Of a DNA stretch of 64,000 nt, positions 1 to 64,000 are shown one piece after another. The stretch comes from Tubulanus polymorphus (taxonomy: Eukaryota > Animalia > Nemertea), in contig NC_134035.1 in NCBI RefSeq assembly GCF_964204645.1, forward strand, positions 2,046,001 through 2,110,000, given 5' to 3'. Below the pieces are notes generated by a model. It worked only from the letters and a program-made list of their open reading frames with translations, was not told where the DNA came from and ran no database searches. The first letter of the stretch is position 1; each line of letters opens with the position of its first letter. Both the position numbers and the translations under genes were made by a program.

Positions 1-163
1 CGAGTGACTGATTGATGAGATATTCTTAACAATACAATCTAGGAAATGCAGAAATCACAGAGGACCCTTAAGGCGGGGATCTGAGACATAGACTTCTGGA
101 CCCCGTCAATAACTGTGCAAAATGAATGAAGCGTATTCGAAGGAGAAAAGGTGGCACCAGACT

Positions 164-800
164 GAATCATACGTATTTATAACTTCCAAATTAGATTACT
201 GTAATAGTCTTCTCTACGGTCTTCCGAATTGTTATATTTCTCGCCTACAAATGCTTCAAAATTCTGCCGCACGCCTAGTCACTCTAACTAAGAAGCACGA
301 GCATATCACTCCTATACTGTATGAACTACATTGGCTCCCTGTTCAATCGCGCATTGAATACAAAATTCTCCTGTTAACTTTTAAAATTTTGCATGACCAA
401 GCTCCAGCCTATCTTTCGTCTGTTTTAACCACTCTTACACCTTCCAGACACACGCGCTCGACCGTGGCAACTAAATTATTTGAACCGAGATACCGCCAAG
501 AATTTTATGGCTCTCGAGCTTTTGCGGTGGTAGCCCCCCGCCTTTGGAATGCTTTGCCACAGTCGATGCGCGATTTATCTTCCCTTAATAGTTTTACCTC
601 GCAATTGAAAACGCACCTATTTAATCAGCACTACAAATGATTTTACTTGAAGCAACCGTTTGAAATTAAATATCTATTTTATTGGGTAATATTTTATATA
701 TCTGTCAATTGTCTTATGTTTTTGTCAATTTGTAAAGTCTGTTGAGATATTTTATGTAACGGACTGTAAATAAATATTATTATTATTATTATTATTATTA
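164..800 (+). mobile_element. 5'-truncated non-LTR retrotransposon (L2/CR1-group LINE) 3' end: ORF2 C-terminus, 3' UTR and (TAT)n tail
   Basis: ORF 122..640 contains [17 protein letters not shown]...LQNSAARLV...[28 protein letters not shown], typical of the region downstream of the RT domain in L2/CR1-group LINEs. It is followed by AATAAA (~768) and a (TAT)n tail at ~775-800. The 5' boundary is approximate. Confidence 0.85.
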
Positions 801-1529
801 CTTATTCAGTAATCCAATACGCACTAAGCCTCAGAAATGGTGATCGATGGTGGTTTTAATTCCGGGAAGCAGTATTTTCCTATGGGGGCAGGAGAAATTC
901 TCCGCTTTATTCTCCGGAGTAAATGGATAGATGATTGATATCGTAGCCAGGCCTGTAACGTGGCCGGTTTTATAGGCAGTTTGCTTTCCCTATAAAGTTT
1001 CCTTAAAATGTGGACTTTTAAGTGGACCTTTTTGAAAAGGCGCTCGAAGGTAAAAACGGAGCCTAGTGACAACGGCATTATGTGTTCGCAATGCAAGGCT
1101 CCCTACGGAGTCCAACGCTAGTCCTAGGTATCTGTAGCACTATAAGATCGGGTAGGACATACGACAAGCCTAGGATTTTATTCATTTCCAGCAAATTCAT
1201 TTTTCAGAGCGAACTGTTTTGGGATTTCCGGCGGTATGTCGTAAACCACCTGAACTATACCCCCCCCCCCCCACTCCGCTGCAGGCCCGGTTGTTCGGAA
1301 GTTACTACTCCCCAGTCACTACACAGATTATAAGCTAGAGATAAAATGTTAATACCAGTCTATGAGTGTCACTGGTCAGTATATAGCCGCAGTGTATAGA
1401 TTTTAAAAAAGAGCAAAAAACAACCCTCTAAATTTGGGAAACTTTAATATTTATTCAATTCCTCGAACTGAAGAAATCCGAGCGACTATTCGGTGCAAGC
1501 AGCGTGGGATAACCTCACGTCGATCTTAA

Positions 1530-2465
1530 TCAGCATTTCAACAACTGAACGAACTTTTCTCTAAATTGCTTGTTCACAATTATATAAATAATAAGATTTA
1601 TACAAGAATTGATGATCGATGTAACCAGATAGAATGTTAATACGTTTAAACCGCGCCCGAGGACGTAGCGTCCACCGATTTTACCGAGCAAACCTGGAAA
1701 TTCTAAAATCGTGAAAATGATACTCATTGTAAGCACCATTTTCGTGGCTTTTGCCATGCCCTTTTGCGGTTTCGGATCGCTAGTTGTGGCGGTCAGATCT
1801 TGCCTACGCGCCGTTTTAACGTGTTATACAATTAGAAGAGCTATATTCGCTACGAAAACTAATAGATTCGGTATGAAAATACGGAAGATCGGGTCGATGT
1901 ATCGGTTCATTAGTAGAAAGACACTGTCACGCGCAAATGATGCTTTGTAATGAGGACCGAGCTTCGATGTGGGCTGATAGATTACACGCATCGTGATCGG
2001 GTAATACGAACACATAGCCACAGAAAAGACACACGCGAATAAAACAAGAAAATTTATCCTATATCGTACCTTCAGTAGAAAAATGATAGTCACTAATCGT
2101 TCGCATTGAATAATTACAGTTAAATAGTTACGAAACATTTGAAATCCGTTATTCAACATAGTCAACCATATGTAAATGTACGGGGAAATTCGCGGCGCTA
2201 CGAAATAAATGATCATATCACCGTACGTGGCATAGTGAATATAAAACCGCACCGGGTCCTGAATGAGTTTCTTCACCAGAAATATGATATCGACAACAGC
2301 GAGACACTTCAGTAAATAGATGCAGCGATTTTTAGTTTTCAGTTTGACAAATACGACAATGATCATCGCGTTTAAACCAACACCGACCGGGATTAGAGGC
2401 GGCAATACATATGCGGCCAAAATCCATTTGTCGACGTACGACCTCTTGAAAATCGTTGCGTTCAT
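1530..2465 (-). pseudogene. Intronless rhodopsin-class (class A) GPCR, peptide/chemoreceptor-like, interrupted by a single in-frame TAA
   Basis: ORFs 1824..2465 and 1530..1757 are in the same frame, separated only by TAA at 1824-1826 (reads ...LLIV*HVKTARRQ...MAKATKMV). There are several hydrophobic TM-like segments, TM2 YLLKCLAVVD, TM3-end CERL (DRY-like), TM7 INSCINLIIY (NPxxY-like) and helix-8 FREKF. Confidence 0.8.
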
Positions 2466-3199
2466 CCTCGTTCTCTATGATAGAACTGATGAATTAAACT
2501 AAACATTTCATCAATAGATAAATGCAGCAGTTTCTTGTATTCAGTTTTACAAATACAATTACGACCATAACGTTTAAACTGACACACACCTGCTGACTGA
2601 TTGAATTAGTCGTTCCTATGGTTTGACGACAACACGCGAAATCAATCGTCCTGAATAAGTTCTAAATTAAACTACGATAAGATGAATATTATACTAAATC
2701 ATGACGACCAATGAACAAGTACCATTTCATTTTTAGAGTATGTATCTAAAATTTTGAGTATTGACGGAATAAATAATATAATAAACGTAAAGTTAATGTG
2801 TGTTTCTATTTTTGTACGCTACAGGAATTTAAAATCAATGTAAAGCTATGAGACAGCAAACAAAAGAAAAATGAAATTCAGGTGCTTGTTCTAAACAACA
2901 ATCGCAGCTCGAAACCTACGCCATCAATTCATATTGTTAAGGACATCTCTCGCTGAAGAACGTATTCTGCCAAAGTGTCATCGGGGAAGGCCTATCTTAG
3001 TGTTTGATATCATGATGTTTTTGTGAGTTGTAATTATTTGTAATTATTCTGGCGTGAGTGAGGACGTTTTGACCGACGAAAGCGAGGACGTTTTGACATG
3101 AGGGCGTGTTGACCCGACACCACTTATAACATCTATAACTCCTAACGTAACCATAAGTATAAGCCCATCCGATTGTAAAAGCTTACCACCAACGATTAG

Positions 3200-3438
<239 letters not shown>

Positions 3439-3539
3439 TTATTGTTCACAAATTGGCGAAGAGCAACTAACTACTACTAGATAACTAACTACTATGACCC
3501 CTAACTAAAACTTAAAGTACTCAGAGGTCATGGCTACAA

Positions 3540-4330
3540 AGACCGCGAACTGCGACACATCAAAAGCCAAGCTCTACGGCACCACGCCGAACGAGATCTA
3601 CGAGAACAACAACGGGCCAACGAACCGCCGAAAAAGCGTTTACCGCTTATCTTACCTCACTCCGAAGCCAACCGAACCCTAGCCCGTAACATCCGAACCA
3701 GATTTACGGAACTGGCTACGGCCACCGGCCGGTCGGACGAGGTAACCACGGTCACCGCCTACACCAAGCACAAGAGTCTCAAAGATCTAACTTCGTCGCA
3801 GCTCAAACCCACGGAGCCATCCACTCCCCGAGTCCCCTCTTCACCGCATCGTAACAGAAATACTTCCGTTGTTTCCAATTCTTCTATTTCCAGGTCTACT
3901 CAAAGAACTTCGTCAACCCGACGTCGGGGCACCAAGAAATGCAGAACACCGAGATGTCGTACGTGTCCACTCGTCCGAGAATCAACCGTTTGCCGCAAAA
4001 TGCACGCGATCCGCAGCACAATTAATTGCGCGACCCGTGAAATTGTATACTGCATCGAATGCACCAAGTGCAACATACTGTACGTCGGCCAAACCGGAAT
4101 GTCTCTACGAGAATGCGTCACGCATCACGTCTCACGCATCAGAACGAAGACTCGGACCACTTCAACCAAGTCGACCACACCCGCGAACACTTTCGGGTGT
4201 ACGGTATCCAACACCTACCAGGCTCCACGAGACCGATCCGCGAAGCAGCCGAACAAGACTGGATACGACGACTCGACAGGAACACGCCCCGAGGCATGAA
4301 CGTCCCGTAGACCGCCTCACTACAACAATT
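3540..4330 (+). mobile_element. Decayed Penelope-like retroelement fragment (linker, Cys motif and GIY-YIG endonuclease), frameshifted
   Basis: TAYTKHKSLKDL (~3755), then GTKKCRTPRCRTCP...INCATREIVYCIECTKCNILYVGQT (GIY-YIG core). After a frameshift near 4140 it continues HFNQVDH...REAAEQDWIRRLDRNTPRGMN, the typical PLE endonuclease C-terminus. Confidence 0.85.
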
Positions 4331-7270
4331 AACTCTTTCTACTTTTTTACAGGGATAACCCGCTGCCCGTGCACTAGTGGGGTCTCCAAACCTTCGGTTT
4401 GGTCCCCTAACCTCTATCTCTAAACCTAACCCCGCCCCGATTCCCGGCCATTATGAGTTTTCCGGGGTAGTCTAGAGAGGCCAATGAAAAATCCGGTTTG
4501 CTGAACTACCCCTCTTTGCGGGGATGCGGTATGATGTTTGATCTGACAGTTTCAAGTGGTTAATGGCTGTTTCAAGTGCTTAAACGATGCTTATTACTTC
4601 GTGGTACCGTGGTTTAAAAAAAAAAAGATTTCATAATAATACGCTCACCGCGTGGGCTTCGTAGAAAGGCCACTACCTGTTACCGCATTACGGTGTCAAA
4701 CTAGAAAGGATTCGCCATTGAAAATTCATAAATTGACCACCACTGACCACCACTGCCCTAGTGAAACTTCTCGAATATCGTGGTCGGATTCGAAAGTGCT
4801 TGTCGTCGTATTGTTATTTCTAGAGAGATATAACGGATTTGCATACATGTAAAATTATTATTTTCAAAATACTCAATTTTCTCCGCCGATTTTGAAGAAA
4901 TTCTGTCATCTCCACTCGACACATGATTTCACTTCGGTGCCTTTTAAGGGAGTGCCCCTTAAAGTTGAGTTCATACTTAGTCAAACAAGGAGATATGCCT
5001 GATTCCTTTTTAAAATTTAAATTCGACATATATCATCAAATTACTAGAAAGGGACAGCAACTTTCGGTCATCCGCGAAAAGATACCTAAAATGCGATAGG
5101 GTTATGGAAAAACAGGACACGAAACATACAGAAAAACCCTTTGTTTGGTAGACTGAAATTATTGAACTCTTAAATAGCAACATTCACAGAAACAAAAACA
5201 TAAGAACATATTCTCGCCCAGCCTTTAAAAAAACCTAACGTAATGATATGAGGCCATGGGTCATCTTTAATTGAAATCACATGATTTCAATTAAAGATGA
5301 CACGTAGCCTCATATCAAATGACAGAGCCTATATATTCATTCTCTTACGAGGATAGGTTTTCGCATTCATAGGATAAGGAGAATTGTGGGTTCGAATGAT
5401 GAATACAACTTATAAAGCCCCAATTTCAATGGTTCTTGCATGTTCAAAGGCGCTTTAGAGTAATCGAATTAACAGGTGTGTTCATTTCGACTATAATTGA
5501 GCATTCTAGGGCTGGGGCAAGAAACGTGTGAGATCGTTCGCCAAGGTATCGCTAAGGAGATAATAAGGAGCCAGTCCGTGGTGGCTATTGAAAGCGACGA
5601 CCGCATATGAATGCATTGATTGAATGACATCTCAAAAGTCAGATTATATAAAATCAAAAATGATATATGGATAAGTTATTCCATATATACTGGTAAAAAT
5701 GATGCCCAATATGTGATATAAATGTTCAATCAAAAAGTAGAAACTGAAACCATAATTCAGTATGGTATTGTAACAACATAAAACACACAAATTCAATCCT
5801 TTGTTAAATTGGTAGCCAGTGTAGATGAGCAAGTATCGTGGTCCCTAATTTTAGCTATCGCAATAATTCAAGCCACGCGATTTTGAACGGTTCAACAAGT
5901 TGGAGTTTGTGTAAAGATGAATGAGTTTGAAATGGAGTGGAATTCAGATATTACTGTTTGCATGTTTATGTTTATTACCGGTACTCAATCTTTTTACTAA
6001 TCATAGAAAATTGTGGTAAAATATTTGACTACGTTTTAGATTGTATCTCTCCACGCCAGAGGTAATCACGGATATCGGACTACAAAAGCATTCCTTGTGT
6101 AAAGCTCAACTTTGTAAATTCCTGGAAAAGCTCGCCTCGGATATTTCAATAATGATTAAACATTAATTATCACAACGAAAAACCTAAACAAACCAATGTA
6201 CGCTTGCTTTAAGTTTGCCAATGCACTATCGTTGCTTTTTCTGGCTATTTGTACTGTTTGCCACAAAAAGATTGCATCCTCTATTACAGGAATTAAGGAT
6301 ACAACTCTGGGACCAGTTAGTTTAGATTAACCATTATACAATATGATACATGGCCAAATACACTGTTAATATGAAAAAGATCCACTATACAGATTTCAAA
6401 TTTCAAACCAAGTTTTATCATTAGAACATTACGACACAACGTTCAATTTCTCACTAGAGGTCATCTGTTTGTACACAGTGAGTTTTCGTATCGTATTATC
6501 GTATTATCGATTCTCCGCATTTGAGTGTGACTATTCTACAAGTACAAAGTTATTTTAGCAATGAAGTTTCAATTGTCATTGTTAATGTTAACTATCCACT
6601 GGTAAACTTACAAACTTTTGGCAACTGACCTTAGATCGTGGAATAGTCTCAGGTGGCCTGCAGATCCACTCTTGATTTGTACTACTAAAGAAATAGACAT
6701 TATAAGACTTAACGAGTATATTAAAGTACTATTTATCTTTATAACGCGATAATTCGCGTACGTATGATTGAAAAACGATATTCTATCGAATCTCATGGTA
6801 TTTATGATTATTGTGTATAGAATCAATAATTAGCAACCTTCCACGGATACGAAGTGGCCTAAGTTTACATCCTACCATAATTTTCCTCGAAACTCTCAGC
6901 ATTATTTCAAGGGTCGGTCTTATATGAAGAAAATATATGAAGGACATGTTCACAGGTTAGGCCAAAAATCTTCCCCGAAAACTTCAAATTTTTACAAGCA
7001 AATATAATATACTTCATGCTTTTCGTGCAGAAAAAATGCATGTCCACAAATTGTAAATTGTGTTTTCAAAGTAAACGATTGAGTGTGGAATTGTTTTGAA
7101 TTCAGGGTTCTCCAATTAACTCTCCGGTATTTTACAATTGCTTCAATAAGACAAGTCACACTATTGTTGTGATCAGATGGCCAATTGAATACTTCTTCAT
7201 TATATTGAAAGATACGTTATACTTAATGCATCTTTTCTTAGACCTTACAGCTTTCTCTATTGGTCAGCGT

Positions 7271-7318
7271 AAACTTATGGGTAATTTTGAGTGATCACTC
7301 AGAATTACCCATAAGTTT
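7271..7318. repeat. Near-perfect 48-bp palindrome
   Basis: aaacttatgggtaattttgagtga|tcactcagaattacccataagttt, one mismatch. Confidence 0.9.
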
Positions 7319-7626
7319 GAATTCTCGCTGAACTACTACATCCCTATAACACATTAATATATACTTCATATCAGGCGATTAACTTTGATCTGTGGTCAGT
7401 GGACAGCAGCTACTAAACTACTACATTATCATTCCTTCTATATTCATATATATGATATGATATAATATCTTATTTAATGTTCAGTTTATACGTCTTGAAC
7501 AAGTCTCGCATATTGATACCGATACGCACGTTCACGCGAGTGAAATGTGCACGTTACAGGCTCAAATGCACACGTTACAAAGCGCAACATAGTTCGTTCA
7601 AAACCCCACGAGATAAATCTTTGGAA

Positions 7627-9809
7627 TTTAGTAGGAAATTCCAAAGTTAGCTCGCTACCTACTATAAAAATCTGACAAGACTTTTCAAGCGACAAATTTA
7701 AATATAAGAGCTAGTAGTTCTAACGAAGGGTTCAGGCAAAACCCCGTGTCATTTCTAAAAACATTTAACCGGTAATTAGAGAGAACTTGTGTAGCTTACA
7801 TGTAGAAGAGATGTTATATTTACGTTCAAGCCAAATGAAATCATTTGATACCAGACACGACTAAGTTGTTTCTGAAACAGATAAATATAGCTATGTGGTC
7901 AGTATTGGTCAAGATTTGGTCAGTTGGAATAGTGTTGTTAGATGAAAGCCCACACAATATCTAATTATTAGACACCAAACACGACTGCGTTGCTTCTAAA
8001 ATAGACAAATTACTTAAAGTATTAGTCAGTATTGGTAATAAAATAGGTCAGCTAAATAGTTGTTAGATCATAGCCCGCGCCATATTTAGTCGCTCGACGC
8101 CCAAACACGATTTTATGGCTTTACTATAAAACATATAAATTACTTATGGGGGGTTATGGTTAGCACCGATAACTGGTCAGTACTGGTCAAGTATTGGTCA
8201 GTTAAACAATTTTTAGATTAATGCCCTCATCATTTCTAGTTATTTGACACCAAACAACTTAATTGTTTGCAAAACAAATAATTTACTATATATGGTACTG
8301 GTCATGCAGTGGTCAGTTAATAGACCATGGTCCGAGCCACGAGTTATTTGATACCAAACATGATTGGATTGTGTCGTTTCGAAAATTTATCTGTTGGGCA
8401 ATTTGTGGTCAGCCCTGGTTCGTTAGGTTCTTATTTTGCGGGCATTCTATCTCGAAGCACCGAATGACTGAATTACTAATTAATTCAACAGATCATTAAT
8501 TGCTGAAAATGTCATGAAGATTATGTTTAACTAATAGTCCTTGTCTGAATAAAATGTCTCTAGTATGGGTGCTATGGAATCATGTCCTTAACTGTACACC
8601 GTACTGTATCTTTGTACTGTATCTTTTTATTTTCACTATTACCGTAATTGACTATGATGTTTTCAAGTGGTCTTAAGTACCGCTAATAGCCGAAAGTCGT
8701 TGATTTATGTGAAATTTACATACAGCGCCACCCGTTGGTAGTAAAACTAACCCGAGCAATACGGGTGTTAAAGAGATACGCTAGCAAACCGGCATTCTCA
8801 TAATGGCAAAAAAATGTACCGGTACGATACCGGTACAGATGTTTCACTTTTTCCAGTGTTCTTAAAGTCATTCATAAAAAGAAATTGCTTATTGACCTAG
8901 CTTCATGTTTCATGTTTCAATAATTTCTGATAAGTAGAAGCCTGGACCTGACTGGAGTCCACACGTTTTCACTGCTATTTGGCAGCACTTTTGAGAATAT
9001 ACAAGAAAAAACCAAATCTAGAGGAATAAAGAGAAGTGAATGACCAGGATGGGAAAACTTTAGTATTATTCACTCTTGAATGTAGCAGTTGTCTGACCTC
9101 AGTTACTTGTAGGGTTGAGCACATAGAAACCACAGGGTTCCAGATCTGCGATGATATGAACTGTTTGATGCACCGCGATCATAACCACTGGGATAGACTT
9201 TAGTAGGAAATTCCAAAGTTAGCTCGCTACCTACTATAAAAATCTGACAAGACTTTTCAAGCGACAAATTTAAATATAAGAGCTAGTAGTACTAACGAAG
9301 GGTTCAGGCAAAACCCCGTGTCATTTCTAAAAACATTTAACCGGTAATTAGAGAGAACTTGTGTAGCTTACATGTAAAAGAGATGTTATATTTACGTTCA
9401 AGCCAAATGAAATCATTTGATACCAGACACGACTAAGTTGTTTCTGAAACAGATAGATATAGCTATGTGGTCAGTATTGGTCAAGATTTGGTAATTATTA
9501 GACACCAAACACGACTGTGTTGCTTCTAAAATAGACAAATTACTTAAAGGTCAGTATTGGTAAAAAAATTGGTCAGTTAAATAGTTGTTAGATCATAGCC
9601 CGCGCCATATTTAGTCACTCGACGCCCAAACACGATTTTATGGCTTTACTAAACATATAAATTACTTATGGGGGGTTATGGTTATCACTGATAACTGGTC
9701 AGTACTGGTCAAGTATTGGTCAGTTAAACAATTTTTAGATTAATGCCCACATCATTTCTAGTTATTTGACACCAATCAACTTAATTGTTTGCAAAACAAA
9801 TAATTTACT
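7627..9809 (+). repeat. Local direct duplication, ~0.6-0.66 kb (7627-8288 and 9199-9809)
   Basis: Both copies start tttagtaggaaattccaaagttagctcgctacc and end caaaacaaataatttact. The second copy has small deletions. Confidence 0.9.
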
Positions 9810-10238
9810 TGCCTCTTCCATGTTCTCCCCATGGTCTCCCCCATGGTCTCCCCCATGGTCTCCCCCATGGTCCGCAGGCACTAAAGAGAGTCTCTCCCTC
9901 AGGAGGTAGCTAGCAATTCTATCATTGTTACATAAGGAAAATCAATAGAATTATCCGAAACATTAAAAAGAAATTTATTCAAAAAGAACAAAATTATTAC
10001 AATGACGATTGAAAATCGATTAATTTATTAAAATCGATTACAAGTATATAAAAACAATACACCATGTAAATGTTTTAGCCGAAATATCAAGAGACTTCGT
10101 CTGGGACTTACATGAACATTTTTACTAATAAAACATGAGCTAACAAGAGTAATTAAAGCCGGGGATGAAATCTTAATCGCAATTATTTCTAAATAAGGTT
10201 TCAAGTTATTTTTGAAAGTGTTTGGTTGGTATCGGTTC

Positions 10239-11017
10239 CAGGGACGGATCTAGGCCCAAATTCAAGGGGTAGCACTCATTCAAGAGGGCACCTGTCCGGA
10301 TTTGTATTATCACGACGAGGCGAGCACCGAAGGTACGAAGCCACCAAGGGGTTTAGAATCAGTTAAAAATTTGAAGCCCAGCTATCAGAGCATCTGAGGC
10401 ATCAAAATAGCAAAAATACCCTTGTCTGAATTTTAGGCAATAACAAACCACTCTTAGTATTTATTGCAATTTGAATGTGCCCCTTTTAGAATGTGATAGT
10501 TATTAGTCATTTTTTTGAGCCAACTATTTTTTAGCCCTTTTCTGAATTTTTATGAACGTGCCCTTTTGGCAATACAATGTGCCTTTAGGATTTTTTTGGC
10601 AATTTGAACGTGCCGATAGTCACAGAGTTGTGCCCTGTCAGAGCACATCAGTACGGTAATATGATTGAACACATGCGCCCTCATTTTGGAGATTAATCGT
10701 GCCCATAGCAGGATTTTTCAAACTATTTTTGGAGCCCTTTTCTTAATTTTTTTGCAAATGAACGTGCCCTTTTTCGCAATATATGTGCCCTTCTTGACAA
10801 TATAACGTGCCTTTTGGCAATTGATTCAATGAAACGTGCCATTTTTTGCAATATAAAGTGCCCTTTTCCGCAATAATTCAAATTCTAATTAATTTCATAG
10901 GTCCGGACGTCGGATTTTGCAGGCGCTGTATTTTCATGAGAATCTTTTTGAAAAAGGCACTTCACAAATTCAAGGGGTCGCACGTGCCGCAGGTGCGACC
11001 CCCTGTATCCACCCCTG
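10239..11017. mobile_element. Non-autonomous DNA transposon (MITE) with imperfect TIRs and 5-bp TSD
   Basis: Left end cagggacggatctag, right end ctgtatccacccctg. GGTTC directly flanks both ends (10234-10238, 11018-11022). GTGCCC motifs are reiterated internally. Confidence 0.75.
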
Positions 11018-11129
11018 GGTTCATAGCCTAGATAGTGCCGATGGCCGATACGCAGTCCGCGTTCAACGTTTCATCCGGCCCCTGGCAATCGAGGATGATG
11101 TGAGTTGTTTGGTCGTCGGGCGTCCGTAA

Positions 11130-11840
11130 AATCTAAAAAAAATCCGATACTGATATTAAAAGATCTACGATATAATCATTTCTATTTCTATCGATAGTCG
11201 AATTGATATTTCGATACATCAATTGAAATTGATAATGATATATCATTTCGACGGTTCGGTTATAGAATCCGTATCCGAGTGCCGCCGATTCAAACACACC
11301 ACGTGGTCCGGCATCCGATAGTATCCGTTCCGTTGATTGGATCCTATTGTTTCCGTCACGGTGATTGGCTCGCCCGTTGCGCGCATTATCATTCATGCTA
11401 AATCGAGCGATGTAAGTAAACGTGTTGGTGATTTTTTTCGATTTAAATCTCTTTACATCCGTTAAATCGGATCGTTTTGCGGTAGATTTTACGGCCAATA
11501 TCACAGAAGAGGTCGTTTGGACGGCGTAGAAATAGTTTTTGACGATCATCTATTGATGTAAACTGATATTTCAGACGATGTTTTAATTCGATATTCCGTC
11601 GTCTGAAATGGCGCCACTTTCCGCACCCATCCCGCTCCTCAATCCTGATCGCCGCCGATATTCTTGAGGCCGACCTTTTTGAGATCACAAATTTCTGCAG
11701 GAGAATATCATCACAGCAGCGACTGGTTGAAAAAATGAGATGGTCGAACGAACGGCAGAAGAAAACTGAAGAAACAAAGCCCCGTCGGCGGCGATCCCTC
11801 TCCCTCCTACCTCTTCAGCCCGGTGGCCATTTTTTGTAAA
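11130..11840. promoter_or_regulatory. CpG-rich promoter-like region
   Basis: Locally CpG-rich. Contains TATCGATA (DRE-like, ~11189), CCAAT/ATTGG boxes (~11336, ~11364, ~11494) and YY1-like AAATGGCG (~11606) plus AAAATGGC on the minus strand (~11825-11832). It lies 4 kb upstream of the first coding exon of the micro-exon gene. Confidence 0.4.
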
Positions 11841-12319
11841 CTAGGCCTAAGTTTTTGAAGTGAAGTTTTGATTTTAGACCCGAGCTTTATACGTAGCTAA
11901 GGGTAGAAAATAAACAAAGCTTCCAGGTTGGGGTAGAGCTAGCTGAGTTCATTTTTGTCCAGTGTTAAGGGGTGTGAAATTAGTCCTAAAGATCAGAAAT
12001 TATTTTGATAAGAATTATTCTGAATTGAGAGTTGCATCTGAAAATCAGCATTCGATCTCGGTTTCATCTTTGGTTTACTTTGAGTTAAAATTAGTTCATT
12101 TCAATTTGCTTTAAACCTGAACTCTAAATCTGAGTTCAAAATTGATTGTAGTTAAAACATTGAAAATGAACTCAGTTAGCTCTAACTTACAACTGTGGAA
12201 CTGGGTCCAGAACTGTGAAACTGGATCCTGATAGCTGCCTATATGAAATATACGACCCTGGGTACATTTTCCCAAAACGAAATTAATCCTAAATCGATTC
12301 AATATGCACCCGTGTTGAA

Positions 12320-13920
12320 GTAATTTAAAAGCGATTTTAGAGTAAGATTTTCTTCACGTAGGGCCTAGTCTAATTAGGTCCAGGGGTCAGTTTCACAAAA
12401 AATTTATTGGTGAGATAAACTGAATTAAATGTAAATATTTTTAGAATCGATTTGAAAAACTTTCTTGCCAAGCTCATCTACCAGCTGACAATTTAATCCG
12501 ATAGACACTCATAATTCATAGTATCCACTAGATGGCGAACTAGTCAAACCCTGGCTGCTCAAAATTGAACGGCATGTCTTACAGTTGTTTGAATAATATA
12601 CAACTCACTGAGACCTTAGATCACTATTAGCTGTGGATGATGTTGATACAAATCAACAAATAATAGGCAAAATATTATTATATTCTAGAATTATCTATTC
12701 TCATAAAATACTGAGCCATGAAATAGATTTTGGTGTCAAATTTATGTGATGAAATTGCTTCCCCGATTTTAGTTGGCCCTGGTTTTACAAGATTTTTGTA
12801 TCCATTAGTGTTGGTAAAGAATATTGTTTTCGATTAATTTCTATTTCAACTAGATTTGGCCGCACATCAGGTGGCCTAGCTCAGTCAGTTTTGGTAGTAC
12901 GTAACCTGTTATAAAGGTCTCAAATGAGATGGCACAGATAGGCGGCCAACCTTAAACTTTGATATTTAATCCATTTTACGTTGTATTGAAGATCATTTGA
13001 GTTAAAGAAGATTTAGGTTATCCCTCAATGCAGTTTAAATGGAACCGATGCTTTTAGATCAGCTGCCCATCTGTGCTTACCCTTTTGACCCGTTTCTTTA
13101 ATATCAGGTATATACTACCTAAACTTACTGAGGGGCAGTCGTTTTTTAATCCATTGCACACTGTATCAAATGATTACAAAAAAGCCTTAGCAACTGAAGT
13201 TTGCTATGTAGGCATGGAAATAAATTGTTAGAATTTAATGTTGGAATCATAGAGCCACTTTTGTTAGAATGTTAGAATCATAGAGCCACTTTTCTTTATT
13301 TTAACTGTTTTCAATGAAGACTTTTTGCAATCCTTAAATACAGTGTAGAATGGATCAGAAAACAATGTTTTTCGTCAACTGCCAGTCCTTTCTGGTCCTA
13401 ATAAGACTTCTATCAGGTATATACCACTAAAACTGACTGAGCTAGGCCACCTGATGTGCAAGTCAAGTCGAAATAGAAAATAGCTGTACAATTTTCGAGA
13501 AACTGACTCTTGGACCCAATTAGACTTGGACCCACTTAGATGAAGAATATCTTAGGCTAAAAAAAATTGATACCTTGTTTCTCCGCTCTGCTGAACTTAA
13601 ATGTTGACCCGGCCGGCCGCCTATCTACCCTATACATTACTTTAAAAATCGTGATCAATTTCACCATAACAGACCCGGCCGCTATAGAAATGAACTGTTT
13701 ATAAATTATATCATATTTTACAAAAATGACCCGGCCGCTGCGGAGAAACAAGGTATCATTTTTGTTTAGCCTTACACTTAGAATCGATTTTAAAATTTCA
13801 TCATTAACTAAAGTTTATCTCGCCAATGAAATTTTTGTGAAACTGACTGTTAGACCCAATTAGACTAGGACCCACTTAGATAAAAAATATCTTACACTTA
13901 AAATCGATTTTAAATTTCTT
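12320..13920. mobile_element. Foldback/MITE-like element with nested long inverted repeats
   Basis: ~12320-12425 is the diverged reverse complement of ~13810-13920, and ~12862-12920 (gcacatcaggtggcctagctcagtcagtttt) is the reverse complement of ~13403-13459. Confidence 0.6.
13555..13771. mobile_element. PIF/Harbinger-type (Tourist-like) MITE
   Basis: ~32-bp TIRs ggctaaaaaaaattgataccttgtttctccgc / gcggagaaacaaggtatcatttttgtttagcc, with TTA on both sides. The neighbouring repeat copy (~13885 aatatcttacactta) shows the empty site. Confidence 0.85.
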
Positions 13921-14051
13921 CATTAATGCAGGTGAATTTAGTGAATGTTGAATTGATTTACAGGGTTTTATTTTTACGTTCATGAAACGGAATGGACCGA
14001 TGTCTTCATAATTTTTGCATGACATCCGTTACTTTGTAATATTTCTCTTAA

Positions 14052-14339
14052 CCCTTTCAGTGCTGACTGATCAATAGCTTATAGTGCTGGAGATAATTTT
14101 AAAATTTTGAAAAATTCTGCCCTAGTTTGTTGAATAACGGGAATACCACTATAGTGCGTCTACACCGCGGCACAGTGTATCATTAGCCACTAGTATTTCA
14201 CTATGTTTGACGGGTGCTGCCATCTTTCAATAGAGATAAAAACTAATTACTAATTACATCAAGACACCGCAGTGCGGTGTACTAGCAAAATCTATCACTG
14301 ATTTATATACCACACTGTGCTGTAGACACACTGAAGGGG
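14052..14339. mobile_element. piggyBac-type MITE
   Basis: TTAA on both sides (14048-14051, 14340-14343); TIR ccctttcagtg / cactgaagggg. A partial inverted copy lies at ~36775-36906. Confidence 0.8.
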
Positions 14340-15804
14340 TTAAACTTTTGAACACACCTCAATTTGGTCTCGATACGACCAGAGTGAAAATGTGCAGTCT
14401 GAATAAACAGTTGTATTTACATCCACTTTACACCATATTGAAGAATTGCCAAAAAGTCTTCATTTTCTCATGTTGCAATTACAAAAGATCAGCCATTTTT
14501 GAAATTCTAACAAAATGTTTCTTGTGTTTCCATGCCTCTGAAATATGATTTTTGATGATTTGAAAATAATTTAAAATGGTAGGCATGGAACATATTGTTA
14601 AAATTTATTTAGTTCATAAAATGGAGTCTCTTTTCTCTGATTCAAATCAGTTAAAGACGATTTTTTGACAATCCTTTGAAAACAGTGTCAGATGGATATA
14701 GAAACGATGGTTTATCTGGACTATACAGTTTCACTGGTCCTGTTGAGACCAAGTTGAGAAAAGTTTAAACACGAAAATAAAAGATTTAGTGTGCATTACT
14801 TTGGATAACTGATCTGGGTTTTTTGGCACCCTACACAAATTTAATTTCTTCAACAAAAATGTCAAAAAGATTTCATTTAAAGCGGCTATCAGGATCCAGT
14901 TCCACTGTTCTGGACCCCCCAGTTCCACATTTCTTGATCAGTTTTTTAGATTTAAAACATTCTGAAATAAACCAAATTTCAACTGGTAATGAAAAATGGT
15001 AGGGAATCGTTGGTGCCCTCAAAATGTCTTCAACAGAAAATATCTTTAGGGTCTTATTCATTCATTAGCCTTGCCGTTATACCATTGCGTCCAAAACTGT
15101 TGAACTGCATGTATGGCCTGATGGTTTACTGAATGAAACCCTAAACAAAATATTTTGTTGAAATTTTAAGGTGCGTTAAGCATTTCATTGAACTAATCAA
15201 TACTCGAAAGTGCTGGAGATGTAAAGATTTAAAAAATTCCACCTCAGCACTTAGATAAACAGGCATACTCATGGTTCCCACAGAACGCGGAAATTGGGAA
15301 AAACTTTGGAATTTTGAAATGATAATTCCTAGTTTGGAAATATTTCCAAAAATAAATTTCGGAAATTTTCCTAAAATCAAGGAAATATTTGGGTAATTCA
15401 TTTATATTTTGTGTATTTGCCAAGTGCAACTTTCGTCAGCGAATTCCCTTGAGAATCATCTGTATCAACCAGTCACCGCTAAAATGTTAACTGAAGCATG
15501 ATGATATCGGTTCAGTTCCACTTTGGAAAATTGAAAAATCACCCATGAAATACTTAGAAATTTTTAATCCATGTAACTGTAGTAACCACGCATACTGCTA
15601 TAGTGCGGTAACACTGGGGCCAGATGTTAATGTGTTGTCTCTGAAATTGTTTCTATTAAAACCCAAGGGCTACCCTCCATAGCACTGACTGATTACAGAT
15701 CTGTCATCTGGTGGATTTGTTTACAATCGATATGCCAATTTTCAAATGATGATAAGTGTCGTCGCTCAAATGTTTATGATGTCTCTATTTTGTTTTCTAG
15801 AAAT

Positions 15805-18800
15805 ATGGCTCCAAAACGAAAGCAGATAGTAAGTATTCATTTTTTTGTTCCAATAATATGTCTGTATCTACATTGATACCTAGTATACTTACCTGAGTAG
15901 ATGTGCACTACGTCATCGATATTTTTGAGATAGTGCGCACTATTTCATTGATATATCGGAGCTAGATTTAAATCCCCCGCCCCCACTCCCCCTGGTGTTA
16001 GCGTTCATACCAACCCATCAAAGATACCGTCCACTCCACCTCACTAACCATCCAGGATACAGATGGAATAATGAATTAAATGTGCAATTGAACCCGGGAC
16101 CGGTTATCATTTGATGTTACAATCAATATTCAAAACTGAAACATTTTCTGGGGCCGGTTCCATAGTCAGGTCTTAGACTTAAGATCAGTCTAAGACCAAC
16201 TTGGTTCTATAGCCAATCTAACAACTTAAGACCAGTCTTAAGATTTAAGACCACTTTCGGACTTCAGTCTCGATTGACGTGCAACCACCCCCAGATGCTT
16301 ACTTTTCAAATAATTCTAATGAATGTGAATGTTATTGTTCTTTTCTAACAGCCAGAAGTCCTGGAGGAAATTCCGCCGCCAGTAAGTTTAGATTTCATGA
16401 TATCATTTTATATAAACCTGTTTTGTTTAACCTGGTCCTCTGAAGCCGGTTAGACTGATATTATCTTTAACCCGTGCTCAGGTAACTGAATTCACTTTTA
16501 ATCAAGTTAACCCAGATTTATTAAAGTAAACATTGGTCTCCATAAAACTGGCGCTTAGATTCATTGATCATTTAATGAATGATTTTTACAGATATGAATG
16601 TTAATTCTCTTTTCTAGATTACGATTGAAGCGGAAATTCATTTTGTAAGTTTTCTATTAATCTCCTCGGTGGAATATGATATCTACCATTTTCGCTGAGA
16701 GTCATTGAAACTTCATAACTCTTTAAGCAAGTTGTTACTGATTTCGTCTTCAGTTTGTGCGCGCGCTCACTTACACATACGCTTATATTTGCGCATGTAG
16801 TTCATAATTATCATCAAACTCGTAGTAATAACGATAATAGTAATGATGATAATTACAATTGTCATTTTTAAAGTGCAAATATCCCGATGAAAGGAATTAT
16901 CAAACTGATTTATCGCGTGGTGTTTTTGGTTTTCTCTCATTGTAACAAGTTTACTCTGATGAAATCTTTTTCCAGATATTAAACCTGTCTGGTATTCGTT
17001 TCAATCATGATCTCTGTTAAATGTGTGCTACTCAATATGAAATAACAATGCAATTAATTACTTTTCTTTCATCGCGACAGTTTGCTGCTGCAGCAGCAGC
17101 AACGACAACAGAAGTTTGAATTTTTCTGTTTCATGGACTCTATATCGTTTGAATCAAACTGTAAAACAAACGAATACAGAAATATCAAAGTTACAGAGAT
17201 CAGAGTTTTAATGCAAGAAATTAATGAATTCTCTTTTCTTTTATTGCAACAGAACAGACAAACAGCGACGAATACAGTAAGTTTGAATTTTTCTGTTTAA
17301 TGGACTTTATATTGTTTAAATAAAACCCTAAAACAAACGAATACTGAAATATCGAGGTTTTTCCGAATACAGATATAAAACTTGTCTTTTGTTTTAATTA
17401 TAATATGATCTCCTGTGTTTATTAATGTTTGCTACTGAATATGAAATAATGCAAGAAATTCATGAATTCTCTTCTTTTTTTTTTATTGCGACAGAATTCG
17501 ACGACGACAAGAACAACAACAGCACCAGAAGTAAGTGAGAAGTTTTCTGTATCATGGAATTTCTGTGGTGTTTATTTCTTTCTGACAGACGATGATTTGT
17601 TTGTGATTTTCATCGTATATTTCATACCGGGAACAAAGTCATGAAAATAATCCTGCTTTCAATGAAATAAAATTCCCGTCACTTAGAATTATTTTATAAT
17701 CAAGTTTTTTTTTATATAATATTAGCGCACACAGTAAAATCTGGAAACATTTGCTCACGGATATATGTGCATATATTTTATGTATCTCTTTTATTGATGT
17801 ATTTATATTTACTGTATTTAATGTGTGAACGTGAAATAACAAAACTAAAATGAATTCTCTTTTTTTCTTTCATGTCATCAGCGTAAACAAACAGCAGCAA
17901 AGGCAGTAAGTATTAATTCTTCTGTTACCTTGAAACAACCGATTCTTATGAGTTTTTCATCAGAATTATCATCAATTACAGAATTTAATCGGAGTTCGAT
18001 TCCCTTCGTAACTTATCGTTTTTGACCTGAATGTGAATGTTATTGTTCTTTTCTAACAGCCAGAAGTCCTGGAGGAAATTCCGCCGCCAGTAAGTTTAGA
18101 TTTCATGATATCATTTTATATAAACCTGTTTTGTTTAACCTGGTCCTCTGAAGCCGGTTAGACTGATATTATCTTTAACCCGTGCTCAGCTAACTGAATT
18201 CACTTTTAATCAAGTTAACCCAGATTTATTAAAGTAAACATTGGTCTCCATAAAACTGGCGCTTAGATTCATTGATCATTTAATGAATGATTTTTATAGA
18301 TATGAATGTTAATTCTCTTTTCTAGATAACAGTAGAAGCGGAAATTCATTTTGTAAGTTTTCTATTAATCTCCTCGGTGGAATATGATATCTACCATTTT
18401 TGCTGAGTCATTGAAACTTCATAACTCTTTAAGCAAGTTGTTACTGATTTCGTCTTCAGTTTGTGCGCGCGCTCACTTACACATACGCTTATATTTGCGC
18501 ATGTAGTTCATAATTATCATCAAACTCGTAGTAATAACGATAATAGTAATGATAATAATTACAATTGTCATTTTTAAAGTGCAAATATCCCGATAAAAGG
18601 AATTATCAAACTGATTTATCGCGTGGTGTTTTTGGTTTTCTCTCATTGTAACAAGTTTACTCTGATGAAATCTTTTTCCAGATATTAAACCTGTCTGGTA
18701 TTCGTTTTAATAATGATCTCTGTTAAATGTGTGCTACTCAATATGAAATAACAACGCAATTAATTACTATTCTTTCATCGCGACAGTTTGCTGCTGCTGC

Positions 18801-20510
18801 AGCAGCAACGACAACAGAAGTTTGAATTTTTCTGTTTCATGGACTCTATATCGTTTGAATCAAACTGTAAAACAAACGAATACAGAAATATCAAAGTTAC
18901 AGAGATCAGAGTTTTAATGCAAGAAATTAATGAATTCTCTTTTCTTTTATTGCAACAGAACAGACAAACAGCGACGAATACAGTAAGTTTGAATTTTTCT
19001 GTTTAATGGACTTTATATTGTTTAAATAAAACCCTAAAACAAACGAATACAGAAATTTCAGGGTTTTTCCGAATACAGATATAAAACTTGTCTTTTGTTT
19101 TAATTATAATATGATCTCCTGTGTTTAATGTTTGCTACTGAATATGAAATAATGCAAGAAATTCATGAATTCTCTTCTTTTTTTATTGCGACAGAATTCA
19201 GCGACGACGACGACGACGACAAAAACGACAGCACCAGAAGTAAGTGAGAAGTTTTCTGTATCATGGAATTTCTAGTCGTGTTTATTTCTTTCTGACAGAC
19301 GATGATTTGTTTGTGATTTTCATCGTATATTTCATACCGGGAACAAAGTCATGAAAATAATCCTGCTTTTAATGAAATAAATGCCCGTCACTTAGAATTA
19401 TTTTATAATCAAGTTTTTTTTATATAATATTAGCGCACACAGTAAAATCTGGAAGCATTTGCTCACGGATATATGTGCATATATTTTATGTATCTCTTTT
19501 ATTGATGTATTTATATTTACTGTATTTAATGTGTGAACGTGAAATAACAAAACTAAAATGAATTCTCTTTTTTTCTTTCATGTCATCAGCGTAAACAAAC
19601 AGCAGCAAAGGCAGTAAGTATTAATTCTTCTGTTACCTTGAAACAACCGATTCTTATGAGTTTTTCAACAGAATTATCATCAAAATTACAGAATTTAATC
19701 GGAGTTTGATTCCCTTCGTAACTTATCGTTTTTGACCTGAATGTGAATGTTATTGTTCTTTTCTAACAGCCAGAAGTCCTGGAGGAAATTCCGCCGCCAG
19801 TAAGTTTAGATTTTATGATATCATTTTATATAAACCTGTTTTGTTTAACCTGGTCCTCTGAAGCCGGTTAGACTGGTATTATGTTTAACCCGTGCTCAGT
19901 TAACTGAATTCACTTTTAATCAAGTTAACCCAGATTTATTAAAGTAAACATTGGTCTCCATAAAACTGGCGCTTAGATTCATTGATCATTTAATGAATGA
20001 TTTTTATAGATATGAATGTTAATTCTCTTTTCTAGATAACAGTAGAAGCGGAAATTCATTTTGTAAGTTTTCTATTAATCTCCTCGGTGGAATATGATAT
20101 CTACCATTTTTGCTGAGAGTCATTGAAACTTCATAACTCTTTAAGCAAGTTGTAACTGATTTCGTCTTCAGTTTGTGCGCGCGCTCACTTACACATACGC
20201 TTATATTTGCGCATGTAGTTCATAATTATCATCAAACTCGTAGTAACAACGATAATAGTAATGATGATAATTACAATTGTCATTTTTAAAGTGCAAATAT
20301 CCCGATGAAAGGAATTATCAAACTGATTTATCACGTGGTGTTTTTGGTTTTCTCTCATTGTAACAAGTTTACTCTGATGAAATCTTTTTCCAGATATTAA
20401 ACCTGTCTGGTATTCGTTTTAATAATGATCTCTGTTAAATGTGTGCTACTCAATATGAAATAACAACGCAATTAATTACTATTCTTTCATCGCGACAGTT
20501 TGCTGCTGCT

Positions 20511-20542
<32 letters not shown>

Positions 20543-23500
20543 GACAACAGAAGTTTGAATTTTTCTGTTTAATGGACTCTATATCGTTTGAATCAAACTG
20601 TAAAACAAACAAATACAGAAATATCAAAGTTACAGAGATCAGAGTTTTAATGCAAGAAATTAATGAATTCTCTTTTCTTTTATTGCAACAGAACAGACAA
20701 ACAGCAACGAATACAGTAAGTTTGAATTTTTCTGTTTAATGGACTTTATATTGTTTAAATAAAACCCTAAAACAAACGAATACTGAAATATCGAGGTTTT
20801 TCCCGAATACAGATATAAAACTTGTCTTTTGTTTTAATTATAATATGATCTCCTGTGTTTATTAATGTTTGCTACTGAATATGAAATAATGCAAGAAATT
20901 CATGAATTCTCTCTTTTTTTTATTGCGACAGAATTCGACGACGACAAGAACAACAGCACCAGAAGTAAGTGAGAAGTTTTCTGTATCATGGAATTTCTGT
21001 GGTGTTTATTTCTTTCTGACAGACGATGATTTGTTTCTGATTTTCATCGTATATTTCATACCAGGAACAAAGTCATGAAAATAATCCTGCTTTCAATGAA
21101 ATAAATTCCCGTCACTTAGAATTATTTTATATATCAAGTTTCTTTTATATAACATTAGCACACACAGTAAAATCTGGAAGCATTTGCTCACGGATATATG
21201 TGCATATATTTTATGTATCTCTTATTGATGTATTTATATTTACTGTATTTAACGTGTGAACGTGAAATAACAAAACTAAAAGGAATTCTCTTTTTTTCTT
21301 TCATGTCATCAGCGTAAACAAACAGCAGCAAAGGCAGTAAGTATTAATTCTTCTGTTACCTTGAAACAACCGATTCTTATGAGGTTTTCGTCAGAATTAT
21401 CATCAAAGTTACAGAATTTAATCGGAGTTCGATTCCCTTTGTAACTTATCGTTTTTGACCTGAAAAAAGGCGGCTCTAAATCCAATTCGGTTACAGATAT
21501 CAAACCTGTCTATTTTTGGTTTATTTGTATTGGTCATCAAATTCAATTCTTGGCGCACATTTTTATGCCCATAAACTGGTGCTGATTTTCATAAGCGCAA
21601 CGATTGAATAGATTCCGACTCTTTTTTTTCTTTCGCCTGGTAGATTTTCTGCAAAACAAGATGATGTTTTCCATGGTCGATTTACCAATTCCTAGGCTTT
21701 GTATTAATGAATTTTATTCTTTTACAGCATCACACTGGAACGAGGTCCACGTTGGCGTCCCCAGACATCGAAGTAAGTTTAGATGTATCCGTTCTGTTGG
21801 CTGGTTATCAATTGTAATATGTTGAGACTTGAGATGAAAATGATTTGTATTGTGTTAGTACATGAGGTTAAAGCCTGTTTTTTGTTATGCCGTGTGCGGG
21901 GAAGGCAAAACACAAAACGCCGAACAGCAAAATGTCGTGTCCGTTGAACATTTTATTGTTTGTGGGCAAAACGTGTTCTGAAAAGTGTGTTTTCTGTTTT
22001 GGCGAAACAAATGTTATGCCGGTGCGGCGGGCTTAAGGCGAGTGAATAATTAGGGTATATGAGAAAAAAAGCGGGAATATAAATGAAGAACATTCGTAAC
22101 TCTTTGCCTGCCACGCCTATTTTTCAGGCAATGCTGCGTTTTGCCAGGATTTCCGTGTTTTTCAGAGATTCATAAAACAAAAACAAGAAGAGATATCTTC
22201 TCGTCAAATTTGTTTTATATCTTTGATCTGGTCTTGCATTTTCATGTAAAATAAGCGGCATTTCTTCTAAGAGTGATAAAATCTGTAGCGATAACCAGTG
22301 CAGAGGGAGTATTTTGCAGAATATATGCTCGTTCATGCGTGTTCAGCCCCCATTTCAATAGATGATGTCACTCGCACACTGTATAGAACAACTGATGAGT
22401 TTGTTTAGTAGTAAAAGGCATTAAACTAACTGGTGTTGTGCGATGAATTCGCCATCTATCGTTAGAGTTAAGAACCAAGCCAACCGTATCGGTACGGTTT
22501 TGAGTTAAGAATCAAGCCAACCGTATCGGTACGGTTTTGAGTTAAGAATCAAGCAAACCGTATCGGTACGGTTTTGAGTTAAGAAACAAGCCAACCGTAT
22601 CGGTACGGTTTTGAGTTAAGAAACAAGCCAACCATTTTGCCAGTACGGTTTTGGCAGGAATGTGATGGGAGATAACGAACATACAAGTACGTGTTTGGGT
22701 GGAAATGAGTTAAGGAGCCACGTCGGATCAACCCACCTCCCAGTATATATCATCCAAGGGCATAACTCTTTCAGCACTCACGGGTGATTTGATAAAAAAA
22801 AACACTCAGAGTGCCCATCATTGGTAACATAAAAGTAGGAAAATCGATAGAAACTTTCGAGCTCCATAGAGTGAAAACTGTAAGAGATGAGCTTAATGTT
22901 AATTGAAAGGTTTCTAGGGTATGACTGACCCTTAGAAAAGATTGGTAACAATTTTTTGAAAAATGATCTAATTTGCACGAATTATAGCTCTTTTTAAGAG
23001 CCTCAAAACGCTAAGCGCCACACATGGCATTATAAGTGGATTCGTTGTTTAAGAGACCAGAGAAAAACATTCGACTAAGAAACTCTGTCGTCACAAGGGT
23101 TTGAACCTATAAACCCTGGATTGACGAGACCAGTGACCGGCGGCTTAGTCCACTTGGCCACTGCGCCTCTCCAATTAATTATAGCTCAGCGACCAGTTTA
23201 TTTGCTAACTCCTTAAATTTCAGGTATAGGATAAACAACCCAAGGGCTTAACGACAATTTATTGAAATGTCGTTTTTGAGATGCTCTCACGATTCAATCT
23301 TTTGATGCAATTTTTTGGTAATTCGACTGTATTATTTAACGGGAGGGAGAGTTAATAGCGAAGCAAATATCGCAACTTTTTTGATGCCGTAAAAACCGGA
23401 ATTACAACGATGTTCATATACATTCATACCTAAGCGTTATTTAAAACAGGTTCTCATAGGCGTCCCCAGGAATTTTCATACGGGGTTCGAATAAGCATCA

Positions 23501-26500
23501 ATCCAGCATCCAAGCACAATGTCTGGTGTTTGGGGGGCCTCCCCCAAAAAACTTTTTTTTAAATTTGAGGCTTTAGAGACGTTTTCCAGGCTCTAAATGA
23601 ATCACTTAGAGTTAAAGGACTTAAGTCAAATTGGCAAGAAAAATCTTGAACATTGATTACATGTTAACTTGAGAAGTTATCTTGAAAAGGGTCCGCTACC
23701 CCTGCACCCCTCGGGGACGCCTATGGTTTTGTGTGAGTCAATGTGCGCTACGTCATCAATATTGGAGCATTTCAAAATAACAATTACAATTGTGAATGTT
23801 CGCTTATCCATTTTGTAATATAACGCTTGCCAGTGGTCCGGTATCACTCCCGAACTCGCTTCCACCAGCCCCCTGGCCTCATGAAGCGTGATTTCATTAC
23901 TGGCGCTGTTGCGCGTGACGTCATATATCGATTTGCGAAATACTTCCTTGTTCGGTAAAACGTTCGCTGATTGGTCTATTTAACGGGAAAACCAACATAA
24001 GTCTACTGACGGTTTGTTACAAGCGCTGTGATTGGTACGACCGGATTCTGGTCGGCTAGTAACGACTCCAACGACTCGTGAGGTCAGGGGGTTCGGGGAA
24101 CAGCTTTAGCGTAGTGGGTTCGAATCCCTTGACAGGTGAAGATTTCAATATTGAAGCATTTCAAAATAACAATTACAATTGTGAATGTTCGCTTATCCAT
24201 TTTGTAATATACAGTGTTGCCACTTCTCCGGATTTCTCCGGAATTCCGGATTTAAAAAAAATCCAATTTCATTTCCGGATTTTCGGGAGAAGTCAAATAA
24301 CCACAAAAGAAAACATCGCGAAAAAAATAAAATCAATTCGGGATTCGACCCTAAACATCAAAACGTGACGGCTCCGTAGAGGGTTCGAAAAAGCCGTATT
24401 GTGCTGCCACGTAGTGGCAACAACCCCGCGCGCAGTACACGATTAAACCAAGATGACGCGACGATCGAAATCGACTGACGCTTCGTTTGTTTTTTGGCTC
24501 TGGTTTATATATGAGGTGTATTTGCCGGAGCCAATTGCTATTTGAAAAAAAGATCTATAGGCGGTAATGAAAGTGAGGCCTATAACGCGTATTGCGCCAG
24601 AACGCATCTCCTGGCGTTCTAATTTAAAAAATTTTTTTGGGGGAGGGCCCCAGACCCCCGACTTATTTTCCGGATTTTTAGCTTCACATAAGTGGCAACT
24701 CTGAATATAACATATTTCATTCTGTATGTTTTCTGTTCGATAAATTTTATATATGTCTTATTGGCAATAGACATTTGTGTACCGGTATTACCTCGTTGAT
24801 ATATCGGGGCTAGAGACTAGAGATTTTGCCGGTCAGTTCAATTCAATCATCGATATATTCAAATTCAACATATATTTATTGATCCTGCTAGTAGTCACAC
24901 TGATTGACTACCCCGACTCATCGGACGGAACAGGAACACGGAGAACTTGAAGAATAAAGATGTAACTGACATACGACAACACTGCTTTCGTAACTTTCAT
25001 TCCTATGAAAGGAAAATACAGAATTCGACCCCGATTAATTCATATATCGTCAATCGTTGACAAGCAATTCATGTGTCATTCAAGGTGTCAATAAACACCT
25101 CTTTCAGTTTTCCTCTAATTGATATTTATGGAGATGTAAAATTTTTCATTTATATTTCAGGAAATCGAAACAGTTTTCGAATTAAAGTTGGGGACGTCGC
25201 TCAGGGCCTCGTTCCAGAAGACGCTGACGCGAAAACATCCGGTAATGTGAAAAAGATTGATTTCAAAGGAAGTGCAGCTTACCCTAGGGGGAGCCACTTT
25301 GATTACATAAATTAAACAGTCAAAGGGTGAAAATGCTCTATACATTTTGTATTCAATTCATTACTTTCACGTTAAAATGACTTTGGATATAACGACTTAT
25401 CTAACTATTTCTTAGTTTTATTATAAACCTGAGAATTCCGTCCAAAATAAAACATTTTAATAATTTCATATCGATTATAAACGAACAGATTACTGAAATT
25501 CATTGTTGTATATAACGAGCTTTCAGTGAATGACGTTTATTTCTCATCACTTTCAAACTGCTACTGATTTAAAATGCTCATACAGTCTCTTTTGTTCTCT
25601 ATTTACAGCAAGTGATCGTAGATACGCCGAGAGTTCATGCCATTGTGGTAGTTCGTGGGCCGAAAGTAGCAGTTGACAACTGCTACGAGTACGCCCACGA
25701 ACTACGCGACCGGCTCGTCGCGCAGGAGGTAAGAATAATAGTGTTAATAATATCCATACTTGATTACGACAACTATAATATGAGAGTATATTAATGTTTC
25801 TTCGGTTGTGGGGGCCATCTAATCTTACTCAGTGTGTGCAGTCCCAGCATCATCCAGCCTGCAATCCTCGGTGCGATATAGGGCACACGTTAACCCCTAT
25901 TGAAGGATGTCATCGGCGGCCATCTTGAATTTATTTTTAGCGCGAAAAAGCCTGGACGAACTTTGGTTATCGCAGTTAGTCGACTATTTGTGAACTAAGT
26001 GCAACAGAATGTCAGTTATGACTATAGTCAGAAATGATCGACTGTGGTATTGAGCACGGTCGCTGTAGTTCGGACTTCATGATTCCAAGATGGCTGGAAT
26101 ATGTTTCGACTGAGCTATCGCGCGTTCAGTGATTTCCAACCATTGGTCGACTAGCTACGAAAAACCAAAGTTTGCCCTGTATTTCTCGATGGATTCCCGT
26201 GAAACTTCGCTTTAAGACGGCTAAGCTTAATTCTTTCGAAGTCAATAACAAATTAAGTAAACTCTGTCGTTTTTTACGAAGACTGCAACATTCTTTACCT
26301 GTCTTCCAGTTGTTGCCACTTTGCTAAGTTTTAGTTTCTCCTCATTTTAACAGCTCAGCTGATACCAAACAATCACACAATAATTTCTAGTTTATCGTCG
26401 CCGAAATTTCTATTGTTGATTACTCTCATCACTCTTGAAAATAGAAAAAGAATTTAATTGAATCGTTTTTATTTAATAGACTCTGAAAGAGAAGAGAAAA

Positions 26501-29500
26501 ATGGAAGTAAGTAAATTCTTTCGAATAATTACAGGCGGATTTAGGTCACACAGTTACTGAGTCTGTAATAACAAAACTAAATAAATTAATTCTCTTTTCT
26601 TTCCAGAGGGAAAGGAAAAAAAAAGCATTAGAAGTAAGTTTGAATTTGTCTGTTTAATGGACTTTATATCTTTTAAACCGTAAAGCAAACGAATACAGAA
26701 ATATCAATTTCAAAGTTACATAAATATCAGAGTTTTTCCAAACATAGATAAAAAACTTGTTTTTTGTTTCTTTTGTTTTAATCAAGATATGATCTATGTT
26801 TAATGTTTGCAACTGAATACGAAATAACGCAAGAAATTCATGAATTCTCTTTTCTTTTATAGCAGACGAAAGCAGCAGCAGCAGCAGCAGCAAAAACAGC
26901 AGCAGCATTTGTAAGTTTGAAGTTTTCTGTATCATGGACTTTTTTGTCCGTCTGTTCATCTCTCCATCTGTTCACTTGCGACATTTTCTATGATAGTGAC
27001 GAGTTTCAAGGTCAACGGTTTTTGTATATTTTCACCAGGGGGCGTTGAATATCAAATAAGTCTGATTATCAAGCGTCCAAATCATTTTTCGCGTGGGATT
27101 GGCGACTGGACCACAAGTTCATTGATAATATTAACCAACAGATATATGTAAACCAATGATCATCAAATAATATAACAATCGATTCTTAAAGAGCTTTTCA
27201 TCAGAATTTTGTCAAAAGTTACAGAATTTAATCTGAGTTCGATTCCCTTCAAAATGATTTACCATGTGGCATGTTTGATTTTAACTTAATGTAAGAAATT
27301 TATGCTAATGACATCAAAATCATTTTTCAGATACAGACATCTATATAAACCTGTCCAGTTTTTATGTCTACTGTGTTTATTAACGTTTGCTGCTGAATAT
27401 GAAATTTAAAACAAAACTGAATTTTCTTTCTTTTATTGCAGCAGAAACCAAAAACAACAGCTGCAGTAGCAGCGGCCGTTCCTGCACGAGTAAGTTTCTA
27501 TTTTATAATTACGATTTTATGATTACGTTCATTTTTCTAACCGAGACCGAAACTTCTCGCACCTTACACTTTACATCCCTATTTCGTTATCTGATATAAG
27601 CATTTCATAAGGCTGTGGTAAACCTCTTTGCCTATGGGCAATTATTTTTTGCGATTTTCATCGATTTCCAGACACAGATATTAAACCTGCCCAGTTTTTG
27701 TGTCTACTGTGTTTATTAACGTTTGCTGCTGAATATGAAATATAAAAAAAAAACTTACTGAATTTTCTTTCTTTTATTGCAGACGAAACCAACAGCGGCA
27801 GCAACAGCGGCAGCGGCCATTCCTGCACGAGTAAGTTTCAATTTTATAATTAAGCGTCATTCGTTTCCCGTGTATTCCCTCGTAGATGATCCTGTCTTAA
27901 CATCAACTTTAATCCAGTAGCACTCAGGAATTGCACTTAACTTAATGTAATATATTTATGCTAATGACATCAAAATCATTTTTCAGATACAGATATCTAT
28001 ATAAACCTGTCCAGTTTTTATGTCTACTGTGTTTATTAACGTTTGCTGCTGAATATGAAATATAAAACAAAACTGAATTTTCTTTCTTTTATTGCAGCAG
28101 AAACCAACAACAACAGCGGCCATTCCTGCACGAGTAAGTTTCTATTTTATAATTACGATTTTATGATTACGTTCATTTCTCTAACCGAGACCGAAACTTC
28201 TCGCACCTTACACTTTACATCCCTATTTCGTTATCTGATATAAGCATTTCATAAGGCTGTGGTAAACCTCTTGGCCTATGGGCAATTATTTTTTGTGATT
28301 TTCATCGATTTCCAGACAGATATTAAACCTGCCCAGTTTTTGTGTCTACTGTGTTTATTAACGTTTGCTGCTGAATATGAAATATAAAAACAAAAACTTA
28401 CTGAATTTTCTTTCTTTTATTGCAGACGAAACCAACAGCGGCAGCAACAGCGGCAGCGGCCATTCCTGCACGAGTAAGTTTCAATTTTATAATTAAGCGT
28501 CATTCGTTTCCCGTGTATTCCCTCGTAGATGATCCTGTCTTAACATCAACTTTAATCCATTAGCACTCAGGAATTGCACTTAACTTAATGTAATATATTT
28601 ATGCTAATGACATCAAAATCATTTTTCAGATACAGATATCTATATAAACCTGTCCAGTTTTTATGTCTACTGTGTTTATTAACGTTTGCTGCTGAATATG
28701 AAATATAAAACAAAACTGAATTTTCTTTCTTTTATTGCAGCAGAAACCAACAACAACAGCGGCCATTCCTGCACGAGTAAGTTTCTATTTTATAATTACG
28801 ATTTTATGATTACGTTCATTTCTCTAACCGAGACCGAAACTTCTCGCACCTTACACTTTACATCCCTATTTCGTTATCTGATATAAGCATTTCATAAGGC
28901 TGTGGTAAACCTCTTGGCCTATGGGCAATTATTTTTTGTGATTTTCATCGATTTCCAGACAGATATTAAACCTGCCCAGTTTTTGTGTCTACTGTGTTTA
29001 TTAACGTTTGCTGCTGAATATGAAATATAAAAACAAAAACTTACTGAATTTTCTTTCTTTTATTGCAGACGAAACCAACAGCGGCAGCAACAGCGGCAGC
29101 GGCCATTCCTGCACGAGTAAGTTTCAATTTTATAATTAAGCGTCATTCGTTTCCCGTGTATTCCCTCGTAGATGATCCTGTCTTAACATCAACTTTAATC
29201 CATTAGCACTCAGGAATTGCACTTAATTTAATGTAAGATATTTATGCTAATGACATCAAAATCATTTTTCAGATACAGATATCTATATAAACCTGTCCAG
29301 TTTTTATGTCTACTGTGTTTATTAACGTTTGCTGCTGTATATGAAATATAAAAAAAAAAACTTACTGAATTTTCTTTCTTTTATTGCAACAGAAACCAAC
29401 AGCAGCAGCACCGAAGGAAGTAAGTCAGCATTTTTCTGTTGTATCATGGATTTTCTGTCGTGTTCATTTCTATCTGACAGCCAATGTATTTCATACCGGG

Positions 29501-32500
29501 AACAAAGTCATAAAAATTCTCCTGTTCGTTTTATTAAATAACGATACAGAATCAAAACAATATCTATAACGAGGCATCCGTCGCTTAGAACTCATTTATT
29601 ACGTATATTGATACCTACGTGTGCTACTGAACATAAAATAACAAAACTAAAATTAATTCTCTTTTTTTCTTTCATGGCATCAGTGCAAACAAACAATAAC
29701 AACGACAACAACGAAAGAAGTAAGTTTTGGCCATGTTTTTAGTTTTCGCTCATCACTGACATTACTGATATCTTTCCTCGCAGTCTTAAATCGGCTCCAC
29801 TCAATTTCTCTCATGAAATGCTTTCCATGTTCGAACTACACGTGATCATGAACTTGAAAATGAAAAATGATTAAATCTAAATGTTGCTCGTTTATTTTAT
29901 AGGTCACCAGAAAGCGATGCCGATCCGTCGACGAGGTCAGTTTGAATTCTATCGAATCGTTCTCCCGTTATTACTTTCAATCTGTCTTTTCGTCCATAGA
30001 TAGGATCTCACAATCGCCAGTGGTATAGGCATTGTTCAGCAATTCAAGGGTGCTAATGTCCTAGAAAACCTGGCAATCTCATTGAATCAGAAAGATTGGG
30101 GAATTTGATAGATTTTTACCAAAATCCTGGTCCGTCGGTCGGTCCGTCGGTCGGTGATGTTCACGTCTCTGCACCCACAGCTTATGGTTATTCATGAAGA
30201 CTTGACCATTATTTCCTGTTTTAAGTCGTGTAGATTATTATCATTGTGGTTCAATATAGATTACGACTATCTGAAAGTTGAGATTTACTAAAGAAATGTG
30301 TATCAAAATTCTGAATGTTGATTTCAACTTTTTTTAAAATATTTTACAGCAACCCGTAAGCCCGCCTAAATGTCGGCGAGAGGAGGTAAGTTTCAATTTC
30401 ATTAAATCATTTTCGATATCGATGTTAAATATTGATAACCTTAGCCCTGTTTCATAGACTGTATATCAATAATACCCTAGAGGTATTTCTTCAACCTGAG
30501 CCCGATTTTGTAAACCGGATATCAATGTTACCCAGAGTTGCCAACCGTTCCTGATTTTCGGTATTTGTTACTCTTTTATGACAAGAAATACTGATTTGAT
30601 TTGTTCGATGCATATGAGAAGTATGAAAGATCTAACTGAGGGTCTTACTGTTGATTACTGATTGATTTGAACATTTATTTTCATATTACAATTTGTTACT
30701 GATAGCACTTTTCAGAGGTTGGCAGCCCTGTTGGTTGCCGATAGGTAAATCTTCAACATAGGTGACAACTTCATAATGAAAACCTTGGTAATGACTGAAA
30801 AATTTCAAAATGATCCCAGCTGGTATTATTTTTTCCCAACATCTATGAAACTTGGCTCTGGTGAACGCCTAGCCTCACTGGCAAGCAATTGTGATACTAT
30901 CGTGACCATATGTCACTTGTGATCAGTAAGTGTCATTTACCAAAAACATACGTACATTTTATCTTAATAAATTTTTTGTATTCTTTTTTATAGGACATCA
31001 ATTTATTCGACGACCTTTGGGTAAATATCCTTTTGATCGCCTACTCGTTCTCAGTGAATTTGGAGCCATCCCTTTCATTAGTGGGTGGCTCCATATATAC
31101 TCGCTTTTAGGGTTAGCTAGAATTTTTCATGATATTTCATGTTATTTTGATTACTAGAATGATGATTTCCCAGAGCCGCCGCCGCCGGAGCCCGAGGCTC
31201 CTACCATTATCGTAAGTTGTAAAAGATAATTATTTTCGTAGTTCACCAGATTATTATAATCTGATATTGATTTTCCTGCTGAAATATCCATGTTCTAAGA
31301 GATCCCATAGCATATCTCCACCAAGGTCAAACTTGGCTAAAGCTACGACCAATTTTGCTCGTAGGCTAAAGGCACCTAGTTTTTGCTAGCTTATTTGTTG
31401 TTGGAAAACATAAACACTGGTAATTCTGTTTGCAGCGCTGCAGCCGCTATACGGTATCATGGGTTCAATTCTAAAATGTCATTACTTAGGGGCAGTTCCG
31501 TGGGGGGCTGGTGAATTTGGCTATATTCCTTAAAGATATTTTTTGCCTGACCGCTGCAGCTGCCGCAGTTTAGGGGTCCTAACCAATAAGAATTTTGAAA
31601 TATGTTCTAATTTCCTTGTATCTGGGACATTCTGTTGGATCGAGTTACTTTAAAAAAAAAAATGTTATTCTGACTATATTCCGGAATACAATGGAATCTA
31701 GTTTGGATCCGCTACTGATTAAGCTATATAGAGTAGTATCTTCGGTCCTAAATTAATCACAGCTGAAGCCAGTTATATCTAAAGAGTGTTTGAAAGTAGT
31801 CGCACTCGGTCACAGTTTGTATCGATGCGAATATTCATCTTACCGAGTTCATATTATTCGTAAAATTGGCATTGATAATAGCGTGAAGCAATGTTTTTAA
31901 GTGAAACTAAGAATGTTTAAAAGTTGCGGCTCGGTCACAGTTTTGTATCGATGTGAATATTCTTCAGACCGAGTTAGTAGAATATTGAAATCATGTCACG
32001 CAGCATCCATCGGTTCAATTATCCTCAAAACAGTCTCTAAATCGAGGGTCAACTAAGAATTTCGATCATGGAATCTTTCATCCGTGGTATAGTTATTCAA
32101 AACTTGATTTCAGAATTTTTTTTCTTTACATTTCTAGGAATCGGAAATCGCGCGTATTGTGCAAATTGACGTAAGTTTACAATAGACAATTTCAGTTACA
32201 CATGTTGACACCCAGTGACTTTATAAATACCACCTGCCTGCCATCTACTGACAAAAACTTGAACTTTATTCCATAATGTACACTATACCGTTGTGGTTCT
32301 CATAAATCCGATCATTAGTAACAACCTATAACGTAATAATAACTATTTTTGATGGTTCACCAGATGAGGCTTTTTCTTAAATAGCTTGGTTTACGGGAAC
32401 CGCCTCCCGAAATTTGAAGAAAAGTCAAACAAAAGTAGAATTTTTTTTTACTCCCATCTGTGGAACAAATTCAGTGGAAAACGAGCAAAAAAGTTTTTCA

Positions 32501-35500
32501 CCTTCGCCGAATGAGAATCCCGGCTTGAATGATGAAAAAATTGAAAACCGCGCGTTTATTCTTTTTTTGATCACATTTGTGTGCAGAATTCGAACTTTCC
32601 AAGGATCATTGTTTTGGACATATGTATATTGCCCTATCGATCGTTCCCTCTTCCTTCAAAAACTGTGTTTATCGCGCTGAGCGAGTTCTTTTTTTTAAAT
32701 TTTCCGAAATGATATTTCAATAGTCTACCCTGTCAACCAAGCTATTAAAAAAATGCGAGATTCGAGATAATTTATTCTGATTTTCATAAATGCTAAATTG
32801 AGCTCTTGTTTTTCTTTTTATGTAGAGAAATGAATTCCACACGTGCGTGAATGTGCCGGTAAATATTGTGAACATTTCTATTGAATTTACAGTTGAACAC
32901 AAACGACTGCAGATGAAATATGTCTGAATTTTTGTTGACGTTGTTAAACTAAAGTTGATTTTTTATTTTATAGAAGAGGAAGCTCGAGGTACCGGCATCG
33001 GTGAGTTTGAATTTCATCAAATCATTTTACAGTCCGTTCGTCTGTGTGCCTGTCTCTCCGTCTGTCCGCCTGTCTCTCCGTCTGTCCGCCTGTCTCTCCG
33101 TCTGTCCGCCTGTCTCTCCGTCTGTGTGCCTGTCTCTCCGTCTGTCCGTCTGCCGACGGGATCTTGTGAAAGTTTAAGCTTACGACAAGTATGATTTGTG
33201 ATTGCGACGAGAGTTTGTCGATGCGAAAAAAACCATTTTCCAAGTGGCTTGAACATCTATTTTGGGCATGGAAAAAAAGGCACAAGATTTTCGCGATGGT
33301 AGTACGTGCCTCTTGTGATTGTGGAGAGTTTGTTGAAGCCCTTTTTGCAAGTGGTGTTGTCGTTTCTGCACCCGCAGTTCATGGTTATTCATTTCCATTT
33401 TTTAGTTGTGTAGATTATCATTTTCGTGGCTCACCAAAGATTATTAAGATAATCTGAAATTGAGATTTCCTTCAGAAATATGTTTGAAAATTCTGGATGT
33501 TGATTTCAACTTGTTTTTATTTTATAGGACCCCGTTAGCCCTAAACGGGCACGCGTCGGACCGGTTAAAGTAAGTTTGATTTGAGTCAAATCATTTTAAG
33601 TGAAGCTAATTTCAAATAAGTTTATTGATAATCTGGGCAGGGTTTTATAGACCACATCATTTTCTCCTAGGGGTAAATCCTCAACCGTGGCCTGATTTCA
33701 TAGACCGGGTTTCAATGTTGCCCCTAGCGGTAAATCCTCAACATAGGTGACAACCACCATTGTAACAATGATAAACTATGGTAAAAACTGACAAATTTTT
33801 AAATGTTTCCAGTTGTCCGAGCGTTCAAACCACTTTTCAAGTGATTTTCGCGTCTCTGCACCCACAGTTCATGGTTATTCATGAAGACTTGACCATTATT
33901 TCCTGTTTTAAGTCCTGTAGATTATTATCATTGTGGTTCACCAATGATTATGAGGATATTTTATTGTTTTCAAAATCTGCATCGGAAAAAGAATTAAAAT
34001 AGTGTAGAATTCTTCTGCTTTGGATCTCGTGGCACCAAAAAATCGAAACCAAAAAAAAGTAAAAATACCTAATTCTGGGGCGGCGGGACAGGGAGAGATC
34101 TAGAAATTTATGACAATCGGCTTGATGACCATCGCACGGAACTAACTGAATATCATTGGCTGGAAAACTAGGATCCAGCATCGGTATCTCTTTACTAGAT
34201 CATAACTTCAAACTGTGGAACTGGGTCCAGAACTGCGGAGCCAGGTTCTGTAACTGTGGGACTGGGTCCAGAACTGCGGAGCCAGGTTCTGTAACTGTGG
34301 GACTGGGTCCTGAACTGTGGAACCAAGTTTTATTATATTAAATTGAAATGAATCATTTTCATGTTTTTATAACCAATGGAAATATCGTTTTTTTACTTTC
34401 TAGACTGAAACACCTGCGACGCCGCCGCCGCCGCAAGCTGATGTAAGTTTGAACTATAAGTGAAAATAATTATAATGCATCAAATACACTGAATGTGTTG
34501 ATCATTACTGACACTTCAATGAACAGGAAGACATACAGAATCCCTGAATCTCTCTGGTCCTACTGAGCTATTCACATGTAGAATCCCTGAATCTCTCTGG
34601 TCCTACCGAGCTATTCTGATACCGAATTCTCCAATCAGTAAGAAATCATTTAATGTTTCGATGATTTAATCAATGTCGATTGTTTTGTTTTTTTCCAGAG
34701 AGACGAGATACCGCCGCTGAGGCGATCGCCGCGGCTGAGACGCCGAAGAGTAAGTTATTAGAGCCCTTGCGCTGTCATATATTCAGGTGAAAACTACTCA
34801 AATTAGAGATATCAAATAGTCGGGTATTTTTAACCGTAATGATATGATCCAGTGCTCACTATTAATACAATAAGAGATGCGCGAAAAAATATCGATGCTC
34901 TAATTTGACGACGACTTGTCGCACTTCTTGTTCACTTTCTGTCCCATTAGATTGTCTCACATACCTAAGCGGTGCCATCTGAAGGGATAGCTGGCGTGCC
35001 AGTTCCCTACTGTTCAAATTTCATTAAAGCGATGATGAAAGGATTATCCAATGGACCGGAACTGCTATACATAAACGCCGAATGTACTATAAAGAGAAAT
35101 CAAGAAAAACTTTGAAATTGTGATTTCTTGGTTTGTTTGGAAACTTTGCGCTGCATTAGTTGAGCTCTTGAAATGCTCTTGTTTGCAGGCTCTCTTTCAG
35201 CTTTTGATTTCATATAGGGAATTGGCCCCATTATCTCTCTAATTACGATTCGTGTTATCGAAACGCTAGTAAAAACTGCATGAATTTTGACTTTTTTTGT
35301 TGTTTTCTTAAACCTTAACATCATGATTGTTATTATATTATAGGCAGAAAATGCAGCTGCCGCCCCCGCCGCCCCCGTCGATGCGACGGAAAATGGTAAG
35401 TCTACACATATTCATGATCCTATTTAGATATGTCCGTTTGTAGCCAGACATTTTTAGCAGAGCTGCCCAAACTGTTACTGATTTTCGGTATTTGTTACTA

Positions 35501-37064
35501 TTTTATGACAAGAAATACTGAATTTGTCTCTGATTTGAACAGAAATATGAAAGATGTTACTGAGCGCCTTACTGTTGATAACTGATGATTAATTTAGTTA
35601 ACTGTAACTCACAACTGTGGAACTGGGTCCTGGATCCCGAGTTCAGAGTTAACTTTAACTCGTAACTGTAGAACTGGATCCTGAGTTCAGAGTTAAATCT
35701 AACTCATGTGTGGAACTGGATCCTGAGTTCAGAGTTAACTCTCGCAAATGTAGAACTAGATTCTGAGTTCAGAGTTAACTCATTTGTGGAACTGGATCCA
35801 GCACGTTAAAATTCCCAAAATCATGTCACTCCTGATGGAGTATGACGGCAGTATAACGGACTTTGACTGTATTGTCCACGTGGTAAAACTCCTATTGATC
35901 GTCCATGATTTAATGAAATACTAATAATTTTTCTCATTTATTTATTTTACAGTCATCGAAGAGATAAGGCGGAATATCGCCGCGGATCCGCGGTACTTAC
36001 TTAATTTTTTGACGCGATGTAAGTACAACTTTTTGCATTTATACTCTCTCCTCTCTCTTTCCACTGATCACATCATTTTTCATCCCCCCCCCCCCCCCCC
36101 CCGCTCGTGTTGAGATAAGTATCCTCAACGTACATTGAATAAGGTACTGGCTGCGTACAGATGGCGCAAAAATACACTCGTTGATACGCGATGAAATTAG
36201 TTTATTTTCGAACTCGATTTTCGCTTACAAAATTCAAATATAATCAAACGAATTTTTGTTCGAGCAACTTTCGCGTTGAGGAGAGAATCCCACAATGATA
36301 ATAAAAAGTCCAAAAATGAAACTTCGAGATAGTAGTTTATTTCAACGTTTCGACTATATCCTAATAGTCATCTTCAGGAATAATTCCTGATTATTATGAA
36401 GTTTCATTTTCGGACTTTTTATTATCATTGTGGGATTCTCTCCTCATCGCGTCAACACGGATAAAGTGTTCTACCAATCGTGAACTTTCGCGTATTGATA
36501 AAGCGATGAGTCGGCTACAGTTCAATCGGGAAGTGTCGACGAAATTGAAGCACGGTTATTGAGGAGTAACCACTAGCTGATCCTCGCTTGCCACAGTAAC
36601 GCAGCCACTGCCTCATCAAGCCCCGGGTCTTATTGACGGTACATCCTAGAAATAATTGAAATCGAAAAACGAGATCATTGTTCCCCTTACAGAATTCTGT
36701 ATAACAAAAGCCTATTTATTTTCGTGCGGCGTCAACCATTTTCAGACACATCGTGAAATATCAGTAACTAACGATACACCGCGCCGTGGTGTAGACGCAC
36801 TGTAGTGCTATTCCCGTTATTCAACACACTTGGGTGGAATTTTTCAAAATTTTCAAATTATCTCCAGCACTATAGGGTATTGATCAGTCAGCACTGAAAG
36901 GGTTAATAAGATAAAAAACCAACTTTATTTACAAATTAAAAGAATTCTAAAATCGAGAATTTATTTATGGAAACAATCTAAAACATAAGAACACGACGTT
37001 TCGATCTCACCCTAGAGATCATCGTCAGGTGTGAGATATTGACTAAAAACGGATTAATTATATA

Positions 37065-37096
<32 letters not shown>

Positions 37097-39084
37097 AGAA
37101 CAGGTTAATTGAGTGATTTGGTGAGTAAGTAATTAGTGTTTGGCAAGGCATGAAGTAATATACTCCATATACCATATGTCGCTCATTGTTTTAAACACAT
37201 ACCGCATCAAATTTGGTTTAAATACGACCAGTGATACCGCGCGGTCTGAATAAACCATCGTTTTTGCATCCATTTTACGCTGTTAATTGAAGCATTGCCA
37301 AAAAAGTCTTCTTGAACTGATTTGAATCAGAGAAAATAGACTGCATTTTATGAACTAGATCAATTTTAACAAGTTTCCATGCCTACCATTTAGAATTATT
37401 TCCAAATCATCATGAATCATGGTTTGCGGTTATGGCAGGGGTTGACCTGATGGTTAAGTGATGGTTCGCTGATGGTATGACACCTATTTATTTGTTCATG
37501 TGACTGTACAATACAATGATACAATGTTTAGTTACTTCTGTGCTGTACTGTAGTAACCCTGTCCCGACAACCCTAAACTCTCAACCAGCCCATCAATGTC
37601 ACTCATGGAGACTGATATTGTATTCTTTCCGCATCCCCCATTCTGCTGCATGATGATGTCACAAATTATTGGCAACCAATCACGCTTCAAGTGGAAAGTC
37701 AACCATTTTGTATTAATGAGATTACTAGCTACACTGGGTTCACTGTAAATCTACAAGGGCTGAGCCAGGATTTTTGGAAGGTTTACTGAAGGGCACATGA
37801 GCACTCGTGAAGGGATGAAAGGGGTCTTAAGTGTTTCTCCCCAGAAAATTTTGAAATTTTGTTGCCCGAGGCTATTCGATAGCCATCATCAGGGAATACT
37901 TGATATTTCTTTATAAAATGGAAAAAGAAATTCCTAAAATATCTTGAGGGCACCTCAAGATATTAAAGGCGGGGGACTGGATCCGCCCTTGATATATTAA
38001 TTGTTTCTCCTGATTGTTAATGTATTTCTTTCTATTTTATATTTTACAGTGGAACCAATATTAATTGAGACGGTGGAGGATGGTCCGGAGGACGTGAAAG
38101 AGGCCATAGACCTCTTTCACTTGAACCTTGGTCCTGTCTTGGATGACCAGCTGGCAGACCCCGTTCCAGCTGCTGCCTCCCCGGATAGGCGCCCTAGGCA
38201 GCGGACCCTCCGGCAGCCGCACCCTCTTGCACAGAGGTGGTCCCGTCGCGTGGACGGGCGGCTGTGGGAGGGGGAGTTACGGGAGGTAAGCATCATCTCA
38301 ACATTAACTGTTTTTTTTATATTTCTCTCAGTTTTGATTTCGAATGAATTTCTCTCACACGAACAGTTTTTATGAATCACTTATAATATCTTTTCTTTAA
38401 TAATACTTTCATTTTCAGCGAGCCATCGTCATTTTTTTTTTTGCTTTATTTTCTAACCCTTTAGAATATTGTTTCCCAGATCGCGACGATTTATCTCTTT
38501 GTTTATATGTAATCAATTGTTTCATTATTTCAGCTCGGTTACTGATCCGAAAATTTTCTGTAAAAAATCACTTTTCAACCGATCATTTAGTAAATGAATG
38601 TTTTCTTTTTTTGCAGACGGGCACGCGCACCGCTCGGCATCGAAGACGACGCCGTCCGGCGGTTCGTCGCGGTGGTGTGGCGCCTCCCGAGGGGGAGCGA
38701 CGCGGTGGCGGAGGGGAGGAGATCGGCGTCGTGGCAGTTCCGGAGGTGGTGGAGGCGGTGCCGGTGCCGGAGCCGGAGCCGGAACCGGAACCGGTGTTTG
38801 AACCGGTCCCGGAGCCGGAGCCGGAACCGGAACCGGTAGAAGAGGAGATGGTCGTGGAGGTTGAGGAGGTAAGAGGGGTTCCTCCTGCCCCCGTGGAGCC
38901 GTTGGCCGCTGCCCCGGTTTCGGCGCTGGACAGAGTTCTGTCCAGCGACCGATGCCGCGCCGAAGTGCGGGTGGTGGCTCGCGGTTCCGTGGGACCGTGG
39001 GAGGAGCTTCTATCTTCGGATAGATCAAAGGCTCTTTTACATGATTTAAAATCGGTCTTGTTTAGGCGTGGGTACAGGGAGTAG
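15805..39084 (+). CDS. Multi-micro-exon gene (~46 coding exons, ~762-802 aa); low-complexity Ala/Thr/Pro/basic protein with putative KH-like domain; unknown family
   Basis: Manual splice reconstruction, each exon flanked by a pyrimidine tract + AG and GT (mostly GTAAGT). Exons: 15805-15828, 16352-16381, 16618-16644, (17081-17113), 17253-17276, 17495-17530, 17882-17905, 18060-18089, 18326-18352, (18787-18819), 18959-18982, 19195-19239, 19590-19613, 19770-19799, 20036-20062, (20499-20552), 20692-20715, 20932-20964, 21313-21336, 21728-21772, 25161-25241, 25609-25728, 26480-26506, 26607-26633, 26866-26910, 27442-27489, 27783-27830, 28098-28133, 28426-28473, 28741-28776, 29069-29116, 29393-29419, 29684-29719, 29903-29935, 30350-30385, 30994-31020, 31158-31211, 32138-32170, 32974-33000, 33528-33569, 34404-34442, 34699-34749, 35344-35395, 35953-36018, 38050-38285, 38617-39084. 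Joined they give one stop-free frame from MAPKRKQI to ...FRRGYRE*. Bracketed exons have weak GTTTGA donors. Confidence 0.8.
16148..16294. mobile_element. Small MITE in intron 1 of the coding region
   Basis: Imperfect TIRs ctggggccggttcca / tgcaaccacccccag, with internal reiterated cttaaga palindromes. Confidence 0.55.
16320..21462 (+). repeat. Tandem triplication of a ~1.71-kb unit carrying six micro-exons
   Basis: Units start tgaatgtgaatgttattg at ~16320, ~18028 and ~19738. The PEVLEEIPPP exon recurs at 16352, 18060 and 19770. Confidence 0.95.
22465..22652. repeat. 37-nt minisatellite (~5 copies), each with an AACCGTA-TCGG-TACGGTT palindrome
   Basis: Unit gagttaagaatcaagccaaccgtatcggtacggtttt; period 37 (22502, 22539). 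Confidence 0.9.
23086..23168 (-). mobile_element. tRNA-derived SINE head / tRNA pseudogene
   Basis: Minus strand reads ggcgcagtggccaagtggactaag...ggttcaaaccc: Pol III A-box and B-box. I could not fit a clean cloverleaf. Confidence 0.55.
23455..23725. mobile_element. MITE with perfect 13-bp TIRs
   Basis: cataggcgtcccc ... ggggacgcctatg; flanks gttct/gtttt resemble a 5-bp TSD. Confidence 0.75.
24212..24703. mobile_element. MITE with CAGTGTTGCCACTT-type TIRs
   Basis: cagtgttgccactt ... aagtggcaactctg, flanked on both sides by AATATA. Confidence 0.75.
25161..25728 (+). CDS. Two larger exons (81 and 120 nt) of the micro-exon gene, encoding a putative degenerate KH-like globular domain
   Basis: 25161-25241 + 25609-25728 give EIETVFELKLGTSLRASFQKTLTRKHP-QVIVDTPRVHAIVVVRGPKVAVDNCYEYAHELRDRLVAQE, with good splice sites (tttcag/gtaatg, tttacag/gtaaga). 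The fold call comes from the hydrophobic pattern only. Confidence 0.7.
27280..29420 (+). repeat. Tandem repeat of a ~643-656 bp unit (~3.3 copies), each carrying two micro-exons
   Basis: Homologous ORF-track starts at 27387, 28043, 28686 and 29329; exons QKP..PAR and TKP..PAR alternate. Confidence 0.95.
30533..30730. mobile_element. MITE (CAGAGTTGCCAACC-type TIR); partial second copy at ~35458-35590
   Basis: cagagttgccaacc ... ggttggcagccctg; the internal ctgattttcggtatttgttac sequence recurs at ~35478. Confidence 0.65.
33030..33155. repeat. 20-nt minisatellite (ctgtctctccgtctgtccgc)n
   Basis: Directly visible, ~6 copies; explains ORFs 32955..33285. Confidence 0.9.
36337..36383 (-). ncRNA. 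Minimal type I hammerhead ribozyme motif (Penelope-associated type)
   Basis: Minus strand: UUAUUC-CUGAAGA-U-GACUAU-UAGGAU-AUAGUC-GAAAC-GUU-GAAAUAA. Core CUGANGA/GAAA, 6-bp stem II, palindromic ACGU stem III, bulged stem I. It sits between ~48-bp inverted repeats (~36279-36326 / ~36398-36445). Confidence 0.7.
36991..37032 (-). ncRNA. Minimal type I hammerhead ribozyme motif with GUC cleavage triplet
   Basis: Minus strand: ACAC-CUGACGA-U-GAUCUC-UAGGGU-GAGAUC-GAAAC-GUC-GUGU. Perfect stem I (ACAC/GUGU), 6-bp stem II, intact catalytic core. Confidence 0.8.
38050..39084 (+). CDS. Terminal two exons (38050-38285, 38617-39084) of the micro-exon gene: Arg-rich, (EP)n and helical C-terminal segments
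   Basis: GC-rich coding-like composition; matches ORFs 38001..38375 and 38611..39084; tttacag/gtaagc and ttgcag splice sites; phases agree with upstream exons. Confidence 0.85.
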
Positions 39085-39229
39085 ATGAATCGTAAATGAT
39101 CCAGTAACGAGGTAGGCTTGTTTGTTCACTGCTTCACTGGGTCATTTACGATTCAACTGCTTCCTGTATCCGGGTAATCAGCAGTTCAACGAAACAGTTT
39201 TTTTCATCGGTCATGGTAGTCAGTTAATC

Positions 39230-39920
39230 AGCAGTAGTAGTGTAGTCATTCAGTCAAGTTACGCAGTCATACTAGTCATTTTTTGGTTAGTAGTAGTCAC
39301 TAATTTGTAGTCAGTGACTCGTAGTAGTCATTTTGTCATTAATAGTAATAGTATTGGTGACTCTGTAGCAGTCACTCAATCACAGCAGTCATGATCAGTA
39401 GTAGTCAGTAAGTCTTTATAAGTCAGTTGTAGTAGTCATTTTTTGGTTAGTATTAGTCACTAAGTTGTCAGTGACTCGTAGTAGTCATTTTGTCATTAAT
39501 AGTAATAGTATTGGTGACTCTGTAGCAGTCACTCAATCACAGTAGTCATGATCAGTAGTATTCAGTAAGTCTTTATAAGTCAGTTGTAGTAGTCATTTTT
39601 TGGTTAATAGAAGTCACTTATTTGTAGCCAGTGACTCGTAGTAGTCATTTTGACATTAATAGTAATAGTATTGGTGACTCTGTAGCAGTCACTCAATCAC
39701 AGCAGTCATGATCAGTAGTAGTCAGTAAGTCTTTATAAGTCAGTTGTAGTAGTCATTTTTTGGTTATAAGTTGTAGTCAGTGACTCGTAGTAATCATTTT
39801 GTCATTAATAGTAATAGTATTGGTGACTCTGTAGCAGTCACTCAATCACAGCAGTCATGATCAGTTGTAGTCAGTAAGTCTTTGTCAGTCAGTGACTCGG
39901 TCGTAGTAGTCAGTTGAAAG
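39230..39920 (+). repeat. ~150-160-bp tandem repeat (~4 copies) rich in AGTAGTCA, in the probable 3' UTR or just downstream
   Basis: cattaatagtaatagtattggtgactctgtagcagtcactcaatcaca recurs at ~39337, ~39494, ~39653 and ~39803. Confidence 0.9.
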
Positions 39921-40249
39921 TCGATCAGTCGATAAATTGATAATCAGCTCAATTGAGTTCAGATTATTCGAAAAACCGTCGATCGATATCTCGGCATTTT
40001 TTTAAACCGATTTTTTCTAAAACAATATTTTGCGTGTCAAACATTTTTTCGACGTGTTCGCCTCGTCGATATTTTCTAATTTTCAACAATTTGAGTAAAA
40101 ATTACTCTTTGCGAAAATTGCGGTCAATTTTCCAAGTGCAGATACTATAAGGTACAGGTGCAGATCCTTTTAGGTACAGGTGCAGATGCTCTCAGGTACA
40201 GGTGCAGATCCTTTTAGGTGCAGGTGCTGTTAGGTGCTTGGTACATATG

Positions 40250-43095
40250 TATTCAGGTACTAAGTATGCATATGACCAGTTGTACACATGGCTGGATGTA
40301 CTCATGACTAGGTGTGCACATGGCTGGGTGTGCACATGGCTGGATGTACACATGACTAGGTGTACACATGACTAGGTATATACATGGCTAGGTATTCTTG
40401 TGACTAGTCAGACTCTGTATTCTGTTTTACTAGTTGCTATCATTGTTTCTATGGTTGGGCTACCTCTCGGAGTTACTAGTCATATCTCGATATGAATCGT
40501 ACGGTGCTGGGTTTATGGCCGCAGATCCGGGCCTTCCGGAGATAAACTCGCACAAAACATTCATCCCATTCTTCCAGAGCTGGCAATGGCGTATTTCCGT
40601 CGGAAGTGACGGAATAGGAGGTATAAAATCTCCCGAGGCTGTAGCACGAGGCATAAGACCTCCCGAGGCTGCAGTAGGAGGTCCTCCCGAGGTTGCAGGA
40701 GGGTGGTCATGTACCCTCCTAGCGAGCGCAGGATGTGCACTAACCCCCCTGGCTCGCTGTGCCGAGATCTTGGCCCCCCCCTCTTCCTACCTTTTTTTTT
40801 TTATAGTTTAGGTTTAGTGATAGTTTAGGCTTTATTATTACAATTTTAAGGAGTTCGGTTTTTTTTCTTTTTTTTCTTATCTAACATAAGTCTTATATTT
40901 TTCTGTCTGTGGTAGATTTTTCGGGATAATTTTCTTAATCTTTTGAACGCATGCCTCGAGTTTGGTCTTGATATGATAGTGAAACGGTGCTGTCTAAATG
41001 AACTAGCTTTTATATCCATTTTATGCTGTATTGAAAGATAGAAAAAGAATCTACTCTTGTTGAATAAGAGAAAAGAGACTCCATTTTTTTCATTTCTAAC
41101 TGTGTTTCCAATTTCTTCAAGCCGACAAATTATAATTTTGATCATTTGGAAAATATTTCAGTATTTAGGCGTGAAAGGTGTAGGCTAATTTCTGAACTTA
41201 ATTTATTTTTGATTTATTTAAAAAAAATTGAGTCTATTGTTCTCCCTATTAGACTTGTTGACAATTCTTCGATACAGTGTAAAATGGATTATAAGAAACA
41301 ATGTTTTATTCAGAGTACGCAGTTTCACTTGTCGTTTAAGCCCAAGTTGAGGCAAGTGTTCAAATGATTCAAGGAAATATCCGAAAAAATCGATCCCAGA
41401 CAAAATATATTAGGTTTAACTTAGGCAAAATTCTAGGCAAAATTTTTTCTGCGTCGGGAACTACTGAGAATGTTTTGATATTTTAGAAAATTTTTGAAAT
41501 AATCATTATTAAGATTGGTCTTCTTTTGTTTTTTCTCAGAAGAACGTAATTGAAAATTTGAAATAGATTTGGAGTTTGGATTTCATAACAATTCGTGATG
41601 TTTCGATCCTAGGCAAAGTTAAACAAAAACGTTTGGAAACTCGTTTAAGGAGTTGATACTTTTTTGTGAATCCATTAATTGAATGAAATATTCGAAATTA
41701 ATTTCAACGTTTCAATTACGAAGCTTCTCTTAGTATGTGTGTGCGTGTGTGTGTGTGAATGTTGTATACAGTGAATGTTGGTTCTGTTTTTGCGAGAATG
41801 ATTGTTAGTTCTTCACGCGTGTCGTCTGAACCCATTAAACCCTGGGATGGGGTGTAGGGACATGGTTGAGGATGGGTTCGGGTTGTGGGGGTGGTTGGTA
41901 TTCCTATGTGGGCCCAGTTTCACGAAGATATTCAGTTTAGGATTGAGTTAGAACCAATCATTGTCAAATTATACTTCGTGAAACTGGGTTCGTTGCTCTT
42001 TAGACCATTCTTAAAAATCATATAGCAAAAATATTCAAAATTTGTCACAATATTTTCAGAAATTCCTGATTTTTTTCCAAACACTTTTTTAGGTATTTCG
42101 TTTTCTTAGGTTTTTTTTTCTTAGACTTTTTTTTGTAGGCCCTCCCCATTTATCTTGGCACGTAAATTCTTGGTATTTTCACTTAGTATAACTGGATATT
42201 GCATCCCTAGTTTTGGCTCCCTCTTTCCTCTACCCTCTACCCTGCTCCTCCTCTCTCTTCTTTTCCTCCTCCCTTCCACGTTTCTTGCCTCTCTCCTTTA
42301 CCATCCTCTCCTTACCCTAACCCTCTTCCTCTCATCCTCTCCCATACCTGATCCTCCCTCTCTCCCTTTCCTCTTCACATCCTCTTCCCTACCCTGCCCT
42401 AATCTCTTCTCTCTATGCTCTGCCCTCCTCTTTCACTTCCTCTTGTCCTCCCTCCCTGCATCCCTCCCTCCCTCCCTGCATCCCTCCCTCCCTGCATCCC
42501 TCCCTCCCTCCCTCATATCCTCTTCTCTTTATACTCTGCCCTCCTCCTTACCTCTTTTCTATCTCCCTCTTACTCCCATTTCTGCTCCCCTCCCAAATTC
42601 TCCCATAGTCCTGCCCTATTCCCTCCCTGGTCTACCCACTCCCCTCTAAATTGTTGCTGAGCTTTTACTCAGGTCCACGTTGCCGGTGCAGATATCAAGA
42701 ATTTACGCCCAACACGCGCCGCGAGCACGCATTCAGCCAGCAATATGGGAAGATGTAAGAGGGTTTTCAAAAGCGGGTATTCTGGTTGGTCTGGATATGG
42801 TCATCTTCCTGGTTAGACCGCTACGATTCACGGGATATGTCCAGTAACTCCCCAGAGGTTTCTCCAACCCTCTGGAAACAATGATAACAACTATTAAAAC
42901 ACGAATGCAGTCTCTGACTAGTCACCTGAATACTTAGTCATGTGTGTATCTAGTCATGTGTGTATCTAGTCATGTGTATGTCTAGTCATGTGTATGTCTA
43001 GTCATGTGTATGTCTAGGCATGTGTATGTCTAGGTTTGTGTATGTCTAGTTATGTGTATGTCTAGTTATGTGTATATTTAGTCACATGTATACTA
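40250..43095. mobile_element. Foldback-like element with long diverged inverted termini containing 17-nt subrepeats
   Basis: ~40400-40505 (tgactagtcagactctgtattctgttttactagttgctatcattgtttc...) is the diverged reverse complement of ~42818-42924. Outside these, (catgactaggtgtacac)-like and (tagtcatgtgtatgtc)-like arrays mirror each other. Confidence 0.6.
42218..42647. repeat. Polypyrimidine/polypurine low-complexity tract, (TCCC)n-rich
   Basis: Almost exclusively C/T on the + strand; explains ORFs 42155 and 42415. Confidence 0.9.
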
Positions 43096-43664
43096 AGTTA
43101 TTCTTATAAAGGTACATTCTCAAATTATAGACACCAAATTATTTTTTCGATTTTTGCTATGCATCCGTTTACGATGTGCGGATTATACCGTATGGTTCCC
43201 ACAGAACAGGGAAATTGGGAAAAACTTGGGAATTTTGTAATAATAATTCCCGGTTTGGAAATATTTGGGAATTTGAAAAATTTTCCTTATATCAGGAAAA
43301 TACTTGGGAAATTCATTATATTTCACATGTTGCATTTGCCAAGGGCAACTTTCTTCAGCAATTTCCCTTGAAAATCACCTTTATCAACCAGTCACCGCTA
43401 AAATGTTGACTGTTGCATGACGATATGTGTTCATTGCCATTTGGGAAAATTGAAAAATCACCCATGAAATACTTGGGAATTCTGAATTCATATAACTGAG
43501 GGAACGGTGATACCAGCATGAAAATGTTTTTTGCTTCTCACTCTCAAGTTTTGTCAGTATTTGAGATAATTTAGGATTTCTTTTGATACATAATCTTCTG
43601 ATTATCGGTCGAACAGGAAAGTGTAATTGATAACGGATAGAGCGAGATAGTTTTACACCATTAC

Positions 43665-45700
43665 AGCCAGTACTTTATTCAATATACGTTGAGGATATTT
43701 ATCTCAACACGAGCGGCGGATGAAAAATGATGTGATCAGTGAAAACAGAAAGTAGAGAGTATAATATAAGTGCAAAAAGTTGTACTTACATCGCGTCAAA
43801 AAATTAACTAAATACCGCGGATCCACGGCGATATTCCGCCTAATCTCTTCAATGATTGTTAAATAAACAAATTGAGATGATGCTTACCTCCCGTAACTCC
43901 CCCTCCAACAGCCAAGGTTCAGATGAAAGAGATCGAAAAATAACCACAACTAGAAATCATTGTGATCTTGAAAGTATTTTGATATTTCAAAGCTCTTAAA
44001 AATGGAGGCACTACTCTCAAAGTCGTTATCAGGTCTGGAATACCACTAACTCAGTAAACAATTCAAACTTACTCTACGGCGTTGTAGCCGCGGCGACCGC
44101 CGTAACGGCATTTCGTCTCTCTGGAAAAACAAAACGATCAACATTGATTAAATCATCGAAACATTAAATGATTTCTTACTGTTTGGAGAATTCGGTATCA
44201 GAATAACTTGGTAGGACCGGAAAGGTTCAGGGATTCTATATGTGAATAGCTCGGTAGGACCGGAAAGGTTCAGGGATTCTATATGTGAATAGCTCGGTAG
44301 GACCGGAAAGGTTCAGGGATTCTTATATGTGAATAGCTCGGTAGGACCAGAGAGATTCAGGGATAATTCTTTTTCCGATGCAAATTTTGAAAACAATAAA
44401 ATATCCTCATAATCATTGGTGAACCACAATGATAATAATCTACATGACTTAAAACAGGAAATAATGGTCAAGTCTTCATGAATAACCATGAACTGTGGGT
44501 GCAGAGACGCGAAAATCACTTGAAAAGTGGTTTGAACGCTCGGACAACTGGAAACATTTAAAAATTTGTCAGTTTTTACCATAGTTTATCATTGTTACAA
44601 TGGTGGTTGTCACCTATGTTGAGGATTTACCGCTAGGGGCAACATTGAAACCCGGTCTATGAAATCGGGCCAAGGTTGAGGATTTACCCCTAGGAGAAAA
44701 TGATGTGGTCTATAAAACCCTGCCCAGATTATCGAACTTAAAATGATTTGACGCAAATCAAACTTACTTTCACGGCACCAACGCGGGCCCTTTTCGGGCT
44801 GGCTCAGGTGCAGGTGCGGCGACAACTGCAGCAGAGCTGCATTTTCTTCCTATAATATAATAACAATCATGATGTTAAGATTTAATTGATTAAAATTGAA
44901 TACGTCCTAAGATGTCACGGCGGCTGCAACATTTTCATTATCAGCTAATGAAGCGTGGGATCGCCATCTGGTGGCGTAACTGGTGGGATCGCCATCTGGT
45001 GGACTTTGAGAATCTAGTTAAACTTATCAATTTGATCACAATCGAAATGGATATTTTCGATCATTTAGTTATAGAATTAACTCGTTTTGATGTTTTAACT
45101 CTACTGAGTCAAATCTTAACTGGAACTGGACCGCTTGGTATGCGTGTATTCAATATGTACAACTGAAAATACAAACGTTTCAGCTCTTATTTAGAATTCT
45201 TGGTTCCGCCCGGGCAAGTGAGATTTGCCATTTTTACATAAGTATATATAAACCCATCCACCAAAAATGTCTGGCTACAAACGGACATATCTAAAATAGG
45301 ATCATGAATATGTGTAGACTTACTATTTTCTGTGGCATCAGGGGCTACATTTTCTTCTCGACGATGTTGAGATTTAATTGATTAAAATCGAATATGTCTT
45401 ACCTTGAAATATCACGGCGGCTGCAACATTTTCGTTATTAGCTGATGAAGCGTAAAATTTCCATCTGGTGGCATAAATGGTGGGATCGCCATCTGGTGGT
45501 TTCGGTGACGCGATCGCCACCTGGTTAGTACAATATCAAATCTCATTGATGTTGAGATGATGCTTACCTCCCGTAACTCCCCCTCCGACAGCCGCCCGTC
45601 CACACGACGGGACCACCTCTGCGCAGCAGGGTGCGGCTGCCAGAGGGTCCGCTGCCTAGGGCGCCTAACTGGGAAGGCAGCAGTTGGAGCGGGGTCTGCA
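43665..45700 (-). pseudogene. Scrambled inverted mosaic of fragments paralogous to the 3' part of the micro-exon gene
   Basis: Reverse-complement matches: ~43665-43870 to exon 35953-36018 plus intron; ~43874-43912 and ~45550-45700 to exon 38050-38285; ~44068-44360 to exon 34699-34749 plus upstream intron; ~44365-44800 to intron 33570-33995 and exon 33528-33569; ~44835-44880 and ~45255-45345 to exon 35344-35395 and flanks. The order is non-collinear, one acceptor is mutated and the chimeric exon is frameshifted. Confidence 0.85.
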
Positions 45701-46399
45701 TTCGTTTATCTAGAGATCTGCATCAATTGGTGACATTGAGAATTCTTTCCTTCAGGTCGGCCAATTTTAAGTCTGCCGGCCTTTTCCTATTATAACTTTG
45801 TTACCCGCACCCAAATTTTTATTAGGGAATAGAGAAGTGTATCTGGGCTCTTCCCGGTGACCATTGAGTCGTCTCGGCTGTGTTACAAATAGCTTAGTTT
45901 CTTCTGTCATTCAACGTGCAGAAGTTGCGAGCGCGATAATTAGTTAAAACAAAGCGTAAAGAGGAGGCAGCCATATTATAACGTAGGAAGAAAAAGTATA
46001 ATTAGACTTCGATAATTTTGCAAAATGATTTATTTCATTAGAATTGAAATGGAGACGTTCATTACCAATTCGGAGCAAACTTAGATTAAAATCTAGCAAA
46101 ATTAGATTACGATTGAAATGGACGTTCATAACCATATTTCCAAATGGGTTTTACTTCCCAGAATTTAGCTGTGTCGTTATTAAGACTGTCGTTAAAACTA
46201 TTGTTTTCTGTATGAATTCTGAGCCCTTTACTATTTCCTCCGTGAAGGGCGGACAACGTTATAGTTCGATTCAAATGCAGTAGAATCTTATGGTTTTTGT
46301 GTGGTGTCTATAATTTTAGAATGTGCGTATCTAACACTTACTTTTGTATCAATACCCGGTTAATGATGCATCGGTTATTATCATACGAATCTTTTTTCA

Positions 46400-49300
46400 C
46401 TTTGGGATAAGTTGAATACCGCCCCAGTTTAGTAATACAAGAATCTTCTTTTTGAAGTAAGATAAACTGCACCTGTTGGAATCACTTTGGGGTAAGATTA
46501 AAGCTCTCAACCCCTGTTTAGCAATACATGAATCTGTACTTTGTGCTAATATAAGCTTTTCACTTTTGACCTATATAAACTGCACCTGTAAAAATATTTC
46601 CACTTTGGGGTAAGATAAGCTACCCCTGTTAGAATCTCGTCTCTTTAGGGTAAGATAAACTACCCCTGTTAGAATCTTTTTATTATTAGGGTTACTACCC
46701 CTGTTAGAATCTCTTTGGGGTATTACAGAATACCCCTGTTAGAATCTCCTTTCTCTTTGGGGTAAGATAAACTACCCATGTTTATTTTAGTAATACAAGA
46801 ATCTTTTTGGGTAAAAGATCAATATACTGCTCCTGTAAGAGTAAGAATCCCTTCTCTTTTGGGGTAAGATAAACGCTACAAACCTTGTTTAGTAATACAT
46901 GAATCTTTTCTTTTTGGGGAAAGATAAACTGTTCATGTAAGAGTCTATTCTTACTTTGGGGTAAGATAAACTACCCCTGCAAGAAACTTTTTCCGTTGGG
47001 GTAAGATAAATGTAACCCCTGTAAAAATGTTTCACTTGGGGTAAGATAAGCTTGATGTATGTTAAGTACCCTTGAGGAGAGGTATGGCTAACTAGATGAG
47101 TTCAAACCCCAAACAATCTTCTCTTTGGGGTAAGACATACTTCCCCTGTCAGAATCTTTGGGGTAAGATAAGCTACAACCCCTGTTTATTCAGTGAATCT
47201 TCTCTTTGGGGTAAGATAAGCTACCCTGTTTATTCAGTGAATCTTTTCTTTGGGGGTAAGATAAGCTACACCTGTAAGAATCTCTTTTCTCCTACGGGTA
47301 GGATAGATAATTAATAAATGAATAAATAAGCTTGGTGTATGTTATGTATAGCTATCCTTGAGGAGAGGGATGGCTTACTAGTTTGAGCTCAGTGAGTTAA
47401 AACCCCAATCTTCTTTTTGGGGCGAGATAAGCTTCCCCTGTAAGAATCTTATTACTTTGGGGTAGGTTAAGCTACAAACCCTGTTTAGTAAGGCATGAAT
47501 CTGTACTTTGTGGTGATATATGCTTTTAACCTAGATAAACTAGTCCTGTAAAAGTGTTTATTTTTTACCTTTTGGGTAAGATAAACTACAACCCTTGTTT
47601 ATTAATACATGAATCTTTTCTTCTTTTTGGGGAAAGATAAACTGTTCATGTAAGAATCTATTTTTACTTTAGGGTAAGATAAGCTAACCTGTTTATTCAG
47701 TGAATCTTCTCTTTGGGGTAAGATAAGCTACCCCTGTAAGAATCGTATTATACTTTGGGGTAGGTTAAGCTACAAACCCTGTTTAGTAAGGCATGAATCT
47801 GTAGTGGTGATATATGCTTTTCACTTTTGACCTAGATAAAATAGTCCTGTAAAAGTGTTTTTTTTACCTTTTGGGTAAAATAAACTACAACCCTTGTTTA
47901 GTTATACATGAATCTTTTCTTTTTGGGGAAAGTAAACTGTTCATGTAAGAATCTTTTCTTACTTTGGGGTAAGATAAACTACCCCTGCAACAAACTTTTT
48001 CCGTTGGGATAAGATAAATGTAACCCCTGTAAAAATGTTTCACTTGGGGTAAGATAAGCTTGATGTATGTTAAGTACCCTTGAGGAGAGGTATGGCTAAC
48101 TAGATGAGTTCAAACCCCAAACAATCTTCTCTTTGGGGTAAGACATACTTCCCCTGTGAGAATCTTTGGGGTAAGATAAGCTACCCTGTTTATTCAGTGA
48201 ATCTTCTCTTTGGGGTAAGATAAACTACCCCTGTAAGAATCTGTTTATTTTGGGGGAAAACAAACTGCTCCTGTAAGAATCTCTTCTCTTTGGGGTAAGA
48301 TAAGCTACCCCTGGAAAAATGTTTTCACTTCGGGGCAAGATAAACTGCTAAACTGCTCCTGTTAGAATCTCTTTGCCCTGTGGGGTAAGATAAACTACCC
48401 CTGTTAGAATCTCATTTCTCTCATAAGCAGCAACATTTCTTAGAAAAATATCTATCGTAAAAATACAAGACAAACTGCTCCTGTATCTTTTCTTCACTTT
48501 GGGGTAAGATGAGCTACCCCTGTAAGAATCATATCACTTTTGGGTAAACTACTCCTAGAATCTCATTTCTCCTACGGGTAAGATAAATATAACATTATTA
48601 ATAAAAGAAAAACTTGTCAGAATCTTTTCTTCACTTTGAGGTAAGATAGGCTACAACCCCTGTAAAAATGTTTCACTTGGGGTAAGATAAGCTCGGTGTA
48701 TGTTATGTACCCTTGAGGAGAGGTAAGGCTTACTAGTTTGAGCTCAGTCTGTGAATTCAAACCCCGATCTTCTTTTCGGGGTAAGATAAGCTACCCCTGT
48801 AAGAATCTGTTTACTTTGGGGTAAGATAAACTACCCCTGTAAGAATCTTTTACCTTTGGGGTAAGATAAATATAACCCCTATTTATTTAGTAATACATGA
48901 ATCTTCTCTTTGGGGTAAGATAAACTGCCCCTGTAAGAATCTGTTTACTTTGGGGTAAGATAAACTGCCCCTGTAAGAATCTGTTTACTTTGGGGTAAGA
49001 TAAGCTATTCCTGTAAGAATCTCTTTTACCTTTGGAGTAAGATAAGCTACCGTGTAAGAATTTTTTACTTTGGGGTAAGATAAGCTATCCCTGTAAGAAT
49101 CATTTTACTATGGGGTAAGATAAACTACCCCTGTAAGAATCTTTTACCTTTGGAGTAAGATAAGCTACCCCTGTAAGAATCTTTTACTTTGGGGTAAGAT
49201 AAACTACCCCTGTAAGAATCTTTTACCTTTGGAGTAAGATAAGCTACCCCTGTAAGAATCTTTTACTTTGGGGTAAGATAAGCTACCCCTGTAAGAATCT

Positions 49301-50110
49301 TTTACTTTGGGGTAAGATAAACTACCCCTGTAAGAATCTTTTACCTTTGGAGTAAGATAAGCTACCCCTGTAAGAATCTTTTACTTTGGGGTAAGATAAG
49401 CTACCCCTGTAAGAATCTTTTACTATGGGGTAAGATAAACTACCCCTGTAAGAATCTCTTTTCTCTTTGGAGTAAGATAAGCTACCCCTGTAAGAATCTT
49501 TTACTTTGGGGTAAGATGAATATAACCCCTATTTATTTAGCAATACATGATCTTCTCTTTGGGGTAAGATAAACTACCCCTGTCAGAATCTTTTACTTTG
49601 GGGTAAGATAAACTACCCCTGTCAGAATCTTTTACTTTGGGGTAAGATGAATATAACCCCTATTTAGTAATACATGAATCTTCACTTTGGGGTAAGATGA
49701 GCTACCCCTGTCAGAATCATTTCACTATGGGGTAAGATAAGCCACCCCTGTTAGAATCTCATTTTTCCTACGGGTAAGATAAATATAACATAAGAAATAC
49801 AAGACAAGCTGCTCCTGTAAGAATCTTTTACTTTGGGGTAAAATAAGCTATCCCTGTAAGAATCTTTTACTTTGGGGTAAGATAAGCTATCCCTGTAAGA
49901 ATCATTTTACTATGGGGTAAGATAAACTACCCCTGTAAGAATCTCTTTTCTCTTTGGAGTAAGATAAGCTACCCCTGTAAGAATCTTTTACTTTGGGGTA
50001 AGATGAATATAACCCCTATTTATTTAGTAATACATGGATCTTCTCTTTGGAGTAAGATAAGCTCCACAAGAATCATTTCTTCACTTTGGGGTAAGATAAA
50101 CTATATCCCC
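46400..50110 (+). repeat. ~39-40-nt hairpin-forming satellite (ttttactttggggtaagataa[a/g]ctacccctgtaagaatc)n, with a ~1-kb higher-order duplication
   Basis: Homogeneous at ~48770-50000 (period 39 at 49261/49300) and more diverged to the left. The cttgatgtatgttaagtacccttgaggagagg block recurs at ~47051 and ~48059. Confidence 0.95.
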
Positions 50111-50370
50111 TATATATAAAAATGCCGAGATATTCGTTTCATTAATTGGTAGTAATTGTTAATGAGTTTACAGTACGATGCAGTTATTCATGTTAAAAGT
50201 TCAGGCATTAGCCTTTCTCTATGTATGAAGTTGCACTCGCTTTCTGCATCTTATCCAGGAATATTTTCAATATTTTTGATGTAAGTATGTTTACAACATA
50301 CTCACTACAACTAAACCAAGCTTTTATCTTGGATGTAAAACTAAGCGTGTTCGTTAGTTCAAAGAGTATG

Positions 50371-50973
50371 ACTACTCATTCGTTAGTTCAAGTATACGAC
50401 TACTCATTCGTTAGTTCAAGTATACGACTACTCATTCGTTAGTTCAAGTATACGACAACTCATTCGTTAGTTCAAGTATACGACAACTCATTCGTTAGTT
50501 CAAGTATACGACTACTCATTCGTTAGTTCAAGTATACGACTACTCATTCGTTAGTTCAAGTATACGACTACTCATTCGTTAGTTCAAGTATACGACTACT
50601 CATTCGTTAGTTCAAGTATACGACTACTCATTCGTTAGTTCAAGTATACGACTACTCATTCGTTAGTTCAAGTATACGACTACTCATTCGTTAGTTCAAG
50701 TATACGACTACTCATTCGTTAGTTCAAGTATACGACTACTCATTCGTTAGTTCAAGTATACGACTACTCATTCGTTAGTTCAAGTATACGACTACTCATT
50801 CGTTAGTTCAAGTATACGACTACTCATTCGTTAGTTCAAGTATACGACTACTCATTCGTTAGTTCAAGTATACGACTACTCATTCGTTAGTTCAAGTATA
50901 CGACTACTCATTCGTTAGTTCAAGTATACGACTACTCATTCGTTAGTTCAAGTATACGACTACTCATTCGTTA
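50371..50973 (+). repeat. 28-nt tandem repeat (actactcattcgttagttcaagtatacg), ~21 near-identical copies
   Basis: Directly visible; period 28. Confidence 0.97.
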
Positions 50974-52217
50974 TTTCGTAGGTCAAATTAGTTGACTACG
51001 TGTGTTTTGCTGCTGGTTACCCTTTTTTTGCCTTCGATCTATCTGAAGATACCTTCGCCTCTTCCATGCTCTCCTCTGTCCGTGCTTCACTGCTTCTGCG
51101 CTGTTCCACGGTTTATGCTGCGGCGCTGTGATCTGAGCCTCTGTCGACTGTATGCGTCTGCTTTTGCCAGTAAGTACCCTTTTATTTTTTTGGTGGGTCC
51201 CGGGATGTTTTTTATCGATTTTTTCTCCGCTGCGGTACATTGCCAAGTCACTTTTTTGAACTCGATAAATTGGCGTGAGCCTCGGGATAACGATGATAAT
51301 TATTATCATCCGAATATGTGTTGCAGTGTTGCGACACTTTAACTGTGGACCGTTGATGGTCTTTATATATATTTATGTGGCTTGGCAATTAGATCTAGTT
51401 GGGGGCCCTTGGACTTCAATATGTTTTGGGGGGCCCCACCCACCCGTTATAACAATGTGATGATGAGGTCAACTATATATATTTTCATCTATTTCACAAT
51501 GAAATAGATTGCTAAAGGTTTACGGTTTTCCTGAAACCAGATTTCATTACGCAGTTTAACTGCCATCTTATGTAAAAAGTTTTAAAATCTGATCTAATGT
51601 TGAATGCAGAGTTTTGCTGTACTCTGATATTTTGCGATGAAATAGATTGCTGAAGGTTTACAGTTTTTACTGAAACCAGATTTCATTGAGATTTTTTTCC
51701 CTTCGATCTATCTGAAGATACCTTCGCCGTTTTTTACTGAAACCAGATTTTATTACGCAGTATAACTGCCATCTTATGTAAATAGATTCAATAATACAAA
51801 CTGACTTAATGTTTAGATCAGTTGTAACTGAGGGCGTAACCTTGGTATTTTTACTGTACATGAAAACATTCCTGTGAAGAAATGTTTTACCCTGTTAACT
51901 TTTTAATATTGATATCGCGATAAACTTATTGATATCGCGATAAACTTGTTCCTCTCATATTATCACATTTTACCCGCCCAATATAGGATTCTTGTTTATT
52001 TGGTTCAGGGATATACCACGGGTTAGTTGAGGGATTTTTATGCCGCAGTGGAGCTTTATTGTAATCATAAATGGTTTTTGTTCGATTATATTTCGTAAAA
52101 GGCTTTACCCGGACCATCCTTTTACTTGTCTCGATTCGTCGTCGTCGTCGTCGAACCCGGATCCGCTACCATCGCGATATTCCGCTTATGATCGTTTACG
52201 TTTTGATTAAAGTAGCG

Positions 52218-52440
52218 ATCGACTGGCTCTGCTATCATTTACCGTCAACGTGCGGTGGTCAACTGAACCTAATGTCAACTCACCGCGTGATAAACTGGCT
52301 CTGCTATCATTTACCGTCAACGCGCAGTGGTCAACTGAATCTACTGTCAACTCACCACGCGATCGACTGGCACTGCTATCATTTACCGTCAACACCCGGT
52401 GGTCATCTAACCCTGCGATCAACTCAGTACTGTCAACTCA
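52218..52440 (+). repeat. 72-nt tandem repeat (~3 copies) beginning GCTATCATTTACCGTCAAC; partly duplicated at ~59815-60022
   Basis: gctatcatttaccgtcaac at 52231, 52303, 52375 and again at 59820. Confidence 0.85.
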
Positions 52441-52554
52441 AACTGCGGTCAACGCTACTCTCAGCTAAATGTCGACTCAATGGTCAGATCTTATGTCAAC
52501 TCTATCTTGGAGTCATTCAGTCTTATTACTCCACCAACATTCAACGGTCAACTG

Positions 52555-55500
52555 GGCAAACAACTCAAGCAAATCAGGTAATTATCTTTCTCATCACTTC
52601 TCACTTTAAAATTTGTAGTTTTGTGTAATATTTTGATGTGTTTGAAATCTGTATTTATATTTTGTTTTATCATTTCAGTTTCTCCAATTTGCTGTTGTTA
52701 CTATGAACCGGAAAACACTGCTTCGCAAAAACAACGTCGTACAGTGTGAACAAATCTGATAATCAAAATCCACTATATTGCTATCAGTTGCGTCTCGTGG
52801 ACAGTATCGCTATCAGTTCCATCTCGTGGACGGTATCGCTATCAGTTGCGTCTCGTGGACGGTATCGCTATCAGTTGCATCTCATGGACAGTATCGCTAT
52901 CAGTTGCGTCTCGTGGACGGTATCGCTATCAGTTGCGTCTCGTGGACGGTATCGCTATCAGTTGCGTCTCGTGGACGGTATCGCTATCAGTTGCATCTCG
53001 TGGACGGTATCGCTATCAGTTGCGTCTCGTGGACGGTATCGCTATCAGTTGCGTCTCGTGGACGGTATCGCTATCAGTTGCGTCTCGTGGACGGTATCGC
53101 TATCAGTTGCGTCTCGTGGACGGTATCGCTATCAGTTGCGTCTCGTGGACAGTATCGCTATCAGTTGCGTCTCGTGGACGGTATCGCGTTCAGTTGCGTC
53201 TCGTGGACAGTATCGCTATCAGTTCCATCAACTGGACAAACAACTCAAGCAAATCAGGTAATTATCTTTCTCATCACTTCTCACTTTAAAATTTGTAGTT
53301 TTGTGTAATATTTTGATGTGTTTGAAATCTGTATTTATATTTTGTTTTATCATTTCAGTTTCTCCAATTTGCTGTTGTTACTATGAACCGGAAAACACTG
53401 CTTCGCAAAAACAATGTCGTACAGTGTGAACAAATCTGATCAATCAAAATCCACTATATTGCTATCAGTTGCATCTCGTGGACAGTACTGCTATCAGTTG
53501 CATCTCGTGGACGGTATCGCTATCAGTTGCATCTCGTGGACGGTATCGCTATCAGTTGCGTCTCGTGGACGGTATCGCTATCAGTTGCGTCTCGTGGACG
53601 GTATCGCTATCAGTTGCGTCTCGTGGACGGTATCGCTATCAGTTGCGTCTCGTGGACGGTATCGCTATCAGTTGCGTCTCGTGGACGGTATCGCTATCTG
53701 TTGCGTCTCGTGGACGGTATCGCTATCAGTTGCATCTCGTGGACAGTATTGCTATCAGTTGCATCTCGTGGACGGTATCGCTATCAGTTGCATCTCGTGG
53801 ACGGTATCGCTATCAGTTGCGTCTCGTGGACGGTTTCGCTATCAGTTGCGTCTCGTGGACAGTATCGCTATCAGTTCCATCAACTGGACAAACAACTCAA
53901 GCAAATCAGGTAATTATCTTTCTCATCACTTCTCACTTTAAAATTTGTAGTTTTGTGTAATATTTTGATGTGTTTGAAATCTGTATTTATATTTTGTTTT
54001 ATCATTTCAGTTTCTCCAATTTGCTGTTGTTACTATGAACCGGAAAACACTGCTTCGCAAAAACAATGTCGTACAGTGTGAACAAATCTGATCAATCAAA
54101 ATCCACTATATTGCTATCAGTTGCATCTCGTGGACAGTATTGCTATCAGTTGCATCTCGTGGACGGTATCGCTATCAGTTGCGTCTCGTGGACGGTATCG
54201 CTATCAGTTGCGTCTCGTGGACGGTATCGCTATCAGTTGCGTCTCGTGGACGGTATCGCTATCAGTTGCGTCTCGTGGACGGTTTCGCTATCAGTTGCGT
54301 CTCGTGGACGGTATCGCTATCAGTTGCGTCTCGTGGACGGTATCGCTATCAGTTGCGTCTCGTGGACGGTATCGCTATCAGTTGCGTCTCGTGGACGGTA
54401 TCGCTATCAGTTGCGTCTCGTGGACGGTATCGCTATCTGTTGCGTCTCGTGGACGGTATCGCTATCAGTTGCGTCTCGTGGACGGTATCGCTATCAGTTG
54501 CATCTCGTGGACGGTATCGCTATCAGTTGCATCTCGTGGACGGTATCGCTATCAGTTGCGTCTCGTGGACGGTATCGCTATCAGTTGCGTCTCGTGGACA
54601 GTATCGCTATCAGTTGCGTCTCGTGGACGGTATCGCGTTCAGTTGCGTCTCGTGGACAGTATCGCTATCAGTTCCATCAACTGGACAAACAACTCAAGCA
54701 AATCAGGTAATTATCTTTCTCATCACTTCTCACTTTAAAATTTGTAGTTTTGTGTAATATTTTGATGTGTTTGAAATCTGTATTTATATTTTGTTTTATC
54801 ATTTCAGTTTCTCCAATTTGCTGTTGTTACTATGAACCGGAAAACACTGCTTCGCAAAAACAATGTCGTACAGTGTGAACAAATCTGATCAATCAAAATC
54901 CACTATATTGCTATCAGTTGCATCTCGTGGACAGTATTGCTATCAGTTGCATCTCGTGGACGGTATCGCTATCAGTTGCGTCTCGTGGACAGTATCGCTA
55001 TCAGTTGCGTCTCGTGGACGGTATCGCTATCAATTGCATCTCGTGGACGGTATCGCTATCAGTTGCATCTCGTGGACGGTATCGCTATCAGTTGCGTCTC
55101 GTGGACGGTTTCGCTATCAGTTGCGTCTCGTGGACAGTATCGCTATCAGTTCCATCAACTGGACAAACAACTCAAGCAAATCAGGTAATTATCTTTCTCA
55201 TCACTTCTCACTTTAAAATTTGTAGTTTTGTGTAATATTTTGATGTGTTTGAAATCTGTATTTATATTTTGTTTTATCATTTCAGTTTCTCCAATTTGCT
55301 GTTGTTACTATGAACCGGAAAACACTGCTTCGCAAAAACAATGTCGTACAGTGTGAACAAATCTGATCAATCAAAATCCACTATATTGCTATCAGTTGCA
55401 TCTCGTGGACAGTATCGCTATCAGTTGCATCTCGTGGACGGTATCGCTATCAGTTGCATCTCGTGGACGGTATCGCTATCAGTTGCGTCTCGTGGACGGT

Positions 55501-57960
55501 ATCGCTATCAGTTGCGTCTCGTGGACGGTATCGCTATCAGTTGCGTCTCGTGGACGGTTTCGCTATCAGTTGCGTCTCGTGGACGGTATCGCTATCAGTT
55601 GCGTCTCGTGGACGGTATCGCTATCAGTTGCGTCTCGTGGACGGTATCGCTATCTGTTGCGTCTCGTGGACGGTATCGCTATCAGTTGCGTCTCGTGGAC
55701 GGTATCGCTATCAGTTGCATCTCGTGGACGGTATCGCTATCAGTTGCGTCTCGTGGACGGTATCGCTATCAGTTGCGTCTCGTGGACGGTATCGCTATCA
55801 GTTGCGTCTCGTGGACAGTATCGCTATCAGTTGCGTCTCGTGGACGGTATCGCGTTCAGTTGCGTCTCGTGGACAGTATCGCTATCAGTTCCATCAACTG
55901 GACAAACAACTCAAGCAAATCAGGTAATTATCTTTCTCATCACTTCTCACTTTAAAATTTGTAGTTTTGTGTAATATTTTGATGTGTTTGAAATCTGTAT
56001 TTATATTTTGTTTTATCATTTCAGTTTCTCCAATTTGCTGTTGTTACTATGAACCGGAAAACACTGCTTCGCAAAAACAATGTCGTACAGTGTGAACAAA
56101 TCTGATCAATCAAAATCCACTATATTGCTATCAGTTGCATCTCGTGGACAGTATTGCTATCAGTTGCATCTCGTGGACGGTATCGCTATCAGTTGCGTCT
56201 CGTGGACAGTATCGCTATCAGTTGCGTCTCGTGGACGGTATCGCTATCAATTGCATCTCGTGGACGGTATCGCTATCAGTTGCGTCTCGTGGACAGTATC
56301 GCTATCAGTTGCGTCTCGTGGACGGTATCGCGTTCAGTTGCGTCTCGTGGACAGTATCGCTATCAGTTCCATCAACTGGACAAACAACTCAAGCAAATCA
56401 GGTAATTATCTTTCTCATCACTTCTCACTTTAAAATTTGTAGTTTTGTGTAATATTTTGATGTGTTTGAAATCTGTATTTATATTTTGTTTTATCATTTC
56501 AGTTTCTCCAATTTGCTGTTGTTACTATGAACCGGAAAACACTGCTTCGCAAAAACAATGTCGTACAGTGTGAACAAATCTGATCAATCAAAATCCACTA
56601 TATTGCTTTCAGTTGCATCTCGTGGACAGTATCGCTATCAGTTGCGTCTCGTGGACAGTATCGCTATCAGTTTCGTCTCGTGGACGGTATCGCTATCAGT
56701 TGCGTCTCGTGGACGGTATCGCTATCAGTTGCGTCTCGTGGACAGTATCGCTATCAGTTGCGTCTCGTGGACGGTATCGCTATCAGTTGCGTCTCGTGGA
56801 CAGTATGGCTATCAGTTGCGTCTCGTGGACAGTATCGCTATCAGTTGCGTCTCGTGGACGGTATCGCTATCAGTTGCGTCTCGTGGACAGTATGGCTATC
56901 AGTTGCGTCTCGTGGACAGTATCGCTATCAGTTGCGTCTCGTGGACGGTATCGCTATCAGTTGCGTCTCGTGGACGATCGCTATCAGTTGCGTCTCGTGG
57001 ACGGTATCGCTATCAGTTGCGTCTCGTGGACGGTATCGCTATCAGTTGCGTCTCGTGGACAGTATCGCTATCAGTTGCGTCTCGTGGACGGTATCGCTAT
57101 CAGTTGCGTCTCGTGGACGGTATCGCGTTCAGTTGCGTCTCGTGGACAGTATCACTATCAGTTCCATCAACTGGACAAACAACTCAAGCAAATCAGGTAA
57201 TTATCTTTCTCATCACTTCTCACTTTAAAATTTGTAGTTTTGTGTAATATTTTGATGTGTTTGAAATCTGTATTTATATTTTGTTTTATCATTTCAGTTT
57301 CTCCAATTTGCTGTTGTTACTATGAACCGGAAAACACTGCTTCGCAAAAACAATGTCGTACAGTGTGAACAAATCTGATCAATCAAAATCCACTATATTG
57401 CTATCAGTTGCATCTCGTGGACAGTATTGCTATCAGTTGCATCTCGTGGACGGTATCGCTATCAGTTGCATCTCGTGGACGGTATCGCTATCAGTTGCGT
57501 CTCGTGGACGGTTTCGGTATCAGTTGCGTCTCGTGGACAGTATCGCTATCAGTTGCGTCTCGTGGACGGTATCGCTATCAGTTGCGTCTCGTGGACGGTA
57601 TCGCTATCAGTTGCGTCTCGTGGACAGTATCGCTATCAGTTGCGTCTCGTGGACGGTATCGCTATCAGTTCCATCTCGTGGACGGTATCGCTATCAGTTC
57701 CATCTCTTGGACGGTATCGCTATCAGTTCCATCTCGTGGACGGTATCGCTATCAGTTCCATCTCGTGGACGGTATCGCTATCAGTTCCATCAACTGGACA
57801 AACAACTCAAGCAAATCAGGTAAATATTTCTTTCTCATAATTCCTTGTATTCGAATTACTTTATAGATTTGTAACATTTTGATTGGATTGAAATCTATAT
57901 TTATGTTTTGATTATTTTGTTGTTTTTCAGTTTCTACAATTTGCTGCTGTTATGATATGG
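52555..57960 (+). repeat. Two-level array: 29-nt repeat (gctatcagttgcgtctcgtggacggtatc)n blocks separated by a constant unique segment that includes a 101-nt GT-AG intron-like sequence
   Basis: Eight blocks of about 15, 14, 19, 8, 17, 8, 19 and 13 full repeats. Intron-like segments at 52578-52678, 53258-53358, 53910-54010, 54707-54807, 55185-55285, 55924-56024, 56402-56502, 57197-57297 and a 111-nt variant at 57820-57930. Confidence 0.95.
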
Positions 57961-58619
57961 GACGGTCGAAGCGCAAAGTCGATACTCAAGAGAAATTGAT
58001 ACTCAAAGAATTTTGGATATCAAATCTGTGAAATTGAGACCAAAATGATCAAATGTGCGTCTCAATCCTATGAAATTGAGATCAAATGTTCCATATTGAA
58101 ATATCAAAATTGTCTATCAAATCTTTGAAATCGAGACCAAATTGATCCATGATCCGTGAAACTATTATTTCCTTCAGAATTTAAATATGGAATCTCAGTT
58201 ATTTGCCTAATTCAATTTTCTTGCCAACAGGATTTGAACCTGTAAATGGATAAATCATTCTGGATGATAATGATGTATTACTAAACGGCAGGACGCAGTT
58301 CTATCGGGTTCTGAGTTCAGATTTAACACAAAAAGTTAAATCATGCGTAAGCAATGTACTAATTACTAATTCTAGTTGATTGATTTGATGATTTGAGTCT
58401 TCGAACTCACGAAGCTGAACTTAACAAAGGAAACTTCTATGATTTCCAATGAATTGCCTTTTGAAAAACGACCAAATTATTTTGAGGCATTCATTATTCG
58501 GGAATTTTACCTGAATAGAATCCTATTTTTATTGAAATGAAAAGCTCAAGTGAAACACGTGAATAAGATCTCGTGTCTACGTTGGAAACACTTTGTGAAA
58601 TTTTTCGAATTTCAGAAAT

Positions 58620-58692
58620 TGTCATCAGGAATCGAACCTGAAACTGCACAGATTATTATATCTGGTTTACTCTTACCAATGAGCCAGATGGT
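58620..58692 (-). mobile_element. tRNA-derived SINE head (degenerate relatives near 58225, 59040, 59400)
   Basis: Minus strand tggctcattgg (A-box) ... ggttcgattcc (B-box). Confidence 0.45.
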
Positions 58693-59814
58693 GAACTTTA
58701 AACAACGTTGAGCAACAGTCAAAATGCTCTCTAAATCTGGATAATTTCTTCATCATTTTTGATTAAATTGCCATTTTTTGACGTCAAATTACTTTCATTT
58801 TTAGCAAAAAAACGACTACAGTATCAGTTAAGTCTTATTCATAGATTTTCATGATCTGGACCTGATATTGAACTTCTGAAATTTGGCATTCGTTTTTCTT
58901 ACAGATATGGTCATCAAATTATTGAAACTGAAAGGATTTTCCTGTTGGAATTTCTTTTTAGTTTCCATGTTTTGTATTCGATGCTGGTTTTGAACAAGTA
59001 CAAAATTTTTAAGGAGAAATCTCTAACATTTCTCGGCTTACAGGGACTGAACCTGTCACTATAAAATTACCAAGTTTTGTGTGATATCAAAATCTGCTAT
59101 TTTTGGTATCAAATACTTTCATTTTCAGCGAAAACTACAACAGTTATGAAGTTGTCTTATTCATAACTTCATAAACTGAACCTGATATCGAACTTCTCAA
59201 CTTTGGAAAATTTGTTGGGAAGTTTTTGTGAAATTTATTGTCATCAAAGTAAAATCCTAAACGGAGTTTCTTATTCATGGAATCATGTATGTTTTAGTTT
59301 CCATGTTTTGCATTTGATGCTCGGTTCAAAAGAACCCGAAGTGTTTAGAAATGATAAAATCTTTAACACTTTTCAGTTTAGTAGAAATAATGTGTATCTT
59401 CAGGGACCGAACCTGTAAACATTATTTCAAGTCTCATGTGACTTCATCAAAATCAATTATGAAAAATCTCGATGTGATACGATTATTTATTGTTCGACAT
59501 TTCAGTCGACTCGAGTTCAAACAAGGGAAAAAAAACGTTTGTGTAATGAAAGAAAAAAAATCATGTAAGAAAAAAAATTATGTAAGAAAAAAAATATATT
59601 GTAAGAAAAAAATATATATTGTAAATCAACAACGACGATGACGACAACAACGGGAATGGCAACGATGGACAACAATAGTAACCATAGTAACAACTAATTG
59701 GCTCCGTTAACTCCTGATACAACATCCACTCTATGACCACACGTTCAGTGGTCAACTTACTCAAAACCGGTAAGATCTGATGTCAGTGATCAACTCCTTG
59801 CTATCGATTGATTC

Positions 59815-60775
59815 GCTCTGCTATCATTTACCGTCAACGCGCGGTGGTCATCTAACCCTGCGATCAACTCAGTACTGTCAACTCAAACTGCGGTCAACGC
59901 TACTCTCAGCTAAATGTCGACTCAATGGTCAGATCTAATGTCAACTCTATCTTGGAGTCATTCAGTCTTATTACTCCACCAACATTCAACGGTCAACTGG
60001 GCAAACAACTCAAGCAAATCAGGTAATTATCTTTCTCATCACTTCTCACTTTAAAATTTGTAGTTTTGTGTAATATTTTGATGTGTTTGAAATCTGTATT
60101 TATATTTTGTTTTATCATTTCAGTTTCTCCAATTTGCTGTTGTTACTATGAACCGGAAAACACTGCTTCGCAAAAACAACGTCGTACAGTGTGAACAAAT
60201 CTGATCAATCAAAATCCACTATATTGCTATCAGTTGCATCTCGTGGACAGTATCGCTATCAGTTGCGTCTCTTGGACGGTATCGCTATCAGTTGCGTCTC
60301 GTGGACGGTATCGCTATCAGTTGCATCTCGTGGACGGTATCGCTATCAGTTCCATCAACTGGACAAACAACTCAAGCAAATCAGGTAAATATTACTTTCT
60401 CATAATTCCTTGTATTCGAATTACTTTATAGATTTGTAACATTTTCATTGGATTGAAATCTATATTCATATTTTGATTATTTTGTTGTTTTTCAGTTTCT
60501 ACAATTTGCTGCTGTTATGATATGGGACAGTCGAAGCGCAAAGTCAACACTGCGCATATATTAGTAACTGTCAACTTGCTCGATGGTCAATTCAAATCTA
60601 CGGTCAACTGGACAAACAACTCAAGCAAATCAGGTAAATATTACTTTCTCATAATTCCTTGTATTCGAATTACTTTGTAGCTTTGTAATATTTTGATCGG
60701 ATTGAAATCTATATTTATATTTTGATTATTTTGTTGTTTTTCAGTTTCTACAATTTGCTGCTGTTATGATATGAA
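59815..60775 (+). repeat. Second, short copy of the 29-mer/intron cassette (4 repeats) plus a repeat-less unit
   Basis: Intron-like segments at 60023-60123 (101 nt), 60385-60495 and 60634-60744 (111 nt). The unit 60496-60633 has no 29-mer array. Confidence 0.9.
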
Positions 60776-61634
60776 CTGTAAAGCAGGATGTGCCGAACAG
60801 AGTGAAAAATTGCATTCAGAAAAAAATGTACCAAACCTATGTGATTACAAAACATCAATCTTGCGATGTAAAGTAACATGGAAACAATTCGATCTATCGA
60901 AACATCAGGTTTGCTGTTATCAGTCAAGAGACTATCTGATATAAATGCGTGAGAGTCACCTGCTATGCTATCCAGTCTTACGGGACCGTCTCATACAATG
61001 CGATATCGAGTATGAAAGTTGAATGATACCCACAGCGAAAAGGCTTATATGATACAATACGTCATGTTCATCAGTAACAAAGAAACGAGACGAACTGAGT
61101 TGAGACACCAAGGATCAAGTAACCTGCTATCTGTCATGGATCCAGTAACCCGCTATCTGTCATAGGGCTGTCGTATATAGTCCAATACGTCACGATCGCG
61201 AGTAATAACGAAACAGGTCGAATCACAAACGTTCCAGTGCACAAATTACTCGCTAGCGTTCCTTCTCGCTTGCGATCTCGAGATATTTTCCAGAAAGAAA
61301 AATTTGGTTGAAAGTGTACGTTGTTTAATCGGGTAGTGGAAGGAGTTAAAGGAGCTGAATCGCCTCGTTCGTTCGTTCGTTACTACGTTTGGTTACTTCG
61401 CGTAATTAGACTCGTTTTAAAATTCGTAAACGCTTCATCGACGATGACGACAACTTCACCAACGACGACTACAGGATTTTAGTGGTTGAAAAATATTTGT
61501 ATTCGAAAAAAAAAAAACTTGGATTGATATTTTAGATGATTAGAAAATAAATTGTAGGAAACATAAAGAGAGATATGTTAAACATAAAACATATTTTGAG
61601 AAACCTAAAAGATTACATTATAGCTTGAATTATC

Positions 61635-61790
61635 GAAAAAATATATTATTGTAAGAAAAGAAAAAATATATTATTGTAAGAAAAGAAAAAATAAATTGTA
61701 AGAAAAGAAAAAATATATTATTGTAAGAAAAGAAAAAATATATTATTGTAAGAAAGGAAAAAATATATTATTGTAAGAAAAGAAAAAAAA
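61635..61790. repeat. A-rich ~25-nt minisatellite (aaaaatatattattgtaagaaaaga)n
   Basis: Directly visible, ~5-6 copies. Confidence 0.85.
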
Positions 61791-62924
61791 ATTTCTAAGA
61801 AAATAAGGCATAAATATCTTAGACAATTAGAAAAGAATATTGTGAAGAAGCAGTTGAATTAACAGATTTGAATAATACAAACATAAATCGAATACCGGGT
61901 AGTTAACAGTTGAGTCAAGTTTAGAATAATTTAGTGCAGGTTTATATGTGATATTTGATAAGTCACTGAAATAGGATTTAGACAAACGTAGATGAATTAC
62001 TGAACTGTTGATCTGTCAATAATTTGAGTTTAGAGATTGTTAGGATATTTGGTGAATAATTGAATTGTAAATCAGTAAATTTTAGAAGTTAGAATATTTA
62101 TTATGATGGACTGGACATAGAAAAATTAAGTATTGATTGATAAGTGAATAACTGAAAAAAAACTGAATTGTCGAATTATGAATACGATTCTATTCAAGAG
62201 ATTGATTTAAAGCGTTTCATGTTGTTTTAGTGTGGTTGAATATCTATCAAATAATCTTTAATGTTTGATCGAAGTTGATTGACTTTAATTCTTGAGTCGA
62301 TCGGTGAAAAACTGCTGAAAAATGAAGAAACCTAGATAGAGTAATAGAAATTTTGAATAGACTATAGAAATCTATGGTATAGATATTTCATTGAAAAGGA
62401 GATTATGAATTACTTGTGTGATGTTTGTGTTGGTCGAAAAATGTTTTGTAGCTGTAAGAAAAGAGTTGACAAAAATTCTGATAAACACAGTGATATACGA
62501 TTAAAACTGTAAAATGAAGAAATAGAATAATCATTGAAAGAAATTTTGATACAGATTTTGATAAACTGTTGTGCGTGAAAATATAGGAAACATTTTTGTG
62601 AAACAAATAGATTTAGATACTGTGTTAAACAGTGTTAAACCATGAAGGAAGAAATCTGATGATTTTGAAATATTCCTGTTTTTCCAGTGGTGTGGCATAA
62701 ATAGATTTAAATGCGGAAGAACTATGATGATTTTTGTGATTATGAAACATTCCCGTTTTTCTTGTTGTAAGAATTTTCCTCAGTTAAGGTTTCAAGGTCA
62801 GGTTACGAAAGTCCGCATAGGAATATGGTTTAGGTTACAAGAATAAGATATAGAACAGTGAGGTGATTTTGTTGAAAAATGTTACTATTTTGTGAATTGC
62901 ATTCCGTGCCACTAGATATTTTCA

Positions 62925-62928
62925 TATA

Positions 62929-62973
<45 letters not shown>
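62925..62973. repeat. (TA)n microsatellite
   Basis: Directly visible. Confidence 0.95.
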
Positions 62974-62976
<3 letters not shown>

Positions 62977-64000
62977 CTGATATATAATTACTCAGGTTGT
63001 TCAAGCGATAAAATAGAAGTATTTGATGTGGAAATATACGATGAATTTTGTGTGATTTTTCTTGTGGTACAGAAAGATCTTGATAAACTGTTGTATAATG
63101 AATACAGTTATATCAAAACCGTAAAGGGAAAAATTTGATGATTCTGAAACATTCCTGTTTTTCTAGTGGCTTGATGTTGAAATATTATGATTGTGTTTTT
63201 GTGATTGTGAAACATTTCCAGTTTTTCACAGTCCAGGTTTGTCTAGGTTACAAAGATAAAACTTATAAAAATCGTGAGGGTGATTTTGTTGGAAGATTTT
63301 ATCAGTATTTTGTGATTTGCACTGATACTGATGATGGTTACTCGGGTTATATATTCAATCTATTAAATAGAAACTAGCAGTGATAATAAATAGCTACTCG
63401 CGATTTCATATGATCTCATTTTTATAATATGTTAAACAGGCAAAGTCTAATTAAGTCATGTAAACTTTGTATGTTTTCATTGAAGAGTTAGAGTGTATAT
63501 AATTTTGAACACGATTACATATAAACATGTGTGTTCTAAAAATGTAGATAGAGATGTATTTATATGTTTAAATTCATTTGGAAAAACATGACCTTTTATG
63601 ATTGTTTGATATTTGTTGTTTGTTCATTTGGATTTTTGTTCTCAAAACAGGATTTTATTTGTGAACAGCAGAAGGTGAAAAATGAATGAAAGAGGATAAA
63701 AGCCAATAGCTATGAATTTCTTTTTATTCATTGGTTTTATCTTGGAAAAGTGAAGAAAGAAGATGTAACTCCAGCACTTCGGGATATAGACCCCAAGCAC
63801 CTCCCTTCTCTATAGAGCTTATTCTGAATTTCCTCTCCCTTGTTGATCTATGGTGAACTGGTTGAAATGTTTAAAGTGAAAAAAAAATATAATGCTAAAA
63901 CCATTTTGAACAGAAGAGTAGTTAAAACCAGATCGCCAAGATCATTCCATTACTCGCCTACCATTTACATGGTAAATGGGGAAAAATAATTTTGTTAATC

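What the first reader, a model, noticed from the sequence alone, without database searches (positions are those of the whole stretch)
15805..39084. Hidden micro-exon gene: 41 consecutive frame-symmetric exons, 39 of them 24-54 nt, encoding a non-secreted, nuclear-looking protein
Seen: across 23 kb of AT-rich DNA, short GC-richer islands are each bounded by a pyrimidine tract + AG and a GT donor (mostly GTAAGT). Every internal one from 16352 to 34749 has a length divisible by 3 and is stop-free in phase 0. They join to an ATG exon (MAPKRKQI) and four terminal exons whose phases (0-1, 1-1, 1-0, 0-stop) close correctly, giving ~802 aa (762 without three weak-donor exons). Known: strings of symmetric micro-exons define the Schistosoma micro-exon genes (MEGs), which make protein variants by exon skipping, but those mostly encode signal-peptide-bearing secreted proteins. 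Inference: here any subset of exons could be skipped in frame, and the protein has no signal peptide and starts with an NLS-like PKRK. It may be a MEG-like combinatorial diversification system for an intracellular or chromatin protein. Standard gene finders would likely fragment or miss it.
Basis: partly seen in the sequence, partly recalled or inferred. Interest (0 to 1): 0.92.

Follow-up and report, generated by a model that had tools for sequence, protein, structure and literature searches.

The report
Multi-copy micro-exon gene, disordered protein
A real-looking gene built from about 40 tiny in-frame exons sits here; it is one of at least nine near-identical copies in large duplicated blocks, selection keeps its reading frame and splice sites intact, but no RNA data could show that it is expressed or variably spliced.

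Summary
The exon string is real and far beyond chance. The + strand carries 38 GTAAGT in 23.5 kb (about 5 expected); 31 close an in-frame micro-exon, none on the - strand. My model has 41 exons in all (ATG exon, 36 symmetric internal exons, 4 terminal exons) and gives 722 aa.

It is not a single hidden gene. The locus lies in a duplicated block of at least 50 kb, present at least 9 times at 93-99% identity. At least 35 more distant loci share the last two exons.

Differences among the nine copies show coding constraint. All 47 exon indels are multiples of 3, against 23% in introns. There are no stops, frameshifts or lost donors. pN/pS is 0.26 in the predicted frame and 1.2-1.4 in the other two. 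Splice regions are 3-9 times more conserved than intron.

The protein has no signal peptide or membrane segment, looks disordered and has NLS-like clusters. No homologue was found.

RNA evidence was unobtainable, so MEG-like combinatorial splicing is untested. Near-perfect, conserved splice sites argue for mostly constitutive splicing.

First readers of this scan noted the paralogous copies before, on other DNA.

The parts
15805..15828 (+). Exon 1, ATG exon (MAPKRKQI), donor GTAAGT. An acceptor-like TTTTCTAG at 15793-15800 would allow an upstream 5'UTR exon.
   Evidence: identical in all 9 copies
16352..16381 (+). Micro-exon, 30 nt (PEVLEEIPPP); cassette copy 1, exon a
16618..16644 (+). Micro-exon, 27 nt (ITIEAEIHF); cassette 1, exon b
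17253..17276 (+). Micro-exon, 24 nt (NRQTATNT); cassette 1, exon c
17495..17530 (+). Micro-exon, 36 nt, Thr-rich and variable; cassette 1, exon d
   Evidence: length differs among paralogues by multiples of 3 only
17882..17905 (+). Micro-exon, 24 nt (RKQTAAKA); cassette 1, exon e
18060..18089 (+). Micro-exon, 30 nt; cassette 2, exon a
18326..18352 (+). Micro-exon, 27 nt; cassette 2, exon b
18959..18982 (+). Micro-exon, 24 nt; cassette 2, exon c
19195..19239 (+). Micro-exon, 45 nt, Thr-rich and variable; cassette 2, exon d
19590..19613 (+). Micro-exon, 24 nt; cassette 2, exon e
19770..19799 (+). Micro-exon, 30 nt; cassette 3, exon a
20036..20062 (+). Micro-exon, 27 nt; cassette 3, exon b
20692..20715 (+). 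Micro-exon, 24 nt; cassette 3, exon c
20932..20964 (+). Micro-exon, 33 nt, Thr-rich and variable; cassette 3, exon d
21313..21336 (+). Micro-exon, 24 nt; cassette 3, exon e
21728..21772 (+). Micro-exon, 45 nt (HHTGTRSTLASPDIE)
25609..25728 (+). 120-nt symmetric exon, donor GTAAGA; the only non-repetitive, structured-looking internal exon
   Evidence: 8 of 11 variable sites fall at codon position 3; pN/pS 0.11 in frame against 3.2-4.4 out of frame; found only in the close family
26480..26506 (+). Micro-exon, 27 nt (TLKEKRKME), basic
26607..26633 (+). Micro-exon, 27 nt (RERKKKALE), basic
26866..26910 (+). Micro-exon, 45 nt, Ala-rich; NAGNAG alternative acceptor at 26863
27445..27489 (+). Micro-exon, 45 nt, '...PAR' type; alternative acceptor at 27442
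27783..27830 (+). Micro-exon, 48 nt, '...IPAR' type; start of the ~643-bp two-exon cassette array
28101..28133 (+). Micro-exon, 33 nt, '...IPAR' type; alternative acceptor at 28098
28426..28473 (+). Micro-exon, 48 nt, '...IPAR' type
28744..28776 (+). Micro-exon, 33 nt, '...IPAR' type; alternative acceptor at 28741
29069..29116 (+). Micro-exon, 48 nt, '...IPAR' type
29393..29419 (+). Micro-exon, 27 nt (KPTAAAPKE)
29684..29719 (+). Micro-exon, 36 nt, Thr-rich
29903..29935 (+). Weak-site micro-exon, 33 nt (VTRKRCRSVDE), donor GTCAGT, poor acceptor score; candidate for alternative use
   Evidence: (two paralogues carry +3-nt in-frame insertions)
30350..30385 (+). Micro-exon, 36 nt (QPVSPPKCRREE), carries an SPxK site
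   Evidence: exon-confined substitution cluster
31158..31211 (+). Micro-exon, 54 nt, acidic and Pro-rich; identical in all copies
32138..32170 (+). Micro-exon, 33 nt (ESEIARIVQID)
32977..33000 (+). Micro-exon, 24 nt (RKLEVPAS), donor GTGAGT; alternative acceptor at 32974
33528..33569 (+). Micro-exon, 42 nt (SPKR / KRAR basic cluster)
34404..34442 (+). Micro-exon, 39 nt, Pro-rich
34699..34749 (+). Micro-exon, 51 nt (contains RRSPRLRRRR)
   Evidence: 9-10 mostly synonymous changes confined to the exon in three paralogues
35344..35395 (+). Terminal exon T1, 52 nt, phase 0 to 1
   Evidence: paralogue deletions of 6 nt only
35953..36018 (+). Terminal exon T2, 66 nt, phase 1 to 1
   Evidence: only synonymous differences in six paralogues
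38050..38285 (+). Terminal exon T3, 236 nt, phase 1 to 0, donor GTAAGC
   Evidence: about 50% identical relatives at 35 or more other loci
38617..39084 (+). Terminal exon T4, 468 nt including the stop: Arg-rich, then a PEPEPE acidic tract, then a conserved C-terminal ~65 aa
   Evidence: 9 copies at 98-100% aa identity, 35 or more at 45-47% over the C-terminal part
30994..31020 (+). Unverified extra candidate micro-exon, 27 nt (DINLFDDLW), donor GTAAAT
   Evidence: intact in all 9 copies, but divergence is too low to discriminate

Best explanation
Window 15805-39084 (+) is one copy of a lineage-specific, multi-copy protein-coding gene.

Shown here:
- About 41 exons are joined through near-perfect splice sites, and 36 consecutive internal exons are phase-0 symmetric (35 of them 24-54 nt).
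- Much of the string arose by tandem duplication of exon-intron cassettes: a 1.7-kb five-exon unit repeated 3 times and a 0.64-kb two-exon unit repeated about 3 times.
- Cassette copy number differs among paralogues.
- The reading frame, the splice signals and the amino-acid sequence are under purifying selection across nine copies.
- The two last exons are shared with at least 35 more distant loci.

Inferred:
- The product is a soluble, largely disordered protein of about 720 aa, rich in Ala, Pro, Glu, Thr and Arg.
- It has several NLS-like basic clusters, S/T-P sites, an RRSPRL motif, an acidic PEPEPE tract and a small helical C-terminal domain. It most likely acts in the nucleus as a modular string of short linear motifs.
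- Most micro-exons are probably spliced constitutively by intron definition. Alternative use is likely limited to the weak-site exons and the NAGNAG acceptors.
- Diversity arises mainly at the DNA level, between paralogues.
For: - Exon string is non-random.
- The model translates with a single terminal stop, 722 aa.
- Nine copies at 93-99% DNA identity keep the same ordered chain and the same ATG exon.
- There are no stops, frameshifts or lost donors in any copy; the only acceptor changes are 3-nt NAGNAG shifts.
- 47 of 47 unique exon indels are multiples of 3, against 63 of 275 in introns.
- pN/pS is 0.26 for micro-exons, 0.25 for terminal exons and 0.11 for the 120-nt exon in the predicted frame, against 0.7-4.4 in the other frames.
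- Unique substitutions are 53 synonymous, 54 nonsynonymous and 0 stop. The null expectation is 33/71/2.4, and none of 2000 simulations reached the observed synonymous count.
- Divergence is 0.0047 in the 20 nt before acceptors and 0.0016 in the 8 nt after donors, against 0.0135-0.0154 in flanking intron.
- T3-like and T4-like exons lie about 1.3 kb apart on the same strand at 35 or more distant loci.
- No hydrophobic segment: the highest 19-aa Kyte-Doolittle window is 1.01 and the N-terminal 30 aa average -0.6. 76% of residues are disorder-promoting. Basic clusters and SPxK/R sites are present.
- 36 of 40 donors are GTAAGT and the median intron is 340 nt.
Against: - There is no transcript evidence. 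The single candidate RNA run laid nothing, and the three holder runs are DNA.
- No AATAAA or ATTAAA occurs within 2.4 kb after the stop.
- No homologue exists outside this genome, and there is no Pfam, PDB or Atlas match for the searchable exons. Function therefore rests on composition and short motifs only.
- The AlphaFold model of the last exon has low confidence, mean pLDDT 59.
- Many exon indels lie in trinucleotide-repeat tracts, where slippage alone favours multiples of 3.
- Nonsynonymous divergence is about equal to intron divergence. The low pN/pS comes from an unexplained excess at synonymous sites.
- With nine near-identical copies, selection on the family does not prove that this particular copy is expressed.
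Confidence: 0.7

Rival explanations
1. MEG-like combinatorial system. Because all internal exons are symmetric, many subsets are skipped in frame, producing a large repertoire of protein variants from each copy.
For: All 36 internal exons are phase-0 symmetric. Three or four exons have weak sites, and five acceptors are NAGNAG tandems. The gene belongs to a multi-copy, fast-diversifying family, as MEGs do.
Against: It is untested, because no RNA was available. 36 of 40 donors are the perfect U1-complementary GTAAGT. Acceptor and donor regions are 3-9 times more conserved than intron, and introns are short. That is the anatomy of efficient constitutive intron-definition splicing. The visible diversification is genomic rather than by splicing.
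Confidence: 0.15
2. Silent relic. The locus is an unexpressed copy inside a young segmental duplication. The intact frame reflects the recency of duplication and gene conversion from a functional family member, not function of this copy.
For: The copies are only 1-4% diverged. The expected number of stops under neutrality is only 2.4, so P(0) = 0.07. There is no RNA support and no canonical poly(A) signal nearby. Decayed, scrambled fragments of the gene lie next to it.
Against: Differences that arose after duplication are themselves filtered: 47 of 47 exon indels are in frame, there is a synonymous excess, and splice regions are conserved. All nine copies are intact, whereas the neighbouring fragments show what decay looks like here: a 3-nt gap, 82-92% identity and scrambled order.
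Confidence: 0.1
3. Spliced non-coding RNA gene. The exons are real but the transcript is not translated.
For: Other first-reader notes in this region propose spliced non-coding repeat genes. No protein homologue was found.
Against: The selection is frame-specific: pN/pS is 0.26 against 1.2-1.4 in the other frames. Exon indels occur only in multiples of 3. The 2.2-kb spliced frame is open with a good start context.
Confidence: 0.03
4. Cargo gene of a giant mobile element that has copied itself to nine places.
For: There are nine dispersed copies on three contigs. A first-reader note describes a 29-kb DNA transposon elsewhere in this genome.
Against: The shared block is at least 50 kb, with variable internal rearrangements, and it includes satellite arrays. 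Neighbouring copies lie 77.8 kb and 81.7 kb apart, as in tandem segmental duplication. No transposase-like ORF of 75 aa or more lies in the flanks.
Confidence: 0.02

Closest known systems
Schistosoma micro-exon genes (MEGs)
   Same: Most of the coding sequence lies in very short symmetric exons between conventional end exons. The MEG abstract gives 3-81 bp exons spaced by long introns (PMC10526429, shown). Both are multigene families with fast diversification.
   Different: MEGs encode small secreted proteins of flatworms, and their variation by exon skipping is documented. Here the product is about 720 aa, has no signal peptide, looks nuclear and has no detectable homology; skipping is untested. 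Introns here are short, with a median of 340 nt.
Titin PEVK exon array (own knowledge, not tested here)
   Same: A long run of short symmetric exons made by tandem duplication of multi-exon cassettes. It encodes a disordered Pro/Glu-rich chain whose length is tuned in exon units.
   Different: PEVK exons are about 75-90 nt and sit inside a giant Ig/Fn3 muscle protein. Here the exons are 24-54 nt, the composition is Ala/Pro/Glu/Thr/Arg, and no Ig/Fn3 or other Pfam domain is found.
Phase-symmetric exons encoding intrinsic disorder (general principle, PMC3632108)
   Same: Symmetric exons coincide with disordered, modular protein segments that can be duplicated or shuffled without breaking the frame.
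   Different: That work describes a statistical tendency across human genes. This locus is an extreme case, in which almost the whole protein is built that way.
HMGN nucleosome-binding proteins (own knowledge; resemblance only)
   Same: The N-terminus reads M(A)PKRK and is encoded by a tiny first exon. There is an RRSxRL motif like the HMGN nucleosome-binding core, and an acidic C-terminal tract.
   Different: HMGNs are mostly ~100-aa vertebrate proteins with 6 exons. Only two short motifs match, and no profile test was possible: the exon is 17 aa and joined exons were not searched.
Fibrillar collagen 54-bp exon series (own knowledge)
   Same: Dozens of short symmetric exons derive from one ancestral unit.
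   Different: There is no Gly-X-Y repeat here and no signal peptide.

Membership tests
Schistosoma MEG family | Most of the CDS lies in symmetric micro-exons (multiples of 3, up to about 81 nt) between longer end exons | tested here: met
   36 of 36 internal exons are divisible by 3, and 35 of them are 24-54 nt
Schistosoma MEG family | N-terminal signal peptide, secreted product | tested here: not met
   The N-terminal 30 aa have a mean Kyte-Doolittle value of -0.6. The highest 19-aa window in the whole protein is 1.01
Schistosoma MEG family | Sequence relationship to known MEG proteins or flatworm origin | tested here: not met
   T4 has no relative among 1.84 billion representatives apart from low-complexity PEPEPE matches. 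Pfam has nothing for T3, T4 or the 120-nt exon. The micro-exons are too short to search singly
Schistosoma MEG family | Protein variants produced by in-frame exon skipping | not testable with these tools
   The only candidate RNA run laid 0 contigs. The other runs are DNA
Titin-PEVK-type exon arrays | Array of short symmetric exons generated by tandem duplication of multi-exon cassettes | tested here: met
   A 1.7-kb five-exon unit is repeated 3 times and a 0.64-kb two-exon unit about 3 times. Copy number varies among paralogues
Titin-PEVK-type exon arrays | Embedded in an Ig/Fn3 sarcomeric protein; ~28-aa PEVK modules | tested here: not met
   No Pfam domain in the searchable exons. The modules are 8-18 aa and rich in A, P, E, T and R
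HMGN | Nucleosome-binding domain core RRSARLSA with flanking Lys/Pro-rich sequence | tested here: inconclusive
   Only RRSPRL, followed by RRRR, is present. No profile search was possible on a 17-aa exon
HMGN | Match to the Pfam HMG14/17 profile | not tested
Fibrillar collagen exon series | Gly-X-Y triplet repeat in every short exon | tested here: not met
   Gly accounts for 20 of 722 residues, and there is no triplet periodicity

The most novel reading that the evidence does not exclude
The family could be a genomic diversification system for a chromatin-binding disordered protein with HMGN-like traits: a PKRK start, an RRSxRL arginine anchor and an acidic tail. In this reading each micro-exon is one linear-motif module. 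Modules would be diversified between copies by cassette gain and loss and by exon-confined, template-driven micro-conversion. That process rewrites exons, mostly synonymously, while leaving the flanking introns untouched. In-frame skipping of the weak-site exons would add further variation.
Probability: 0.12. Interest if true: 0.85.

Novelty: new variant of a known kind. Interest (0 to 1): 0.6.

Why it matters
If it is expressed, this is an unusually pure example of a protein assembled from 8-18-aa exon modules: 36 consecutive symmetric micro-exons. Unlike MEGs it appears to be intracellular, and it lies in a family that is still being duplicated. Nine copies that differ by whole cassettes and by in-frame indels give a natural series for asking how micro-exons are born, how they are recognised by the spliceosome, and how disordered proteins tolerate the gain and loss of modules.

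The family is absent from a library built from about 15 billion predicted proteins. First readers flagged many similar loci in this genome. Standard annotation of this organism may therefore be missing a whole class of genes.

Substitution clusters confined to exons and mostly synonymous, between almost identical introns, are not explained by ordinary point mutation. They deserve a mechanistic follow-up.

Tried and rejected
- RNA support. The look-up of sequencing runs gave three DNA holders and one small 'RNA?' run. Read laying on 33271-39270 laid nothing from that run and gave only DNA-type joints at repeats from the others. This is no evidence either way.
- Homology. Pfam on T2, T3, T4 and the 120-nt exon gave only a sub-threshold PARP low-complexity hit. 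The exhaustive HMMER search of T4 gave 12 weak hits, all on the PEPEPE tract, and not even a self match. The ESM Atlas gave nothing usable. PDB sequence search gave nothing significant.
- Structure. AlphaFold2 on T4 alone gave mean pLDDT 59. That is too poor for a fold search, so none was run.
- Rfam on the whole window gave no match.
- Transposon idea. It was rejected because the shared block is at least 50 kb, has about 80-kb tandem spacing and carries no transposase-like ORF.
- Extra exons. The position-weight scan found none beyond NAGNAG variants. Loose candidates could not be discriminated because paralogue divergence is too low.
- Distant family. Its exon structure upstream of T3/T4 is therefore unknown.
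- Joined protein. It was built only inside local scripts, for length, stop count, composition, motif counts and substitution classification. Exons were searched singly, by reference.
Full report
**1. The observation**

The region is AT-rich (intron GC 0.35) with short GC-richer islands (micro-exon GC 0.52).
- The ATG exon is at 15805-15828 (MAPKRKQI, start context A at -3 and G at +4).
- A run of islands follows. Each is preceded by a pyrimidine tract + AG and followed by GT.
- Four terminal exons of 52, 66, 236 and 468 nt have phases 0-1, 1-1, 1-0 and 0-stop.

My model has 41 exons in all. Spliced inside a local script, it gives 2169 nt and 722 aa with one stop at the very end. All 36 internal exons (16352-34749) are divisible by 3, and 35 of them are 24-54 nt. 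36 of the 40 donors are exactly GTAAGT. The median intron is 340 nt, range 100-3836.

This is far beyond chance.

| Sequence scanned | GTAAGT count | with tract + AG 15-60 nt upstream | with open length divisible by 3 |
|---|---|---|---|
| + strand of the locus | 38 | 32 | 31 |
| - strand of the locus | 9 | 0 | 0 |
| rest of window, + strand | 7 | 1 | 0 |
| rest of window, - strand | 10 | 2 | 1 |
| Markov simulations, mean | 5.0 | 0.8 | 0.16 |

A weight-matrix scan trained on the strong exons found nothing more than NAGNAG alternative acceptors at five exons. The extra candidate 30994-31020 is intact in every copy but cannot be verified.

**2. It is a family, not a lone gene**

The window is contig C11:2046001-2110000 of a 268-Mb assembly.

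The last exon (T4) occurs nine times at 98-100% amino-acid identity: six on C11, two on C9 and one on C8. At least 35 further loci are 45-47% identical over its C-terminal ~65 residues. They lie in arrays spaced about 31-46 kb apart near the ends of contigs C6, C3 and C8. T3-like exons (about 50% identity) lie about 1.3 kb upstream of those T4-like exons on the same strand, so the two-exon 3' architecture is old and conserved.

I fetched 28 kb around each of the eight close paralogues. The whole locus, introns included, aligns at 93-99% identity.

The shared block is much larger than the gene. It runs from about window 3000 to beyond 52500, into the satellite arrays. Neighbouring copies are 77.8 kb and 81.7 kb apart. 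No transposase-like ORF lies in the flanks. This is large segmental duplication in chromosome-end regions, not a mobile element.

First readers of this scan had already noted several of these paralogues as 'hidden' micro-exon genes on other DNA. By my coordinates, s1-492671, s1-492678 and s1-492696 are paralogues C, D and H.

**3. Is it coding?**

Because the copies differ by 1-4%, the differences themselves can be tested.
- Every copy keeps the identical ATG exon and the same ordered exon chain. No copy has a stop, a frameshift or a lost donor. The only acceptor changes are 3-nt NAGNAG shifts.
- All 47 unique indels inside exons are multiples of 3, against 63 of 275 in introns, where 1- and 2-nt indels dominate. 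A caveat applies: many exon indels lie in ACN/GCN repeat tracts, where slippage favours multiples of 3.
- pN/pS in the predicted frame is 0.26 for micro-exons, 0.25 for T2-T4 and 0.11 for the 120-nt exon. In the two other frames it is 1.2-1.4, 0.7-0.9 and 3.2-4.4 respectively.
- Unique substitutions are 53 synonymous, 54 nonsynonymous and 0 stop. A spectrum-matched null gives 33/71/2.4. None of 2000 simulations reached 53 synonymous changes; P(no stop) is 0.07.
- Splice signals are conserved. Divergence is 0.0047 in the 20 nt before acceptors and 0.0016 in the 8 nt after donors, against 0.0135-0.0154 in flanking intron.

Together these results show a spliced, translated reading frame under selection in the family.

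**4. How the gene is built and how it varies**

A 1.7-kb unit of five micro-exons is repeated three times (16320-21464). A ~0.64-kb unit of two Ala/Thr/Pro-rich '...IPAR' exons is repeated about three times (27.7-29.2 kb). Several acceptor modules in different introns resemble each other.

Paralogues differ in cassette number. One copy has two five-exon units, and the copies carry 3-7 '...PAR'-type exons. The Thr- and Ala-rich exons also differ in length, always in frame. So the diversification that can actually be seen is genomic.

**5. What the protein looks like**

These figures were computed locally on the spliced model; the joined protein was not sent to any search or fold tool.
- It is 722 aa and rich in A, P, E, T and R. 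76% of its residues are disorder-promoting.
- No hydrophobic window reaches membrane or signal-peptide level. The maximum is 1.01, and the N-terminal 30 aa average -0.6.
- It has several basic clusters (PKRK, KRKME/RERKKK, KRCR, KRAR, RLRRRR, HRRRRR) and three [ST]Px[KR] sites.
- It has an RRSPRL motif and an acidic PEPEPE...EEE tract.

The searchable exons have no match in Pfam, PDB or the Atlas. T4 has no relative among 1.84 billion representative proteins beyond low-complexity hits, and not even a self match. AlphaFold on T4 alone predicts four C-terminal helices at low confidence, mean pLDDT 59.

'Non-secreted' follows directly from the sequence. 'Nuclear' is a reasonable inference only.

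**6. Splicing**

No RNA could be brought to bear. The run search returned three DNA holders and one small 'RNA?' run. That run laid nothing on 33271-39270. The combinatorial-skipping idea is therefore untested.

The anatomy speaks for efficient constitutive intron-definition splicing of most exons:
- the donors are perfect GTAAGT;
- the pyrimidine tracts are strong;
- the introns are short;
- the splice signals are selectively conserved.

The candidates for alternative use are 29903-29935, 32977-33000, the 120-nt exon with its GTAAGA donor, the unverified 30994-31020, and the five NAGNAG acceptors. No AATAAA or ATTAAA lies within 2.4 kb after the stop, so the 3' end is undefined.

**7. An unexplained pattern**

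Exons diverge more than introns. Codon position 3 differs at 0.031, against 0.0135 in flanking intron, while positions 1 and 2 sit near the intron rate. The excess also holds at non-CpG sites.

The changes come as tight clusters confined to exon interiors, between almost identical introns:
- 9-10 mostly synonymous changes lie in the 51-nt exon 34699-34749 in three paralogues;
- 7-8 changes lie within 16 nt of exon 30350-30385;
- 4 changes lie within 7 nt of exon 16618-16644;
- changes at exact 3-nt spacing lie in the 120-nt exon.

The same pattern holds between the internal cassette copies.

Older, inverted, scrambled fragments of the gene lie just downstream (43664-45699 here, and similar ones beside other copies). 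They carry some of the alternative alleles. Short gene-conversion tracts from diverged exon copies, filtered by selection, are my best guess. An exon-targeted raised mutation rate is the alternative. Neither was tested.

**8. Comparison and verdict**

The architecture is MEG-like and PEVK-like, but membership in either family fails. The product is not secreted, shows no homology and has no Ig/Fn3 context. The PKRK start, the RRSxRL motif and the acidic tail recall HMGN proteins, but that rests on two short motifs and could not be tested.

I rate it a new variant of a known kind. It is a lineage-specific, recently amplified family of micro-exon genes for an intracellular disordered protein. It is well supported as coding by comparative evidence and unproven at the RNA level.

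Noticed in passing
window 34699-34749, 30350-30385, 16618-16644, 25609-25728 (and the paralogue loci L009-L032): Substitution clusters between paralogues are confined to exon interiors and are mostly synonymous, while 100 nt or more of flanking intron is nearly identical. Codon position 3 diverges 2.3 times faster than intron.
   Followed up: partly
window 43664-45699 (- orientation): An inverted, scrambled partial copy of the gene lies here at 82-97% identity. It includes pieces containing exons 33528-33569, 34699-34749 (with a 3-nt gap), T1, T2 and T3. Similar fragments lie beside other copies and share some alternative exon alleles.
   Followed up: partly
window ~3000 to beyond 52500; G000 C11, C9, C8: The gene sits in a duplicated block of at least 50 kb, present at least 9 times. 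Neighbouring copies lie 77.8 and 81.7 kb apart. The close copies cluster in the first 3 Mb of C11, the first 1.6 Mb of C9 and the last 2.7 Mb of C8. The distant family arrays also lie near contig ends.
   Followed up: partly
window 39273-39893: A 160-bp tandem repeat of about 4 copies begins 190 nt after the stop codon and is shared by the paralogues. No AATAAA or ATTAAA lies within 2.4 kb of the stop.
   Followed up: no
window 52500-58000: Satellite arrays here give long open frames in three phases (repeated SWTVSLSVASRGRYRYQLRLVDGIAISCV-type units). They are part of the same duplicated block.
   Followed up: no
window 3511-4432: A ~0.95-kb repeat at 96% identity is found at the extreme starts of contigs C8, C4 and C10, and in tandem arrays on small contigs (C30 with a 4.6-kb period, C63 with a 6.3-kb period). 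This looks like a subtelomere-type element.
   Followed up: no
window ~8129-8805: A ~670-bp dispersed repeat has copies at 93-95% identity on most large contigs. It is likely a non-autonomous mobile element.
   Followed up: no
window 122-640 (+) and 1824-2465 (-): One ORF resembles the C-terminal tail of a retroelement reverse transcriptase. The other is a hydrophobic, GPCR-like 213-aa ORF. Both calls are by eye only. The stretch 796-3438 is itself repeated on C11 and C9.
   Followed up: no
window 26863/26866, 27442/27445, 28098/28101, 28741/28744, 32974/32977: NAGNAG tandem acceptors would add or drop one codon (Q or K). In some paralogues only the upstream AG survives.
   Followed up: partly
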